64,000 nucleotides of DNA from IMG/VR virus record IMGVR_UViG_2882234885_000004. One strand, written 5' to 3'. Within the stretch, counting starts at the first letter, position 1. Every line of letters begins with the position of its first letter. A program made the translations under genes and the position numbers. Positions 1-64,000 of the stretch are shown in pieces. The DNA comes from an uncultured virus (IMG/VR IMGVR_UViG_2882234885_000004). Its lineage: Duplodnaviria; Heunggongvirae; Uroviricota; Caudoviricetes. The notes beneath the pieces were generated by a model. That model did no database searches. It saw only the letters and a program-made list of their open reading frames with translations, and was not told the origin of the DNA.

Positions 1-1
1 A

Positions 2-106
2 TCGGTTGAGGACGACGGCGAGGGTATTTGCTTCAATGTCTACTGCTACAACAACCAGCCCGGCGTCATCATCGACTATGCGACAGGGGAGAGCCAGGCT
101 GCTTGA
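2..106 (+). CDS. C-terminal end of a DNA/RNA non-specific (DNA-entry, EndA-like) endonuclease, 5'-partial
   Basis: Manual translation SVEDDGEGICFNVYCYNNQPGVIIDYATGESQAA* matches the typical C-terminal motif of this family; not in ORF track. Confidence 0.7.
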   Translation, partial: SVEDDGEGICFNVYCYNNQPGVIIDYATGESQAA

Positions 107-121
107 TAGAGAGGACCAGTT

Positions 122-565
122 ATGATATATACCGTTTTAACTAACAAGGCAATACAGATTGCTTATGAGGCCCATCAGGGGCAGGTCGACAAAGCGGGAC
201 TCCCGTACATCTTCCATCCATTCCATCTAGCCGAGCAGATGACGGATGAAATCTCGACCTGTGTGGCCCTGCTCCACGATGTGGCGGAGGATACCGATGT
301 GTCGCTGGACGACCTGGCCGGGGAGTTTCCCCCAGAGGTCATGGAACCGCTGCGGAAGCTCACCCACCAGACTGGGGTGTCCTATGCTGACTACATCATC
401 GGCCTACGGGATGACCCGGTGGCCAAGAAGGTCAAAATGGCTGACATCCGGCACAACTCGGACATGAGCCGATTCTCCGGGGGAAAGCCTATCTCGCCTC
501 GGGATGCTGCCAGACTGGGCGAAAAGTATAAGATGGCTTTGGCCCTTCTCTCAGAAGGACACTAA
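122..565 (+). CDS. HD-domain hydrolase, small RelA/SpoT-hydrolase (SAH/Mesh1)-like
   Basis: AH.GQ.DK.G.PYI.HP, LLHDVAEDT and VKMADIRHN motifs; RBS GAGGA. Confidence 0.8.
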   Translation: MIYTVLTNKAIQIAYEAHQGQVDKAGLPYIFHPFHLAEQMTDEISTCVALLHDVAEDTDVSLDDLAGEFPPEVMEPLRKLTHQTGVSYADYIIGLRDDPVAKKVKMADIRHNSDMSRFSGGKPISPRDAARLGEKYKMALALLSEGH

Positions 566-589
566 AATTTCGATAGGAGGTTTTCTGCT

Positions 590-814
590 ATGAAGCATAA
601 GCGAGCATTTACTGTCCTTGTGGGCATTGCTATCGGCGGCGCGGTCGCCGCCATCGTCCATCAGCTCCGTAAGCCGGTCACATACAATCTTCGTGACAGC
701 AGCGGGAAAGTGGCGGCCACCGGCACGACGAAGGATGGAAAGGTCACAGTCGACGGGTCGCTTCCCTATGGAACATACACCATTCGGGAGGAAGACCCGG
801 CCGCCGCTGAGTGA
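590..814 (+). CDS. small membrane-anchored protein with Cna-B/SpaA-like fragment
   Basis: N-terminal hydrophobic helix; TTKDGKVTV..LPYGTYTIREE; RBS AGGAGG. Confidence 0.5.
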   Translation: MKHKRAFTVLVGIAIGGAVAAIVHQLRKPVTYNLRDSSGKVAATGTTKDGKVTVDGSLPYGTYTIREEDPAAAE

Positions 815-826
815 GGGTGATGCAGT

Positions 827-1384
827 ATGATTCTGGCTTTTACAGGGGCCGGTATCTCCCAGGCATCCGATGTCCCCACATTTGCTGAACAGCCGGGTAT
901 CCGGGACTGCCTCACCCGCAGTTATGCTATCCAGCACCCGGCGGAGTATAGGGAGGTCATCGCTGAGATGCAGGCGGCATGTGATGCCGCTGCTCCCAAT
1001 GACGCTCATCTCGCCCTCGCAGAGTATGATGTTCCGGTCATTACTATGAATGTCGACGGGCTTCACCAGAGGGCCAGGAGCCGCCACATTCTGGCTATCC
1101 ACGGTACTCTGCCGGACATCGTGCTCTATGACGACCCGGCACCGCTGTACGAAGTGGCTCACAACTGGGTGTTCCAGTTGAGGGAGGGGGACTTTTTCCT
1201 GATAGTGGGAACATCCTACTACACCAACATCTCTGTGCAGCTCAAACGGGAGGCGCTCAGAAGGGGAGCAGATGTGTTCGAAATCGACCACGATGCGGAG
1301 CATCTGGTCCGAGACTTCCTCCAGAAGGCGGATACTCCGGCCTGCACATTTGAGCAATTTTTGGCAAGAAGCCCATATGTATGA
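827..1384 (+). CDS. Sir2-family (sirtuin) NAD-dependent enzyme, compact, no Zn-finger cysteines
   Basis: FTGAGISQASDVPTF, TMNVDGLHQRA, IHG and VGTS motifs. Confidence 0.85.
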   Translation: MILAFTGAGISQASDVPTFAEQPGIRDCLTRSYAIQHPAEYREVIAEMQAACDAAAPNDAHLALAEYDVPVITMNVDGLHQRARSRHILAIHGTLPDIVLYDDPAPLYEVAHNWVFQLREGDFFLIVGTSYYTNISVQLKREALRRGADVFEIDHDAEHLVRDFLQKADTPACTFEQFLARSPYV

Positions 1385-1388
1385 AAAC

Positions 1389-1423
1389 AGCCTGCGGCTC
1401 TAAAATCCTGCCGCAGGCTTTTT
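1389..1423 (+). terminator. intrinsic terminator
   Basis: AGCCTGCGGC/GCCGCAGGCT stem followed by T-run. Confidence 0.7.
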
Positions 1424-1541
1424 CTCATGTTCTCCGGTAAATTGGACAAACAGAAATACTGTGTCTATTCACCTAGTATTAAGCAAGAAAGAATGCTAAA
1501 AATGGCCTGCGTCCATATTGTATGGGCGCAGGCTGGCTTTT

Positions 1542-2915
1542 TTATCCAATAATACTCGATACATAAATTTCACTCTGCTCAGGAAACTCGGCCTGATAGC
1601 GAAAGCCCCTTCCTTTTGGTATTGGAAGTTCTGGGAGAGGGGGAAGTTCCTTCTCTACGGGCCCTGGCTCCGCAGCGGCAGTCTTATGGTAGGTATCTCG
1701 GCGTTGACCTGCCTGCGGGACCGCCTTTATCCCAACAGGGTATCCGCTCTGAATGACGGAACACGGAGCGAGGCAAACGCTGTCTAGGACCTGGGAGGCA
1801 TACAGCATCACAATCAGGTCCCGGAGATATGTGTAGGGCAGAATAAAATCTGACTCAATTGTGACCGAATAGAAAAATGTTGCCTCTACATCATAATATC
1901 CGTCAAGGCTTCCAAAAGGGGTATCCACCCGATAGAGGCAGTATTTGCGGCCCTGAAATTCAGTCTCTTTGAGCAATACCCCTGTCAGTTCCTCCGTCGG
2001 GTCATCTATCTCAAAAAACACCCCATTGGGTGGAAGTTGGCCGCAGTTTTCTTTGAGTTGTGTCGAAACCAACTCCGCATCCAGAAGTACATGTAGATTT
2101 TGAAAAGGGACCTTGACGGTATCAAAGGTCTTCTCCGGCACGATGTCGAAGGTGTACTCATTTATCAGCGGGAGCATGGCCGCTAGGGAGTTGATATGAA
2201 TGCGCTGCACCTGTTCCAGCGTAGAAATGTCGTCCAGGGACTGGATGTTCATGCCATACTTTGCATAGAGGTTCTTGACGACCTGCTCCTGCTCAAATGG
2301 GTCTCTGGGCCGCCAGCCGCCAAGTATCTTCTGGTTCAGTTCGTTGGCTGGCCGGTCACTATATGGGAAGGGGCAGGGGCCAGTCAGCCACGCTCCGGCT
2401 GTGGATACGCCATACACGCAGCACTCCAAGTCGAATTTGTCCGGCCGGAGGTACTCCAGTGTCTGCAACATCAGATTGACATAGGCAGTCCGAATGTCCT
2501 TCTCCACCACAGGAGAACTCTCGTATTGGAGGCGCATTAGCTGGCCCGCAAAAGCGCAGAACTCGCGCTCCATGTGATTCTTCTTGATAAGTGCGCTCAG
2601 GTTGTTATAAAATGCATGGAGACCCAAGACGAACTTTTCCTCATTGGCTCCAGCCAATTCCAACTGCCCTTCGATTTGGCGGGTCAGAACTTTCTGTGGG
2701 AGGGCCGCGCTGATAGCATAAGTCCCGGCCGTGAGTTTCTGAAAGGGGACATTCTCTATGAGTTGAAGGACCCAGGTTGCCGTGCCGAAAGTGCGGTCCA
2801 TGATTAACTGAACTTCCAGTGGCTTCCCGGCAATTCGCTTCTGGACACGCTTCAGATACTTTCCAACGAAGTCGGTAGATTTGTTTTCAAACTGCACACA
2901 AACCCTCCCTCCCAA
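1542..2915 (-). CDS. hypothetical protein (457 aa)
   Basis: Long ORF filling the gap between + strand units; start uncertain. Confidence 0.7.
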   Translation of the reverse strand: MGGRVCVQFENKSTDFVGKYLKRVQKRIAGKPLEVQLIMDRTFGTATWVLQLIENVPFQKLTAGTYAISAALPQKVLTRQIEGQLELAGANEEKFVLGLHAFYNNLSALIKKNHMEREFCAFAGQLMRLQYESSPVVEKDIRTAYVNLMLQTLEYLRPDKFDLECCVYGVSTAGAWLTGPCPFPYSDRPANELNQKILGGWRPRDPFEQEQVVKNLYAKYGMNIQSLDDISTLEQVQRIHINSLAAMLPLINEYTFDIVPEKTFDTVKVPFQNLHVLLDAELVSTQLKENCGQLPPNGVFFEIDDPTEELTGVLLKETEFQGRKYCLYRVDTPFGSLDGYYDVEATFFYSVTIESDFILPYTYLRDLIVMLYASQVLDSVCLAPCSVIQSGYPVGIKAVPQAGQRRDTYHKTAAAEPGPVEKELPPLPELPIPKGRGFRYQAEFPEQSEIYVSSIIG

Positions 2916-3000
2916 TGAACGTTTTCCATATCACTTGCTAAAGCCTATGATAGCTTATTGTACCACATAGTAGCAAATCACTCAACTGCTAAAGGAGAAA

Positions 3001-3033
3001 AATATTGAATAATTCATCATTATGTGGTATAAT
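3001..3033 (+). promoter_or_regulatory. sigma-A-type promoter (TTGAAT-17-TATAAT, extended -10)
   Basis: TTGAAT 3005-3010, TGgTATAAT ending 3033; 30/33 identical to minus-strand promoter at 34380-34412. Confidence 0.75.
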
Positions 3034-3051
3034 GTTTTCGAGGTGAGAGAG

Positions 3052-3849
3052 TTGCGTATCCTGTCGATTGACTTTGACTACTTCGTAAATCCCACGGCGC
3101 TTCAGCGTGCGTTATATTTCCCCGATGGCGGCCGTGAAATGAGTGATACACTGAATACCTTCGTGTGGGCTGGAGCGTATGCGCACTCCAAAATCGCCAC
3201 GAAAAGGGCAGGCAACGAGAAGAACAGCCTGATGCAGGTCGAGCTGCTGAAAAAGCCTCTCCAGGCAATCCATAATATCGTCATGGCCCAGGGGGATATC
3301 TGCTATATGGTGGCAGACAGCCATGCCCATGCCTACGACTTTATCAATGAAAACTGGGATGGAAGTGTGATGGAATTATACAACGTGGACTTTCATCACG
3401 ACACCTTTGACGTCGGTGAGGGGGTCCACTGCGGAAATTGGTTGCGCTGGCTTCTGAATGATGGCACCGTAGATGCCGCATACTGGGTCAACCAGCCTGA
3501 TAGTGAATTGGCAGATAATATGACCCAGGTGATTTCACTCTCAGAGCTTCCCAAAACCGGCTATGACCTGGTATACATCTGCCGCTCCGGCTGGTGGACG
3601 CCGCCCCATATGGATGATGCGTTCATCAAATATCTTGCCCGGCCGCTGATTGCGAATAAGAACGGCTGGGAAGTAAAATATCAGAAGGGCATTATGGAGA
3701 GCCGTTACAACAATGAACTGAAAAACCTGGTAAAGCAGGAATGTATCTTCCGTGACAAATTTCCCAAAGATATGGTCCTGCAGGAGGACCTCTCGATGCC
3801 CAAAATTGACTCATCCGGTGGGAGATGGTATAATAATCCCAGTATTTGA
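3052..3849 (+). CDS. UPF0489-like protein
   Basis: ILSIDFDYF, NVDFHHD, HCGNW, ICRSGWWTPP; TTG start after GAGGTG (track start 3022 lies inside the promoter). Confidence 0.65.
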   Translation: MRILSIDFDYFVNPTALQRALYFPDGGREMSDTLNTFVWAGAYAHSKIATKRAGNEKNSLMQVELLKKPLQAIHNIVMAQGDICYMVADSHAHAYDFINENWDGSVMELYNVDFHHDTFDVGEGVHCGNWLRWLLNDGTVDAAYWVNQPDSELADNMTQVISLSELPKTGYDLVYICRSGWWTPPHMDDAFIKYLARPLIANKNGWEVKYQKGIMESRYNNELKNLVKQECIFRDKFPKDMVLQEDLSMPKIDSSGGRWYNNPSI

Positions 3850-3959
3850 GGAAGTATCATTGCAAAAATCGCATATGAAGATTCCAGCGGCTTTCGTTTT
3901 ATGAAAAACGGAAGCCGCTTTTCTATATACACAAACATCACCATCAAGGAGGAAGCAGT
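3806..3959 (+). promoter_or_regulatory. conserved operon leader L1
   Basis: TTGACT 3806, TGgTATAAT ending 3834, GAGGAAGTATC 3848-3858, hairpin 3886-3919 plus T-run, ATATACACAAAC, AAGGAGG. Confidence 0.85.
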
Positions 3960-4235
3960 ATGAGTAAAAGCAAGAACGAGGCTGACCAGCTCAGAGAAGG
4001 AACCCGTGTCCTCGTGCATGGAGAGGCTGCCTATCTGTGGATTCAAGACTATAATGGTCTGGTTTTCACGATGGGCACAGTCATACGGACACCGAAGCCG
4101 ACGGACAAAAAGGTTCTGGTCATTCTGGATATGCTGGGCGATAAGTGGGATGTGGTCACAACGGTACGCCGCACCGCACTCAAAATCGCCAGGCAGCCAT
4201 CCGCAAAGGAGGGCGACGCTCATGTTCACGCTTGA
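3960..4235 (+). CDS. hypothetical protein
   Basis: ORF with strong RBS directly after L1. Confidence 0.7.
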   Translation: MSKSKNEADQLREGTRVLVHGEAAYLWIQDYNGLVFTMGTVIRTPKPTDKKVLVILDMLGDKWDVVTTVRRTALKIARQPSAKEGDAHVHA

Positions 4236-4743
4236 GGATGTCCGGCGTGAATATCATCGTCTGGACGGGATTTGTGGAGTCGACACCTCACAAATTCCAG
4301 TAAAAATCTCAAAACGGGCCAGGGTGCAACGGGGGTGTTGCGTATGCTTCGGGCGTACCGTGAAGGAAATCCGGCTGTCGGATTTCATTTTCAGCGAACC
4401 TGAGGACCTGTTCTATGACACTGCGCGGCACGAATATGCCCATGCGGTAGTCAAACTGCGGCATCCGACAGAACGACATGTACACGATGAAGTCTGGAAA
4501 GCGGTTTGCCTGGAAGTGGGGTGTAATCCAAATCGGCTCACGTCTACCCCGACCGAAGTACGGAGCCAGCGCGAGGACAAGGCCAAATATGTGCTGACCT
4601 GTAAGCACTGCGGGGTCCAGTGGAAGTTCTATCGGAAAACCAAGTTGATAAAATACTTGCTGGCCGGAGGCACAAAATTAGCCTGCAATCGATGCGGTCA
4701 CACAGATTTTGAGTTGGTCCAGCAAGGCCCAAAAAGGAGATAA
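4222..4743 (+). CDS. SprT-like zinc metalloprotease with C-terminal Zn ribbon
   Basis: HEYAH, H...WK..C..VG, CKHC...CNRC; ATG 4222 after AAGGAGG. Confidence 0.85.
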   Translation: MFTLEDVRREYHRLDGICGVDTSQIPVKISKRARVQRGCCVCFGRTVKEIRLSDFIFSEPEDLFYDTARHEYAHAVVKLRHPTERHVHDEVWKAVCLEVGCNPNRLTSTPTEVRSQREDKAKYVLTCKHCGVQWKFYRKTKLIKYLLAGGTKLACNRCGHTDFELVQQGPKRR

Positions 4744-4749
4744 GTAAAA

Positions 4750-5559
4750 GTGGCAAAGTATCGGATAGGAGTCACGGAGGCCGGTGATGCCGGTATCGAC
4801 CTGAACTGGGTCCAAAAGATGGACACAGTGGACGGTGCAGTCGTTATCACAAAGCAAATTACACACGGTCTCCTTGACGCAGTGCTGGAGCACCAGAGAA
4901 AGCTCATTGTCCATGCTACTCTGACCGGCTATGGCGGGAGCGTCCTAGAACCTTGCGTTCCGACACCGGACGAGCAGTTCGAGGCGGTCCAGGCTCTAGT
5001 GGATAGCGGTTTCCCACAGGAGAAAATCGTTATCCGGGTGGACCCGCTCATCCCAACAGAGAAGGGCCTGGTCAAAGCGCTGCGGGTTATCGAGACCTGC
5101 ATGGATGACGGCTTCCGGCGGTATCGGGTCAGCGTCCTAGACATGTACAGGCATGTCAGGAACCGCTTCCGTGCAACAGGACTTCCGTTGCCCTATGGTG
5201 AAAACCAGTTTGCCAGCAGAGCGCAGTTGTCCGAAGCGGATGCAATGCTCCGCGAAGCCGCCGCATACTGGCAGGGGCTGGGCCAACAGGCAAGAGACCT
5301 GCGGATTGAGTCCTGCGCGGAACCATATCTGCGGTATCCTATCCGCTGCGGATGTGTCTCGGCCTATGACCTGGAACTACTGGGCCTGGATGCGAGCGAC
5401 GCCGACTCCATGGGCTACCAGCGGGAGCACTGCATGTGCTACTCCGGGAAGGTAGAACTACTGAGTCACAAACATCCGTGTTCGCATGGATGTCTCTATT
5501 GCTATTGGAGAGAATGTACGACAAATTTGAAAAAGGAGGGAAGCTCCAGTGGATTATAA
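4750..5559 (+). CDS. DUF1848-like (radical-SAM-related) protein
   Basis: TLTGYG..LEP.VP, IRVDPLI, IESCAE and C-terminal CSHGCLYCYW. Confidence 0.7.
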   Translation: MAKYRIGVTEAGDAGIDLNWVQKMDTVDGAVVITKQITHGLLDAVLEHQRKLIVHATLTGYGGSVLEPCVPTPDEQFEAVQALVDSGFPQEKIVIRVDPLIPTEKGLVKALRVIETCMDDGFRRYRVSVLDMYRHVRNRFRATGLPLPYGENQFASRAQLSEADAMLREAAAYWQGLGQQARDLRIESCAEPYLRYPIRCGCVSAYDLELLGLDASDADSMGYQREHCMCYSGKVELLSHKHPCSHGCLYCYWRECTTNLKKEGSSSGL

Positions 5560-7408
5560 AGAATTCTGCGCTAAGTACCACGTGCGTTTGAATGACCAGC
5601 AGGCCACCGCTGTACAGAGAGTGAATGGAGCCACTTTGCTGCTGGCTGTGCCGGGGAGCGGGAAGACCACGGTCATCGTGGCCCGTACCGGCTATTTGCT
5701 CCATGTGGTGGGCATCGACCCGCGTAATATCCTGACCATCACCTTCACGAAGGCGGCGGCCCGGGAGATGAAGGAGCGGTTTATCAAGAAGTTCGGGGAG
5801 GTCAACGGCTTTGTGCCGCACTTCTCGACTATCAACAGCTTTTGCCTGTCGGTCATCAAGACCTGTGCCCGGGAAAAGCACATTACGATTCCTGAACTGG
5901 TGCCCAACAATGAGCCCATTATCCGGGACATCGCCCGGACGATGATGAGGGATTATCCCAGCGACTCGACCATCAAGTCCCTGGCACAGAGCATCGGGAA
6001 GGTCAAGAACGAACTGATGGAAAACGACCAAATCAAGCAGATTGAGGAGGAAGGTATCGACTTCTACCAGTTCTACCATAAGTACAAGGCCCATTTGACC
6101 GACAACGGCCTCATGGATTTCGACGACCAGCTTCTGATGGCCAACGAACTGCTGGATACATACCCGGACATCCTGGCCCGGGCAAAGAAGCAGTACCGCT
6201 ATATCAGCCTGGATGAGGCACAGGACACCTCTCTGGTACAGCACCGCATTGTCCAGAAGCTGGTGGGGAAGGACGGCAACATCTTCATGGTCGGCGACGA
6301 AGACCAAAGCATCTACGGCTCCCGAGGCGCTTACCCGGAGGCCCTGCTCAGTTTCGAGTCCGACTACAACAACGCCAGCATCATCTACATGGAGACGAAC
6401 TTCCGCAGTGACCAGAAAATCGTTCTGGCCGCCAACCAGTTCATCAAGCGGAATAAGGAACGCCATGATAAGAACATGCACCCGAATTCCACGGAAGAGG
6501 GCAAAATCAACTTCGTCCCTCTGCAGGACATGAAGTCGCAGCCTCATATGGTTTTTGACGCCATCAGAAAGGCTCTGGCCACCAAGGACCACACTCTGGC
6601 GATTCTCTATCGGAACAACTACTCAGCTATCCCCATCATCAATCTGCTGCAGAAGGCGGGGCTGGGTGTCCGTACCCGGGATGCGGCCGGTATCTTCCTG
6701 ACCAACTTCGTGGTCAGTGATATCCTGACCTTCTTCCGTTTCGCCAAGGACCAGACCAATCTCCAGCTCTTCCGGCAGCTCTACTACAAGTTGGGGCTCT
6801 ACCTCAAATCCTCAGTGGTTCAGTCCATTGAAGAGACGATGGCGAGGCAGCCTTGCCGTTCCGCGATGATTCCTCTGACCCATTATGGCCGGATTTCTGC
6901 GCAGTCACGGCAAATCCTCCGGTACATGGATGAACTCCCGAAGATGTCCCCGCTGGACGGTATTGACAGTATCCTCTGGAACATTGGATACATGGATAAC
7001 TGGCTCCAGCGGAAAATTGATGAAGGAGCCTCCGAGTCTTCGCTCATGCTGAAGGTCAATATCCTGAAGCTCGTGGCCATGGAGTATAAGACCGTTGATG
7101 AGTTCCTGACCGCTATTGACCGAATTCGGGACTATCAGGGCGACCCGGACTCCAATGTGACGCTTTCTACCATCCATTCCAGCAAGGGCCTGGAGTTCGA
7201 CCAGGTAGTGCTGGTGGATGTGTTCAACGGCGTTCTGCCTACTATCAGCAACACCAAGGAGGAGAAGGACGAAGAAGAGGAGGCCAGACTGTTCTATGTG
7301 GGAGCCACTAGAGCCAAGCATCAGCTTGACATCGTGGTCCCGAACGCCATGTTTGGCCAAGCACTGGAAGTGTCCGAGTTCTTGAAGGGATTCGGCAGCA
7401 GCACATAA
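5549..7408 (+). CDS. pcrA: UvrD/PcrA superfamily-1 DNA helicase
   Basis: AVPGSGKT, DEAQD, VGDEDQSIYG, NFRS, STIHSSKGLEF, EEARLFYVGATRAK. Confidence 0.93.
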   Translation: MDYKEFCAKYHVRLNDQQATAVQRVNGATLLLAVPGSGKTTVIVARTGYLLHVVGIDPRNILTITFTKAAAREMKERFIKKFGEVNGFVPHFSTINSFCLSVIKTCAREKHITIPELVPNNEPIIRDIARTMMRDYPSDSTIKSLAQSIGKVKNELMENDQIKQIEEEGIDFYQFYHKYKAHLTDNGLMDFDDQLLMANELLDTYPDILARAKKQYRYISLDEAQDTSLVQHRIVQKLVGKDGNIFMVGDEDQSIYGSRGAYPEALLSFESDYNNASIIYMETNFRSDQKIVLAANQFIKRNKERHDKNMHPNSTEEGKINFVPLQDMKSQPHMVFDAIRKALATKDHTLAILYRNNYSAIPIINLLQKAGLGVRTRDAAGIFLTNFVVSDILTFFRFAKDQTNLQLFRQLYYKLGLYLKSSVVQSIEETMARQPCRSAMIPLTHYGRISAQSRQILRYMDELPKMSPLDGIDSILWNIGYMDNWLQRKIDEGASESSLMLKVNILKLVAMEYKTVDEFLTAIDRIRDYQGDPDSNVTLSTIHSSKGLEFDQVVLVDVFNGVLPTISNTKEEKDEEEEARLFYVGATRAKHQLDIVVPNAMFGQALEVSEFLKGFGSST

Positions 7409-7415
7409 CCGCACA

Positions 7416-7448
7416 GGGCCAGAGGGAATTTCCCCTCTGGTCCTTTTT
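7416..7448 (+). terminator. intrinsic terminator
   Basis: GGGCCAGAGGG/CCCTCTGGTCC stem then TTTTT. Confidence 0.7.
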
Positions 7449-7499
7449 CCTTATAAAATAGGTTGAATTTATCCTATAATGTGATATAATATAATCGAG

Positions 7500-7751
7500 G
7501 TGATGACATTGAAGATTGACACAAATGCTATCTTCTCTATAACAGAGGCCAATCAGAATTTCTCCAAGGTGGCCAGGAAGGTCGACGAACTGGGTTCTGT
7601 GGTCATTATGAAAAACAACGCTCCGAGATACCTGGTCATCGATTTTAGCAAGGCAGAAGCGGATGCGGAGGCCCCGGACGAAGATGTACTGGCTATCTCT
7701 CAAAAACTCATTGAAGAGAACCGGGAAGCCTATGAGGTACTGGCGCAATGA
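7500..7751 (+). CDS. phd: Phd/YefM-family antitoxin
   Basis: SITEANQNFSKVARKVDE.GSVVIMKNNAPRY; overlaps toxin start; promoter TTGAAT-17-TATAAT at 7463-7491. Confidence 0.9.
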   Translation: MMTLKIDTNAIFSITEANQNFSKVARKVDELGSVVIMKNNAPRYLVIDFSKAEADAEAPDEDVLAISQKLIEENREAYEVLAQ

Positions 7752-8125
7752 TTCGGCTAACAGCAGCACAAGTTATAAAACTGCACGAGCAGCTTATCCA
7801 GCAGACTGGAGGAAGTCACGGCATCCGGGACATGGGCCTGCTGGAATCGGCGGTAGAGGCCCCGTTCCAGGCGTTCGGCGAACACGAACTGTATCCGTCT
7901 ATACAGGCAAAGGCGGCCAGACTGGGTTATGGGCTTATAAAGAATCACGCCATGATTGACGGCAACAAGCGAATCGGTGCTCATGCTATGCTGGTCATGC
8001 TTGCCCTGAATGGGGTTTCGCTGCGGTATACGCAAAAAGACCTGTATACCGTCATCCTGGATGTGGCCGCCGGTCAAAAAGGATATGAAGACCTGCTGGA
8101 CTGGATTTTGGAAAAGCAGATTTGA
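7748..8125 (+). CDS. doc: Doc (Fic-fold) toxin
   Basis: GIRD.GLLESA, NHAMIDGNKRIG Fic/Doc motif. Confidence 0.92.
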   Translation: MIRLTAAQVIKLHEQLIQQTGGSHGIRDMGLLESAVEAPFQAFGEHELYPSIQAKAARLGYGLIKNHAMIDGNKRIGAHAMLVMLALNGVSLRYTQKDLYTVILDVAAGQKGYEDLLDWILEKQI

Positions 8126-8138
8126 AGAAGGTGCCTCT

Positions 8139-8369
8139 ATGGAGGTCATAGCCGAAAATAAACACTATGCCTTTGCAGACTGTTGGGCCTGGTCTAATAA
8201 TAGATGTGAACTCATAGAGGGGACTACCGCTGTGGATGGAAATGAACCGGAATTGGACTGCACAGTTTATGTGACCGAGACTGTCAGCGGTGGGATGGCC
8301 AGGGAAAATAAGCACGGGATAGAGTTGTTCCAGGTGGCACTCTCGTCCAATCTTTCAAATCTGAGCTGA
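8139..8369 (+). CDS. hypothetical protein
   Basis: In-frame ATG within track ORF 8010..8369. Confidence 0.45.
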   Translation: MEVIAENKHYAFADCWAWSNNRCELIEGTTAVDGNEPELDCTVYVTETVSGGMARENKHGIELFQVALSSNLSNLS

Positions 8370-8399
8370 GTGTCAAGGAGCAACTCCTTGTGGGCCAAA

Positions 8400-8549
8400 T
8401 TGACCCGCTTTGGAATACGTGATATAATAATTTCACAAATCAAGGAAGTATACACACCACTTGTACATATTGGCAAAGACTCAAGACAGCCTATCCGAAA
8501 AACGGAGGGCTGTCTTTTTTTATATTTTTTTTGCAAAGGAGATTTTTAC
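8400..8549 (+). promoter_or_regulatory. conserved operon leader L2
   Basis: TTGACC 8400, TGaTATAAT ending 8428, AAGGAAGTAT 8442, hairpin AAGACAGCC..GGCTGTCTT 8483-8516 plus T-run, AAGGAG. Confidence 0.85.
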
Positions 8550-9089
8550 ATGGAATGCGTCAATCAACTGCGGAGGCGGTTATTTCCCGCTTCTGAACCG
8601 GAAAACTACATCGTCCATAACCTTCGGACATCCCTGAGCGTGGCAGAGCATCAGCGCGATACCGCTCTGGACCGCCTGAAACATGCGGAAGCGGAACTAG
8701 CAGGGGCTCAGGCAAGGCATCAGTGCTTAGTCCAGAACCTGCAACTCGTCGCCAAGGGTCAATACCAGGCAGTCTATGAGAACATCAAGGACAGCCTCGA
8801 CCCAGAAGGATGGGCACTCTATCGAGCCGCAGAGCACCGCTGTAAAACCTCTGTTCATGAGTTCTTCTCGACTGAGGATAACATGGGGTGCTTCGAGGCT
8901 ATGGATGGAACACAACTCCTTCCTTGGCTGGAGTGCGCTAACTTCGGAACCTGCGACTGGAGGCAGTTGGATTGCCCCGGTGGCTACGAGGTATCCGAAA
9001 ACCGGCGTATCAATACGGCCAGCGAGGAGTACATCAATTACAGAAAAGAAATTTTTGAGGAAGCAGTCAATGAGCTGCTCCTTCAGTGA
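8550..9089 (+). CDS. hypothetical protein (coiled-coil N-half)
   Basis: ATG after L2 RBS. Confidence 0.7.
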   Translation: MECVNQLRRRLFPASEPENYIVHNLRTSLSVAEHQRDTALDRLKHAEAELAGAQARHQCLVQNLQLVAKGQYQAVYENIKDSLDPEGWALYRAAEHRCKTSVHEFFSTEDNMGCFEAMDGTQLLPWLECANFGTCDWRQLDCPGGYEVSENRRINTASEEYINYRKEIFEEAVNELLLQ

Positions 9090-9104
9090 ACAAAGGGGGA
9101 ATAA

Positions 9105-9698
9105 ATGATGTTACCGGAAAAGCGCTGGCAGACCTACGACGAGGCATTGCAAGCTATGCAGGCTCCCGGGCCTGCTGTCCATTACCTCAAGGAGGTTTCT
9201 ACTCGGTTCTACACGGAAGAACTGCTAAGCGTGGCTTTGAAAAACCATCGGGGGTCTCTGAGAGAACTCCGTAGGCCAAAGCGCACGAAGACACTCTGCC
9301 ATGTGGTTCTGGAAGCCTGCCGGGATACGGAAGTCGAGTTTATCCCTGACGAGTATTTTGACCTCGCCTTCGCTAAAAAGGCAGCCAGTTTCTGCCCCAA
9401 GGCTCTGAGGACCATCCTGTATCGGTTCCGCAGCTTGCAGGGCAGAGGTTCCTTTACCCCGTATACTGTCGAAGATGTCAAAATCATCGCAGAAGCAGCC
9501 TGTCCCAAGGGATTGGGTCAGTACAAGCTGAGCGGGGCCAAGAACCAAGAACAGGAGCTGGCCGGTCGCACCTTTGAGCAGTATTGCTCGGAGTTATATG
9601 GCTATGTGGATGTTGCCTATACGTATGTGTATAAGCAGGCTCTGGATGTTCTGCTCCAGCATAGTACAGTTCCATGTCAAGGAGATGAAAAGGCATGA
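9105..9698 (+). CDS. hypothetical protein
   Basis: ORF with RBS, tightly packed. Confidence 0.7.
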   Translation: MMLPEKRWQTYDEALQAMQAPGPAVHYLKEVSTRFYTEELLSVALKNHRGSLRELRRPKRTKTLCHVVLEACRDTEVEFIPDEYFDLAFAKKAASFCPKALRTILYRFRSLQGRGSFTPYTVEDVKIIAEAACPKGLGQYKLSGAKNQEQELAGRTFEQYCSELYGYVDVAYTYVYKQALDVLLQHSTVPCQGDEKA

Positions 9699-10399
9699 CC
9701 AGTCAGAAGAAAATCAAAAACCTTGTCAGTGCCTATTCGGCCATCCGCATCGACTACGGCGATTCCATGGATGAAATCCTGCTTGACCTGAAAGAGCATG
9801 GTTTCTCGTCTGAGGCACTGCTGCGGCTTGGGGTCATTGATATTCCTGGGAAAGCGGCAGACCTCACCTTTGCAGGTGATGAAGAATTCGGAAAAGAGTC
9901 AGTGCATTGGCTCTTCAGTGAATATACCTCACTGTGTCAGGATGCCGGGGACGAGCCAGAGGATGTCACAGACAGCCTGGAACGTATGGGATTCACCTGT
10001 GAAGAAATGGCTGAGTATGGTTTCGAAGGGGTCGAGGCAGAGGATGATTTCCCGTATGAGGGGGATGAGGCTCCGGCGGTCGTCAATGTCGATATGGCCG
10101 CGAGCTTCACACAACCTCCAGTCAAGAGGGACAGCCACCTGCTTCGCTTTGAGGACTATACCCTGGAGGAGTGTCCGAACTGCGAAAGCGAGGTCGTTAT
10201 ACGAGCGAAGGGTATCTCCAGATGCCCACGCTGTGGGAAGCCGATTCTTCCCTGCACGACCTGCAGTAGCTGTACGACGCCCTGCCCTTATGGGTATACC
10301 GGCCGGTTCAATGAGCATCTGAAGCCCACGAATCCGCCTATCACACAGAGGGAAGTGGATTTCTACATGACAGAGTTGAATAAGCGGAAGGAGCGGTAA
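9695..10399 (+). CDS. hypothetical acidic protein with Cys-rich Zn-ribbon C-terminus
   Basis: CPNC..CPRC..PCTTC..C..PCP; ATGA overlap. Confidence 0.75.
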   Translation: MTSQKKIKNLVSAYSAIRIDYGDSMDEILLDLKEHGFSSEALLRLGVIDIPGKAADLTFAGDEEFGKESVHWLFSEYTSLCQDAGDEPEDVTDSLERMGFTCEEMAEYGFEGVEAEDDFPYEGDEAPAVVNVDMAASFTQPPVKRDSHLLRFEDYTLEECPNCESEVVIRAKGISRCPRCGKPILPCTTCSSCTTPCPYGYTGRFNEHLKPTNPPITQREVDFYMTELNKRKER

Positions 10400-10401
10400 A
10401 T

Positions 10402-10653
10402 TTGAAATTTTTGGTGCAATGCAAGAGCCCCGACAATTCTATTGATTGCGGGATGTTTACGGGACAGCAAATCATCGAAATGATGGGTAATCGCAACATT
10501 ACCGGCTGCGAGTACAAAGTCTACGATGTAAGCCGGTTTGGGGAGGCAGAGATACTGACATATGTCAAGCCGGTAGACGCTCCGTCCAATTTTCATGATT
10601 TTCATAACAAGCGGGGTGACAGCTTGATTTCCGGGTACTTCCCGGAGGAGTAA
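10402..10653 (+). CDS. hypothetical protein
   Basis: TTG start after AAGGAG. Confidence 0.6.
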   Translation: MKFLVQCKSPDNSIDCGMFTGQQIIEMMGNRNITGCEYKVYDVSRFGEAEILTYVKPVDAPSNFHDFHNKRGDSLISGYFPEE

Positions 10654-10667
10654 GGAGGAACTGAATT

Positions 10668-10862
10668 ATGAATAGAGAAGAGTTTTTGGAATTTGTCAGT
10701 AAGAACTTCAACATCGGCGGCGACGCCATGCGTCTCATTGACAACATCCTCCAGTATGCGGAGCGGATTGTTGACCTGGATGAACGCCGGGAGTTCTTAA
10801 ACGACACACTCATGGGCACGATTGGCCTCACTGAAGAGGAAGTCGCAAAAATTTCATTGTGA
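10668..10862 (+). CDS. hypothetical protein
   Basis: AAGGAGG RBS. Confidence 0.65.
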   Translation: MNREEFLEFVSKNFNIGGDAMRLIDNILQYAERIVDLDERREFLNDTLMGTIGLTEEEVAKISL

Positions 10863-11065
10863 TGGAGGGACTGACTATGACCGTTCATGAATTGACGAGG
10901 GAACAACTCATTGAACTGAAGCAGCATATGCTCTGCGAGCAGGGTTCACCGTCTTACGGCGAGCTGGCTGATGCGGATGAGCTGGTTTCGGATGAGACCG
11001 CATTTGCGGAGTATGATGCCACCGAATTTTCAGAAGATGACTTCTTCTGTACGGCCGGGCAATGA
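10859..11065 (+). CDS. hypothetical acidic protein
   Basis: Packed ORF; true start may be 10877. Confidence 0.65.
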   Translation: MMEGLTMTVHELTREQLIELKQHMLCEQGSPSYGELADADELVSDETAFAEYDATEFSEDDFFCTAGQ

Positions 11066-11082
11066 GGAGAAAGGAGTTTTTT

Positions 11083-11592
11083 ATGGGCAGAAAACACCAT
11101 GTACAGGATACCACGACGCAGTATGGGTTCACGCTGGAATATGTAGAGCGCCAGGAGACAAACTTGGATGGCCTGCGGGACTGGTATAAGTGGAATAGCG
11201 ACGATGGCCGCTTTACCGTCTGCTGCAACGATGCCTGTGATGGCAGCGGCCGCCACGCCATTCACATCTTCCAAACTGGGGACTTCAAGTACCGGCCGGA
11301 GGTGTATGTCAGAATGGACGACAACACCGGGAAAATCGGAAATATCGTTGTCCGGCGTGGCTCAGATGACGGCGGCTTGACCAGTCTGGAGCAGATTGAT
11401 GCGTACATCGGCGAATTGGCCGTGACGCGCAAGGCGGTACAGGCGATTCAGGTGCTGTTCATTGACGGCTGGAAGAAGGTAAAGTCCAAGGTAGACCTTG
11501 ACTTTGCCCTTGTCAGGCAATTTGGTGAGAACAGGCTTCCCGCGACGAGCGAGGAGTTCTGGGCTAAAGTCATGAAGGAGGGAGATATATGA
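11083..11592 (+). CDS. hypothetical protein
   Basis: AAGGAG RBS. Confidence 0.7.
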   Translation: MGRKHHVQDTTTQYGFTLEYVERQETNLDGLRDWYKWNSDDGRFTVCCNDACDGSGRHAIHIFQTGDFKYRPEVYVRMDDNTGKIGNIVVRRGSDDGGLTSLEQIDAYIGELAVTRKAVQAIQVLFIDGWKKVKSKVDLDFALVRQFGENRLPATSEEFWAKVMKEGDI

Positions 11593-11960
11593 ATATTCGA
11601 GATGTTGCCATTTCCGGCGCGAAGAAAATCTGCGGGTCGGGCCAATGTATCTGTGGCTTCGACTGCGGCCATTCGAATAAAGCCCCGGCGGCCCTGCCCA
11701 AGGTCGGAACGGAGACAGTTTGCCCTCTGGCAAGATATGAGGTTGAGCCTCAGCCAGTTTCGGACCCATTTGGGCCTCCGGTGACGCAGGATGAAATCTA
11801 TGCGCTTTGCCGTATGTGCCCACATGCAAAGGTCGAGTCCGAGGAGGACGGGCCGGAGCGGCTGACTCGTGTTGACTTCTACGAGGCTTGCCTGGATTGC
11901 CCGGTGAAAGCCTGTGAAGACGCCATGCAGGAGGCCGAGGCAGAGGGGAGGTTCGGATAA
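11589..11960 (+). CDS. hypothetical Cys-rich protein
   Basis: ATGA overlap, GGAGG RBS. Confidence 0.65.
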   Translation: MNIRDVAISGAKKICGSGQCICGFDCGHSNKAPAALPKVGTETVCPLARYEVEPQPVSDPFGPPVTQDEIYALCRMCPHAKVESEEDGPERLTRVDFYEACLDCPVKACEDAMQEAEAEGRFG

Positions 11961-12298
11961 TGCGGTACATTGGAAGCATTCAAAAGCAGAATGGGATGCT
12001 CGTCATCTCCGGTGTGATTGGCGTCCGGCGCCATCTGTGGTATAGTAAGCGCGAAGCTATCGTGCGCTATAACCAGGAGTGCCGTAAAAAGTTACAGCCG
12101 GAGCATCCGTCGATTAACGGAGTGCCTCGATTTGAGGAAGGAGATGCCGTCAAGGTCATCTCCAAGAAGTCCAAGTTCAACGGAGATACCGGCGTTGTCA
12201 CCGGCTACTGCAACGGGCAGTATCGGACGATTTGCCGGGTCCTTTTGAACAATGGGCATCTCATCAATATCTTCGACCACAACGTCGTACCGGCGTAA
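11960..12298 (+). CDS. hypothetical protein with SH3/KOW-like C-terminus
   Basis: FEEGDAVKVISKKSKFNGDTGVV. Confidence 0.6.
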   Translation: MRYIGSIQKQNGMLVISGVIGVRRHLWYSKREAIVRYNQECRKKLQPEHPSINGVPRFEEGDAVKVISKKSKFNGDTGVVTGYCNGQYRTICRVLLNNGHLINIFDHNVVPA

Positions 12299-12350
12299 GC
12301 ACTTGGGGAGGCTCTAATCAGAGCCTCCCCTCCATGTATATGGAGAAACT

Positions 12351-12734
12351 ATGAGTAAGAAAAAAGAGATTTTGGAATACATCAAATCCTATATCAATGA
12401 GAAGGGATATTCCCCAACAATTCGTGAGATTGGAAAGGCAGTTGGTCTCCAGTCTACATCGGCAGTATCCTTTCATCTGGTGAAGCTGCGCAAGGAAGGA
12501 AAAATCGACTATGAGGAGGGTGTTCCTCGGACAATCACGATTTGTTTGGGGGATAAAGGCCGCACGACCAAGTTCGACCGCCTGGTCACGCAGCTTCAGG
12601 CGAAGGATGGCCCGCTTCATAGCAGGCTGAAGATGGCCGCTTTCTTGGCGCAAGTCCAACTATCGGACACCAGAGACGCCATGGGGTGGCTGGAGTATCT
12701 GGCGAAGCCTGCGGAGAAAGGAGCGCAGCGATGA
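12351..12734 (+). CDS. LexA-type DNA-binding-domain protein lacking the peptidase domain
   Basis: ILEYIKSYINEKGYSPTIREIGKAVGLQSTSAVSFHLVKL..EGKI...PRTI. Confidence 0.85.
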   Translation: MSKKKEILEYIKSYINEKGYSPTIREIGKAVGLQSTSAVSFHLVKLRKEGKIDYEEGVPRTITICLGDKGRTTKFDRLVTQLQAKDGPLHSRLKMAAFLAQVQLSDTRDAMGWLEYLAKPAEKGAQR

Positions 12735-14707
12735 CGACATTCGAAATGCTGGAGCGGTGGGCGCAGTACACCAAGTTTGACCCGGGGCAGACCCGGTTCA
12801 ATTTGCTCACATCGGAGTACACACTCAACCGCAGTAATAAGCGGATTCAGGAGCTCTTGAACAACTATGACCCATCCGGCACCCTGGCAGTCGTGTATGC
12901 GAAAAACATCTGCCGGGAGCTACTCCAGGAGAAAAAGCTGACACTGTTCGAAGCCCTGACGGAGATGGATAAGTACCAGGAGACAAAGGAAATCTGGGAT
13001 ATGTTCAGCAGTCAGGAAGTAAGGGACATCGAGGATGTCTACCTCAACGCGGTGGACGAACTGGTCCAACAGGTCACTGGGAACAAAATGCTCGGTCAGA
13101 GGGATATGGACACGGAGCGGGATACGTTCTTCGCGTCTGTGGATGCCGTGGTAGAAGAACTCCACATTGGAATCGGCGGCTGCAACGAGGAACTGTACCG
13201 GCGTGGGGGAGAGTTCAAGCCTGTTGGAAAATTCTCGACCCACATCCATGTGTTCCAGCGGCTGGCCGACTGCCTGATTTCTTTGGAGTCCGCTGCGGAT
13301 GGCATCTATCTCTGCTACATCGCGGAGCATGGTTCTGCCGCCGGGTATTTCGGCTTCTATCTGAAATCGAACGGGAACCTGCTGTCCGTCAATGAACGGG
13401 TCAATGAAGCGTTCGCCGGAGAGCATAAACGAAGCCGGAACGCCAGATGGACGGATGAGAAAAAGTACCGTCTGTTCCCGTACAGCTTCATCATGCAGTT
13501 CAGTGAGCACGACTACAAGGGGTATGCGACCAAACATATCATCGACGAAGACAAGCTCAGCTTTATGGAACTGGGTTCGGACGCATACATGCCCCTGATT
13601 TTGGCCATGGTTATGCTGAACCAGAAGTATGTGGGACGGGGATTGGATGACCTCCCCCTGATATATGTGGACTCGCTTATGCCGGTCAACCTGAAGCATA
13701 TTGAATCCGGCAGCCAAGCCCTGATGATACCTTCTGACAGCGCCATCGCTCTTTCTCACCGGGAGTTCCAGTTGGATTTCACACCGGAGAAAGTGCTGGA
13801 TGGCTTGCTGGCAGACAGATACAACATCGACAGTCCTGGCGCGGCAGGGAAACCTCCCCGACATACCGGGCATTTCAGCAACCGAAACCAGATGATGGTC
13901 GATATGTATGGGCAGGGGTTCCAGTTCGATGTGAACACCCTGCTCAGGGCAAACCAGCACCTGGAGTTGCCAGGGCGTAAGGAAGACGACCTGCCAAACA
14001 GTGAGTTCGTCGGAGACCAGGCCCGTATGGAACTTCAGGCGTACTACGCGGTCCGAAAAGAACTGGCAGAGTACATGCGGGATAGAATCCACGAGGAGTA
14101 TGTTGCTTACGGTGGGGTAGAGGCTATCAAAAAGTGGTGGCGTGCAGTTCTGAAGAAGAATGCCGAGACCATTGACAAGCTGGCCATTCAGAAGTTTGTC
14201 GGCCTGCCAAAAGACCCGGATGGCCCCGTGTACCAGGAGAACACCTCTGATAACCCGCTGTTGCGGCGCATTACCTATTGCACGGGAAATTTCCCGTCCG
14301 GTAACGATATCGGCTATGACCAGGTTCTGAATTACGGGGAAGGCAAATGGTATTCTAAGACCTACTATTGTCCCATCACGAATGCCAAGGCCAGCCATTT
14401 CTTTGTATTCAAATTGGCTGACTGGACGGAGATGGAGGCTCTGATTGGAGAAGAGGTCCCCCGTATCCTGAAAGGCTGGCGGCTCGCCGGTCATGACTAT
14501 ACGGGCAACCAACTCCTGTATCCCTGTGACGAGGTGGATGCCGTCGGGACGCCGTTTGAGAAATACCAGTCTCAAAACTGGCGGTATTACGACAAGGATG
14601 CGCGTATCGACCGATACTCATATGGCCCCGCCTACTTTAACTTTGCCTTCGCGGTGGGGTACAGTAAGAGCGGCCTGAACAAACTGCAGAAACAGTACTT
14701 AGCCTAA
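12731..14707 (+). CDS. large hypothetical protein (658 aa)
   Basis: Long ORF, AAGGAG RBS, ATGA overlap. Confidence 0.8.
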   Translation: MTTFEMLERWAQYTKFDPGQTRFNLLTSEYTLNRSNKRIQELLNNYDPSGTLAVVYAKNICRELLQEKKLTLFEALTEMDKYQETKEIWDMFSSQEVRDIEDVYLNAVDELVQQVTGNKMLGQRDMDTERDTFFASVDAVVEELHIGIGGCNEELYRRGGEFKPVGKFSTHIHVFQRLADCLISLESAADGIYLCYIAEHGSAAGYFGFYLKSNGNLLSVNERVNEAFAGEHKRSRNARWTDEKKYRLFPYSFIMQFSEHDYKGYATKHIIDEDKLSFMELGSDAYMPLILAMVMLNQKYVGRGLDDLPLIYVDSLMPVNLKHIESGSQALMIPSDSAIALSHREFQLDFTPEKVLDGLLADRYNIDSPGAAGKPPRHTGHFSNRNQMMVDMYGQGFQFDVNTLLRANQHLELPGRKEDDLPNSEFVGDQARMELQAYYAVRKELAEYMRDRIHEEYVAYGGVEAIKKWWRAVLKKNAETIDKLAIQKFVGLPKDPDGPVYQENTSDNPLLRRITYCTGNFPSGNDIGYDQVLNYGEGKWYSKTYYCPITNAKASHFFVFKLADWTEMEALIGEEVPRILKGWRLAGHDYTGNQLLYPCDEVDAVGTPFEKYQSQNWRYYDKDARIDRYSYGPAYFNFAFAVGYSKSGLNKLQKQYLA

Positions 14708-14713
14708 CATCGC

Positions 14714-14745
14714 AAAGCGGCCCCTCCATCGAGGGGCCGCTTTTT
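14714..14745 (+). terminator. intrinsic terminator
   Basis: AAAGCGGCCCCTC/GAGGGGCCGCTTTTT. Confidence 0.8.
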
Positions 14746-14790
14746 CGTATATTGAAACGTGTGCAGTTTGTATATCCCATCGGATATATA

Positions 14791-14819
14791 TTGACTATAA
14801 TATTGTTATATGGTATAAT
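14791..14819 (+). promoter_or_regulatory. sigma-A-type promoter of the sigma-factor gene (no leader hairpin)
   Basis: TTGACT-17-TATAAT with extended TG. Confidence 0.75.
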
Positions 14820-14848
14820 ATTGCTACTCTATGGGGGAGGGGATTACC

Positions 14849-16225
14849 GTGGGGCGCAAGGGAAAACCCAAGGTCGAATTGACCGATGAAACTATCCGTA
14901 AATTGCCTGCGGCCGCAGTGATTGAGAAACACCGCAGCCTGCGGGTCCTCCTGAAAAAAGGGCTGAATGAGGGGAAAATCCAGTCCGACGCCTTGCTGAA
15001 GATACTCAATACTATCAATCTCGATGAAGAGAGCGAGGCCGAGGTCTACGGTGCCATAGACACCTTGGGTATCCCTATCAGCACATCTGAGGAAGAAAAC
15101 CCCTCCGAGGATGGGCAAGGGCCGCCGGAGGCAGAGCTCGCGGACGACCTGATACCAAAAGCAGATGACTTCCCTTTGGATGACTCGGCCGCCTACTTCT
15201 TCCATGAAATGGCTGAAATCCCCCGGATGACACGGGAGGAGACCCTGGAGATGGCCAAAAGGGTAGAGGCCGGGAAAGCGGCGGAAGCAGAGCTTCAGGA
15301 GAAGGGGGATTCACTGACCGGCGATGAACGCTCCAGCCTGGATAAAATCATAAAAAAGGCGAAAGCGGCCAAGGACCGAATGATAGAGTCAAATATACGC
15401 CTGGTCGTCTCAATCGCCAGAAAGTACGCTCCCAGCACCGCCTCTATGACTATTCTGGACCTCGAACAGGAAGGCGTTTTCGGCCTGATGAAGGCTGTCG
15501 ACCGCTTCGACTATAAGAAGGGCTTCCAATTCTCCACCTACGCTACCTGGTGGGTGCGGCAGGCCATTACAAGGGCTATGGCCGACCAGGATAAATGTGT
15601 CCGTATTCCAGTCCACATGGTGGATACCATCACAAAGGTCCAAAAGATAACCAAATCCCACGAAAAGTCCCTGCAAGACATTGACGAAGAGGCACTTGCC
15701 ATCCATATCGCGGGCGGGGAGGACAGATGGTCTGAACTAGGGCCGCGACAGAAGAAAAAATACCGTGACAAAATCCATGAGGCCATTCGGTTAAGTAAAA
15801 ACAGTGAGCCGGTGTCCCTGGACCAGCCAGTAGGGGACGAAGAGACTGCCGATACTGTGGTAGGGGATTTCATCCGGGATACCAATACCAACATCTCACC
15901 GGAGGTCGTGACTGACCGTCTCCTCCTATATGAACGCCTCGACGCCCTCCTGATGACCTTACCGGCCCGGGAGTCAAAGGTGATTCGCCTCCGCTTTGGC
16001 ATGGAGGATGGAAAGCCACGCACGCTGGAGGAAATAGGCCGGGAATTCCGTTTGACACGTGAGCGCATTCGCCAAATCGAGGCGAAGGCTATGAAAAGGC
16101 TGAAATCTCCCTATATCTCAAAGCACCTTGGCAGTGACGCGGAGGATATTCTGGGTACGTACGAGGAGCCTCCTGACCACTTTGAAGAATTGGATTGGAG
16201 TGACCTCGATGATAGTCAGTTTTGA
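14849..16225 (+). CDS. rpoD: RpoD/SigA-like sigma-70 factor
   Basis: NIRLVVSIARKY, DLEQEGVFGLMKAVDRFD, FSTYATWWVRQAITRA, TLEEIGREF.LTRERIRQIEAKA; GTG 14849 after GGAGG (track start 14831). Confidence 0.92.
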   Translation: MGRKGKPKVELTDETIRKLPAAAVIEKHRSLRVLLKKGLNEGKIQSDALLKILNTINLDEESEAEVYGAIDTLGIPISTSEEENPSEDGQGPPEAELADDLIPKADDFPLDDSAAYFFHEMAEIPRMTREETLEMAKRVEAGKAAEAELQEKGDSLTGDERSSLDKIIKKAKAAKDRMIESNIRLVVSIARKYAPSTASMTILDLEQEGVFGLMKAVDRFDYKKGFQFSTYATWWVRQAITRAMADQDKCVRIPVHMVDTITKVQKITKSHEKSLQDIDEEALAIHIAGGEDRWSELGPRQKKKYRDKIHEAIRLSKNSEPVSLDQPVGDEETADTVVGDFIRDTNTNISPEVVTDRLLLYERLDALLMTLPARESKVIRLRFGMEDGKPRTLEEIGREFRLTRERIRQIEAKAMKRLKSPYISKHLGSDAEDILGTYEEPPDHFEELDWSDLDDSQF

Positions 16226-16550
16226 TGTTGTTTTCTCCGCTGTCATTTCCATCTTAATCGTGACTTGTTTTACCACCGCGATTTCTTTTCTGTGGGAGAT
16301 GAAAAAGGTTCCCAAGGATACTGATATCGGTAACACAATACATGCTTGGTCGGGCCTTGTGACAGGGTTCTGCGTGTGTGTCCTGTTGACTATCGTATTT
16401 TCGGTATTTGCGTATATCTTCGCTCCGTATGACCTTCTGCTCAATAACCTTCTAATTCTACTGATATTCTTTGTTCTCTACAAACTTCTATACCGCAGCA
16501 TCCGCCGTTGGACATGTAATGCCATTGACGGCGATGAATACAACGATTAG
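16209..16550 (+). CDS. hypothetical membrane protein (about 3 TM)
   Basis: Hydrophobic segments; GGAG RBS. Confidence 0.6.
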   Translation: MIVSFDVVFSAVISILIVTCFTTAISFLWEMKKVPKDTDIGNTIHAWSGLVTGFCVCVLLTIVFSVFAYIFAPYDLLLNNLLILLIFFVLYKLLYRSIRRWTCNAIDGDEYND

Positions 16551-16594
16551 ACCAACATCAGCCGTCCACAGTGTACTGCGCGGCAGCTCCTTAT

Positions 16595-16670
16595 CCGGGT
16601 GTAGCGCAGTTGGTAGCGCACATGGTTTGGGACCATGGGGCCGGGAGTTCGAACCTCCCCACTCGGACCA
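16595..16670 (+). tRNA. tRNA-Pro (TGG) with encoded CCA
   Basis: Acceptor CCGGGTG/CACTCGG, D-arm GCGC/GCGC, anticodon arm CATGG-TTTGGGA-CCATG, T-arm GGGAG-TTCGAAC-CTCCC. Confidence 0.95.
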
Positions 16671-16692
16671 GTTATAGAAAGTTGGGATACAT

Positions 16693-17145
16693 ATGGACTT
16701 GTTGCGCATGGCCATCGCGGCAGTTGTAGCGATTGTGGTAGGAATTCCATTTGTCTTGGCTACTCGGCATATGAGACCCGCCGGGGAAAAGGAATGGCAA
16801 GACGCCGCCCGGGCCGGGCGTGTCACAACCGGCACACTCACAGACAAAGTGTTCCTGCCCCCGGATATGTCATCGCAGTACTCAAAAATGCGTGAAGTAC
16901 GATGGAAAGCCAGGTACGACTATACTGTGGATGGGGTGCAATATGCCTACTTCTGCGTCCTGAAAGCACCTGTACCGGAGCAAGTGGACTTGTATTACTC
17001 AGAAGGCCGACCAGACCGTGCAGCATTGCGGAGCGCGATGGTGCGTAAGCGAGGCCCGGCCTATACGTTTTGGTTTTTTGTCCCTGTCGCTATCTGGATG
17101 GTCGTCTATTGGATGCTCCCGATTTTTGGTATCTCAAAAGCATGA
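16693..17145 (+). CDS. hypothetical membrane protein (2 TM, DUF3592-like layout)
   Basis: Terminal TM helices flanking YDYTVDGVQY beta region. Confidence 0.6.
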   Translation: MDLLRMAIAAVVAIVVGIPFVLATRHMRPAGEKEWQDAARAGRVTTGTLTDKVFLPPDMSSQYSKMREVRWKARYDYTVDGVQYAYFCVLKAPVPEQVDLYYSEGRPDRAALRSAMVRKRGPAYTFWFFVPVAIWMVVYWMLPIFGISKA

Positions 17146-17165
17146 GCACCAGAAGTGTCCTTAAT

Positions 17166-17326
17166 TTGACGTTCAACCCTTCGAAATGGTACAATAAATG
17201 CGTCAAGTAAGGAAGTATCTATCTGAAACAGCATCATTCTAAAGGTTCAGACAGCACACCGATAACAGGTGTGCTGTCTTTTTTATATACACAAACACCA
17301 TCATTGATAAAAGGAGGCAAATCAAA
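17166..17326 (+). promoter_or_regulatory. conserved operon leader L3
   Basis: TTGACG 17166, TGgTACAAT ending 17195, AAGGAAGTATC 17209, perfect 12-bp hairpin 17249-17279 plus T-run, ATATACACAAAC, AAGGAGG. Confidence 0.9.
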
Positions 17327-17932
17327 ATGTATAAAGCGAAGGAAATTGAGGGAGTTGTTTACCGAGTAAAGCATTTGACAGGCGGATGGTTGGTCGAAGT
17401 GCCGGAAACGGAGGACCCCATTGAGGCCCTGGCCACGTTTGCGGCCGAAAAGTCAGTCAAAGGCTACATCATCACGTCTGTAACACGCATTTTTGACTGT
17501 TCGAAAGACACTCCACGCATGGCTGTTATCTCCACCAAAGAGTTCAAATCCGAAGTCAAGCGTCTGATGGATGAGAAAGCGTATTATGAGCAGGCAGAGA
17601 CTTACCCTGAGACCATTGAGGAACTGACTGCCCGTGCGGAGGCCGCCGGATGGAGTGTTGACCGAGACGAAGACGGTGAGCAAATTCGCCTGTCGTTTGG
17701 GCAGTCCACTCCGGCAGGCGAGGACTTCTGGTTTGACGCTTGCGGAGAGGACGTAGAAGAAGTTGTGGACAGTGTGAAGCGGTACGCTTTGGATTTCGAC
17801 TGTGATGAACACGTCAGAGAGGTCATGAACGGCCAGGGTGCGCCTGATTTGACGACGCTGGTCGAGGATGCCAAGGCTATTCAGGAGATGCTGGATGAGC
17901 TGGCAGGCAGCCTGATGCGCAAACTGATTTGA
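17327..17932 (+). CDS. hypothetical protein
   Basis: First gene after L3. Confidence 0.75.
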   Translation: MYKAKEIEGVVYRVKHLTGGWLVEVPETEDPIEALATFAAEKSVKGYIITSVTRIFDCSKDTPRMAVISTKEFKSEVKRLMDEKAYYEQAETYPETIEELTARAEAAGWSVDRDEDGEQIRLSFGQSTPAGEDFWFDACGEDVEEVVDSVKRYALDFDCDEHVREVMNGQGAPDLTTLVEDAKAIQEMLDELAGSLMRKLI

Positions 17933-17945
17933 CGGGGGAAGAATC

Positions 17946-18266
17946 ATGGAGAAGAAAAAGTTTGAGGTCTACACCCTCGATATGTTCCCTGATGGGGATG
18001 GCGGCTGGGTCGAGAACGAGCGCCAGAAAATCGGCACTATCGAAATCCAAAGCAGTGAGCAGGCATTCCCGGAGGCTATCCTGAATGCCCTGCGCAATCT
18101 CACCTGCAGTGATATCGCGGGTAGAGAGCACCACGTGCTGAACACTACGGACCGGCGGCGCATCTACATCGAGGACTTCTATGGAACCGGCGAGTGGTGG
18201 GAGGTCGGCACGAAGAAGGGCAATAAGCCCTTCCTTGGGCTGCAACTGGTGAAGGAGGCAGAGTGA
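17946..18266 (+). CDS. hypothetical protein
   Basis: Packed ORF with RBS. Confidence 0.7.
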   Translation: MEKKKFEVYTLDMFPDGDGGWVENERQKIGTIEIQSSEQAFPEAILNALRNLTCSDIAGREHHVLNTTDRRRIYIEDFYGTGEWWEVGTKKGNKPFLGLQLVKEAE

Positions 18267-18267
18267 A

Positions 18268-18519
18268 TTGGCAACCTGCAAAATGAATGTGGTCCACCGC
18301 GACAGCCATAGCGCCCCGGAATGCACAAATTGCGGGCATCGCTTCGATACGGATTATGCCAAGAATCCGTATGCTGAGATGTGCCGTATCGCAAAGGGGA
18401 AATTTGCGTATTGCCCAGTCTGTGGAGCCAAGTATGTTGGCTGTCAGATTGAGGGCGTGGACTTCGATAAGTGTGACCCCTACCAGACCGACTGGATTAT
18501 GCAGGGCCTCAAAGACTGA
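18268..18519 (+). CDS. Zn-ribbon hypothetical protein
   Basis: CTNCG...YCPVCGAK; AAGGAGG RBS. Confidence 0.65.
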   Translation: MATCKMNVVHRDSHSAPECTNCGHRFDTDYAKNPYAEMCRIAKGKFAYCPVCGAKYVGCQIEGVDFDKCDPYQTDWIMQGLKD

Positions 18520-18543
18520 ATTTTCTACAAGGAGGACAATTTT

Positions 18544-18798
18544 ATGGATAAGCAGAAAGAGCTTGATTTTATGCTCCATTTCGCCAGAGAGGCGTTTCTG
18601 GATGAGGAAGTGTGCGCCGACCAGCTCAGAAGCCTGTGGACGGCGTATTGCCTGCATCATGGCCTCGACGCAGACACCAAGGCGTATGACGATGACCTCA
18701 TGGAGGTTTGGAAGGTCGTTGCTGAGGAAGAAGCAGATACGGCAAACTGGAGCTCCTTCGGCAGCTTCGGCACATTTATGTGCGCCGAGCTGGTGTGA
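18544..18798 (+). CDS. hypothetical protein
   Basis: AAGGAGG RBS. Confidence 0.7.
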   Translation: MDKQKELDFMLHFAREAFLDEEVCADQLRSLWTAYCLHHGLDADTKAYDDDLMEVWKVVAEEEADTANWSSFGSFGTFMCAELV

Positions 18799-18815
18799 GA
18801 GAGGAGTGAACTTGT

Positions 18816-19349
18816 ATGGGACGCGGCAACTGCTGCACCTTTGGGAAACACGAAGGTCTGTTCTATGTGGACAACGATTATCTGGATGTCTTCTCCCGAT
18901 ATATTGAGGAAGATGACGCATGGGAGTCGCGCCTGAAAGGCGAACTGGATTTCAATGAACTCACTGACCCTGCGTGGGGATACGATGAGACTGAGAGCCA
19001 GTACAACCTGGATGCCGCCATCTCGAACTTCAAAACCCGTATCATGGCCCGCTTCAAAAGTTTCCGGCCCTGCGATACCTGGGTGAAGTATCGAGAGGCC
19101 CACGCGATTCTGGAGAACTCCCTGTTCTATATCGCTGTCGAGGACAACGAGTGGAGTCGGGCGTTCGAACTCATCCAGAAGGAGGACCCGTACGACGACC
19201 ACTTGTCCGGTCTCCAGGCAAAGCACTGCCGGAGATATCTGGACGGTATCCGGGACGCCCTGTTTGAGGACTTTGAGTCCCTGGGCATTTATGGGTGTGC
19301 GTGGACGCATGGAACCATCCATCGAGAGGATTTTCGTAAGAGTGCTTAG
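18816..19349 (+). CDS. hypothetical protein
   Basis: GAGGAG RBS. Confidence 0.7.
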   Translation: MGRGNCCTFGKHEGLFYVDNDYLDVFSRYIEEDDAWESRLKGELDFNELTDPAWGYDETESQYNLDAAISNFKTRIMARFKSFRPCDTWVKYREAHAILENSLFYIAVEDNEWSRAFELIQKEDPYDDHLSGLQAKHCRRYLDGIRDALFEDFESLGIYGCAWTHGTIHREDFRKSA

Positions 19350-19385
19350 GGACTTAGGTGCTTAAGCACCAATATACCTAAGCAC
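19346..19385. repeat. phased 8-bp repeat array (YTAAGYRC family)
   Basis: TTAGGGAC TTAGGTGC TTAAGCAC CAATATAC CTAAGCAC. Confidence 0.7.
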
Positions 19386-19454
19386 CGATGAGCAGCGGGG
19401 CCCCGTGGATTTATCCATGGGGCCTTGCGCTCTAAAAAAGGAGGTCAAAATTTC

Positions 19455-20036
19455 ATGTTAGAAATCCGAAAAATGTTGGTAGGCACTGTCGAGCTTGGCA
19501 GTCTATTCGTTGGCCGTCAGGCCCAGCAAGTCCCACAGAACCCTATTGCAAAGACTGGAGATATCCCTATCTATTCTGGAGGCCAAATCACTATTCGAAA
19601 TACAGTCCCCGGGAAGGCCATTACCTGGGTTGCGGCGGGCGATATCCTGATTGCTGACAGATGCCTGCTCAGTGATGTGACCTGGAAGGAACTTGACGCT
19701 GCCGGACTCATCGCAGGCCGTGAGGTCTGCATTGACGGCCACAAGTATCTGTGCCGTGCCCCCAAAGTGGGATACGACAGCGACCGCCAGAATGAGTGGG
19801 ATAAGGCCCTCGCCATTATGGGTGCTGACAACAGCCTCTGGCATTGGAAATCTATGTATTTCTGGGGGGCAGATGGGCTTACTACCGTCACACGGATTGC
19901 CCGGGGTTGTATCACGGCATACACCAGAGATTTTGCGGATGAGGATTCGAGATACTTCAACGTCGGGTTCCGGCCCTGCCTGATTCCCCTGGAGGACGAC
20001 TTCGCTTCCTACTTAGTGGGAGGTGAAGCGCAGTGA
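19455..20036 (+). CDS. hypothetical protein, C-terminus resembling C-type-lectin/FGE-like fold
   Basis: NEWD, RIARG...R...VGFRPCL pattern. Confidence 0.6.
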   Translation: MLEIRKMLVGTVELGSLFVGRQAQQVPQNPIAKTGDIPIYSGGQITIRNTVPGKAITWVAAGDILIADRCLLSDVTWKELDAAGLIAGREVCIDGHKYLCRAPKVGYDSDRQNEWDKALAIMGADNSLWHWKSMYFWGADGLTTVTRIARGCITAYTRDFADEDSRYFNVGFRPCLIPLEDDFASYLVGGEAQ

Positions 20037-20719
20037 GCTATTACAGCATCGCAATCGATGGCCCTGTCGCCGCCGGGAAGACTACGCAGGCCAAGGCTCT
20101 GGCCAGTCGGCTGGGGTTTGTCTATGTGGATACCGGCGCGATGTACCGGGCATTTGCGGTCCATAAGCTGTGGCTGGAAAAAGAGATAGGCGAAGAAATC
20201 GAAGTTGAGCGGGCGCTCAGAACCTTCGATTTGGATATTGTCCAGGATGAGAATGGTCAACACATTCTGATTTGGGGCAAGGACGTCACTTCGCAGTTAA
20301 GAACGCCCGAGGTGTCCATGGTTGCGTCCAAAGCATCCGCACATTCGGCTGTTCGGGAGGCCCTCCTGAAAATCCAACAGGTTATGCCTTCAATGAACAA
20401 TGTCGTCATGGAGGGACGGGATATCGGGACGGTCGTCATTCCGAACGCCACACTCAAGGTCTTTTTGACGGCCAAAGCAGAGGTCCGGGCACAGCGGCGC
20501 TGGAAAGAGCAGTGTTCGCATGGCGTGACGGATTCTTATGAGCAAACCTTGGCCCTTCTGCAAAAGCGGGATTACGATGACTCTCACCGGGAAATCGCGC
20601 CGTTGGAGCAGGCTGAGGACGCTGTGCTGGTTGATTGCACGGAGATGACAATTCAGGAAACGACCAATGTGATTCTGGCTCTTTGGAATTCAAAGGCCAA
20701 AAGGGGAGGTATGAATTGA
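20033..20719 (+). CDS. cmk: cytidylate kinase
   Basis: IAIDGPVAAGKTT, DTGAMYR, VMEGRDIGTVV.P.A.LKVFLTA, RD..DS.R..APL. Confidence 0.95.
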   Translation: MSYYSIAIDGPVAAGKTTQAKALASRLGFVYVDTGAMYRAFAVHKLWLEKEIGEEIEVERALRTFDLDIVQDENGQHILIWGKDVTSQLRTPEVSMVASKASAHSAVREALLKIQQVMPSMNNVVMEGRDIGTVVIPNATLKVFLTAKAEVRAQRRWKEQCSHGVTDSYEQTLALLQKRDYDDSHREIAPLEQAEDAVLVDCTEMTIQETTNVILALWNSKAKRGGMN

Positions 20720-21603
20720 TGTTGAATGGATTGTATTGTCTGATTGGTAAGAGCGGGACCGGGAAGTCTACGGTCATGCAGGCACTGCACGACACCTACG
20801 GTTACACGATTGCCCAGAGCTATACGGACCGGCCGAAGCGGACCCCGGATGAGCAGGGACATGAATTTCTCAGCCCAGCCGAGTTTGATGCGCTGAACGG
20901 CTTGATTCTGCCGCGCAGCAGTCAGGATGGCCGCTATGGGATGACCGAGGAAATGCTCGATAAGAGCGAACTCATCGTCCTGGACTATCTGGGCACGCAG
21001 GAGCTTCTGCAGTCCTACACCAAGCGCCCCGTCCATGTGATTGGCCTACATGCTGACACACATACCCGTATTGTACGGATTGATGAGAGGGGAAACACCT
21101 TTCAGGAGCGGCGAAAGCGCCTCAGTGCGGATGAGCATGAGTTTTATTCGATGAACGACCTCTGTGACATCGTTGTGCCCAACCGGGACCTGCAGCAGAC
21201 GGTCGGCATCATCAAGAACTTCATCGACTTCTGCGAGGAAACGGCTTGGGTTTGCGCAGACGACGACTGCCTTCAGTTCCGCCGACGGGTTGGTGTAGAC
21301 AGTAACAAGATGCCGGTCTACGAACTGGTCCAGGTCAACAGTTACGGCGATGACCTGTTTCATGTGGCGCATGGGCGTGTATATTTCAGCGATGTCGACG
21401 AGGAGGAGCTTGAATCGCTGTTCAGCGAGTATGGTTGGTCGTATTACAGCCTGCTAGGCGAGGACGGCTGGGGTATTGTTGCGGAAGCCGTTTTTGAAAA
21501 TAGCGCAACAGAATACGATACCGCAGATGAGTATACAACCTTTGAGGCAGCCGCACGGGCCCTGGGGGAAATTATCGGCCGCGATATTTCATCGTACCTG
21601 TGA
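20719..21603 (+). CDS. gmk: guanylate-kinase-like domain fused to an unknown C-terminal domain
   Basis: LIGKSGTGKST, SYTDRPKR, HEFLS; about 120 aa acidic extension. Confidence 0.75.
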   Translation: MLNGLYCLIGKSGTGKSTVMQALHDTYGYTIAQSYTDRPKRTPDEQGHEFLSPAEFDALNGLILPRSSQDGRYGMTEEMLDKSELIVLDYLGTQELLQSYTKRPVHVIGLHADTHTRIVRIDERGNTFQERRKRLSADEHEFYSMNDLCDIVVPNRDLQQTVGIIKNFIDFCEETAWVCADDDCLQFRRRVGVDSNKMPVYELVQVNSYGDDLFHVAHGRVYFSDVDEEELESLFSEYGWSYYSLLGEDGWGIVAEAVFENSATEYDTADEYTTFEAAARALGEIIGRDISSYL

Positions 21604-22199
21604 GGCGCTGTATGGATGACGATATCTTGCTGTGGCACGTTTCGTTTGACATAGAGCGGCCTCTGATACGCACCTATGTTCCTCTGGTTCCGAAAAATCC
21701 AATGCCCGGCGAGGACACCACGATTCCCAGAATCTGTTTTGCTCCGTCCATTGAGGACTGCCTCAACGCGATGGTCGCAGACCGGGTAGAGCGTGGCCTT
21801 GAAGATGGAAGATTCCTGGGATTTCCGTTCCGGGTAGCCAAGGATGACCCGTTCCTTAAAACGCCAGATGACATCGGAGATATGGTCCCGGACGCCTATT
21901 GGACACGGGAACACTGGTATTTAAAACCCGTCACACTGGCTGGATATCTGATGCAAGTGGACGACTTCGAGGATTACGAATTCTACGACGCTTACGAGTC
22001 CCATCGGCCGCTGATTTACAAAATCCTGCTGGAGAACGGTGTTTCATCAAAGGATTTGGCCGAGTTCGATGGCTGGAGCACGACAGAAGTGCTCATGAGT
22101 ATCCCAACCTGGCTTGGCTATGAAATCGCTCTGCGGCTTAACATCCATCAGCTCCATGCGTTCGAGTGTCTGAATTATCGGTCAATAGAAAGTGCATAA
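21600..22199 (+). CDS. hypothetical protein
   Basis: WHVS...P.VP...GED.TIPRICFAPSIEDCL motif seen in phage hypotheticals. Confidence 0.7.
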   Translation: MRRCMDDDILLWHVSFDIERPLIRTYVPLVPKNPMPGEDTTIPRICFAPSIEDCLNAMVADRVERGLEDGRFLGFPFRVAKDDPFLKTPDDIGDMVPDAYWTREHWYLKPVTLAGYLMQVDDFEDYEFYDAYESHRPLIYKILLENGVSSKDLAEFDGWSTTEVLMSIPTWLGYEIALRLNIHQLHAFECLNYRSIESA

Positions 22200-22219
22200 G
22201 TGCTTAGGAGTCTAAGCGC
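22196..22219. repeat. phased 8-bp repeat array
   Basis: ATAAGTGC TTAGGAGT CTAAGCGC. Confidence 0.5.
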
Positions 22220-22232
22220 TTTTGCGGAAGGA

Positions 22233-22290
22233 AAGGAGGTTGGGCGGCTTCTCTGTCACATATGTGATGGAGAGGCCGCTCTGTTCTATG
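22233..22290 (+). promoter_or_regulatory. split RBS: SD, 18-bp hairpin, ATG
   Basis: AAGGAGG 22233-22239, hairpin 22242-22281, TGTTCT, ATG 22288. Confidence 0.65.
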
Positions 22291-22929
22291 CAGTATGCAG
22301 AAAATTTAAACGCGAACAGAGAATTCGCAGCGCAGTTTGCTCAGGCCCTTGTTTCTTGGCGCAAGCGCAAGGGAATGACGCAAAGAGCTCTAGCTCAAAA
22401 AGCTGGAATTGCAAACGCCACACTTCATCGGTATGAGAGTGGAACTCTGTGCCCGTCACCTGAAATCGTTCAGAAACTTGCGGATGCATTAGATGTTCAG
22501 CATGAGGACCTTTTAAACCTGGATAATCTTCTGAAAAGTGAAACGGTCCCGGAACGCATTAAGCGCATGAGACGGCTTCGTGGGATTACTCAGGAGGAAT
22601 TGGGCAAAATGGTTGGAACTACGAAGTCCACAATTTCCATATGTGAATCCGGGCGGAACGAATTGAGAAGTACAACGCTGGCCCGGATTGCCGAAGCGCT
22701 TGGCGTGTCGTACGAGTACCTTGTCCTGGGAAAACCTCAAGATGGTGACTTTTTGCAGGAAGGATTAACCCCTTTCAAAAAAGTCCCCGTCGTTCTAGCT
22801 GCGGTCGAAGAGTTCGGTGACGACCATCGGCTGGTCTTCCGCACACTCACGATTCGGGTTCCCAATGATGGTTTAGACTGGCACGTTATGGGAGAAGTAA
22901 AAACAGATTGCCAACAAAACGAGGAGTGA
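22288..22929 (+). CDS. tandem XRE-family HTH transcriptional regulator
   Basis: Two HTH_3 units (MTQRALAQKAGI..ATLHRYESG; ITQEELGKMVG...ISICESG); start inferred from split RBS. Confidence 0.88.
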   Translation: MQYAENLNANREFAAQFAQALVSWRKRKGMTQRALAQKAGIANATLHRYESGTLCPSPEIVQKLADALDVQHEDLLNLDNLLKSETVPERIKRMRRLRGITQEELGKMVGTTKSTISICESGRNELRSTTLARIAEALGVSYEYLVLGKPQDGDFLQEGLTPFKKVPVVLAAVEEFGDDHRLVFRTLTIRVPNDGLDWHVMGEVKTDCQQNEE

Positions 22930-22995
22930 GCGCTGCTTCTAGCGAGGACGGCAATGGCTGGCAATTTAATATCTGAACACATTCTATCTGTCTAT

Positions 22996-23027
22996 CCGCC
23001 CCAGGTTGTTCTGGGGCGGCTTTTTTT
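22996..23027 (+). terminator. intrinsic terminator
   Basis: CCGCCCCAG/CTGGGGCGG then C and T7. Confidence 0.8.
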
Positions 23028-23056
23028 ACAATGTCACCATCCTACCTCACTTATAC

Positions 23057-23088
23057 TTAAGCACCGGAGCGTCTAAGCACTTAAGTGC
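23057..23088. repeat. phased 8-bp repeat array
   Basis: TTAAGCAC CGGAGCGT CTAAGCAC TTAAGTGC. Confidence 0.7.
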
Positions 23089-23121
23089 CGTTGCTGGTAT
23101 TGCCTTTTGTGTACAGCAGTT

Positions 23122-23275
23122 TTGACTTCTATCGTAATAGATGGTAGGATATTACTATCAAACAAGGAAGTATCTCATTAAACAAACATCAATCTATCAG
23201 TTTCAAGCAGCTAGGTCTTTAAACGGGCCTAGCTGCTTTTTATATATACACAAACATTTTTCAAGGAGGACGACT
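23122..23275 (+). promoter_or_regulatory. conserved operon leader L4
   Basis: TTGACT 23122, TGgTAGGAT ending 23150, AAGGAAGTATC 23164, hairpin 23205-23238 plus T-run, ATATACACAAAC, AAGGAGG. Confidence 0.9.
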
Positions 23276-23806
23276 ATGAAGTACAAATTCTTTCAAGGCG
23301 GAGTCACTGAGGTGCCGGTTGAGCACCTGATTGAGGACTACCAGAACCTAGCCCAGACGAAAGCAACTCTGAGCAGATGCATCCAGGCATATGCGCGGAA
23401 ACTGCCCGAGGCTCTTGCCTACGATGAGCGGGCCAAAGAGTCTCTGGCAGCGCTCCAGGATGCCAGTGAGACGATTTCCACGGTTATGGATTGTCTTGCG
23501 GACAGCATCGACAGCCACACCACTGCCCCGGAAGGACTGAAGTTCCAACCGAGCGTCACATCTGTGATTGCGATGGGGTGTAAAACCGGCATCATTGCCC
23601 GCGAAGATGGAAGCGATATTCGCTGCGCTGGCGGTATGGATGTGTCCACAGTCTACCCTGGGTGTACCGAGCGGTGCCCGTACAAAAATAAGTGCGAGCA
23701 GGAACTTTGCCGCATCCAACTGGAAACCGGAGCTTTTTATACCGGGGACAGCAGGGAGTCCGATGAACTGCTGGACAGCATCGAGCGGTATCCAGAGAAG
23801 GAGTGA
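23276..23806 (+). CDS. hypothetical protein
   Basis: ATG after L4 RBS. Confidence 0.75.
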   Translation: MKYKFFQGGVTEVPVEHLIEDYQNLAQTKATLSRCIQAYARKLPEALAYDERAKESLAALQDASETISTVMDCLADSIDSHTTAPEGLKFQPSVTSVIAMGCKTGIIAREDGSDIRCAGGMDVSTVYPGCTERCPYKNKCEQELCRIQLETGAFYTGDSRESDELLDSIERYPEKE

Positions 23807-23812
23807 TGACCT

Positions 23813-23977
23813 GTGCGTTTCACTCCGTCTGAGGTAAATCGAGCGATGCACCGCCTGCACTTGCGGGACACTGCGGACTGCCGCGCCAAGGCTGTGGCTA
23901 TTCTGCAAGCCTGGGACCGAGGCATCGGTGACGTAGATGACGTTATCGACGCCTATGAAGCTGCGCAAGCATATTGA
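23813..23977 (+). CDS. small hypothetical protein (54 aa, not in track)
   Basis: GTG after AAGGAG; exactly fills the gap. Confidence 0.45.
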   Translation: MRFTPSEVNRAMHRLHLRDTADCRAKAVAILQAWDRGIGDVDDVIDAYEAAQAY

Positions 23978-23990
23978 GGAAGGAGTTTTT

Positions 23991-24152
23991 ATGAAAGCAA
24001 CAAATATCGAATGGGACGTCGATTGTCCTGAAGACCTGGAGACATTGCCCAAAGAGGTCGTGATTCCTGACGGCATGAAAGACGAGGATGAAATTTCCGA
24101 CTATCTGTCGGACCTGACAGGCTTCTGCCACAAAGGTTTCTATTTGGAGTAA
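23991..24152 (+). CDS. small acidic hypothetical protein
   Basis: MKATNIEWDVD...ISDYLSDLTGFCHKGF; AAGGAG RBS. Confidence 0.7.
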   Translation: MKATNIEWDVDCPEDLETLPKEVVIPDGMKDEDEISDYLSDLTGFCHKGFYLE

Positions 24153-24161
24153 TTTTCTTGA

Positions 24162-24226
24162 AAGGAGGGCGGCTGTGCATCGGGTGCAGGCATCATCTGC
24201 ACCGATGCACAGCCTATTTTACCATG
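24162..24226 (+). promoter_or_regulatory. split RBS: SD, about 19-bp hairpin, ATG
   Basis: AAGGAGG 24162-24168, hairpin 24171-24214, TATTTTACC, ATG 24224. Confidence 0.6.
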
Positions 24227-24748
24227 GATGTTATTTTGAATCTGCGCGAGATGGACATTGAGTCCGAGTTTGATGCTTCTGGGAACCCCACGCCGGAGTT
24301 TCTCAGCAACATCATCCAGGCCATCATTCAGGAATATGGGGCCCGGGCATCTGACTCCGAGGCGTTTATTTACCCTGAACTCACAGCCAGCAACTGTGTG
24401 TTCGGCTTCAAGGAGCCGGTCCGACTGCTTCAGCGTGTTTCCGAGTGGAACGGAAGCATTCGGGAACAGTTCCTGCGGTGCGTAGATGCGGTCTGCAAGA
24501 TTTCGACGTATGGCCAACTGCCTACCACAGACCAACTGCCGCGTTCAAAGAGCCCTGAGATGTATTCCATGCTTGGAGCCACAAGCGAAATGAACGATGA
24601 CTGGTACGACTACGCCGACCATGCGATTTTCCTGGAGGATGCCAACGGCGACCGCACGTTCCGCTGCGTCCTACAGCCGTTCGACCTGAGCAATATTCAG
24701 CGTGACCCGGCGGAGTATGCCATCGTCACCGTTTTCCCAAAGAGTTGA
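24224..24748 (+). CDS. hypothetical protein
   Basis: In frame with track ORF 24158; start inferred from split RBS. Confidence 0.7.
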   Translation: MDVILNLREMDIESEFDASGNPTPEFLSNIIQAIIQEYGARASDSEAFIYPELTASNCVFGFKEPVRLLQRVSEWNGSIREQFLRCVDAVCKISTYGQLPTTDQLPRSKSPEMYSMLGATSEMNDDWYDYADHAIFLEDANGDRTFRCVLQPFDLSNIQRDPAEYAIVTVFPKS

Positions 24749-24764
24749 GAGAGGAGAGATTATC

Positions 24765-24834
24765 ATGTTCGCTGTCATCAAGAAGAACGAGGGTCTGGCC
24801 AAAGTCATTGATGCCCCTTCCCTCAAGGCGGCCT
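24765..24834 (+). pseudogene. 5' part of a 30-aa ORF interrupted by the IscB element (3' part 26497-26519)
   Basis: GAGGAG RBS; joining the flanks gives MFAVIKKNEGLAKVIDAPSLKAAYDADAKE*. Confidence 0.5.
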
Positions 24835-25140
24835 GTCAGTCACCCCACGAATAAATTCGGGGGCTTGAAAAGCCTTGACTGACTACCCTAAGTGCTTCGG
24901 GCACTACGTTATCCGAGAATGCCAGCCGGGCCACAATAGTGGTCTGGCTGGCACATAGGCACCGGCGGGCGTGATATCCGAACCTGCCGCACTGCGGCGC
25001 ATGGTTAAACAGTCCTGATGGGTAGGGGCAGTGCTGTGCGCGGAGAAACCTCGGAATAACATTGGGGACGGATACCTGACGGGCTTCGGCCCGGGCAGTT
25101 TTCTGCGTAGTAGCTGCCAAAATGTGAGAAAGAAAGGAGG
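24835..25140 (+). ncRNA. IscB omegaRNA scaffold (3' end approximate)
   Basis: About 300-nt structured non-coding region directly 5' of iscB; GTCAGTCA/TGACTGAC stem. Confidence 0.8.
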
Positions 25141-25149
25141 CGCACTGAC

Positions 25150-26430
25150 ATGGTGTATGTACAGAACCGGCTGGGACAGCCGCTGATGCCCACGAAGGAC
25201 CATCGAAAGGTGCGCCTTCTGCTGGACAGCGGAGCGGCGGTGGTCGTAAAACGCACCCCGTTTACCATCCGGCTGACAACAAAAGCAAAGTCCTACGTAC
25301 AGCCAATCATTTTAGGCGTGGATGCTGGGAGCAAGACCATCGGCCTGTCGGCGTCCACGGAGACAGAGGAACTGTTTGCCGCTGAAGTCACACCCCGGAA
25401 CGACGTAGTGGATAACCTGTCCACCCGCAGGGAATTCCGCCGTTCTCGGCGTAACCGGAAGACGCGATACCGCGAGCCTCGATTCAACAATCGGGTCCGC
25501 AGCAAACACAAGGGCTGGCTTGCCCCTTCCGTGGAGGTCAAAATCCAGGAGCACATTACCGCTGTCAAGCGTGTGTGCGCCCTGCTCCCGGTGGGAAAAA
25601 TCGTTGTGGAAACAGCGGAGTTTGACCTGCAGCTTCTGAAAGCGGTGGAGGCCGGGCTTCCGGTCCCACGGGGAGAGGACTACCAGAAGGGTGAGATGCT
25701 AGGCCACTACAACATCCGGCAGTATGTCCTCTGGCGTGACGGTTACACCTGCCGGTGCTGCGGCACTCATGGGAAGGGCGTGAAATTCCACGTCCATCAC
25801 CTGGAGAGCCGGAAGACCGGCGGAAACGCCCCAGATAACCTCGTAACCCTGTGTGATGGGTGCCACAAGAAGTTCCACAAAGGGATAATCACCCCGGATA
25901 TTCTGAAAAAGAGGAAATGTCGTTCCACCAGGGATGCCGCCTTTATGGGCATTATGCGTAAGACCTTGATGGAACGTCTCCGGGCGGAACTCGCTATCCA
26001 GGTTGTCGAGACCAAAGGGTATATTACCAAGTACACCAGAGTAGAACTTCTGAAACTGGACAAGACCCACACCAACGACGCCCTGGCCATTGCTCAGGGG
26101 CGGAGAGGGTTTGGAGTCGAGGAACTAACGACGATTCCGCAGTCTGATTACATCTACCGCATCCGCCCAGTTCGCCACCATAACCGTCAGCTCCACAAGG
26201 CGACCATCCTCCCGGGAGGCATCCGTAAGAGCAACCAGGCCCCACGCTATGTGCGGGGGTTCCGACTGTTCGACAAGGTATCCTATCTGGGGGAAGATTG
26301 CTTTATTTGGGGCAGACGCAGCAGTGGGAGTTTCCTGCTCAAACTGCTGGATGGCACCAAGGTCAAGGATGGGGTTGGTTACAAGCGTATCAGTCTTCTG
26401 GAACGAAGCGCAAGCTACTTAATATCTTAA
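25150..26430 (+). CDS. iscB: IscB RNA-guided endonuclease
   Basis: PLMP; RuvC-I LGVDAGS; RRSRR bridge helix; RuvC-II VETAEFD; HNH HVHH..NLVTLCDGCH; RuvC-III HTNDA. Confidence 0.97.
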   Translation: MVYVQNRLGQPLMPTKDHRKVRLLLDSGAAVVVKRTPFTIRLTTKAKSYVQPIILGVDAGSKTIGLSASTETEELFAAEVTPRNDVVDNLSTRREFRRSRRNRKTRYREPRFNNRVRSKHKGWLAPSVEVKIQEHITAVKRVCALLPVGKIVVETAEFDLQLLKAVEAGLPVPRGEDYQKGEMLGHYNIRQYVLWRDGYTCRCCGTHGKGVKFHVHHLESRKTGGNAPDNLVTLCDGCHKKFHKGIITPDILKKRKCRSTRDAAFMGIMRKTLMERLRAELAIQVVETKGYITKYTRVELLKLDKTHTNDALAIAQGRRGFGVEELTTIPQSDYIYRIRPVRHHNRQLHKATILPGGIRKSNQAPRYVRGFRLFDKVSYLGEDCFIWGRRSSGSFLLKLLDGTKVKDGVGYKRISLLERSASYLIS

Positions 26431-26533
26431 CAGAAAGGAGAGAAGGGCTGTTTCCTCCCCATGGTTGAAACCAGGGGTTTCTACAGCCCAATTTCGATGA
26501 TGCGGATGCAAAAGAGTGAGGAAGGAGTTTTTT

Positions 26534-26797
26534 ATGGGCATTATGCTTGGGAACCTGTCTGTAAAGGACATTGAAACCCGCCTTGGTATTACACTTTCTG
26601 CCGAGGATGTTGCCGTTCTGCAGGAAAAACGCCAGGAGAACGTCAGTGTCCCCCTTGCAAGTGGAAAGTGGCACTGCTTTGACATTCCCTTTATGTTTAT
26701 GGCTGCTACGAGAGACGATGCTCTGATGTTTGCTGACATCTTCGGGAAATATACCGGGCAGATGCACAGCAAGTTTTCGATTGGATTTGAACGATAA
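26534..26797 (+). CDS. hypothetical protein
   Basis: AAGGAG RBS. Confidence 0.7.
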   Translation: MGIMLGNLSVKDIETRLGITLSAEDVAVLQEKRQENVSVPLASGKWHCFDIPFMFMAATRDDALMFADIFGKYTGQMHSKFSIGFER

Positions 26798-26824
26798 AGA
26801 AAGGAGGTCAGGCGGCTTCAAATT

Positions 26825-27268
26825 ATGAGGCCGCCCAACAAAATCATGATGGAGTCTATTATTGTTTACAGCCACTATGAATATGAGGATTCCCCTCTGT
26901 TCATTTTGCGTGCAGGAATGCCCTGTAACCGTGCAGAGTTCTCCAATGCGGCAGATATTCTGGCTGCCTTGGATGAGTGGTATGGCAATACTGAGCAGGA
27001 AACCACGGAATGGGCTTTGGAGTTCGAAATCTGGGCCCGTTTCCTGCTGCTGAACGGTGGGCTTATCCTGAATCCGCAACACCTAGCCTTGGAGGAAGTA
27101 AAGGATGAGTTTCTGGAACTGCTGAACGACGGCCCCGAGAACATTCGAACCCGCTATGAGCAGATGTTTGCTGCCAACATGGAGTCTCTGAAGGCGGCTT
27201 GGATAGCGGCAGATAAGCCTGAGCAGTTCGAGTTTGACCCGGGTGCGTGCTCCAGCAGGGAGGGGTAA
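26825..27268 (+). CDS. hypothetical protein (start 26825 or 26846)
   Basis: SD AAGGAGG 26801-26807 followed by 10-bp hairpin 26811-26835. Confidence 0.7.
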   Translation: MRPPNKIMMESIIVYSHYEYEDSPLFILRAGMPCNRAEFSNAADILAALDEWYGNTEQETTEWALEFEIWARFLLLNGGLILNPQHLALEEVKDEFLELLNDGPENIRTRYEQMFAANMESLKAAWIAADKPEQFEFDPGACSSREG

Positions 27269-27272
27269 GAGT

Positions 27273-27611
27273 ATGTTGCTGGCTACTAAGCTCAAAAACC
27301 GTATCCTGCTGGCTGCGAAGCCCGAGGACCTGCCGTTGAAAATTGAACTCAAAAATATTGTCATCAACGGTGTGAAGCGTGGATGCTCTGGGTTTGTCAC
27401 CAATATGCAGACAGGCTCTTGCGTGTACATTGACACTGAGAAGTTGGTCTATGGACCGCTCTCGGACAAATGTATGTATCGGTACGCAAGGGACAACAAG
27501 GACTACTCCAGCAACTGCCTGCAGAACGGCTGGAATCGCTGGGCGACGGATGAGGAACTGCCCAAGCAGGTCGTTGGACTGCTCAGAGAGGGCATTGGTA
27601 TCGTCCGATAG
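27273..27611 (+). CDS. hypothetical protein
   Basis: GGAGG RBS. Confidence 0.7.
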   Translation: MLLATKLKNRILLAAKPEDLPLKIELKNIVINGVKRGCSGFVTNMQTGSCVYIDTEKLVYGPLSDKCMYRYARDNKDYSSNCLQNGWNRWATDEELPKQVVGLLREGIGIVR

Positions 27612-27625
27612 AAGCGGTCTCAAAT

Positions 27626-27778
27626 TTGACGCCCCTTCCGAAAAATGATACCATACTTACAGTAGTTTAAGGGAGTATCACATACTGAAACCATATTGCT
27701 TTAGCAATCAGCCAGCATCCTCAAACTTGAGGGTGCTGGCTTTTTATATACACAAAACGAAGAAGGAGCGATAATTGC
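27626..27778 (+). promoter_or_regulatory. conserved operon leader L5
   Basis: TTGACG 27626, TGaTACCAT ending 27654, AAGGGAGTATC 27669, hairpin 27710-27741 plus T-run, ATATACACAAAAC, AAGGAG. Confidence 0.88.
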
Positions 27779-28582
27779 ATGTACTATCTGGTAGACCTGA
27801 AGGAGCAGAAGACTGAAGTTTTCAAAAGCAAACTGGACCTGCTATACTACCGCTTCAGCAAGCCGGAGCATCGCCCCCTGTGGTGGGCTCCTGACGAAAT
27901 CATCTATCGGATGATGGACTTCATTGAGCTGAACGTGACCGGCAAGGATATTGTTACGGGCTTTGAGAAGGTCCCCGGTAAGTTTTGGTTCTATGGTGGA
28001 ACCGCCTTCCCGTGCTACGAGAAGGTGGCCACGCTTCGCCGCTACATGGTCACGGATGAGCAGGGGAGACGTATCGACATCCGCACTTGGCTCCCGGAAA
28101 TTGCCCTTGTCCAGTCCGGCAAATACCGGCCCACCCACAAGGCGGCTGATTCCAAGGGGCCTGCGTATCGTCGGGAACCCTGTGGTCAGGGCCGCAAACA
28201 GCACTTCCACAGAGTAGGCTGTCCTGCTATGTGGCACCGCTCTCTGGCTGAAGCCATGGGTGAAGAAGACCTGGCGCTGGAGGCGGATGTCCGGCCTATG
28301 CGGGACCACTCTGGTATCCGTAAACGCGGCATCAAGGACGAGACCTCCTTTGAGCGGGCTGAGCGCCGGGCGAGTCGTAGCTGGACCTGCTCCAAGTGCT
28401 GGAAGGACCAGTCCAAGGCTGGCCGCCAGTGGGCCAAGCATAAGAAGGCCAAAAACGGCCGGTTCCTGCGTGAGAGCATCGACAACCTGCCGCTGCTCTA
28501 CGCGCACCCGGAGTTTGCGGATGACGATTACTGCTTCCGCCTTCTGATGATGGAATTCATTTTGTGGGGACGTACCTACTAA
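27779..28582 (+). CDS. hypothetical basic protein
   Basis: First gene after L5; SKCWKDQSK..RQW motif. Confidence 0.75.
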   Translation: MYYLVDLKEQKTEVFKSKLDLLYYRFSKPEHRPLWWAPDEIIYRMMDFIELNVTGKDIVTGFEKVPGKFWFYGGTAFPCYEKVATLRRYMVTDEQGRRIDIRTWLPEIALVQSGKYRPTHKAADSKGPAYRREPCGQGRKQHFHRVGCPAMWHRSLAEAMGEEDLALEADVRPMRDHSGIRKRGIKDETSFERAERRASRSWTCSKCWKDQSKAGRQWAKHKKAKNGRFLRESIDNLPLLYAHPEFADDDYCFRLLMMEFILWGRTY

Positions 28583-28646
28583 ACGTAGCTTGCGGGGGGA
28601 AGCATAATGCTCTCCCCGCAAGCCGCTGCACGAGGGAGGTGATATT

Positions 28647-28892
28647 GTGGCACACGCAGAGGAATGTCCCTTTTGCGCTGAACTACAGCACATCAGGGAG
28701 CTGAATGAGTATCTCGTAAAGAGCGGCAACCGCCCCGGGAAGACCCGCATTGAATATCGGGTCGCACTGGTGCAGAATACCAACTACAACGGCTATTCCT
28801 GCGGAAGCAGCACCAGCCAGTCGTTCCCGCTGAATTGCTGTCCCGTCTGTGGTCGGGAAATTGGGAATGTTGACCTAGTGGAGGGGGGGTGA
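28647..28892 (+). CDS. Zn-ribbon hypothetical protein
   Basis: CPFC...CCPVCGR; GGAGGTG RBS. Confidence 0.65.
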   Translation: MAHAEECPFCAELQHIRELNEYLVKSGNRPGKTRIEYRVALVQNTNYNGYSCGSSTSQSFPLNCCPVCGREIGNVDLVEGG

Positions 28893-29007
28893 TTAGGGCT
28901 AAATTGTTGACTTTATTTGGAAATTCCTTGTAATCAAATTGTGTGTAAACGTGTGTGATAGGAGGATGATAAAGACTGGCTAATGGCCAACATATTGGGA
29001 GGAAACT

Positions 29008-29748
29008 ATGAAATTAACAGATGAGCAATGCGCTGTATTAGAAAAGATTGCCTCTAAATCCCAAATGGACTGCTGGTTCTACATTGACGGAGACAACCAA
29101 ATCCGGGATTTAGAGGAAGGCGAAAAGGTCATAGATACCATGGAGGGCGTCCGACTGTTGCAGGAAGGCATGTCCTGTTACGCAGACTACGATTTGACCT
29201 ACCGAGAAATCTATATCTTCGAGCATATCCCCGGGTTAAACGTCCAGCCTGAACACTGGGAAGGGTTGGAAAAGCCCATGGACTATTTCGACGCAGAGAA
29301 ACTCTACTCAGATAAGGTCAGGTGCATCTTAAAAAATACCTATGGCATCGATAATCTTGATTTTGAGGAGGGGGACGCCCTGCGGGTCGATATTATCCTG
29401 GATATAGCCTTCTTTCTGAGTTCAGGCAAATCAGAACAGGAAAGTATCGAGGCCGCATTGTCGGAACACAAGGACGAAATCCACTATATTCGGATGGCAT
29501 CCCACGGCTACGTCATTGCGCACAGTATAGATGCCCAGTCTGGAAATATTCCTAATGCAGACTTTGTGAGCCTCTATCGTGGACTGGTCGGCACAGAGTT
29601 TGCTGATGAGGACCTGGCAGTGCAACTAGCGAAGGCGGATGGTGTCAAATTTATCGAAGGGATGAATGGGGTCCCGGATAACTACTATATTGACACGCCA
29701 CAAAATAGGAACGCCATTCTGAAGCATCTGCAAGCAGATAACCATTAG
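29008..29748 (+). CDS. hypothetical protein
   Basis: GGAGG RBS; terminator follows. Confidence 0.75.
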   Translation: MKLTDEQCAVLEKIASKSQMDCWFYIDGDNQIRDLEEGEKVIDTMEGVRLLQEGMSCYADYDLTYREIYIFEHIPGLNVQPEHWEGLEKPMDYFDAEKLYSDKVRCILKNTYGIDNLDFEEGDALRVDIILDIAFFLSSGKSEQESIEAALSEHKDEIHYIRMASHGYVIAHSIDAQSGNIPNADFVSLYRGLVGTEFADEDLAVQLAKADGVKFIEGMNGVPDNYYIDTPQNRNAILKHLQADNH

Positions 29749-29753
29749 CATAT

Positions 29754-29788
29754 GCCCCGCTCTTTCTTGAAGAGCGGGGCCGTTTTTT
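29754..29788 (+). terminator. intrinsic terminator
   Basis: GCCCCGCTCTT/AAGAGCGGGGC then CG and T6. Confidence 0.75.
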
Positions 29789-29841
29789 CAACGGGTCTAT
29801 TTTGAATAGGCACGGTGCAGGGCATATCTTACCCATGGAAT

Positions 29842-30008
29842 TTGACCTTGACCAGCTTAAAATGGTATAATTCTTCTATCAAACAAGGAAGTATCTATCT
29901 ACCAACAAATCGAAATATCAAACTCACAGTCAGTCCTTTTACGATTCTGTAAGGGGACTGGCTGTTTTTTATATATCAAATTTATATACATGAACGGAGG
30001 AAAATAAA
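29842..30008 (+). promoter_or_regulatory. conserved operon leader L6
   Basis: TTGACC 29842, TGgTATAAT ending 29871, AAGGAAGTATC 29885, hairpin 29926-29965 plus T-run, GGAGG. Confidence 0.88.
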
Positions 30009-30338
30009 ATGCGTAACGCACAGACCACAAAACAGGTAACTTTTGATGAGGCTATCCGCCTGATGGAGGGTATCCGTCGCTCTAATTTGGTGATGGGATA
30101 CCACTTCATCAACTACGCCAATGATGAGTGCATCATCCGTCCCACTAAGGTCTCGGCAATCTATCGGGACTGGTATTGGGAGTGCGATTGCTGTCCGCCC
30201 AACGATACGGTCGTCACGCACCTGCACATCCTGCTGCCGTCACATGTTGCTCTCGACGTTGTGGAGTCTGTTAAGTTTGGCACCCTGATGGAGGCCATCG
30301 AAGAGTTCACCGTCGGCAGCAAGTACCGTGATTCTTAA
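30009..30338 (+). CDS. hypothetical protein
   Basis: First gene after L6. Confidence 0.7.
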   Translation: MRNAQTTKQVTFDEAIRLMEGIRRSNLVMGYHFINYANDECIIRPTKVSAIYRDWYWECDCCPPNDTVVTHLHILLPSHVALDVVESVKFGTLMEAIEEFTVGSKYRDS

Positions 30339-30350
30339 GTGCTTAAGCAC
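30335..30350. repeat. phased 8-bp repeat pair
   Basis: TTAAGTGC TTAAGCAC. Confidence 0.65.
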
Positions 30351-30372
30351 TCAATAAAGGAGGAGTAGACCT

Positions 30373-30876
30373 ATGTTGCCCCAGTACGTTGAAAAACAGT
30401 TGACGCTGAACCTGCTGACAGACGATATCGTCAATACAGCATTGGAGGCTGGCGACTATGAGGGTATCAGCACGGAGACTGCCAGGCAGGCGTGCTACCA
30501 ATGGATGAGCCACTCTGCAGTCTGGAATGATGAGCTGGCTCAGTTCACGGCCGAGTATTGCCAGAGTGCTGACTCTGAGCCGGATGACCTTCAGGTTCTG
30601 GATGTCATTGCGGATATTTCCAACGAAATCGAGCGACTGCTGGTAAACGAGGCCGTCATCGAGTATAGGAAGGAGCATATTCACGATGAGTCTGTTGTTC
30701 AGGCGATGGAGAAGGCCGGTGTCCTGGCGGATGTCGTGGATATGTCGGCACTCCTGGCGTCTCTGGCTGTCGGCGGGAAGCAGGAAGTGGAGGACAACTG
30801 CGAACCGCTCCTGGAAGAAAACAATTTGACTGTGGCAGATGTCATCAAAGTGGCGGATGCCTACCAAGGTAAATAA
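30373..30876 (+). CDS. hypothetical acidic protein
   Basis: AAGGAGG RBS. Confidence 0.7.
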   Translation: MLPQYVEKQLTLNLLTDDIVNTALEAGDYEGISTETARQACYQWMSHSAVWNDELAQFTAEYCQSADSEPDDLQVLDVIADISNEIERLLVNEAVIEYRKEHIHDESVVQAMEKAGVLADVVDMSALLASLAVGGKQEVEDNCEPLLEENNLTVADVIKVADAYQGK

Positions 30877-30889
30877 GGGAGGTTTCTTT

Positions 30890-31099
30890 ATGTGGTACGT
30901 ATTGGTGTCTCATTACATTGGCCCTGGCGTTGCGCTCCAGCGTGGATGGCGGGAGTGTGAGAACGAGGAACAGGTACGAGATGCTATCGCCGAAGTTCTG
31001 GAACGTGGGGTCTGTGCGGATGAAATAACGGTTCTATGTGTTTCTGAGCCAGAAAATACCATGTCGGTCGATGAATTCCGGGACAAGCTCGGTATCTAA
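30890..31099 (+). CDS. hypothetical protein
   Basis: GGAGGT RBS. Confidence 0.65.
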   Translation: MWYVLVSHYIGPGVALQRGWRECENEEQVRDAIAEVLERGVCADEITVLCVSEPENTMSVDEFRDKLGI

Positions 31100-31114
31100 A
31101 TCAAAATTTTTGAA

Positions 31115-31175
31115 AAGGAGGACGGCCTTCGCATTCCAGGGCATAAGCCTTGGGATGCAAGGGCCAATTTTTATG
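31115..31175 (+). promoter_or_regulatory. split RBS: SD, 19-bp hairpin, ATG
   Basis: AAGGAGG 31115-31121, hairpin 31124-31165, AATTTTT, ATG 31173. Confidence 0.65.
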
Positions 31176-32060
31176 AAAGTATTTACGAACAAGGACAAGT
31201 ATCCCTTTGAATTTTACTGCAATGCCACCGGCGATTTGTTTATCCCTGACACGGACCCCAACGGGACGCCCCACGACCTCAAGGATATGTCAGAACTTCC
31301 GTACCCGCTCCAGGCTCTCTATGAGCGCTTCTGGAGCGAGCAGTATGGCTGGTTGACCTATATGGTCAAGGCCGATACTGGGTTCGGGATGATGATGGAG
31401 CAGGAGTATGTTGCATTCTCAGTAGACCCCGATACCAAAGACTATGATATCCAGATGGATGCGCTCTACGAGCAGGTCACTGCCATGGCGGAGAAAATTG
31501 AAAAGTCTCTTGCCGTCTTCTGTCCAAAAGCTGAGGTGTACCTCGGCCGGGAAACAGGGCTGGATGGCTGTCATGAGCTCTGCGTGTTTGTCCCGGCAGA
31601 TGCGATGGAGTATGAAATCGAGCAGATGATTTATGTCCTGACCCTGGTGGGGAAGGAGCAGGAACCCCCGTATGAGAAAAAGGAGCTAGACTCCTGGAAA
31701 TATTCGGCTTTCCAGAAGGATAACAATTATTTCTCCATTTGCGGAGGATTCGACCCGTACTACGCCAAGCAGCCTGTTGTGACCATTGGTTTCACAGATG
31801 ACTGCGGACTGGCGGAATTCACTGTGCTCGTCGCACGGAAGGCCATGGAGGAAGACGGCGTATTTAACGCCGATAGGGTGAAGGAACGGATGGAACAGGT
31901 CATGCGTAACATCAAGAAATCCGCCGCAGAGGCCGGGAAAAGTGTGGTCCCAGACGTTCTGATGATTCGTGCCTGCAACACGCTCTTTCCCTGTGCGTGG
32001 GAGTTCCCGAAGCCGGTATTCACTATCAACTTTGATGCTCTGGACGAGGAGGATGAGTAA
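31173..32060 (+). CDS. hypothetical protein
   Basis: In frame with track ORF 31038; start inferred from split RBS. Confidence 0.75.
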   Translation: MKVFTNKDKYPFEFYCNATGDLFIPDTDPNGTPHDLKDMSELPYPLQALYERFWSEQYGWLTYMVKADTGFGMMMEQEYVAFSVDPDTKDYDIQMDALYEQVTAMAEKIEKSLAVFCPKAEVYLGRETGLDGCHELCVFVPADAMEYEIEQMIYVLTLVGKEQEPPYEKKELDSWKYSAFQKDNNYFSICGGFDPYYAKQPVVTIGFTDDCGLAEFTVLVARKAMEEDGVFNADRVKERMEQVMRNIKKSAAEAGKSVVPDVLMIRACNTLFPCAWEFPKPVFTINFDALDEEDE

Positions 32061-32063
32061 ATC

Positions 32064-32453
32064 ATGCCGAGCACACCAGATTTAATCATGGAGCTGAACG
32101 ACTTCGCCAACCACTGCGGGTATTTCTTCAATGCCTGTATGAAGGATGGCATTATCGCTAACAACGGCTATAACTGTTCACACCCAGACCAAGACGAGAC
32201 GGTAGAGGACGAAGACAGCGGCGAGTCCGTTGGGTGCTGCTATTGCTGGAGCTGTCCGCTCGGGTATCCGCCGAACGCCAAAGACCTCGTTGACTGCGGC
32301 ATCCTAAGTGAAGAAGATGCCCGTGCAGACTACTTCGATGAACTCTCTGGCGAGTATTTTTCGGCAGTAGACTACATCGTCGTGTCGGATGAGGATACCA
32401 TCCGGCGGCTGCGGGAGGCCGGGATAACCGGACTGGCCGTAAGCACCAATTAA
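32064..32453 (+). CDS. hypothetical Cys-rich protein
   Basis: NNGYNCSHP..GCCYCWSCPLG. Confidence 0.7.
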   Translation: MPSTPDLIMELNDFANHCGYFFNACMKDGIIANNGYNCSHPDQDETVEDEDSGESVGCCYCWSCPLGYPPNAKDLVDCGILSEEDARADYFDELSGEYFSAVDYIVVSDEDTIRRLREAGITGLAVSTN

Positions 32454-32477
32454 AACTTGAGAGGGAGGAAAAAGAGC

Positions 32478-32720
32478 ATGAAGGAACACGCGGAAATCAC
32501 GGTGCGGGATATCGCCAACCGCACCAGTAGTCACATGGTCATTAAGGACAACGGCAACGGCTCGACGCTATGGAGCGGATACCAGTATAAGGTGCTGGAA
32601 TCCATCTATGCGGACGCCGTGTGCGAGAACGTCACTGTCCAGTCGAACCTCCTTATCTTGTGGCTGCACCACGATGAGGTGGAGCGGGTCACACGCAAGG
32701 CGGCGACAGCCCGACTCTAA
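32478..32720 (+). CDS. hypothetical protein
   Basis: GGAGG RBS. Confidence 0.65.
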   Translation: MKEHAEITVRDIANRTSSHMVIKDNGNGSTLWSGYQYKVLESIYADAVCENVTVQSNLLILWLHHDEVERVTRKAATARL

Positions 32721-32724
32721 ATGT

Positions 32725-32762
32725 AAGCCCCTAAGCACTTAAGTGCTTGGGGGCTTTTCTTT
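32725..32762 (+). terminator. terminator-like hairpin built from three 8-bp repeat units
   Basis: AAGCCC CTAAGCAC TTAAGTGC TTGGGGGC TTTTCTTT. Confidence 0.7.
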
Positions 32763-32768
32763 CCGTTT

Positions 32769-32980
32769 TTGACACTCTATCTTGAAAAGTGGTATAATGA
32801 AACCAAATTTAAGGAAGTATCAGTCAGTTATCACAAAACATTATCTTCGAAAGACGACGCAGCTATCTATAACGATGGCTGCGTCTTTTTTTGAAACCTC
32901 CGGGCACAGACCAGACTTTTAGCCTGATTGGTGTCCGTTTATATACACAAACATTCAAAACTTTCAAGGAGGAATCACAA
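32769..32980 (+). promoter_or_regulatory. conserved operon leader L7 (with extra hairpin insert)
   Basis: TTGACA 32769, TGgTATAAT ending 32798, AAGGAAGTATC 32811, hairpin 32856-32885 plus T7, about 45-nt insert, ATATACACAAAC, AAGGAGG. Confidence 0.88.
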
Positions 32981-33220
32981 ATGAACATCTATGCTATTTT
33001 CGCCCACCCCAACAACGGCCGGGATTCCGACCAGGCAGAGGCTAAGGACCTTACCCCTGGAAAGAAATACACCCTGCAAAACGCCTTCGTTGGAAGGAGC
33101 AATACGCGAGTGTTGCTTAAGGACATCACGGGGTATTTTAACTCCGTCTTGTTCGATTTCGTAGATGAACAGGGAAATCCTGTCAACATCTATGAGATGC
33201 CTCGGTTTAGGGCCTACTAG
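32981..33220 (+). CDS. hypothetical protein
   Basis: ATG after L7 RBS. Confidence 0.7.
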   Translation: MNIYAIFAHPNNGRDSDQAEAKDLTPGKKYTLQNAFVGRSNTRVLLKDITGYFNSVLFDFVDEQGNPVNIYEMPRFRAY

Positions 33221-33330
33221 GGGAGGGACCATTGCGGTGTCTGTTCCTAACTGAACAGGCACCGCTTTGCTCCATTCCGGTCAATTTCATCAAAAATTAA
33301 TCTTAAAAATTTATAAGGGAGGAATTTTAC

Positions 33331-33771
33331 ATGCTAACCAGAATGGAGCAGGCTGACTTCACATGGACATATCGTGACCTGTGGGGCGGAACGAAAATTG
33401 GTATGGACACCCATGCTCTCAGAAGAAGCATTGGCCGTTTTTATCAGTTTATGTCCTTTGAACTGCTGAGCAGCAATATCAGGGACATCTACCTGAAAGG
33501 CGGAGACGACTTGGAAGAGTTGGTTATGGCCATTCCCTTCGGCGGGAAATTCGTTGTGTTCGACGAAAAGACGAGAATGGCTATATTCGCGGCCATCGAC
33601 TTCAATGAAAGGACGAATCTCAATGAAGTTTTCGTCCATTCCGTCTATGTACTCGGCGAAGGCGAGAACGACCGTGTTTTCTGCGAAGCAGAGAATAAAG
33701 GACTCTTTAAGGTCCTTGAGGATGGCTCAGTGCAGGAGAATCCTCTGGAACTTGTCCGAAAGCCGAAATAA
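33331..33771 (+). CDS. hypothetical protein
   Basis: GGAGG RBS. Confidence 0.7.
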   Translation: MLTRMEQADFTWTYRDLWGGTKIGMDTHALRRSIGRFYQFMSFELLSSNIRDIYLKGGDDLEELVMAIPFGGKFVVFDEKTRMAIFAAIDFNERTNLNEVFVHSVYVLGEGENDRVFCEAENKGLFKVLEDGSVQENPLELVRKPK

Positions 33772-33810
33772 GACTGGCACTCTGCAATCACAGGGCGCCA
33801 GCCTTTTTTT
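33772..33810. terminator. probable bidirectional terminator between convergent genes
   Basis: Imperfect GACTGGCACTCTG/CAGGGCGCCAGCC stem plus T7. Confidence 0.55.
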
Positions 33811-34315
33811 ATTTTGCCACGTCCCGGGACAACTGCATGGCATACTCTCGAAGCTGCACACGGAAGTTCTCCTCGCCCTCCTGGTGGGCTTTGAGTACAT
33901 CAAAGAGGTGGGGGAGCTTCCCGGCCAGGTAGCAAAGTGAAACACAAGTCTCAGACGCGATACCGCAAAGGTAGTCGTAATTTCCGGCATGGGCCAGCCA
34001 GGCATCCGCTTTGGCTACGGAATCCTGGGTGGGGATATAGAACCCATCCTGCCCATCAGACTCAGTATGGGCGGTCTGGAATTGCGCAGTGCCTCCAGTG
34101 CTCTGCTTAGCGAGGGACAGTCCGCACTCGCTAAGAATCGACAGGATTTCATTGACTGACGCGGCAGGGAAGTTCCGAATCGCGGCGAGTTCCTCCTGCG
34201 TCAGCGCGGCAATATCGCCAATTTTCCGAATCCCGGCCCGCATAAGGGCATTATACGCCGGGGGAGACATGGCCAGCAGGCCAATCGAGGTATCAGCAGA
34301 AAAGCAGTTATCCAT
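33809..34315 (-). CDS. stand-alone RNA polymerase alpha-CTD-like domain protein
   Basis: SIGLLAMSPPAYNALMRAGIRKIGDIAALTQEELAAIRNFPAASVNEILSIL...GLSL; ATG after AAGGAGG. Confidence 0.8.
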   Translation of the reverse strand: MDNCFSADTSIGLLAMSPPAYNALMRAGIRKIGDIAALTQEELAAIRNFPAASVNEILSILSECGLSLAKQSTGGTAQFQTAHTESDGQDGFYIPTQDSVAKADAWLAHAGNYDYLCGIASETCVSLCYLAGKLPHLFDVLKAHQEGEENFRVQLREYAMQLSRDVAK

Positions 34316-34379
34316 TATGGAGAAAACCTCCTTATCATCTATAATATTCGGGGCGTACTGGGTTCCCTTTATATTATAT

Positions 34380-34412
34380 ATTATACCACACAATGATAAA
34401 TAATTCAATATT
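34380..34412 (-). promoter_or_regulatory. sigma-A-type promoter of the alpha-CTD gene
   Basis: Minus strand AATATTGAATTATTTATCATTGTGTGGTATAAT. Confidence 0.75.
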
Positions 34413-34434
34413 AAGTGCTTAAGCACCTAAGAAC
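34411..34434. repeat. phased 8-bp repeat array between divergent promoters
   Basis: TTAAGTGC TTAAGCAC CTAAGAAC. Confidence 0.7.
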
Positions 34435-34465
34435 TTTTTTACCCAATACAGCCCCCCTTCGCAAT

Positions 34466-34622
34466 TTGACTTACATCTCAGAACGTGGTAGCATGAATCT
34501 ATACAGCAAGGAAGTATCTATCAAACAACATACCATACCAAATTCAGCAGTCATTCTTTCGAACAAAGAGTGGCTGCTTTTTTATATATACACAAACGAG
34601 GTTATGAAAGGAGTCTTTGACC
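34466..34622 (+). promoter_or_regulatory. conserved operon leader L8
   Basis: TTGACT 34466, TGgTAGCAT ending 34494, AAGGAAGTATC 34508, hairpin 34546-34578 plus T-run, ATATACACAAAC, AAGGAG. Confidence 0.9.
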
Positions 34623-35012
34623 ATGAAAGTAACAAGTGGATACCCGCAGGTGTTCCATGTCCTACCCCACGAGAAGGCATACTTGGCCGACGAAGCCATT
34701 GAGCGGATACGGGCGCAGGACAAGTACCTGAGGGCAAGCCTAGCACGAGAAATCCCGGCTCTGATGAAGCAGACCAAGACCATGCGGCGGAATGAACTGA
34801 CCGTTGGACGACGGTACGGCGTACTGGGAATTTCCCCGTTTGCCAACGCAGTCCGGGACGGCAAGATATGCGAGCGGCATGGAGAGGTTTACCTCTATCT
34901 CTGGATACTCGGCGAGGACGGGATGTTCTGGAATGAGAACGCCTGGGGGCACCTGGAGTTCAGTGCCTATCCTTGCCATGGAGAAGCAGAAGGAATCTTA
35001 GTTGAGGTTTGA
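34623..35012 (+). CDS. hypothetical protein
   Basis: First gene after L8. Confidence 0.7.
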   Translation: MKVTSGYPQVFHVLPHEKAYLADEAIERIRAQDKYLRASLAREIPALMKQTKTMRRNELTVGRRYGVLGISPFANAVRDGKICERHGEVYLYLWILGEDGMFWNENAWGHLEFSAYPCHGEAEGILVEV

Positions 35013-35026
35013 AGGAGGAATTTAGA

Positions 35027-35308
35027 ATGTCCATTGAAACAACAAATACAGGGAGCACAGTTGATGTTACCTATGGCTCCATGTGCGGGCGTATGGGGTA
35101 TCACTTCGACTTCGGCGACCATGTGGAGTATATCTCCCTTCTGGACCAGCGCAAGGCTTTCTTGCGAGTCCTTGAACTGATGGACGCTGGCAAGCATGTG
35201 CATCTTTGGAACTGCACGTTGACTTCCATCTATAAGGAAATCCGAGCCTGCCAGCAGAACCTCGTCGACGAGGCGGCCAACCTTTTGGCCAAGCTGAAGC
35301 GGGACTGA
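35027..35308 (+). CDS. hypothetical protein
   Basis: AAGGAGG RBS. Confidence 0.65.
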   Translation: MSIETTNTGSTVDVTYGSMCGRMGYHFDFGDHVEYISLLDQRKAFLRVLELMDAGKHVHLWNCTLTSIYKEIRACQQNLVDEAANLLAKLKRD

Positions 35309-35346
35309 GCGGTCACATTACATTTTTTGAAAAGGAGATTTTTGAA

Positions 35347-35727
35347 ATGTTGGATATTTCGAGACTGAGCAGCGATTCGTACATTCCTGGCGTCGGTGAG
35401 ACGGTATATGCTATCCGCCGGAAGAAGCGGCGCAATTCCGCTGGCAGATGGATTCAGTGCCCGCGCAACACGGATGTGGAGATTGTCCAGGTCATTGTGG
35501 ACGAAATCACGTTCTTCCATCCCATCGGGGCTACGGAACTGGCTTGGAAGGGCGCAGGCTATCCGCCTCTCAGCCCGGATGATACCTTCTATGGTCAAGT
35601 CCGCATCTGCAAGGATAATGTTGCCTCTACACAGAAGGAAGCGGAAGCCCTGCTGTCCAAGTTCAAGAAAATCGGCCTGTCGTTCAATGTGGACGATGTT
35701 GTCGAGGAAAGTGGTGACGCAGTGTGA
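35347..35727 (+). CDS. hypothetical protein
   Basis: AAGGAG RBS. Confidence 0.7.
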   Translation: MLDISRLSSDSYIPGVGETVYAIRRKKRRNSAGRWIQCPRNTDVEIVQVIVDEITFFHPIGATELAWKGAGYPPLSPDDTFYGQVRICKDNVASTQKEAEALLSKFKKIGLSFNVDDVVEESGDAV

Positions 35728-35948
35728 AGAACTGCCGTACTGTCAGCGGCCTGCAGGTTGCAATCAGCAGGGGAGAGCGGGCCCAGCTCAAGGTGTATAC
35801 CACCAGCACGGCCAATCAGGTGCTCCCCGGGACATGGGCAGTCAACGGTGACAGTGTTACCCTGAACCTGGGCGGCGGCAGGTTTGCTCAGGTATCCCGC
35901 CGGGAGTATGAGTTCATCAAGGGCCATCTAAATGCAATCATGTGCTAA
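35724..35948 (+). CDS. hypothetical protein
   Basis: GTGA overlap. Confidence 0.6.
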   Translation: MKNCRTVSGLQVAISRGERAQLKVYTTSTANQVLPGTWAVNGDSVTLNLGGGRFAQVSRREYEFIKGHLNAIMC

Positions 35949-35963
35949 AAGGAGAGAACTGAG

Positions 35964-36347
35964 TTGAAACAGTGTACATTGAATACGGAGACTGCGGTGC
36001 AGTTCTTTGACAACCAGCCGCGTACTATCCAGCACGATGTCCGCCCTCAGCCGGAACTGACGGGAGAAGGCGTCTGGCAGTGGAATGACTACCAATGGGA
36101 GAGCGGTGTAACGGAAATCAACGACCCCCAGGTCATGATGCACTGCCCGGATAAGCCTGGCGAGATTGTCTGGGTCGAGGAACTGCCCGGAATGACTGAG
36201 AAGTCTGCCCGGCTGTTCCTGGAGGTCAAGGACGCCGTTATGGTCTGCTCCAGCGGACATTGGTACTGGAACATTACCTACGGCCGCATCAGCCGAAATG
36301 AGGCCCTGGCAACCTGCAGTGAGCGCAGTACCAGGAGGGCAGTGTGA
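35964..36347 (+). CDS. hypothetical protein
   Basis: TTG after AAGGAG; CP..PGEIVWVEE phage-type motif. Confidence 0.65.
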   Translation: MKQCTLNTETAVQFFDNQPRTIQHDVRPQPELTGEGVWQWNDYQWESGVTEINDPQVMMHCPDKPGEIVWVEELPGMTEKSARLFLEVKDAVMVCSSGHWYWNITYGRISRNEALATCSERSTRRAV

Positions 36348-36757
36348 TGTTCAGCAGCAACCAGGTGTTCGAGGTTTCCTGCACTAAGAGTCAGCTAAAG
36401 TCTGTACTCGCTTTTGCCTTGGATATGGCCAACGGTGAGCGGACCAGTCCACGGAACCTCGTCTATCAGACGACCCCGGATGGGAGATTCGCCATCGGGT
36501 GGTTTCATCAGGAGCCAAAGGCGGGATGGCAAACGCTTGTGTCTCCAACGCCTTCTGTGGACCTGCTTGCGGAAGCTGCTATCCAGTATCTGAAGGACTA
36601 CCCGGACCGCTCGATAGAGCTTTGGGACGGTTCCTATGAGCAGGGGTATCTGGTGAAGGTCATCCAGGAGACGATGGCTTCGGAATGGAATGGAATCAAA
36701 AATCCGTTCTATGGGTATGTCACCATCCAGGCCCATAAGGTGTTCTACTCAAAGTAA
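36344..36757 (+). CDS. hypothetical protein
   Basis: AGGAGG RBS, overlap. Confidence 0.7.
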   Translation: MMFSSNQVFEVSCTKSQLKSVLAFALDMANGERTSPRNLVYQTTPDGRFAIGWFHQEPKAGWQTLVSPTPSVDLLAEAAIQYLKDYPDRSIELWDGSYEQGYLVKVIQETMASEWNGIKNPFYGYVTIQAHKVFYSK

Positions 36758-36771
36758 AGGGGGAAATTGTT

Positions 36772-36972
36772 GTGAACAAAGAGCCGGAAGCAAAAATGTT
36801 GTCCCGTGATGGACAGATGGTTGGCCAAATCCTGAATATGCATTCCCGCCCTTGCTCCATGGAGGGCTGTACTGGGGTGCGAATCCATGTGAAATGGCCG
36901 GATGGTAAGAGCACCTACCCCTGTTCTAAGGGGTGCCGGGAGATTTCTCCCGGCCTATTCCAAATTGTTTGA
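36772..36972 (+). CDS. small Cys-containing hypothetical protein
   Basis: CSMEGC.G.RIHVKWPDGK.TYPCSKG. Confidence 0.65.
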   Translation: MNKEPEAKMLSRDGQMVGQILNMHSRPCSMEGCTGVRIHVKWPDGKSTYPCSKGCREISPGLFQIV

Positions 36973-36984
36973 GGGGGGAGAAAC

Positions 36985-37365
36985 GTGAAAATCAAAAATC
37001 GTGTGATTGGCGGAGACGCAGGCTGTGTTGCCGTGTATGGCGATATGATGCGATTCCAGGTCCAGGGGACTTACACCGCCGTACCTGAGGGCGCAGAAGA
37101 GAACGCAGAGAACCATCGTATGCGCATTGAGCGGTACGACGATGGAAGTGCGGATGTCACGGTACAATCCCTCGTTAAATGGGATACGTCGGATACGGAC
37201 TTGGAGCAGATGTACGAGGATACCCTGAACCACATTGAAGAGGTGCTCGGAATCCCGGATGACTGCCTGAGCAGTTCATCCTGGAACGCAGGACATAATG
37301 TTCCGTACTGGGATGCTCTGCTGACCGATGCCGAGCGGAAGGTCGTGAAGGAGGAGACCCTATGA
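36985..37365 (+). CDS. hypothetical acidic protein
   Basis: GGAG RBS. Confidence 0.7.
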   Translation: MKIKNRVIGGDAGCVAVYGDMMRFQVQGTYTAVPEGAEENAENHRMRIERYDDGSADVTVQSLVKWDTSDTDLEQMYEDTLNHIEEVLGIPDDCLSSSSWNAGHNVPYWDALLTDAERKVVKEETL

Positions 37366-37607
37366 AATCCAAGAAGGACCTTGCATTCGAGAAGTTTAGG
37401 TTTTCCGACCCTGGCTGGAACGCCGAGGTCGTCCCGATTGCCGGAAGCACCAGCGTGGCCATTTGTGCTGCTTCCGTGGACAAATATACCGGCCGGAAGA
37501 TGTACGGGCAGCAGCTCGCTACATATACCCATCGGGCGACGGCTGAGAAGGTATGCAGAGAGCTGAACGAGTTCAAGGCTCGTATGCTTGCCACCGCATA
37601 CCCGTAA
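37362..37607 (+). CDS. hypothetical protein
   Basis: AAGGAGG RBS, ATGA overlap. Confidence 0.65.
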   Translation: MKSKKDLAFEKFRFSDPGWNAEVVPIAGSTSVAICAASVDKYTGRKMYGQQLATYTHRATAEKVCRELNEFKARMLATAYP

Positions 37608-37671
37608 CCAATACCACGAAGGGCTCCAGCATATGCCGGGGCCCTTTCTCTGTGTTCATCAGCTCCAACAT

Positions 37672-37703
37672 ATAAGCACTTAGGTGCTTGGGTGTTTAAG
37701 TGC
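37672..37703. repeat. phased 8-bp repeat array
   Basis: ATAAGCAC TTAGGTGC TTGGGTGT TTAAGTGC. Confidence 0.7.
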
Positions 37704-37736
37704 TTGCATGGCATGAGCGATAGGGAGCCGGCCGTT

Positions 37737-37893
37737 TTGACTTTACAGGCGATAGATGGTAGGATATTACTATCAAACGAGGAAGTATAGTAACGCATAA
37801 GCATTGTTTTATAAGTCTCAAGCAGTTAGGTTCATTTTATGAGCCTGACTGCTTTTTCATATATACACAAACATTTTCAAAGGAGACGATTTT
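37737..37893 (+). promoter_or_regulatory. conserved operon leader L9
   Basis: TTGACT 37737, TGgTAGGAT ending 37765, GAGGAAGTAT 37779, hairpin 37820-37854 plus T-run, ATATACACAAAC, AAGGAG. Confidence 0.9.
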
Positions 37894-38664
37894 ATGGACA
37901 TCAAGAAAATCAACAAGGCAGTTAGTATTCTGGAGAATAGCAACCGGCTCCTCAAAGGCCGGATGGATGAACTCCGCCATGCGCTGGAAAAGAGCATCCT
38001 TCCGAAGGATGCCGCTGACCCTTATTCTGTGCTGGAACACTGTGAGGCTGAGTATGAGGCGGTGGAGATGGCAATTCGGGCTCTGCAGTCTGAAAGCCAT
38101 TCAGACGTGACAGACTTGCGAAAAAGCTGGGTCCTGTGCTGGGAGGAACCCACCGGCCAGCGCAGATGGGAAGCCTTTCACTGCGCAGATGGTGTGGGCG
38201 ACAAACTTATTGAGTTGGTAAATGCCTACAACGAGTTCGATGCCGCACTTCACCCCAGAGAGCATGAGCAGCCGTACGGCGCGATGGATTTTGAAGACAA
38301 ATTCATTATCCTCTGCCTGCATCCCAGTGCTGACAGAATCAGCATTGAGAGTTTGCCCGAGTACTGCTCCAGCACCTGGGTCACGAAGAACTCCGACCCG
38401 GCAGTGAAGCCGCATTTCAGCTATAAGCAGGCCAGGGAGGATATCATCAAGTATCTTCAGGCTCAGCCGGAGAAGTACTTCAAGCAGCGCGGCAGGCGCA
38501 AGGATGAGATGCTCAACGACACAGAGACCATTGCAAACCTGGCTTGTGAGCATATGCACTGCGTGAATCAGTCCGGCATTGACCGTGAATGGTCCTGCAA
38601 GGACGCATGTGACCATACGCCCGGAATCCGCAAGAACGATGGGGAAGGAGATGACCTGGCGTGA
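37894..38664 (+). CDS. hypothetical protein
   Basis: First gene after L9. Confidence 0.75.
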   Translation: MDIKKINKAVSILENSNRLLKGRMDELRHALEKSILPKDAADPYSVLEHCEAEYEAVEMAIRALQSESHSDVTDLRKSWVLCWEEPTGQRRWEAFHCADGVGDKLIELVNAYNEFDAALHPREHEQPYGAMDFEDKFIILCLHPSADRISIESLPEYCSSTWVTKNSDPAVKPHFSYKQAREDIIKYLQAQPEKYFKQRGRRKDEMLNDTETIANLACEHMHCVNQSGIDREWSCKDACDHTPGIRKNDGEGDDLA

Positions 38665-39185
38665 ATGAGGCAGTATCTGGAGTCATCACGCTATGGCGGG
38701 ACGGCATTCCGTTCTGGTTTGACATTTATACAGACCCTATCTGCTCCATTCTGAAGCGGAAGATGCTGCTGGTCGGCCTGGATGACGTTATCCCAGACCA
38801 CCTGTATGCTGTCGTCGCCTTGCTGTCGAATGGGAACCCCGGGATGTGTCAAATCATCCTGAAGGAAATCCTGATGTCCAGCCGAGACGACGTTAAGACC
38901 TCTCTGACGGCCGGGACGTACCTGGACCCGTCCGTGATGGACCGGGTGATGTTCCGCTTTCATGGGAAACTTCCAGATGCGCAGGACCCTGTTGCTATGG
39001 AACGGCTGATGCGTCTCTACATGGAGCAGAAGGTCCAAAGCAAAGAGACCTTCTCGGACAATGCCATGGACACCCAGCAGTATTGGTCCGAAGTGACTAT
39101 GGCCGGGAAAGTCGATGAGTCTGTCCCGTACTGTGAGAGATTTAAGTCCTACATCAAGCAAGGAGAGGGATTTCGATATGGATGA
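38661..39185 (+). CDS. hypothetical protein
   Basis: GTGA overlap, AAGGAG RBS. Confidence 0.65.
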   Translation: MNEAVSGVITLWRDGIPFWFDIYTDPICSILKRKMLLVGLDDVIPDHLYAVVALLSNGNPGMCQIILKEILMSSRDDVKTSLTAGTYLDPSVMDRVMFRFHGKLPDAQDPVAMERLMRLYMEQKVQSKETFSDNAMDTQQYWSEVTMAGKVDESVPYCERFKSYIKQGEGFRYG

Positions 39186-39321
39186 GCTGTTTTCCGTAAT
39201 CACAAGTTATCTGGCCCGTGCCGGGTACGAGATTTTGGACGGTGATGCGTCCAAGTTTGTCATTCGAGACAAATTGAAGGATGCAGATTTTGAAATCACC
39301 ATCAGTGAAATTGCTGGGTAA
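39178..39321 (+). CDS. small hypothetical protein
   Basis: GAGG RBS; fills gap. Confidence 0.55.
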   Translation: MDELFSVITSYLARAGYEILDGDASKFVIRDKLKDADFEITISEIAG

Positions 39322-39338
39322 GAAGGAGGGAAAAGAGT

Positions 39339-40655
39339 ATGAGTGTCAGCTCTGAGCTGCGTCTCGACGGACATGTCGATTTTGACGTTCTGTTTGAGAT
39401 GGTCAAGCTCCTGTTCGACAAGAGGGCAAAGAAGAATTTCCAAGCGGACAATCTGGGGCCCATCGCCGAACTGGATGACGTGAAGGAAGTTTACGGCGAA
39501 TCCAAAGACTATGAGACGGAATTCGGCTGGATTTCCTTTACCTACGAGGGCGAAAAGCGGTTCCTGAACTACCAGTACCGCAACATCAATACCTATGAGG
39601 GCCTGCGGTACTATGAGAAGCTCGGTGCGGCAGATATGGTCAAGGCCGAAACATCCATTCTGCGGATTGGCTACTGGGGTCATGCGGTGAACATCATGGA
39701 GACCATCGCCTGCTACTTCGGCGGCTGGCTGGTGGAACGCGATGATTACGATGACCCGCCCCGTAGAATCGAGCTGGTGACTGAGCCATACGCACATATC
39801 GGGCATTTTGCCCGGGAGCGTTCTATGCCGAACCTGTTCTCTAAGTGGTGGCCCGCCGTCAAGGACTGTGGCATCAAGGTTCCGAAATCCACAGTATTCT
39901 CCGTGCCGTCGGAGCTGCTGAAGCACTTCTTCATGGAGAAGCCAGATGAGGATATTGCCGCCGTTCGGGCTTGGGTGGACAGCATCGTACGCCCAGGGCT
40001 GAAAGAGGCAGGACTTCAAGGGCTCCTCTTTGTAAAGAACGGAGACTTCGGCAATAAGTTCGATGCGGATAAGTCCTGCATGGTCCTGCCCGACGAACTG
40101 ACCGACGCCATCATCAATATCAACTACGCCGCAGCTTGCTGCGGCGCGGATATGGGTGGTGGCTGGAGTGAGTTGGTCGTTCGGGAGCGCATCCGGCATG
40201 ACGAAAGAGTGACTCCCTGTATTTACCACGGGTTGCCGCTGCGCTCTGAGTTCCGGGTCTTCTATGACTTTGACCTCAAGAAGGTGCTCTTTACCGCCAA
40301 CTACTGGGATTATGATTCTGTCTACGGGCGTCTCTATGATGCAACGGACAAAATCATCTTCGACCACGAGCGGGAGCGGCTTGAGAGCACATTCAAGGAG
40401 AAGAAAGACGCGGCGGAGGCGCTGGTTGCCGAACACATGGCCAATGTGGAAGGTCTCTCTGGCCCCTGGTCAGTCGACCTTATGATGACGGAGGCTGGCG
40501 AAATGTATCTTATCGACATGGCCGTGGCCGAGCAGTCCGCTTATTGGGAGCTCCGTCCCGGTAATGAGCGGAAACTGGCTGAGGCTCGCGTTGAAAACAT
40601 GCGGCAGCGGCAAAAGGCCCTGGAGATGCAAAAAGCCATGCTTCAGCAGATTTGA
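39339..40655 (+). CDS. two-domain protein with ATP-grasp-like C-terminal domain
   Basis: LFVK, VVRERI, EFRVF, WSVDLM...YLIDMA pattern. Confidence 0.65.
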   Translation: MSVSSELRLDGHVDFDVLFEMVKLLFDKRAKKNFQADNLGPIAELDDVKEVYGESKDYETEFGWISFTYEGEKRFLNYQYRNINTYEGLRYYEKLGAADMVKAETSILRIGYWGHAVNIMETIACYFGGWLVERDDYDDPPRRIELVTEPYAHIGHFARERSMPNLFSKWWPAVKDCGIKVPKSTVFSVPSELLKHFFMEKPDEDIAAVRAWVDSIVRPGLKEAGLQGLLFVKNGDFGNKFDADKSCMVLPDELTDAIININYAAACCGADMGGGWSELVVRERIRHDERVTPCIYHGLPLRSEFRVFYDFDLKKVLFTANYWDYDSVYGRLYDATDKIIFDHERERLESTFKEKKDAAEALVAEHMANVEGLSGPWSVDLMMTEAGEMYLIDMAVAEQSAYWELRPGNERKLAEARVENMRQRQKALEMQKAMLQQI

Positions 40656-40720
40656 TTTTTAAAGGAGGCTGGTCAATGCGGCCAGCCTCCTATTGCTACT
40701 TTTTATTGGAGGTATGAACC

Positions 40721-41869
40721 ATGGAAAACAAAAAATTGACTGGAGGTTTCCTTCTGATTGAAAGTTATGCCCAGTGGGAAAACGACAAGGAATGGGAAAC
40801 GAACCGCTACGATGATGAGCGGCCCACGGCCATTCTTGCCGTCAAGGAGTGGTTCCTGCAGAAGTTCGCTGAGGAATCCGGTTATGGCTCTCTCGATGAG
40901 TTCTTTGGGGACTACACCTGGGAAACCATTGATTCCCTCCAGGCCGAGGCTGAAACGGCGGCGGCGCTTGCCTTTGCCTACCGGCCGACGCTGGTTCCGC
41001 ATTTCCAGTTTCCTGACGTAATGACTGCGGAAATGGCGCAGGCCCTGGTGGAGTTCATGGAATCCGAGCCGATTTATGAGCGTATTACCAAGGCTCTGCC
41101 TCAGAATCCGGTCAAGCCTTTTGCGGCCATTGGAGACAACATCATTGTTCCCAGTGTTGAGCAGGGGAGGGTGGTGGCCAGTTTCCTGAGTGCCCTGGGT
41201 GTCGAGGCCCTTATGGTTTCCCCTATGGGCGATGAGAACCGTGGCCGGATTTGGGTGAACACCGGAGACGCGGAAGTGTCTGCCGAGGATGAACCTGTGA
41301 CAAGCGGCATTCCGTTTATATTCGCGGACTGTACAGGGTTGGCTATTCAACTCTGCGGTTCCTTAGAAGACGGACCAGTTACGGAAAATGGAGAGCGTTG
41401 CAGCGAGTACCTGGACCTGATGACCTTTGATGGGAAGGCTTTCAAAGTCCAGCTCATTGAGCGAAAGGGCAATGACGGCAAACCTTCCTACTACTCAATT
41501 CATTTCATTGACGATATCAATGAAACGGATTGCCAGTTAGTGGATACCAAAGGAACATCAGTCGAGGAAATTGCGGACTGCCTCAAGTTGCAGCAGAATA
41601 TGGCTTTCTCCCAGTGGGAGAAGACCCGCGACGAGAATGTTGAGGTTATTGTCCCGGCCAAATTTGTCTCGGTTTGGGACGGAGGTACGCTTATCGAGGC
41701 TGGATGCAAGGTCAACCTGAAGACCAAGGAAGTCTTTGACATTGAGGTCGTCGAGGATGTTGCGGATATGCTCGATACCCTGGATGAGGAGTACATCGTG
41801 CTCCCTGGCGTCAAAGAGGCTGTCATTCCGCAGGATGAGAGGGAAAACGGTGAGTACTGGTATCGGTGA
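40721..41869 (+). CDS. hypothetical acidic multi-domain protein
   Basis: GGAGGT RBS. Confidence 0.75.
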   Translation: MENKKLTGGFLLIESYAQWENDKEWETNRYDDERPTAILAVKEWFLQKFAEESGYGSLDEFFGDYTWETIDSLQAEAETAAALAFAYRPTLVPHFQFPDVMTAEMAQALVEFMESEPIYERITKALPQNPVKPFAAIGDNIIVPSVEQGRVVASFLSALGVEALMVSPMGDENRGRIWVNTGDAEVSAEDEPVTSGIPFIFADCTGLAIQLCGSLEDGPVTENGERCSEYLDLMTFDGKAFKVQLIERKGNDGKPSYYSIHFIDDINETDCQLVDTKGTSVEEIADCLKLQQNMAFSQWEKTRDENVEVIVPAKFVSVWDGGTLIEAGCKVNLKTKEVFDIEVVEDVADMLDTLDEEYIVLPGVKEAVIPQDERENGEYWYR

Positions 41870-41882
41870 GGGGGGAGCACGA

Positions 41883-42269
41883 ATGGCAAAGTTCTATTAC
41901 GGAATTCTGAAACTTAATGGAGACTCCGCCGCGCTGAAAGAGCTGGTCTCCCACCTGGAACGGCTTGCTGAGTGCTGCGCTGCTTCCGGTGCTGTTTCCT
42001 TTGACTACCTGCCTGCGGTTTTTGAAGATTACCCGGAGGAGCAGCACGTGTTCTGCGCGGGGTGGGATGCCAGTGATATCGAGAATGGCCACCTGGTGCT
42101 CCGTACCCGCAGTCATTACGACTATGGCGACAACTTCGCCGCCATCCTCTGCCGCTCTCTTGGGCTTTCTGGAAGACTGCGCGTGGAATACGATGAGGGC
42201 AACCCGGATACATTTGAGTTCTCCTTCGATGAGGATGTGCCCATCTGTAACTGGCGTGTTTTACAGTGA
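41883..42269 (+). CDS. hypothetical protein
   Basis: GGAG RBS. Confidence 0.65.
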   Translation: MAKFYYGILKLNGDSAALKELVSHLERLAECCAASGAVSFDYLPAVFEDYPEEQHVFCAGWDASDIENGHLVLRTRSHYDYGDNFAAILCRSLGLSGRLRVEYDEGNPDTFEFSFDEDVPICNWRVLQ

Positions 42270-42288
42270 AAATAAGGGGCGAATATCA

Positions 42289-42522
42289 ATGAGAGTAAAG
42301 GTATTTCGTTTTACAGTATGTGAGTGTCAGGGTATCGGACGTCCTCCCAGAATGGAACGAACCGGACTGACTCCCAGCGAGATTGAGGAGCGGGTCAACC
42401 GATTCTGTGAGACGGTCAATGTCGTCAGCATCAGTGTGACCCCTGTGACGTACAAACAGCATGACGGCGGCGGCTATGATGACGTTGAACTCTGGTACAA
42501 CATCGTCTATCAGCCGAAGTAA
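42289..42522 (+). CDS. hypothetical protein
   Basis: AAGGGG RBS. Confidence 0.6.
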   Translation: MRVKVFRFTVCECQGIGRPPRMERTGLTPSEIEERVNRFCETVNVVSISVTPVTYKQHDGGGYDDVELWYNIVYQPK

Positions 42523-42524
42523 TT

Positions 42525-42863
42525 ATGGAGGGCCTTATGCAGAATCATATGGAGTTCAGTAAGAAGACCTGGCGCTATACCATGGTAGACCCCTACGGGA
42601 ACCTCAGCACCATCGAGCGGAATATCCCGCCCACTACGGTAAGCTGGGAGTACATCTGCCGGGACTACCACTTTGGTGCGGAGTCTCGTGAGAAAGCCGA
42701 GGCGCTTATGGTAAAGCACTTCGAGGCTCATTCCCCGTATCGGGGTTTCTGCCAAATCGCCAAGCACCTGGGATATACGCTCGTTTCTGTGGACACAGAA
42801 GGGAACCGCTATATCCGGTGTGGCAATGCCCCGCAGGGTCCTTTTATGGGCGAGGAAGAATAA
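42525..42863 (+). CDS. hypothetical protein
   Basis: Packed ORF; start may be 42537. Confidence 0.65.
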   Translation: MEGLMQNHMEFSKKTWRYTMVDPYGNLSTIERNIPPTTVSWEYICRDYHFGAESREKAEALMVKHFEAHSPYRGFCQIAKHLGYTLVSVDTEGNRYIRCGNAPQGPFMGEEE

Positions 42864-42917
42864 TAAATTGCTGGCCTGGGGTTCTCTCCAGGCCAGCCTG
42901 AAAAAAGGAGATAGTTT

Positions 42918-43763
42918 ATGAAAAACTTATGGTTCCGTGCAGGTGTGACCCTGCAGCTCAACGATGACGAGGTGGATACCATCCTAAAAACTGGTGCGGA
43001 CGATAATGGCGACATGGATATCGTTGAGAACGTCGTCAAAACCGCCCTCCAGGAAGGCCGGTTCGCGTTTGACGGGAACTCGTACTTCCCGGAGCCGGTG
43101 GTAGAGAGCCTTATCCAGGCGGAAGGGCTCCCCTATGCGCCCAGTGAGCCGGAGTTTGATATGAGCAGGCTGGGCGGTTTTACCCTGGCCAAGCCTGCTG
43201 TGAACGGCGATATGCTCAGTCGGGCCAGCGCTTTGATTGACCGGGTTGTCAATGAGAAGGACTACCACTGGAGCGGTGTGGTAAGGGAAGTCACTGTCAA
43301 TAGCGACGGTATTTCCCTCTTCATCAACAGCGGCGGATACAATTTCTATGCAACCCCGGGCCAGATAAAGGAACTCCAGGCTTCCGTTCCGGCTACGCAG
43401 GTCGAGAAGGGGGAGGAGCCCCTGCTTGGAGTCAAGACGCCCCTGGGTTCTTTGGTTGCCCGAGAAGCGCCTGATGATGAGTACCCCGGAATCGACATCT
43501 ATCTGAACAAGCGCAGCGGGGAACAGGTCCCTGTCGCCCGAATCGAGTATGTCCCCGGCGGCGGGATGTGCGAGCCTGAGCAGAAAGACCCCAGAAGCGT
43601 CATCCCGCAGGAACGCATCCAATTCGCCGAGATAGGCTATTGGTCTGGCACCCAGAAAGCTGTCCCAGTGTTTACTCCGGGGCTCATGGCCAGAGTCTAC
43701 AATGATGAGGCCAGGGATGAGCCTATCACCATCGCCTACAACGACTTCAAGGAGGAAGAGTAA
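42918..43763 (+). CDS. hypothetical protein
   Basis: AAGGAG RBS. Confidence 0.75.
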   Translation: MKNLWFRAGVTLQLNDDEVDTILKTGADDNGDMDIVENVVKTALQEGRFAFDGNSYFPEPVVESLIQAEGLPYAPSEPEFDMSRLGGFTLAKPAVNGDMLSRASALIDRVVNEKDYHWSGVVREVTVNSDGISLFINSGGYNFYATPGQIKELQASVPATQVEKGEEPLLGVKTPLGSLVAREAPDDEYPGIDIYLNKRSGEQVPVARIEYVPGGGMCEPEQKDPRSVIPQERIQFAEIGYWSGTQKAVPVFTPGLMARVYNDEARDEPITIAYNDFKEEE

Positions 43764-43764
43764 C

Positions 43765-44010
43765 ATGCGGAAAAATGTCTGCATCACCTATCATATGAGC
43801 AAGGAGAACGAGGTTGCAGAGACCTGCATCACCATCCCTATGGATGCAGCGGTCGCCGATGATGTGCTCGCCAATCAGGAAAACAGCCAGTATGTCAAAG
43901 AAGGCAGTTCCGGCATCACCTCAATCAAGCAGATTCTGAGTAATCTGGCGGAACTTCAGGGGTATGTGGAAGCGCACTTCTGCTGTGCTGAGGAGCAGAG
44001 CACCCTTTAA
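43765..44010 (+). CDS. hypothetical protein
   Basis: AAGGAGG RBS. Confidence 0.65.
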   Translation: MRKNVCITYHMSKENEVAETCITIPMDAAVADDVLANQENSQYVKEGSSGITSIKQILSNLAELQGYVEAHFCCAEEQSTL

Positions 44011-44017
44011 TTGCGCT

Positions 44018-44047
44018 AGGGGCGGACAGGATTTTCTGTCCGCCCCT
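44018..44047 (+). terminator. terminator-like hairpin
   Basis: AGGGGCGGACAG/CTGTCCGCCCCT; weak T-run. Confidence 0.55.
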
Positions 44048-44053
44048 CTAAAT

Positions 44054-44215
44054 TTGACTTAAAAAATAAAACATGGTAAGATATTTCCATCAAATAAGGA
44101 AGTATCGAATTTAAACCTCAAAATATATTCTAAGGCTCAAGACAGTGTATCCGATTCTCGGGTGTGCTGTCTTTTTTTATATATACAACAAATTTTTTAA
44201 AGGAGAAATGAACCA
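44054..44215 (+). promoter_or_regulatory. conserved operon leader L10
   Basis: TTGACT 44054, TGgTAAGAT ending 44082, AAGGAAGTATC 44096, hairpin 44139-44173 plus T-run, ATATATACAAC, AAGGAG. Confidence 0.9.
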
Positions 44216-44872
44216 ATGAAAGCCATGAAAACTCGTAGCGTAAAACACATCTTCTGCCTGTTCCTGACCGCTGTATTCGCCATTCTCAGCAATGTGGGCG
44301 TTGCCTATGCTGCTGACGCCGAGCCGACCGACATCGGCCCTGCCATCATGATGGATGAGAACGGCAAGACCACTGTGGTGCCTACCATTGGAAATGCTAT
44401 CCGCATGGAAGAGGATGGAACCATCGTCACCACAGACGAGGAAGGCAATGAAACGGAGTTTAATCCCTATCTCGCACCCGCGCTCTACATGGACGAGTTT
44501 GAAAACCTCATCTATGCGGAGGATGGATACAATATCGTGTCCATTCTGGGGCCTGCGTTCCAGACCGACGAGGACGGCAACATCGTCGAGACGACCTCTG
44601 ACGGTATGCAGACCGTGGTCGGCAAGGCACCGTTCGTAGTTGGAAAAATGGCTGAGGATGGGAAAATCACCCTGGTCGATGCCGATGACACTATCCTGTA
44701 CTTTGAGTTGCAGGATGGCCAGGCAAAGCTGGTCGCTGCGATGACCCCGGCCATCTACATGGACGGGAACGGCGTCGTCATCTCGGTCGATTATTTTGGC
44801 CGGGAGACAGTGATTTCTGCTCCCGAGGGATTCGTGCCTGCTCCTGTCGGCTATGACCAGGAGGCGAAGTAA
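44216..44872 (+). CDS. secreted acidic protein with internal repeats
   Basis: Signal peptide ending AYA-A; repeated PA.xMDE.G units. Confidence 0.7.
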   Translation: MKAMKTRSVKHIFCLFLTAVFAILSNVGVAYAADAEPTDIGPAIMMDENGKTTVVPTIGNAIRMEEDGTIVTTDEEGNETEFNPYLAPALYMDEFENLIYAEDGYNIVSILGPAFQTDEDGNIVETTSDGMQTVVGKAPFVVGKMAEDGKITLVDADDTILYFELQDGQAKLVAAMTPAIYMDGNGVVISVDYFGRETVISAPEGFVPAPVGYDQEAK

Positions 44873-44877
44873 ACTGT

Positions 44878-45312
44878 ATGGAAAACAACACAATTTCCCC
44901 TGGCCGGTATCGCCACTACAAGGGTAACGAGTATCAGGTGTTGGCTGTTGCAACACATTCTGAGACTCTGGAACCCATGGTGGTTTACCAGGCGGAATAC
45001 GAAGACCGCAAAATTTGGGTTCGACCGGCTTCTATGTGGAATGAGATGGTGACGAAGGATGGGGTCACAGCCCCTCGCTTCAAGCGCATATCAGACCCGA
45101 AGGTATCTATGGGGGCGAAGAGAGCTGTTGAGCTCATCAATCATATGATTGACCGTATGATTGATGATGCTGGCGGGCATTCTCGGGAGGCTCTGGCTCA
45201 GCTTATTGAGTTGGGCTTCACTCGGGAGGAACTTGTTGATGAGTTCCAGTTCCCCACCGCTGACGTCGACGACCTGATGTCGGAGTACGAAAGCGGCAGC
45301 GAAGACGCATAA
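44878..45312 (+). CDS. DUF1653-domain protein with C-terminal extension
   Basis: GRYRHYKGNEYQV..VATHSETLEPMVVYQA.Y...WVRP..MW. Confidence 0.85.
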   Translation: MENNTISPGRYRHYKGNEYQVLAVATHSETLEPMVVYQAEYEDRKIWVRPASMWNEMVTKDGVTAPRFKRISDPKVSMGAKRAVELINHMIDRMIDDAGGHSREALAQLIELGFTREELVDEFQFPTADVDDLMSEYESGSEDA

Positions 45313-45363
45313 ACGCAAGGGGAGTGGCACATCAGCCACTCCCCTCATTTTTTCAAGGAGGAT

Positions 45364-45939
45364 ATGTTTATGGATATTTTGGGGCGTATTACAAAACTGG
45401 TAGTACAACGCTGCGAAGCGTGCGGCAAGGTGTTCCCTATGCTCTATAAGGCTAGGTTCGACAGTTCGGCCGGAGTCTTTGTCAGCGATGGCTATGACTA
45501 TGTGGGAGAAACTTGTAACTGCAAAGCCGATTTTGCTCCCGACGAAGGCGACCCGAGCATTTCGGAGTGGGTTGATTCCCTGAATACCGCCAGGCATAAA
45601 ACGGTGACAGACCACGCTGTTCTGTTTGAGATGGAACTGGACGCAAGCCCCACCGCAAACGAACTTCAGGCTATCCTCAACCTGTTCGAGCCGACTGAGC
45701 ATCTGGTCCCTATTGATATGGCTGCCAATAACAGCTATGCTGTGGGATTCATGCCGGACAGCCTTGCGAACCTGCTGGACTACGACCTGCGGTATTACGA
45801 GCAGGCCATCAGCAAACTTATGGACGACGAGTGCCTGCTTATGGACATTGCGTCGACCAAGGGTCTGCCGCACGGTGCTCTGTACGAGGTCGTCGTCAAG
45901 GACATTCCAACCTACATTTTCCGCAATCTGAAGGAGTGA
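45364..45939 (+). CDS. hypothetical protein
   Basis: AAGGAGG RBS. Confidence 0.7.
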   Translation: MFMDILGRITKLVVQRCEACGKVFPMLYKARFDSSAGVFVSDGYDYVGETCNCKADFAPDEGDPSISEWVDSLNTARHKTVTDHAVLFEMELDASPTANELQAILNLFEPTEHLVPIDMAANNSYAVGFMPDSLANLLDYDLRYYEQAISKLMDDECLLMDIASTKGLPHGALYEVVVKDIPTYIFRNLKE

Positions 45940-45944
45940 TTTTT

Positions 45945-46280
45945 ATGCTGGGGAGCAGCGTCCATTACGCGCAGTTCGTACCTGCCAGCCTATTTCAACT
46001 TTCATATCTGAGAGAGAGACGGTTTGGAGATTATCATGCCACCATCGAGCGGCGTCCTGCTGAGGGAGAGCCCCGCAGGCTCAAGGTCTGCTGGTGCCGT
46101 GTGGCTCCGGGCCTCTTAAGTGAGGTGCCCGACCATCTCCGGCCGTTCCACCTCGATTTCATCGAGCAGAAAAGCGGGGATTGGTTGGTCGCTTTCAAAA
46201 CTGAAAACATTCTCGCCAGTCTCTATGTGAAGATGACTGGTACAGAAATGGCCAGTCTTCTTGAGAGAGCGGCCCAGTGA
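45945..46280 (+). CDS. hypothetical protein
   Basis: AAGGAG RBS. Confidence 0.65.
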   Translation: MLGSSVHYAQFVPASLFQLSYLRERRFGDYHATIERRPAEGEPRRLKVCWCRVAPGLLSEVPDHLRPFHLDFIEQKSGDWLVAFKTENILASLYVKMTGTEMASLLERAAQ

Positions 46281-46292
46281 AGGAGGAGTCAT

Positions 46293-46547
46293 ATGGATAT
46301 CGATTACCTGGAGCAGGCTATCGGAGCGATGCTGATGGCGAAGGTCATCACCTTCGAGGCTAATTCATGGGCGTTTGGCTTTGTGGATATGGTTGTAAAA
46401 AGCACCGTATTTGTTGAGTCGGAGTCCATAATTTCGGTCGTGGAGGATGACTGGAACGATGGCCCTGCCGCCAGCGTTGCAAAACTGCTGGCCGAACATG
46501 TGAGAGACGGAGAGATTCACTTTATTCCCGTTGAAGAACAGCACTGA
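46293..46547 (+). CDS. hypothetical protein
   Basis: AAGGAGG RBS. Confidence 0.65.
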   Translation: MDIDYLEQAIGAMLMAKVITFEANSWAFGFVDMVVKSTVFVESESIISVVEDDWNDGPAASVAKLLAEHVRDGEIHFIPVEEQH

Positions 46548-46564
46548 ATGAACGGAGGTATATC

Positions 46565-47032
46565 ATGTCTGAATATTACACCAAGCAAAGAGGCCATTTG
46601 CAGGTTCTGCTGGAGTCCCTCATCTCGGATGATGTGGACGCCTATCTGTACGATAGTACGGACAGTGCTTGGGGGCTTATCTATCATAAGCCGACCAATA
46701 CCATCATGCACATCAGCTATGAGGGAGTCAATGGGATTGCTCTGGGCAGTTGTCTGAAGCCCAACAAGTGGCATGGAACCGGGTATCAGTGCCTGGAGTC
46801 CGGCTTCCGCTGGATTACCAAGGAGGACCTGGAAGCTGCATTTCACAAGGCAAAAGTCCTATTGGCAAAGGATATTATGGCACACAGGGAGACTAAAGTC
46901 CCTGGCATCTGCCTTCCCGATGATTTGCAGAAGCATCTGTATCGGGACCTGGATGAATATTTTGAAACTCGCTGGCCTGGCCAAAGAGCGAGAGAAAAAT
47001 TCATTCAGGTCATGGTCGGAGAATGTGATTGA
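46565..47032 (+). CDS. hypothetical protein
   Basis: GGAGGT RBS. Confidence 0.7.
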   Translation: MSEYYTKQRGHLQVLLESLISDDVDAYLYDSTDSAWGLIYHKPTNTIMHISYEGVNGIALGSCLKPNKWHGTGYQCLESGFRWITKEDLEAAFHKAKVLLAKDIMAHRETKVPGICLPDDLQKHLYRDLDEYFETRWPGQRAREKFIQVMVGECD

Positions 47033-47053
47033 AGATGAAAAGGAGGGCTTTCA

Positions 47054-47644
47054 TTGAGCACAAAAAGAGCAACTGACCTGGCAGAAAAGCTCCGATATAA
47101 GGAGAACGAGCGTCTGCTGGAGAAACTGCCCATCTGGATTACAGAGTCCGAACCCTGGGCAAGAAAGATGATAGACCAGTATGGCCCGAATGGCGCGCAG
47201 AAGGATGTGGATGGATACAGGCTTCTGTATGTCCTGAATCACCTTTGCCCGTCACTCTACCACTTCCACCGACAGCCGGACCCGAAGCGCTTCATGGGCG
47301 ATATGGACGGTTACAATGCCGCCGCGCAGAAGCATTTTCTGGAGAACACCCAGGCCGGACTGCTGGATAGTGATGGAACACTCATCCAGGAGGGCGTTTG
47401 CTACGACGCTGAGAGTTTCAATGCCTTTCTCGCAGTAGCAAGGTCCTACTGCGACAAGTATTTGGAGCAGCTTTGGCATGAGTTAGCAGATGTCCCGTTT
47501 GATGACCACCCGGAGAGCGATATGACCTTGGCGGAGCCTTGGCATGGGTTCCCGGCCGGAACAGAGAGAGGGGATATCTGGCACTGGTTCGATGACAGAT
47601 ATAGCGGGGGAGTGGTATCGCTCCTCTACGGAAGGAGTAACTGA
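47054..47644 (+). CDS. hypothetical protein
   Basis: TTG after AAGGAGG; FPAGT.R.DIWHWFD motif. Confidence 0.7.
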   Translation: MSTKRATDLAEKLRYKENERLLEKLPIWITESEPWARKMIDQYGPNGAQKDVDGYRLLYVLNHLCPSLYHFHRQPDPKRFMGDMDGYNAAAQKHFLENTQAGLLDSDGTLIQEGVCYDAESFNAFLAVARSYCDKYLEQLWHELADVPFDDHPESDMTLAEPWHGFPAGTERGDIWHWFDDRYSGGVVSLLYGRSN

Positions 47645-47645
47645 A

Positions 47646-48560
47646 ATGACGCTGAATGAAGTAATTAAGAGAATCAACGCGGCGATTCTGGACGTCCCGC
47701 AGGAGGAAAGAATTCGAAAGTTGGCCGGGAAAAACTCGTTCCTGCAGGGGTTGCTCCGACAGGAGATGGTCGAGTCGGATGAAGCGAAGGCGGCACTTGC
47801 GGAGTACCACATGCGTGCTGAGATAACCTGGGACTTTGGAGTGCCGGTCCCGACACTGGATGTCTACGTCCAGTTGACGGAGGACAGCCCCTATGCCATT
47901 ATCGGGCACCGTTACAGCCATGGTTCGTGGAAGTTTCTTTCGTTCAAGCGGAAGAAATGCACAATCAATGGCCGGGCAACCATGTCGGCTGACCTCGCTG
48001 TACTGAGCGAGTTTGGCCCAAAGGGCGACATCACGGTCGCTGAGTACTACGCTGAGCGGTTTCGCAACATTCAAAAAGCCTGCGAGGGGACTATCCAGAT
48101 GGTGAAGGGCATCGACCTTCTCATTTCCACGTTCGGCCACGAAAAGGCTGCGGAGCTGGTCCAGAGCATCAAAGATTTGGATTCCAATACAGGGCTGAAT
48201 TTCTTCAACAGCCAGTATAAAGGTTTCTGGAACCGTTCCATTTTCAATGATGGGGTTCGAGACAAAATCCTGGCTTTGGATACATTCGACAAGGATAACC
48301 TCAGCGACTTGAGTAACCTCGCGGTGGACATCCTTCTGGACGCCACTGACTACATCGGCAACCAGCCAGAGCAGTTTTCTGCCAGAAGAGGTGATATTTC
48401 CACTATGCGGACCAATGCCAGTTTTCACGCCAAACTCCAGGCGGCGGTCGATGAGTGGGCGACAGACCGCGCCAATGATGGTGCTGACCTGCAGATGTCT
48501 CACGCGCAGGCGGCTAAGTTCGTTTGGGACCTCTACATGCTGTATATCGTTGAAGGTTGA
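47646..48560 (+). CDS. hypothetical protein
   Basis: AAGGAG RBS. Confidence 0.75.
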   Translation: MTLNEVIKRINAAILDVPQEERIRKLAGKNSFLQGLLRQEMVESDEAKAALAEYHMRAEITWDFGVPVPTLDVYVQLTEDSPYAIIGHRYSHGSWKFLSFKRKKCTINGRATMSADLAVLSEFGPKGDITVAEYYAERFRNIQKACEGTIQMVKGIDLLISTFGHEKAAELVQSIKDLDSNTGLNFFNSQYKGFWNRSIFNDGVRDKILALDTFDKDNLSDLSNLAVDILLDATDYIGNQPEQFSARRGDISTMRTNASFHAKLQAAVDEWATDRANDGADLQMSHAQAAKFVWDLYMLYIVEG

Positions 48561-48669
48561 GAAAGGGTGCGGAACGGCGCTTGATTATGAAAGTGAAGCT
48601 GATTGGTCTGTATTTTGCAGGCGAAAGCTAAACCGAGCAGCTTTCTGATTAAATAAGGAGGAAAAAGGG

Positions 48670-48891
48670 ATGAAGACGATTTGTTCACTTAGATTCAAGG
48701 AGGCCATTGCAGCCATTCAGGGAACCAAGACCGTAATGTATAAGCACGGAGTCTGGAATGAATACAGTCTGTGCAAGACCGAAGATGCCATTAAGGAAAT
48801 CCAGAGGAGCGGGTATGGAGCCGATGTCAAATACAACGAGGACAAGAAAATGTTCTACGTCAGTGTGCCAGCCGCATGTGATATGTGGTGA
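48670..48891 (+). CDS. hypothetical protein
   Basis: AAGGAGG RBS. Confidence 0.65.
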   Translation: MKTICSLRFKEAIAAIQGTKTVMYKHGVWNEYSLCKTEDAIKEIQRSGYGADVKYNEDKKMFYVSVPAACDMW

Positions 48892-48958
48892 CTTTTGAAA
48901 TGAAAATCGGCTGCAGTCGACGGACTGCCCAACCTAACAGCATTTCTGGAGGAAATAC

Positions 48959-49032
48959 GTCAGTCACCCCATGAATAAAATCGGGGGCTTGAAAGAACCC
49001 TGACTGACTACCCTAAGTGCTCAGGGCACTAC
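48959..49032 (+). mobile_element. 74-bp remnant of IscB-element left end / omegaRNA 5' portion
   Basis: Near-identical to 24835-24907; followed directly by ATGA. Confidence 0.85.
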
Positions 49033-49188
49033 ATGACCCATGACCCGACGACCTTCAGTCAGTGGCACTGCTGGCATCACGGGAACCACTCCTGGATTGA
49101 TGCGGCAGACGGCCTCCTGTATGAGTCGGAGCTTGACCTCTCGGATTTGCTCATTGATATGGGCGAGCACCCGGAAAACTATGAGTAA
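49033..49188 (+). CDS. small hypothetical protein (51 aa) whose RBS is displaced by the remnant
   Basis: MTHDPTTFSQWHCWHHGNHSW...GEHPENYE*; GGAGG lies 6 nt before the remnant; not in track. Confidence 0.5.
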   Translation: MTHDPTTFSQWHCWHHGNHSWIDAADGLLYESELDLSDLLIDMGEHPENYE

Positions 49189-49251
49189 AACGGCAGTCCC
49201 CGCACAAATACTTGTGCGGGGACTCATTAAAACTGAAAAGAGGTAGATAAC

Positions 49252-49899
49252 ATGCGCAATGGTCATTTGATTGCGATGGAGGGGCCTGTCACCAGGATTG
49301 TCCGGGAGCAGAGCTGCCTCCTGATGGATGCAGCGGCTAACAACCCTCAATGGAGACTTCCTAATGTCTTTGCCCTCTCCCTCCCGTGGGATGATGAAAG
49401 CGAGTCCCTTGTGGGTAAGCTGGAGGCCGGTGTATTTGGCTCTCCGCCGGATGTCTATGAGGCGACTATGGTCTACCTGATGGATATTTGGCACTCCTTC
49501 AGGGTCGATTGGGGCGAAGACTATAATTCCGGTGGCCTGGCCATCATCGAGAAGTATGTCCCCCACAACTTTCTCCAGCAGGGAGGACGGTTTCCCAAGG
49601 AATTGCGCCGGGACTATAACCGTTGGCTCATCGACACAGCCTACATAAAGCTCTCTCTGCCTGCGCCGGATACCGTACTGTATCTGGATGTGCCTGTCGA
49701 ACTTCGTGCGCAAGCCGGAGGCGCGTCCATATCGGATAATATGCTTCAGCAGGAAGAAACTGTCCGTGCAACAGAACTGGAGATTGCCTCCAGCCTTGGA
49801 TGGTTAGTGGTCGATTGTTCGAACAACGGACAGTTGCGGACAAAGGAGTCCATTCATGATGAGCTTTATGCCTATGCAAATCTGCTCTTCAAAACGTGA
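49252..49899 (+). CDS. thymidylate-kinase-like protein with degenerate P-loop
   Basis: GHLIAMEG start, LPAPDTVLYLDVP, W.VVDC...LRTKESIHDE; lacks GK[ST] and DRY. Confidence 0.7.
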   Translation: MRNGHLIAMEGPVTRIVREQSCLLMDAAANNPQWRLPNVFALSLPWDDESESLVGKLEAGVFGSPPDVYEATMVYLMDIWHSFRVDWGEDYNSGGLAIIEKYVPHNFLQQGGRFPKELRRDYNRWLIDTAYIKLSLPAPDTVLYLDVPVELRAQAGGASISDNMLQQEETVRATELEIASSLGWLVVDCSNNGQLRTKESIHDELYAYANLLFKT

Positions 49900-49916
49900 T
49901 AGAGGAGGAAATAACT

Positions 49917-50447
49917 ATGTTTGAGAAGAAAAATGTGGGTGGCGAGCACTTCAGCAGCACTGAGGGAGAAAAATTGCCACTCATTTACCAATCCATTAAC
50001 AGCACGGCCGTAACTTTAACAAAGAAACCCTCACGGGACGATTCCTTTGCTTCCGTGCAAATTTCTGTAAAGCAGGCTCTGCAGGCCCCCTGGACTCCTG
50101 CGGTGGTCGTCTTCATTACCATGCGTGGCGATGTTGTAGTCACCCAGTTTCCTGGAGTAGTTCTGGATGCCTCGGTTGCAGTCCACATTGAAAAAGCGAA
50201 AGGGGTTCTCCGTGAATTCTGGGCAGAAAACTCCCAAGGGAAGTACCTTGCACTTACGGATGAGGACGATGTACTGGACTCAATATGGTTCGTCCGCAAC
50301 TATAATTCGGAGTTTGAGGATGCCTATGCGGCAGCACGCTATGAATGGGACCATTCTGACGAGGAGTTCTTCCATTTCATGAAGGAGTCTCTTGCTTTGC
50401 ACGGATACATCGTAGAGAGCGTCCCTTTCGAAGAATATCTGTCCTGA
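49917..50447 (+). CDS. hypothetical protein
   Basis: GGAGG RBS. Confidence 0.7.
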   Translation: MFEKKNVGGEHFSSTEGEKLPLIYQSINSTAVTLTKKPSRDDSFASVQISVKQALQAPWTPAVVVFITMRGDVVVTQFPGVVLDASVAVHIEKAKGVLREFWAENSQGKYLALTDEDDVLDSIWFVRNYNSEFEDAYAAARYEWDHSDEEFFHFMKESLALHGYIVESVPFEEYLS

Positions 50448-50452
50448 GGTGA

Positions 50453-50902
50453 GTGATGGAACTCTTTGAATCTTTCCTGAATGCGATTGCCCCTTATGTC
50501 ATCGTGGTCGGCTCCTTCGGCCGTAACGAGGAAACCGAGGACAGCGATATCGACTGCTTCTTACGGAGTAAGCCGCCAAAGGAAATCGACCCCGAGACCG
50601 GGGATGATACCTATATGCCGGAAATCTTCGCTATCGTGGACAGCTTTGGCCTGGCCTGGTCCAGTGTCATCGTGGGCCACATTGCCGTGGAGCGGCAGCC
50701 GGGTATCCCGAGAATGGTCGAGATAAGCTATCATTATTGCATTCCCTACACAGAACCCGTGTTTAAGCGGGTAATTTACGGTGTACGGTTCCTGTGCGCC
50801 AAAGACGACAAGAACTGCTCTCTGGATGAGCGCAGCGATTTCCTGGATTGGGATGACACCGTTGGCGATAACGTGATTCGTCACCCGCTTCCACCATATT
50901 AA
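50453..50902 (+). CDS. minimal nucleotidyltransferase (Pol-beta superfamily)
   Basis: VGSFGRNEETEDSDIDC. Confidence 0.75.
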   Translation: MMELFESFLNAIAPYVIVVGSFGRNEETEDSDIDCFLRSKPPKEIDPETGDDTYMPEIFAIVDSFGLAWSSVIVGHIAVERQPGIPRMVEISYHYCIPYTEPVFKRVIYGVRFLCAKDDKNCSLDERSDFLDWDDTVGDNVIRHPLPPY

Positions 50903-50904
50903 CG

Positions 50905-50946
50905 AAAGGCCCCTACGTTCTCATGAACGTAGGGGCCTTTCTCTTT
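50905..50946 (+). terminator. intrinsic terminator
   Basis: Perfect 16-bp stem AAAGGCCCCTACGTTC/GAACGTAGGGGCCTTT. Confidence 0.8.
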
Positions 50947-50955
50947 GCTTCAAAA

Positions 50956-50984
50956 TTGACTAATATAATTTTAAATGGTAAAAT
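50956..50984 (+). promoter_or_regulatory. sigma-A-type promoter (no leader hairpin)
   Basis: TTGACT-17-TAAAAT with extended TG. Confidence 0.7.
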
Positions 50985-51015
50985 ATATACAACAAGATAT
51001 TGGGAGGTATATCTA

Positions 51016-53154
51016 ATGGATATCTTGCAGAAACTCAAGGCTAAGTCCCGAGCGGCAATCCAGAACCTTCGCCCGACGGATTATCAGGATGCGGCCATTA
51101 TCCAGCCTGAGACAAATGCTTTCGGCAACATCCTGGGGCAGATTGATAATAGTGGAAAGTACCCTATCGTGTTCCGTATGGACGGCCGGAACAGGCTTAA
51201 TCGAAGCATCTTGGCTACCGGGGGGCAAGACAAACTGGAGTCCTTTGCCAAGAACTTCATCTTTCAGTCCGTAAAGCGGCGCGAGTCCATCCTGATAAAT
51301 GACCCGGAGAGCAGGCTTTTCAATACGATGAGTTCGTATTTGAGTTCGAAAGGTTATACTGTGCGGTATCTGGACCTGGACCGCTCGGAACTGAGCGATA
51401 GCTGGGAACCTTTCCAGCCGTTTTTCTATGCGGAGAATTGTCCTGGGGCAGGGGACCCCGGCTATGCCGCCTTCCTTGCACATGCAATCGTGGACCCGGC
51501 CTGGGGGGATAGTTCCGAATCTTCCTCCGCCGCACAGGACCTCCTGATGGCACTTATCCTGCGTGTCGTCTATGGTATCGAATACGATGAGAAGACTCTG
51601 ACTGCGGTGTTCCAGCTCCTGAAAACACCGTATGGCCTGCAGTATCTGGACACACTCTTCACCGAGGAGTTCCAGGGAAGCGCAACTCGCATGGCCATTG
51701 AGTCCTATCAGAAATTCAAAAAGCACCCGGAGCCGCTGCAGCAGGATGTTTTCAAAAAACTGCCGTCCCTGGTCGAGCCGCTTCTGAAAATCTACCCGGC
51801 GGCCTCGGAATTTCCCATGCATACGGTTTCTATGGATATGCACCTGCCTGGTAATGCCCCTTGTGCGTATTTTATTAAATACAGCAGGGATAGCCAGAAC
51901 GCCAGGGAGGCCGCATTCTTCTTTAGCGCATTTTACAGGTCCCTGTTCAATGACTCGGACGCGCTTGCAAAACGTGGTGCTGTATCAATCCCCACGCCGG
52001 TAAATTTCCTTCTGCACGAAATGTCCTCTATCGGCCAAATCTTTAAATTGGATTTTGCCTTGGCCACGTCACGGAAGCGGAATGTAAATTTCTGTATGAC
52101 GGCCAACAGTATTCAAGACCTCTCACAAACATATGAGAATTGGCTTACGATTTCCGCAAATTGCTCTACTCATCTTGCCTTTAGCCCGTACAATGCGACG
52201 GACATCGACATGATTCAGAAATGGGTCGGTCCAGGGGAAGTTGTTTTTGACCGCAAAAGCCTCCAGGATGATACTGTGGTTATCCTACTCCATTTCCATG
52301 AGCCTATTTTCGCCAAGGAATATCCTTACACTCTGCACTCCGAAGCGTCCGACCCCATCATCCGTTCTGATGCTCCGGCAGATATTATCGGCTTATTGAG
52401 CCACAACGGTCTAAAGGAATATCGGGAGGGCCGCGATGCGGTTTCCAAAGACTATATGCGGATTTTCCCCAAGGCAAATGAGGTGAACCGCAACTGGTTT
52501 GGGGAGTGCGAGCCAATTCCGGTTCCAGACTCTGTACTGAACCGGGTAAATGAGCCTGACAATTCGTCCCCCAGCAAAAAACTGGTCAAAATCAGCGACT
52601 ATGGCGCGACCAATCTGGAGGCGGTCTCAACCCTGGAGAATATTTCGCAGAGCGCATTGGTGGATAGGCTTCTGACCTCGCCCTGTATGTTTGTCAAAGC
52701 CCAGTTCCTTGGCCGCGATGCAAATACGGTAGAGCCGATTGCCAATATCGTGGAGTATTACCAGGCGCAGTCCAGCCGGTCGATGTCGTTGGAGAAAAGC
52801 CGCGAGTTGCTGTACCTGATAGAAGATGTTGCGAAAGCAATCCTGGTGAACAGCGAGAAACTGAAACGGCAGAACAAGTACCTCTACTCCAACATGGTGG
52901 ATGTGCTCAAAATGCCGGAGTTCACGGAAATCTGTCAGGACATGGAGGCCCACCGCTTCTGCACAACTGCCCAATTCCAGCAGTTGATAGAGACTATGCT
53001 GGAGAATATCAGCGACCGCCAGGTGTATGCCAGTCCCTTCCTGTTCCGCAATCTGGTCGTTATCCTCCGGGACTTCAGTCAGTGGTTCGGCGGCCAGACC
53101 TCGCTGGACTGGTATACGAAGGCGAAACCCGTCATTGAATTCTTGCTCGCGTGA
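51016..53154 (+). CDS. degenerate VirD4/TraG-like coupling protein with C-terminal extension
   Basis: NRSILATGG, SILINDPES, GYTVRYLDL...SDSWEPF, PVNFLLHEMSSIGQI, LATSRKRNV....NSIQDL...Y; Walker motifs altered. Confidence 0.7.
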   Translation: MDILQKLKAKSRAAIQNLRPTDYQDAAIIQPETNAFGNILGQIDNSGKYPIVFRMDGRNRLNRSILATGGQDKLESFAKNFIFQSVKRRESILINDPESRLFNTMSSYLSSKGYTVRYLDLDRSELSDSWEPFQPFFYAENCPGAGDPGYAAFLAHAIVDPAWGDSSESSSAAQDLLMALILRVVYGIEYDEKTLTAVFQLLKTPYGLQYLDTLFTEEFQGSATRMAIESYQKFKKHPEPLQQDVFKKLPSLVEPLLKIYPAASEFPMHTVSMDMHLPGNAPCAYFIKYSRDSQNAREAAFFFSAFYRSLFNDSDALAKRGAVSIPTPVNFLLHEMSSIGQIFKLDFALATSRKRNVNFCMTANSIQDLSQTYENWLTISANCSTHLAFSPYNATDIDMIQKWVGPGEVVFDRKSLQDDTVVILLHFHEPIFAKEYPYTLHSEASDPIIRSDAPADIIGLLSHNGLKEYREGRDAVSKDYMRIFPKANEVNRNWFGECEPIPVPDSVLNRVNEPDNSSPSKKLVKISDYGATNLEAVSTLENISQSALVDRLLTSPCMFVKAQFLGRDANTVEPIANIVEYYQAQSSRSMSLEKSRELLYLIEDVAKAILVNSEKLKRQNKYLYSNMVDVLKMPEFTEICQDMEAHRFCTTAQFQQLIETMLENISDRQVYASPFLFRNLVVILRDFSQWFGGQTSLDWYTKAKPVIEFLLA

Positions 53155-53167
53155 GGAGGTAAATTTT

Positions 53168-54004
53168 ATGGAGCTTGAAGGAAAAACTGTGCTTATAACG
53201 TCTGAAATGGCGGAAGAATTTTTGAAGCACAATACCAGGAATCGGAACATCCGGCTGCCGTATGTAGAAGAACTTGCCACCTACATGCGGCAAGGAAAGT
53301 GGGACGTCACCCACCAGGGTATCGGCTTCTATGAAGATGGGACCCTTTTCGATGGGCAGCACCGCCTGCACGCCATCATCAAGGCTGGTGTCCCTGTAAA
53401 AATGATGGTCACTTATGGAATCCCCCTCGCTGCAACTCATGCGGACACGGGGCTGAAGCGCTCGGAGGCAGACCTGGTAAAGCTGATGGGTAACAGCGAG
53501 TTTCAGTGGGTCGGGGCCCGCGAAATTGCCATTACAAACATCCTAAAGGTACAATTTCCCCGTCTTGGCCTTGTGACCTTGGAGGATAAAGCCGCATTCA
53601 TGCAGTTTTACAAAAATGCGTATTGCTTTGCCAAACAAGCCTACCACCCGAACGGGTCTGGGCTGCGGAGTGCAGCTATCTATGCGGCCTTTGTTTGTGC
53701 CTACATCGAAACGGGGGCAAAAGAGAAACTCTCCGCCGCAGGGACACTCCTTGCATCAGGGTTGATTGATAGTACCACCTCAGATGCCTGCTCAAACAAC
53801 ATGCTCCTCCTTCGCAACTATGTCATGCGGGCTGAGTACCGGAAACTGGGGAAGACTGATGGTAGCGGGCAAAATAAAGTTATCCTTTTTGCTTCCGCAA
53901 AAGCACTAGACTCCTACATAAAAGGGAAGCCCATGCGGCGCATCACGATTCCAAATGCGTTTCCGTTCCATATCTACAACCAGTACGGCATGATTTGCAG
54001 TTGA
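53168..54004 (+). CDS. ParB/Srx-like (DGQHR) domain protein
   Basis: IT.EMAEEFL..N.RNR, GKW......IGF..DG.L.DGQHRLHAI. Confidence 0.75.
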   Translation: MELEGKTVLITSEMAEEFLKHNTRNRNIRLPYVEELATYMRQGKWDVTHQGIGFYEDGTLFDGQHRLHAIIKAGVPVKMMVTYGIPLAATHADTGLKRSEADLVKLMGNSEFQWVGAREIAITNILKVQFPRLGLVTLEDKAAFMQFYKNAYCFAKQAYHPNGSGLRSAAIYAAFVCAYIETGAKEKLSAAGTLLASGLIDSTTSDACSNNMLLLRNYVMRAEYRKLGKTDGSGQNKVILFASAKALDSYIKGKPMRRITIPNAFPFHIYNQYGMICS

Positions 54005-54678
54005 ACACTGATATGCTGAAACTGATTGCAATGCTGACGATGCTGGTAGACCATATCGGATTGCTGTTCTTCCCGGAAATTATGGCCTTCCGCATCGTCG
54101 GCCGGATAGCAATGCCGCTGTTTGCCTACGGCATCGCACAGGGATATTGGTACACGAGGCAGCACGGGACAACAGCCCGATATTTGTGCAGAGTTTCTGC
54201 ACTTTTCCTCGTTTCCCAAATTCCATACAACTTAGTCCAATATCAGGCCGGAGTGGCGCTGAACTTCAATATCTGCATATCCTGGGTCCTGGGGATTGTT
54301 GCACTGGTCATCCTGGACAGCCAGTGGCATTATCTTCTAAAAACGCTTCTGCTAACGGCCATTGCCGTAGCTATCACGGGCACATGGCTGGATTATTCCT
54401 TTTTGGCTGTCTCAATGGTGATAGCCTTTTCATTGAGGTTCCGGGTCCAGAAGGGGACACCCATAGCTCTTTGCGCTGCTGGTGCCCTGGTGATTATGTT
54501 CTCAGTACTGTACAGCAATTACATTGAGCTGTATGCTTTGACGACATTACCAATTCTACTCTGGGTTGAAAAGGAGACAGAACAGCGAGGTAAGACGCTT
54601 AAAATCCCAAAGTGGGTTGGCTATGCGTTCTATCCAGTCCATTTATCACTGCTTGCGGCAATTAAATTCATTGTGTAA
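53995..54678 (+). CDS. traX: TraX-family membrane acyltransferase
   Basis: LKLIAMLTMLVDHIG, GRIAMPLFAY, SQIPY, YAFYPVHL. Confidence 0.88.
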   Translation: MQLNTDMLKLIAMLTMLVDHIGLLFFPEIMAFRIVGRIAMPLFAYGIAQGYWYTRQHGTTARYLCRVSALFLVSQIPYNLVQYQAGVALNFNICISWVLGIVALVILDSQWHYLLKTLLLTAIAVAITGTWLDYSFLAVSMVIAFSLRFRVQKGTPIALCAAGALVIMFSVLYSNYIELYALTTLPILLWVEKETEQRGKTLKIPKWVGYAFYPVHLSLLAAIKFIV

Positions 54679-54693
54679 CAGGAGGTCAGCATC

Positions 54694-55062
54694 ATGAATT
54701 TCCCTATTGTTTTCCGATTCACCGACGCAAAAACACAGGACTTACTCCTTGCGGTTTCCAAAAAGCTAGGGAAATCCCCTATAGAAGCTATACAGGCCAC
54801 CATTTGTGATGAGCGGACTGTCGAGGCGATTTCTGAGGGCTGGGGTATTATTGCACTATCTCTTTGGGGACATGGTGAAAACAAATTCGATGATGATGAT
54901 TTTGCAAAGTTGGACGAACCCGAATTGGAAGTGCCTCTGAGCGAAGACCAGGTTGCGAACCTTATCGCCTACGCTGACAGTGACGAGTCGGTGAAGTCTA
55001 TTGAAGACTTGGTAGGAGTGTTCTTGATTTTTGAGGCAGATGCTCTGGGTTTCCACGTATAA
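54694..55062 (+). CDS. hypothetical protein, possible ribbon-helix-helix
   Basis: IVFRF strand-helix-LGKS-helix pattern. Confidence 0.6.
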   Translation: MNFPIVFRFTDAKTQDLLLAVSKKLGKSPIEAIQATICDERTVEAISEGWGIIALSLWGHGENKFDDDDFAKLDEPELEVPLSEDQVANLIAYADSDESVKSIEDLVGVFLIFEADALGFHV

Positions 55063-55099
55063 GGCACTAAAGCGCCAAGATGCTTAGGCTCTTAGACAC
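55060..55099. repeat. degenerate phased 8-bp repeat array
   Basis: TAAGGCAC TAAAGCGC CAAGATGC TTAGGCTC TTAGACAC. Confidence 0.45.
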
Positions 55100-55137
55100 T
55101 CAATAATTCTTGCTGTGCCCGTTCCTTCTCTCGAAAA

Positions 55138-55292
55138 TTGACCAATAAATTTTCACGTGGTATAATAAGAACCAAACCAAGGAAGTATCTGAAAAATTCT
55201 ATCATTATGATTCAAGCAGTCATTCTTCGCAATTCATGCGGGAGTGGCTGCTTTTTATATATACACAAACATTTTTAAAAGGAGCGATAACT
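55138..55292 (+). promoter_or_regulatory. conserved operon leader L11
   Basis: TTGACC 55138, TGgTATAAT ending 55166, AAGGAAGTATC 55179, hairpin 55214-55253 plus T-run, ATATACACAAAC, AAGGAG. Confidence 0.9.
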
Positions 55293-55559
55293 ATGATAAG
55301 AGAAATCAACGATGTTTACGACCTGCGTGCCGCCTACTATGAGAAGCATCCGAACGGCCATTTCTTCGACGGAGACACACTCAAGTTTTTCGGGGAACGA
55401 TTCTCCGAGATGCGCCTGCTTAAGGGAACGGTTCAAGTCACCGACTCCTTAGGGAAGGAACATACCTGCTATGTTGTCAGTTCGCTGCAGCGCATCCCAA
55501 TGGTAGGGCGGAAGCGTGTCTACCACCATTTCGATGTAGAGACATTGGAGGATATCTGA
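55293..55559 (+). CDS. hypothetical protein
   Basis: First gene after L11; HFFD.DTLKFFG motif. Confidence 0.7.
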   Translation: MIREINDVYDLRAAYYEKHPNGHFFDGDTLKFFGERFSEMRLLKGTVQVTDSLGKEHTCYVVSSLQRIPMVGRKRVYHHFDVETLEDI

Positions 55560-56236
55560 TGGAAATGCAAAAAAACTTGGAGCGTATCATCGCTGAGACT
55601 TCTGCTGTGGCCATTCCAGTCACAGCACAGCCGGGGGAGAAAGAAGACTGGATTCGTTACAGCGACTCCAATGAAGGTGAGCCGGGCTATTACCGAGATT
55701 ATCTGGACCCCAAGACCGGGGCAATCCTGTATAGTTTCGGAGAGACCTGCTGTGTACACCCATGGCTTTGCGACCCTGCTGGTGTCCTTCCGTCTGAGTG
55801 CCATGGTCTGGTTCTATTGAGCAGTGAGAACTGTGACGAAAACTGCTTCACAGTGCCTCTTGCGCAGTTCGAAGCAGATTTTGGCTCGATTGCAGATGCA
55901 GTCATGCAGATGCTGGCCCAAAAACCCGAGAACTGTACGTTGCGGTTGTTTCTTAAGACGGATGACCCGGAAGATTCCTATTTAGACGCCTTGGATGTAA
56001 AGATGGACACCGAAACTGGCACTGTCAGCCTAGACAACGCTTTTATCCACGACTATCTGGATAGTTCGCCTGCATGGCGACTCTGCGAGTCAGCCGGTAT
56101 GGAAATCGAGGTGCAGGACTGCTATATGACTGGGTATTCCAGTTTTATTGCCAGCACGACAGCGGATAACCTGAAGAAATTTCTTTTGGAGCACAAGGTT
56201 ATTCCTGTGTTCATCAAAAAAGCAAAGGAGAAATGA
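55559..56236 (+). CDS. hypothetical protein
   Basis: GGAGG RBS, TGATG overlap. Confidence 0.7.
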   Translation: MEMQKNLERIIAETSAVAIPVTAQPGEKEDWIRYSDSNEGEPGYYRDYLDPKTGAILYSFGETCCVHPWLCDPAGVLPSECHGLVLLSSENCDENCFTVPLAQFEADFGSIADAVMQMLAQKPENCTLRLFLKTDDPEDSYLDALDVKMDTETGTVSLDNAFIHDYLDSSPAWRLCESAGMEIEVQDCYMTGYSSFIASTTADNLKKFLLEHKVIPVFIKKAKEK

Positions 56237-56239
56237 ACC

Positions 56240-56689
56240 ATGGACGGAACTTTGAGTAAAATCGGCATCATCGACCTTGCTGAACGTGCTTCCCATCTTC
56301 CTGTGAATCGGATGGTTTACATCTACGGAAGGGAGGACATCAGTGCTGGGGAGACCTATGGTCTCATGGTCACGGATGCCTTCGAGACACGGATGTATCT
56401 GTTGTGTTACCTGGGCCACACCCATTGCAAGGCGGTCTCCTGCGACAGCGGCATGGAGCACACAGAGGAGATTTCCGCTATCCGGGACATTCTGGAAAGT
56501 GCCTGGATGGAAGCCGAACTCACCGATTTCTACGTTGATGAGAGACAGTGGAGTGAAAAGCCCGCCGACATCACTCCTTGGCTGCTTGGTATCGGATGTG
56601 CCAGTAAGAAAAGCAGGGGAGGGGCAGCCACATTGGTTGCCCCTCTCTTCAAAGGAGATGAATCATTTGAAGTACTATCTGAGTTATGA
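56240..56689 (+). CDS. hypothetical protein
   Basis: AAGGAG RBS. Confidence 0.65.
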   Translation: MDGTLSKIGIIDLAERASHLPVNRMVYIYGREDISAGETYGLMVTDAFETRMYLLCYLGHTHCKAVSCDSGMEHTEEISAIRDILESAWMEAELTDFYVDERQWSEKPADITPWLLGIGCASKKSRGGAATLVAPLFKGDESFEVLSEL

Positions 56690-56996
56690 CCATGTGGGGT
56701 CCCATGGGCCTGTACAGATGCAGGTCATTCCATACGACCCGTCCAACGGTGTCCGTGTGGTCGGCAAAAGTACCTTCCTCTACCACGGCAGTCTGATTGT
56801 CTCGGGCCTATTTGATACCATCAAAGAGGCCCTTGCAGACCTTGGGACGTACTCGAAGCCCACCAGGCTGCCGGATGGAAGTTCTGTAATTCCGGCCGCA
56901 GCCAACGGCTATGAGCGGGATGACAGTCCGTTCCAGAGATGGCATCCCGGAGTGCAGGAGTTATGGCCCGGAGACCCTGGTTGGGGCCTTGTATGA
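56667..56996 (+). CDS. hypothetical protein
   Basis: TTG after AAGGAG within track ORF 56343. Confidence 0.55.
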   Translation: MKYYLSYDHVGSHGPVQMQVIPYDPSNGVRVVGKSTFLYHGSLIVSGLFDTIKEALADLGTYSKPTRLPDGSSVIPAAANGYERDDSPFQRWHPGVQELWPGDPGWGLV

Positions 56997-57010
56997 GGGG
57001 GGCGTTCAAA

Positions 57011-57304
57011 GTGGATACAATCAGTTCCTATGAGAGTCAGGTAAAAAACAGTATCTTTCAGGTGTTCAACGGTGTCGAGACGGAAGTGGAGGCTATGGTA
57101 TTTGCCAATTATGCCATGCGGCAGTTGAAAGAGTCGCAGAACCCCAAATTTTCCAGGGAGACATCCACTGCTTTTATCAATCTCTTGGCAGAGATGCTCC
57201 ACCGAGAGATGCACAGCATCTATGGAAGCCAGGTCTTTGACTATTCGCTGGATACAGCAGTGACGGACGCCAAGATTTGCCTTCAATCTGAAAGAATGGT
57301 ATAA
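57011..57304 (+). CDS. hypothetical protein
   Basis: GTG after GAGGGG. Confidence 0.55.
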   Translation: MDTISSYESQVKNSIFQVFNGVETEVEAMVFANYAMRQLKESQNPKFSRETSTAFINLLAEMLHREMHSIYGSQVFDYSLDTAVTDAKICLQSERMV

Positions 57305-57431
57305 TTTACTCAAATTAAGGAAGTATCGAAATCACAGCCAATCTCATAACACTTCAAGCAGCTATATCCTTTGGGGTATAGCTGCTTTTTATATATATAC
57401 AAACAATCTTTACAAAAACGGAGGAATCACT
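57277..57431 (+). promoter_or_regulatory. conserved operon leader L12
   Basis: TTGCCT 57277, TGgTATAAT ending 57305, AAGGAAGTATC 57317, hairpin 57356-57387 plus T-run, ATATATACAAAC, GGAGG. Confidence 0.88.
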
Positions 57432-57884
57432 ATGTTCAGAGTAGACAGTTCCAGATTCAACAACTATCCTGCGTATGAGTTCAACCTGGAGCACCTCGAC
57501 TTCTATCAAGTCGGGAATAAGGACCTCTACATCGTCTGCCGCGCAGGTGGAAGCACCGATGACTGTGTGCAGACAGGGAGTCAGGAGTATATCAACGGCT
57601 GGCTGTATGGTGCAGTCCAGGCCGCGTGTGGTCAGCTTCGCAAGCGCATGGAAAGCTATCCAGAGCTTCGAAATTATGACGAGGACCATCAGTATGACAT
57701 GAACCGGGAACCTGATGACGTACCCGGGAACGAATTGGGCCGCTATGAAATCGTGTTCAAAGTACACGAAGACCACTACTATTGCTTTGCTGATGCAGTC
57801 AACATGGACGAAGCCCTGGGTCAGTTTTTCAAGCATCATCCCAATATTACTTATGGGATGGTTGTTGACCACATGGAAGTATAA
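57432..57884 (+). CDS. hypothetical protein
   Basis: First gene after L12. Confidence 0.7.
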   Translation: MFRVDSSRFNNYPAYEFNLEHLDFYQVGNKDLYIVCRAGGSTDDCVQTGSQEYINGWLYGAVQAACGQLRKRMESYPELRNYDEDHQYDMNREPDDVPGNELGRYEIVFKVHEDHYYCFADAVNMDEALGQFFKHHPNITYGMVVDHMEV

Positions 57885-57910
57885 CCAGCATTTGAAAGGG
57901 GAGAAAAGTA

Positions 57911-58165
57911 TTGAAAAACACCGTTATTTCGGAAAAAGTGCTTCACGATGCATCCGAATATATCAATGAGCATCCGGGTAACTTTTTCAAGTCTGACGCT
58001 GAGGAACTGAAGAAGTTCAACAGTGCGGAATTCAAGGAGCACGCATTGTCCGAACTTCAGGGTTCCATGGCCTATTCTGGCAATACGGTCTTTGCCGTCT
58101 ACACAGCGGCAGACCTCGCCAGATATGTATGGAATATTTTCCTGAACTGGGCCTGGGGGTGGTGA
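57911..58165 (+). CDS. hypothetical protein
   Basis: TTG after GGGGAG. Confidence 0.6.
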   Translation: MKNTVISEKVLHDASEYINEHPGNFFKSDAEELKKFNSAEFKEHALSELQGSMAYSGNTVFAVYTAADLARYVWNIFLNWAWGW

Positions 58166-58166
58166 T

Positions 58167-58562
58167 ATGGGCAACTATCCTATCTTTCCCATTGCAGAGG
58201 GCCAGAAGGTGTTCCTGGAGCCTTGCGGAAACGCAGCCAGATGGCACGGCGCAAAGGCTCCGTTGGAGGCTACCATCACCGCTATCAAGCGGAAGTACAT
58301 CTATGTAGATGTTCCTGCTGTCCACGGAACCTTGAAGTTCTTCCGAGACACCTTGGAATACTGCGATAACTGCGAAACGAACTCATCCTACGTCATGTAT
58401 CCCTCCAAGGAGGAGTACGAGGCGGAAATCGATACCAGAGAGAAGGAGCGTGTCGTAGTCGGTTATTTCCGTGATTACACGATGAACAAAATTCGCAGAC
58501 GTGGCCTATCCCGTGAGGCCCTGAATACCATCTACCGGCTGATTCAAGAAGAGTTGAATTAA
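58167..58562 (+). CDS. hypothetical protein (beta-barrel-like)
   Basis: GQKVFL...EATITAIKRKYIYV. Confidence 0.65.
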   Translation: MGNYPIFPIAEGQKVFLEPCGNAARWHGAKAPLEATITAIKRKYIYVDVPAVHGTLKFFRDTLEYCDNCETNSSYVMYPSKEEYEAEIDTREKERVVVGYFRDYTMNKIRRRGLSREALNTIYRLIQEELN

Positions 58563-58587
58563 CAAATATTTACAGGGAGAAATTTAT

Positions 58588-59109
58588 ATGCTAAAGTCTT
58601 ACTATGCCTTAGTTCTTTGCGATAGCCCTTGTGATGCTCAGGATACTGTGGAGCGAATGCAGGCACAGGGGCTGGATGCAACTGCTGTTGGACAGGGAGT
58701 ACAGGTCAGCAGACAGTTTACCCTCCGCGAGGAGGGCCCGAAGTACTCCCCACAGTGGGAGGTGTCCCTGATGAACGCCATTACCGACGAAATCGGTGCG
58801 GAGGAAATGATTCGGGATGCTGTAAAGGCAACTGGCAAGCCGTATGTGCTTCTGGACGAGGCTGACGCCGATTCCTCCATTTCGCTCAATGAGCGGTTGG
58901 AGGGTCTGGGAGACCATGAGGCATTTGCCAACATTGCCGCTGTGGAGCGTCTGCAGACCAAGCTGATTGACGGGCTGGACTTGGACGATAAGCCGTCGTT
59001 GCAGGAAGCCTTTCAGTACAGAGCCGCTTTGGACGTTGTACTTAGTATTGCGAAGAAGGCCCTGATTCAGAAACTGTCCAGCGAAGGAGGGCTGCAGGAT
59101 GCAACCTGA
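58588..59109 (+). CDS. hypothetical protein
   Basis: GGGAG RBS. Confidence 0.7.
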   Translation: MLKSYYALVLCDSPCDAQDTVERMQAQGLDATAVGQGVQVSRQFTLREEGPKYSPQWEVSLMNAITDEIGAEEMIRDAVKATGKPYVLLDEADADSSISLNERLEGLGDHEAFANIAAVERLQTKLIDGLDLDDKPSLQEAFQYRAALDVVLSIAKKALIQKLSSEGGLQDAT

Positions 59110-59506
59110 CTTCATCATTCAGGAAGATGCGGCATCTGTATTGCTCAAAACCCGGTGGATGGCCTGCTACACGCTGCGAGACTCCTATCCCGGCCACGCA
59201 AGCAGATGCTTTGAAAGTCTGGACCAGAGGAGGCGAGGGCAAATCATTGCCATCTTCTCCCGGTCTGACCATGAACCTTCCGAGCAGGATATCACGGCAG
59301 CCTATAACAAAATCCTTGCCCAAGAAATCGAGGACTCTGTGCAGACAGCCATCGAAGAATGGGGCGGAGACCGGGCTACCGTCGAAGTAGAAATCGCAAA
59401 GACGATTCACGAACTTTTCGACGTGTTCGGGGAAAATCCCCGGCCCGTGATACAAGAAAGCACAGAGGGAGACTCTGGAAAAGGCCAACCTGATTTGCCA
59501 TTTTGA
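59099..59506 (+). CDS. hypothetical protein
   Basis: AAGGAGG RBS. Confidence 0.65.
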   Translation: MQPDFIIQEDAASVLLKTRWMACYTLRDSYPGHASRCFESLDQRRRGQIIAIFSRSDHEPSEQDITAAYNKILAQEIEDSVQTAIEEWGGDRATVEVEIAKTIHELFDVFGENPRPVIQESTEGDSGKGQPDLPF

Positions 59507-59524
59507 AAAAAGGAGAAAAAATAA

Positions 59525-59980
59525 ATGCGAAAATTTTCTTTGCTCGCGGCACTGCTGCTAATTGTCTCTGTACTCGCAGGATGCACCGACGCTGGCCCAA
59601 ACAACGATACGGTTCCGTCTGACTTGACCTATACAGGCACATTCCTGGACCTGGTGGCCGAGGAAGAGCGGAACACGCCGCCGGTGGACGGGGAACTGAA
59701 AATCACCAAGGTCGATAAGGAGACTGGCTGGTGCGTTGTACCAGCCATGAGTTCTGGTGATGCTGAGTTCCTGTATCCCCGTATGGACTACGACGGGGAG
59801 CGTTACCAGCTCCGGTTTGAAAATGGCCTTCTGACCGGCTATACGACGCTCGGCACAGGCGACCTGTCCGTCACTGCGGATGATGTCTACGGTACGGACG
59901 AAGATATGCTGGCGGAATTATTCGATGAATACGTCCGCCAAGTGAACGAATTCCTTGAATCAGAAGAAGCCAAAGAGTAA
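59525..59980 (+). CDS. predicted lipoprotein
   Basis: MRKF, hydrophobic stretch, LAGC lipobox. Confidence 0.8.
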   Translation: MRKFSLLAALLLIVSVLAGCTDAGPNNDTVPSDLTYTGTFLDLVAEEERNTPPVDGELKITKVDKETGWCVVPAMSSGDAEFLYPRMDYDGERYQLRFENGLLTGYTTLGTGDLSVTADDVYGTDEDMLAELFDEYVRQVNEFLESEEAKE

Positions 59981-59984
59981 CCAG

Positions 59985-60021
59985 AAAAACCCGGCGTTGT
60001 TCAAAACAACGTCGGGTTTTT
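59985..60021 (+). terminator. intrinsic terminator
   Basis: AAAAACCCGGCGTTGT/ACAACGTCGGGTTTTT. Confidence 0.75.
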
Positions 60022-60080
60022 GCTTATTTATGCGAAAAATGGTACAATACTTACACAAAACACCATGAGGAGAGGATTCT

Positions 60081-60908
60081 ATGAGCAGTCTCGGCCATTC
60101 GGCCTTTCATGCCGGGATAAGCGGCCTGCGTGCCCGCTCGGCGCTGACCAGCGCATACCAGCAGGGCGACGTGAAAAAGGTAAAGCGGTTCTTCAAAACA
60201 GTGGATATTGGGGGCAAGGTTGGCGGCCTCTTTATGGCTCTCATCCTTGTGGCGCTCTCCATATCTATGTTTATGACGGCATTCAGCAGTCAGACTGATG
60301 GCAGCCGCACCGCGCCTTCTATCCCCGCAGAGGCCGGTGCATTGCCGGTCACGGCAGTATACGACGATACAGGCTTCGTGGCGGATTATCATATTGAGCA
60401 TCTGCCAGACTCCTTTGAACATATCGCGGATGACTACCACATCCAGACCGCTGTCTATTCTTCTTCCGCCCCGGCACACGACGTTTACGATTCCATTTTC
60501 ACAGATGAGAATGGCGTTGTCCTCTACATTGAGGAGCACGAGGACTATGGAACGCTGACCTATTACTGGGGCGACAATCTGGACAGTATCTTCACAGCAG
60601 AGAATATCGAGATTCTGGACTCAGCTCAGACCTACTTGGACGCCCGCACGCATGACCGGGCAAGCAACGTGGTGTCTGACTTCAGAACAGGATTGAACCA
60701 GCTTTTTAACGGTCCTGAACACAAATCTTTATCCGCTCCGTTCGAGTTCGCCACAGCGATTTTCTGGCTCCTGATGGCCCCAGTCTTCTATCTACTGGTC
60801 AATTTCCTAATCTGTGGTTTAGTCGGAGTGCCGTTCTCAAAGAAGAAGCGCAAAGCATTCCTAGACCGGCTGGTCTCCAGCATGGAGCAGAATCCAGCTC
60901 CTACCTAA
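60081..60908 (+). CDS. membrane protein (2 TM with extracellular domain)
   Basis: Two hydrophobic helices; own promoter TTGCTT-17-TACAAT at 60020-60048. Confidence 0.7.
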   Translation: MSSLGHSAFHAGISGLRARSALTSAYQQGDVKKVKRFFKTVDIGGKVGGLFMALILVALSISMFMTAFSSQTDGSRTAPSIPAEAGALPVTAVYDDTGFVADYHIEHLPDSFEHIADDYHIQTAVYSSSAPAHDVYDSIFTDENGVVLYIEEHEDYGTLTYYWGDNLDSIFTAENIEILDSAQTYLDARTHDRASNVVSDFRTGLNQLFNGPEHKSLSAPFEFATAIFWLLMAPVFYLLVNFLICGLVGVPFSKKKRKAFLDRLVSSMEQNPAPT

Positions 60909-60909
60909 T

Positions 60910-61064
60910 TTGACCATCTACCATGCAGATGGTACAATAATAGTATCAATCAAGGGAGTATCTACTACAATCATCATATTATTTCAAGGCAGCAATCTCG
61001 TTACTGAGGTTGCTGTCTTTTTCAATATATACACAAACGATTTATCAAAGGAGGTTTTTGTACG
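60910..61064 (+). promoter_or_regulatory. conserved operon leader L13
   Basis: TTGACC 60910, TGgTACAAT ending 60938, AAGGGAGTATC 60952, hairpin 60986-61019 plus T-run, ATATACACAAAC, AAGGAGG. Confidence 0.9.
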
Positions 61065-62588
61065 ATGCAAAACAGTACCAGCAACGACAAGCAAATCAAA
61101 AAGAGCCGCCGGGGACTGACATTCAGCTTTCCGTCGGCAGGACGTCTTTCCGTGGGAAGTCACTATGACTATGTAATCGAGAAGGCGTCGAGAAGCATCC
61201 GCATCGTCCCTGCAGAGGCCGGACAGTACAAAATTTCTCGAAAGAAGAACGGGAAGATATGGAGTTCCCTGGTAGACCTCAGAAATAAGGAGATTTTGGA
61301 TGCGGTCGCTGAGATGGAGCAGCTTTATGTTCACATCAGCGATGACCAAATCATCGTCTCCGATGGAAAGGTACACACAGGAGCCGTATCCAAGAAGACA
61401 AGTCCCATTATCGTGTTCCAGCGTGCGGACCTGGCAAGGCTTCGCATGGCGGCTGGCCTAGATGATATTTCGGCTGCAGGGCGGATTCTGGAGTACACAC
61501 AAATCAGCCTGGATGAATACCTGGCTGAGTCTCAGGACCCGCTATCGGTCTCTACTGTCCAAAAGGACATCGCCGATATCTACACGGTCGTCTCACTGTT
61601 CAGCGGCGCAGGCATCCTGGATTGGCCATTTGCACAGGACCCGAAGTTCTCTATCCGCTACGCCATCGACTATGACGCTGCGGCCTGCGAGACATACCGG
61701 AAAAACATCGGGATGCACATTGTCCATGGGGACATCCACAAGGCTTTCACCCAAGCAGGGTATCCTCTGGATGAAACGGTCTCTGACCCAGACATCATCA
61801 TCGGCGGCCCGTCCTGTAAGCCATTCTCGAATGCCAACCGCCATACCAGGCTGGACGACCACCCGGACAGCGACCTCATCGTGCAGTACATGCGCATTGT
61901 CAAAACCTTGAAACCCAAGGTATTTGCCATGGAGAATGTGCCCGAGGTGCTGACTGCCTGCGGCGGTGCGTATTTTGACGCCATCAAGGAGACCGTCAAG
62001 GAGTGTGGATATGAGTTGGGCGCTAATATCGTCCAGGACTCCAAAGTCGGCGGTTACACGACCCGGAAGCGTGCCGTTATCCTTGGCAGCCGGATTGGAG
62101 CAGTCTCATTTCCTCCGTTGGAACTGACTTCTGGTATTCACACTGCGGGGGAGGCTCTCGGGAAGGTGACGCCGGAGTGGAGCAACTACTCTGATGTGAC
62201 GCTCCCTGGAGCGGATACGAAGAAACGGATGTCCTTCGTCCCGCAGGGAGGGAACTACCAGGATATCCCGGAGGAGTATCGGACGAACAGCAAGAACCGC
62301 CACTCCTGCACCTACCGCCGCCTGGCCTGGAATGAGCCGTCTCCGACGATTGTCAACTGGCGGAAACCGCCGCTGATTCATCCTCTGGAGGACCGGACTC
62401 TGACTGTGGCCGAAGCAAAAGCTCTCCAGGGCCTGCCGGGCGATTTTCGCATCTGCGGTACTCTTGGGCAGAAACAGCAGCAGGTAGGGAACTCCGTGCC
62501 TGTCGCACTCGGCCGGTATATCAAGAACGCGGTGTTAGCCCTGCTGCAGAAGGCGACACAGCATCAGCCGTGCGCTTCTATGGCCTAA
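61065..62588 (+). CDS. dcm: orphan DNA (cytosine-5) methyltransferase with N-terminal extension
   Basis: SLFSGAG, IIGGPSCKPFS, MENV, RKR, RTLTVAEAKALQG, QQVGNSVP. Confidence 0.92.
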   Translation: MQNSTSNDKQIKKSRRGLTFSFPSAGRLSVGSHYDYVIEKASRSIRIVPAEAGQYKISRKKNGKIWSSLVDLRNKEILDAVAEMEQLYVHISDDQIIVSDGKVHTGAVSKKTSPIIVFQRADLARLRMAAGLDDISAAGRILEYTQISLDEYLAESQDPLSVSTVQKDIADIYTVVSLFSGAGILDWPFAQDPKFSIRYAIDYDAAACETYRKNIGMHIVHGDIHKAFTQAGYPLDETVSDPDIIIGGPSCKPFSNANRHTRLDDHPDSDLIVQYMRIVKTLKPKVFAMENVPEVLTACGGAYFDAIKETVKECGYELGANIVQDSKVGGYTTRKRAVILGSRIGAVSFPPLELTSGIHTAGEALGKVTPEWSNYSDVTLPGADTKKRMSFVPQGGNYQDIPEEYRTNSKNRHSCTYRRLAWNEPSPTIVNWRKPPLIHPLEDRTLTVAEAKALQGLPGDFRICGTLGQKQQQVGNSVPVALGRYIKNAVLALLQKATQHQPCASMA

Positions 62589-62606
62589 TACACGGAGGTG
62601 AGAGGT

Positions 62607-62963
62607 ATGGAGACAGATATTGGAGAAATCCCCATTCACTACTTTTTGTCAACTTACGAGTTGGTCAAGAAGTCTGTTCCAGCGAGCTTCGTGCTCACGA
62701 TGCTTAATGGCGGCTATCTGACCTTTCTCGGTGATGCGGAGATAGTCAGCCAGATTCTGCAGATTCCACTATACGCCCAGGAAGTGCTCAATCACAGCAA
62801 GCCTGTGCCATACTGCTTTATCCCCATGGATGGATTCGGTGAAAACCTAGACACCATCATGGATGTGCAGGGGAGTGGTGTTGTTCTTGCTGACAAAAAT
62901 CCGGGAGTTGGAATTGAGACATTTGCAATTTTGCCCGCACAGATACAACTCTCACTATTCTGA
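62607..62963 (+). CDS. MutS domain-I-like small protein (divergent)
   Basis: Y..VKK..P....L....GGY..F.GDAEIVSQIL.I.L...VPYC.IP pattern. Confidence 0.5.
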   Translation: METDIGEIPIHYFLSTYELVKKSVPASFVLTMLNGGYLTFLGDAEIVSQILQIPLYAQEVLNHSKPVPYCFIPMDGFGENLDTIMDVQGSGVVLADKNPGVGIETFAILPAQIQLSLF

Positions 62964-63000
62964 TAAACTTATTCTGCGAGTAAAAAAGGAGACGTTTCAA

Positions 63001-63162
63001 ATGAAATTCGTTGATGCAAAAAAACTTCATGATGAAGATGAGGTAATTGTCAAAAAGACCGGCTGCGTGCTCCATGTGTTGGGGGACGTCGAGGTCGACG
63101 GGAAGGATGTGTTTATCCCGTGCGATGACGGAAAACTGTATCATCACACTGCCGTCAAATAA
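63001..63162 (+). CDS. small hypothetical protein
   Basis: AAGGAG RBS; hairpin 63171-63203 follows. Confidence 0.6.
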   Translation: MKFVDAKKLHDEDEVIVKKTGCVLHVLGDVEVDGKDVFIPCDDGKLYHHTAVK

Positions 63163-63285
63163 GTCCGTCAGGTCCCGCACAGATATATTTTCTGTGCGGG
63201 GCCTGGTTCAAAATGTAGACTTGCCTGGGATTGACCGGGACAAAAAGGTATAGTACAATAGCACAGACAGAAGGGAGGGAACCTT

Positions 63286-64000
63286 ATGCTGACTGGACTT
63301 ATCATGAGCGGGGACACACCCGTCGCCAGATTTTCTGGCCGGGCAGTCACCCCCATTTTGCCGAGCAGGGCTCCCCTATGTTTCCGTAATGGGGGAGACC
63401 TGGAGGCGTGGCTTGAAATGCGGGCCATCGACCGCCATCGGACGAATAGCCGCATTTTGAAGCGCGTGCTTCGGCTCGGCGACACCTCAGACCTGAACAC
63501 GGTCCTCCGTGTCCATGGCGCGACGATTACCGACAACTACTGGGTGAAGACGGATGATGAGCAAGACCTATGCTGTGAAAAGGTCCGCTTTTCCCAGAAC
63601 TACTTCGCGGACGTGGCTCTGCACGGCTCCTTTGACAGCTTCTCCAAGCAGTATACACCTGAGCAGCTCCGCACCCCAACGCCGGAACTGACCAACATCG
63701 GCAGTTACGAAAAGTGCTGGCGGCTGATAGATGGGGAGTGGGTTATGCTCAAGCAAGGCTCCATTTGTGAAATCTACTCTGAGGTGTTCACCGCCAAACT
63801 TGGAAAGCGCCTTGGCTTCCGAATGGCGGATTACCAGGTCATCGACGGCTGCGCCGCAACGACAGATTTCACGGAGGGCAGGCTCAACTTCGAACCCATG
63901 GCCTACCTCACAGGGGAAAACGAGGAGTACGCAGACAACTACCATGCATTGAAGCAGCTTCAACCCGGCCTGGAGCGGGAGTACCTGGACATCCTCTTCA
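63286..64000 (+). CDS. HipA/CtkA-like kinase, 3'-partial
   Basis: Manual translation: WLEMRAI...R, ITDNYWVK, TPELTNIGSYEKCW...WVMLKQG, EIYSEV; GGAGG RBS; promoter TTGACC-17-TACAAT at 63231-63259. Confidence 0.75.
   Translation, partial: MLTGLIMSGDTPVARFSGRAVTPILPSRAPLCFRNGGDLEAWLEMRAIDRHRTNSRILKRVLRLGDTSDLNTVLRVHGATITDNYWVKTDDEQDLCCEKVRFSQNYFADVALHGSFDSFSKQYTPEQLRTPTPELTNIGSYEKCWRLIDGEWVMLKQGSICEIYSEVFTAKLGKRLGFRMADYQVIDGCAATTDFTEGRLNFEPMAYLTGENEEYADNYHALKQLQPGLEREYLDILF

What the first reader, a model, noticed from the sequence alone, without database searches (positions are those of the whole stretch)
3806..61064. Thirteen dispersed operon leaders with identical architecture: candidate element-wide attenuation/antitermination regulon
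Seen: copies start at 3806, 8400, 17166, 23122, 27626, 29842, 32769, 34466, 37737, 44054, 55138, 57277 and 60910. Each has TTGAC (TTGCC once), a 17-18 nt spacer and an extended -10 (TGnTAnnAT). The box RAGGRAGTAT(C) follows, with its GG 14-17 nt after the -10 (16 in 9 of 13). Then come a 23-34 nt linker, a roughly 12-18 bp hairpin with T-run, a TATA(TA)CAC-type motif, an SD and the first gene of a run of small hypothetical genes. Stems differ in sequence but keep pairing, and their non-Watson-Crick pairs are mostly G-U only on the + strand (e.g. AGCAGTCATTCTTT/AAAGAGTGGCTGCT), pointing to selection on a single-stranded + strand structure. Promoters of the sigma, alpha-CTD, TA, VirD4-like and HipA genes lack this leader. 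Established: a promoter followed by an intrinsic terminator ahead of the first gene is the attenuator layout, and lambda N/nut and Q show box-dependent antitermination. Inference: most accessory genes are off by default and are switched on together when one factor recognises the box at about +8 to +18, perhaps after entry into a new host. I do not recognise it as a named riboswitch or T-box.
Basis: partly seen in the sequence, partly recalled or inferred. Interest (0 to 1): 0.92.

Follow-up and report, generated by a model that had tools for sequence, protein, structure and literature searches.

The report
Thirty terminator-gated promoters, giant mobile element
A 250-kb mobile element in a bacterial chromosome places the same short box and a predicted stop signal right behind about 30 of its promoters, which likely keeps most of its accessory and DNA-handling genes off until one still unidentified factor lets transcription through.

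Summary
All 13 leaders are real, with the stated geometry (13 boxes, 0.64 expected). They are 13 of 30 on a ~252-kb conjugative element that interrupts spoIVA; none lies elsewhere in the genome. 28 of 30 box promoters have a predicted terminator, against 0 of 39 boxless promoters of the same element. Stems, box and U-tract change slowly between close relatives. No cis antiterminator fold exists in 26 of 28, and there is no Rfam match. Relatives down to 32-39% protein identity keep the layout and a GAAGT-like core 13-17 nt behind the -10. Best reading (0.5): a default-off regulon opened by a trans-acting antiterminator loaded at the box. Termination, read-through, the trigger and the factor are all untested. 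One lead is a conserved 73-aa protein whose model weakly resembles eL20, T7 Gp2 and RNAP epsilon. The RNA data available were uninformative.

The parts
3806..3959 (+). Leader 1: -35 at 3806, -10 at 3829, box 3848-3858, hairpin 3887-3918, U-tract, SD; first gene at 3960 (run includes SprT-like and UvrD genes)
8400..8549 (+). Leader 2: box 8442-8452, hairpin 8485-8514; tail lacks CAC; first gene at 8550
17166..17326 (+). Leader 3: box 17209-17219, hairpin 17250-17278; first gene at 17327
23122..23275 (+). Leader 4: box 23164-23174, hairpin 23207-23236; first gene at 23276
27626..27778 (+). Leader 5: box 27669-27679 (AGGG variant), hairpin 27711-27740; first gene at 27779
29842..30008 (+). Leader 6: box 29885-29895, hairpin 29927-29964; first gene at 30009
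32769..32980 (+). Leader 7: box 32811-32821, hairpin 32856-32885, then a second hairpin before TATATACAC; first gene at 32981
34466..34622 (+). Leader 8: box 34508-34518, hairpin 34547-34577; first gene at 34623
37737..37893 (+). Leader 9: box 37779-37789, hairpin 37822-37852; first gene at 37894
44054..44215 (+). Leader 10: box 44096-44106, hairpin 44141-44171; first gene at 44216
55138..55292 (+). Leader 11: box 55179-55189, hairpin 55216-55251; first gene at 55293
57277..57431 (+). Leader 12 (TTGCCT -35): box 57317-57327, hairpin 57358-57385; first gene at 57432
60910..61064 (+). Leader 13: box 60952-60962 (AGGG variant), hairpin 60988-61017; first gene at 61065 is a C5 cytosine methyltransferase
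14791..14821 (+). Contrast: boxless promoter of the second class (AT-rich conserved spacer, no hairpin) ahead of the sigma-70-type gene
50956..50986 (+). Contrast: boxless second-class promoter ahead of the VirD4-like gene

Best explanation
The 13 repeats are part of a set of 30 promoter-box-hairpin leaders on a giant integrated conjugative element, which likely act as default-off attenuators that one trans-acting factor, predicted to be recruited by the box, would open together. Shown in sequence: the promoter, the fixed-position box, the hairpin with U-tract and ATATA, their tight coupling, and their conservation. Inferred: RNA polymerase starts about 7 nt behind the -10 and stops at the U-tract after roughly 80-95 nt. 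Inferred: because the RNA has no rival fold, read-through needs a protein. Inferred: because the box keeps its distance from the promoter and not from the terminator, the factor loads on the early transcription complex, as a Q- or N-type antiterminator would, through the box as DNA or as the first RNA to emerge. Inferred: this switches on the DNA-handling and accessory operons when the element excises or arrives in a new cell, while transfer, replication-initiation and surface genes run from a separate boxless promoter class. The factor is unidentified; a 73-aa protein (C20 314069-314290) is a weak lead.
For: Box and terminator go together: 28 of 30 box promoters against 0 of 39 boxless ones; the two misses show a hairpin and T-run by eye. 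The leader terminators have similar stems to, and richer U-tracts than, 50 gene-end terminators of the element (median -20.0 vs -20.4 kcal/mol; 6.2 vs 5.3 T in the first 8 nt), and carry ATATA in 23 of 28 vs 0 of 50. Substitutions per site in 26 orthologous comparisons: stem 0.021, U+ATATA 0.030, box 0.035, against linker 0.079, loop 0.090, promoter spacer 0.144. Stem positions hold several pair types across copies. Blocking the terminator costs 9-20 kcal/mol (median 13.7) in 26 of 28. Box offset from the -10 is 11-14 nt (13 in 20 of 30), while box-to-hairpin distance varies, down to zero in relative L179. G401 keeps the box 14 nt from a different promoter. Across more distant relatives the core is at offset 13-17 in 19 of 28 promoters with a terminator vs 8 of 64 without (motif chosen after seeing the data). 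In the orthologous leader of the SSB-like gene the box is paired in an 8-bp stem in both G000 and G401 with changed letters, which hints at an RNA-level role.
Against: There is no transcript evidence at all: the four runs laid are assembled contigs with DNA-like flat cover. No NusG/LoaP-, BglG- or Q-type antiterminator domain was found among 294 element and flank proteins in Pfam or among 30 conserved ones in PHROGs and NCBIfam. The 73-aa lead has only Z 5-6 to eL20/LX and Z 3.2-3.6 to RNAP epsilon and T7 Gp2, no Foldseek hit at E<=0.001, 774 related clusters, and a homologue in a phage record where I found no such leaders. In G000, G401 and G402 it lies behind a full terminator itself. A -10-like pause element at +1 is not enriched in this element (3 of 30 vs 5 of 39). 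A box at +8 to +18 is also where repressor operators sit. In G401, 5 of 16 box promoters miss the -10 kcal/mol terminator cut-off, 3 with no terminator found. Relative L182 and most G403 leaders lack the core at that offset.
Confidence: 0.5

Rival explanations
1. The box is a repressor operator just downstream of the start site (as with Reg576 or MrpR), and the terminator is a separate constant damper that lets a fraction through, so the genes are induced by loss of the repressor.
For: Dispersed operators at strong sigma-A promoters of accessory genes are established: p576 (PMC6294495, passages) and SPbeta (PMC10516654, passages). The box is tied to promoter position. The element has LexA-like and HTH genes.
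Against: The terminators look strong, not leaky. The box is a single non-palindromic 10-mer. It does not explain why the box never occurs without a hairpin, nor the conserved stem-base sequence and ATATA. The LexA-like protein had no match in G401, which shares the box.
Confidence: 0.2
2. Reverse polarity: the hairpins terminate well only when an element protein binds the box (Nun-like). The genes are then off in the established host and transiently on in a new host that lacks the protein.
For: It gives zygotic induction without first making an activator. G401 U-tracts have only 4 U. The 73-aa gene is first behind a leader in G000, G401 and G402, as a negative-feedback gene would be.
Against: G000 leader terminators match or exceed ordinary terminators in stem energy and U content, so they should work unaided. 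SSB-like and YqaJ operons also keep their leaders, so first position is not special.
Confidence: 0.12
3. The roughly 90-nt RNAs are themselves the product (decoys for a box-binding protein), or the hairpin is a processing and stabilising element of a read-through mRNA.
For: A few copies have no SD or gene directly behind them (C20 334375 minus strand, 289385, 464229). In p576 a 5' UTR stem-loop probably stabilises mRNA (PMC6294495, passage). The 73-aa gene's leaders in L066, L180 and L193 keep box and hairpin but lose the U-run.
Against: 22 of 24 typical copies have an SD 21-34 nt after the U-run start. The U-tract is conserved. Linker and upper stem differ too much between copies for one RNA product.
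Confidence: 0.12
4. The repeats are mainly recombination cassettes for gene shuffling (PeSL-like), spread by duplication, with no shared regulator.
For: Several gene gains or losses relative to G405 and L147 end 0-43 nt upstream of a leader's promoter. One leader has swapped its promoter half in G405. PeSLs do this in T4-like phages (PMC4122927, parts 1-2).
Against: In PeSLs the stem-loop lies upstream of the promoter; here it lies between promoter and gene. Most breakpoints are far from leaders. Motif-specific purifying selection is seen.
Confidence: 0.06

Closest known systems
Lambdoid Q / N antitermination (lambda PR')
   Same: Strong promoter, short leader, terminator ahead of the genes, factor loading near the promoter (PMC9191641 passages; PMC6606751 listing only; N/nut details recalled).
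   Different: 30 dispersed loading sites instead of one to three; clostridial conjugative element; no Q, N or NusG-like domain found; no +1 pause-element enrichment here.
p576 establishment regulon (EGeRS2/Reg576) and SPbeta SPBRE/MrpR
   Same: One motif repeated at dispersed strong promoters of accessory genes on a Gram-positive mobile element.
   Different: Those are repressor operators; no conserved promoter-proximal terminator appeared in the passages I read. Here each box comes with a terminator.
pLS20 EGeRS1
   Same: Repeated structured leader ahead of establishment operons that blocks read-through; mechanism unknown (PMC8708921 passages).
   Different: EGeRS1 is 400-750 bp, GC-rich, multi-branched and has no constitutive promoter; these leaders are about 150 bp with a near-consensus promoter and one hairpin.
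conAn, canT (Tn916) and zipper-type cATT attenuator
   Same: Termination control in Gram-positive conjugative elements (abstracts and section lists only).
   Different: Those use one long cis RNA at the conjugation operon; here the conjugation genes are the ones without the leader, and no rival fold exists.
PeSL elements of T4-like phages
   Same: Repeated promoter plus stem-loop units ahead of variable small genes, near indels.
   Different: The PeSL stem-loop is upstream of the promoter and there is no transcribed box.

Membership tests
Rfam cis-regulatory RNA (riboswitch, T-box, named motif) | Match to a covariance model at gathering score | tested here: not met
   Window: only HEARO and a tRNA. 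Seven relative loci: only HEARO. E-value scan of 27400-38200: 8 sub-threshold hits, none covering a leader's box or hairpin.
Cis RNA-switch attenuator (riboswitch, T-box, zipper type) | Mutually exclusive antiterminator fold | tested here: not met
   Loss of 9-20 kcal/mol when the terminator is forbidden in 26 of 28; two atypical copies (C20 334521, 336236) do have a rival hairpin at no cost.
Antisense-RNA-controlled attenuator | Element-encoded RNA complementary to the box | tested here: inconclusive
   A pattern allowing G.U found only the boxes' own opposite strands and six coding-region hits; no CRISPR spacer matches the box in full. Shorter or split pairing is not excluded.
Intrinsic terminator | Stable hairpin directly followed by a U-rich tract on the RNA strand | tested here: met
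   28 of 30; G.T over A.C 23:2; U content above that of gene-end terminators.
Intrinsic terminator | RNA 3' ends at the U-tract | not testable with these tools
   Only assembled contigs were served.
Q-type antitermination | -10-like sigma-dependent pause element at about +1 to +6 | tested here: inconclusive
   Not enriched in this element (3 of 30 vs 5 of 39); TATAAT/TACTAT/TATGAT are present there in G402, G404 and some other relatives. The box core RAGTAT has A2, A5, T6 of a -10 hexamer but lies further downstream.
Q-type or N-type antitermination | Element-encoded antiterminator of a known family | tested here: inconclusive
   None recognised by Pfam, PHROGs or NCBIfam; most element proteins have no family, and about a dozen ORFs spanning locus borders or very short were not scanned.
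Reg576/MrpR-type repressor regulon | Repressor binds the repeated motif as DNA | not testable with these tools
   Needs a binding assay. The box differs from the dual TTATCCC operator of Reg576.
EGeRS1 | 400-750 bp, no constitutive promoter | tested here: not met
   About 150 bp with near-consensus -35 and extended -10.
PeSL | Stem-loop upstream of the promoter | tested here: not met
   The hairpin lies 60-75 nt downstream of the -10.

The most novel reading that the evidence does not exclude
A clade of giant clostridial conjugative elements runs a phage-like global switch by antitermination: one small protein with the eL20/T7 Gp2/RNAP-epsilon fold (the 73-aa gene found in all five elements compared) loads onto RNA polymerase at a fixed-position GAAGT box and opens about 30 separate promoter-proximal terminators, roughly 170 genes, with feedback on its own leader.
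Probability: 0.15. Interest if true: 0.88.

Novelty: new variant of a known kind. Interest (0 to 1): 0.72.

Why it matters
Dispersed accessory-gene regulons on conjugative elements are known to use repressors, single-strand promoters or the unexplained EGeRS1; termination control is known at single conjugation operons. A regulon of 30 parallel box-gated terminators would be another solution. It marks out, by sequence alone, the inducible gene set (about 170 mostly unknown genes, a pool for anti-defence and establishment functions) in a little-studied family of 150-250 kb elements. It also offers a compact 150-bp switch whose factor can be found with simple reporters.

Tried and rejected
RNA evidence: 9 RNA-labelled runs were listed. 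Three of them and one run of unrecorded type were laid on 17000-36900; all are contigs, some 14-46 kb long with flat depth, so they say nothing on ends or levels. The exact motif outside the element gave 14 single hits in GTDB contigs with no leader behind them, single hits in 11 of 400 family genomes, and multiple copies only in one near-identical 147-kb record. The sigma factor as bait found only that record and unrelated sigma factors. CRISPR-guided control: the element has Cas5/Cas8c/Cas7 and an array, but no spacer matches the box beyond 8 letters. A conserved trans RNA: non-coding DNA shared with four relatives is tRNAs, HEARO and the leaders. One search's constrained fold was set wrongly (it blocked all pairing of the arm bases) and was redone. 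The MAFFT alignment of 24 leaders was out of register in the stems, so pairs were counted anchored on the U-run; there 4 atypical of 28 copies were dropped, and the 212 of 216 paired cells follow partly from how the stems were defined. The S1-domain protein also occurs in two distant plasmids. More distant plasmids (150 of 248 kb of OY725878.1, 50 of 142 kb of NZ_AP023417.1, 50 of 186 kb of NC_014390.1) showed no multi-copy layout. The 73-aa protein has no Pfam or PDB sequence match and no named Atlas family at 0.9; binding to RNA polymerase was not modelled. Literature searches found no description of this leader; one search covered the box letters and listed 15 of 26 hits, all unrelated by title. 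The library lacks most subscription papers, and I read no supplements, where motif catalogues outside Rfam could hold it. Three look-ups in earlier findings were empty.
Full report
Context. The window is G000:C20:399810-463809. It lies in a region of about 51% GC in a genome of about 60%. The region starts after the first 150 codons of spoIVA at about C20 237.3 kb and ends with a large serine recombinase, after which the rest of a spoIVA-like frame resumes at about 489.6 kb (the identity of the 3' part is my reading of the translation). It encodes a type IV secretion set (two VirB2, VirB4-like, VirD4, PrgI, CHAP lysozyme), a Rep3 protein with iteron-like repeats, ligase, topoisomerase, RecD2, YqaJ, ERF, two sigma factors and two alpha-CTD proteins. 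It is thus a ~252-kb integrated conjugative element. A relative, G402, is a 192-kb record with direct terminal repeats, consistent with a circular form.

Observation. All 13 leaders and their geometry are confirmed. Weight matrices trained on them found 30 distinct promoter-plus-box sites (31 rows) inside the element and none in the rest of the 3.1-Mb genome. The same scan revealed a second repeated promoter class with a conserved AT-rich spacer and no box, ahead of the transfer, rep, cas, HU, sigma and surface-protein genes.

The key control. A hairpin of -15 kcal/mol or better with a T-run follows 28 of 30 box promoters and 0 of 39 boxless ones. The run starts at about +73 to +91 (one at +54), the start site being inferred. 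These hairpins are as stable as 50 gene-end terminators of the element, have more T, and alone carry ATATA (23 of 28 vs 0 of 50; a recalled B. subtilis scoring rule passes 28 of 28 vs 40 of 50). Wobble pairs favour the RNA strand 23:2. In 26 non-independent orthologous comparisons the stem, box, -35, -10 and U+ATATA change two- to seven-fold more slowly than linker, loop and spacer; of 13 changed stem pairs 8 stayed paired and 5 broke, and none changed on both sides.

No cis switch. Forbidding the terminator costs 9-20 kcal/mol in 26 of 28 leaders; two atypical copies near rep have a rival hairpin at no cost. The linker is G-poor (0.11). No antisense partner, CRISPR guide or Rfam family was found. 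If these operons are ever expressed at a useful level, something in trans must act; that is inference.

Family. Relatives found through the YqaJ protein at 97, 59, 46, 39 and 32-37% identity were scanned. G401 (59%) has 15 such leaders among 16 rows, with the same box 14 nt behind a different promoter preceded by GGTTC repeats. G402 (39%) has 10 among 12 rows, with a small extra hairpin. G404, L172, L176, L177, L187, L179, L065 and L183 keep promoter, hairpin, T-run and usually ATATA. A GAAGT-like core sits 13-17 nt behind the -10 in 19 of 28 promoters with a terminator and 8 of 64 without (14 of 22 vs 8 of 48 without G402); I defined the motif after seeing these sequences, and several of the 8 look like variant leaders. 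None of the 39 boxless promoters of G000 has it. L182 and most G403 leaders do not fit, and parts of three more distant plasmids lack the layout. The box keeps its distance from the promoter while its distance to the hairpin runs from 0 to about 60 nt or more, which points to action on the early transcription complex.

What is gated. By nearest upstream promoter, about 170 genes (median 145 aa) follow leaders and 103 (median 210 aa) follow boxless promoters (weak internal promoters would lower the first number). The gated set includes RecD2, YqaJ, ERF, a primase-like protein, ligase, UvrD, a C5 methylase and a protein I read as SSB from its acidic tail (no Pfam hit). Such genes are typical of establishment or activation programmes (PMC8708921, abstract and passages). 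In the SSB-like gene's leader the box is paired in an 8-bp stem in both G000 and G401, with different letters.

The factor. The sigma factor is shared only with G401 among the full elements, and the alpha-CTD proteins with none. A 73-aa protein is present in all five elements. It is first behind a leader in G000, G401 and G402, and in L066, L180 and L193 it has its own promoter with box and hairpin but no U-run. Its model (pLDDT 88) is closest to ribosomal eL20/LX (Z 5-6, rmsd 3.5-5.6), with weaker likeness to T7 Gp2 (Z 3.4-3.6) and B. subtilis RNAP epsilon (Z 3.2). These scores are in the range of common small folds, the family is wide (774 clusters), and a phage homologue has no such leader. 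It is a lead only.

Comparison. It works like lambdoid promoter-proximal antitermination spread over many operons, and it occupies the role of the Reg576, EGeRS1 and SPBRE regulons (PMC6294495 passages; PMC10516654 passages). It fails membership of EGeRS1, PeSL (PMC4122927 parts 1-2) and cis-switch attenuators. conAn, canT and cATT (abstracts) act at conjugation operons, which here lack the leader. A genome-wide survey of premature terminators lists attenuator clusters on insertion sequences and in regulons (PMC2965389 passages); I did not see its supplementary tables. Nine searches found no account of this leader.

Verdict. A real, non-random, clade-wide regulatory architecture; a new variant of termination-based control. 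Confidence 0.5 in trans-acting antitermination, 0.2 repressor plus damper, 0.12 factor-dependent termination, 0.12 short RNA or processing, 0.06 shuffling only. Interest 0.72.

Noticed in passing
G000:C20 ~237300-489600 (L001-L011 and the window): The whole element interrupts spoIVA and ends in a large serine recombinase, so sporulation would likely need its excision; att sites were not resolved.
   Followed up: partly
L002:1314-7430 (C20 249314-255430): Type I-C Cas5, Cas8c and Cas7 with an array of roughly 35 degenerate repeats, but no Cas3, Cas1 or Cas2 hit in the element; no convincing self-targets.
   Followed up: partly
window 14791, 50956, 3005 (+), 34408 (-) and about 30 more sites in the element: A second repeated promoter class with a conserved AT-rich spacer (consensus near WATTGACTAATWTAnTnnTATATGGTATAATAT) ahead of core genes; the spacer may be an operator of its own regulon.
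   Followed up: partly
L003:16510-19472, L010:16931-19313, L011:240-2384; window 16595-16667: 22 tRNA genes in clusters near both ends of the element, plus one in the window; relatives have similar clusters.
   Followed up: partly
window 24835-26430: HEARO RNA with an IscB-type gene (RRXRR + HNH) inserted in a leader-controlled operon; absent from G405 and from some laid contigs.
   Followed up: partly
C20 334521 and 336236 (L006): Two atypical leaders near rep with overlapping rival hairpins, a true two-state layout; the second precedes a YhgA-like gene.
   Followed up: partly
C20 334375, minus strand (L006): Promoter, box and terminator with no gene behind it, followed by a boxless promoter: a possible decoy RNA.
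   Followed up: no
C20 339600-339950 (L006): Iteron-like GGGGGTAAkTTTTTGTCG repeats beside the Rep3 gene; AAGCACC/TAAGCAC repeats are scattered near several promoters.
   Followed up: no
G401:C1 element (L241-L248): GGTTCTYAGGTTC repeats sit upstream of box promoters that lack a good -35, and also form an array near rep and occur upstream of the parA-like gene: possibly a partition or Rep protein acting as co-regulator.
   Followed up: no
L008:600-1970: An S1-domain protein in the transfer operon is conserved in G401, G402 and G403; a possible RNA-binding factor.
   Followed up: partly
window 22222-22929: A double-HTH gene just upstream of leader 4 is missing in G405 and in two laid contig sets, with homology resuming at the promoter.
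   Followed up: partly
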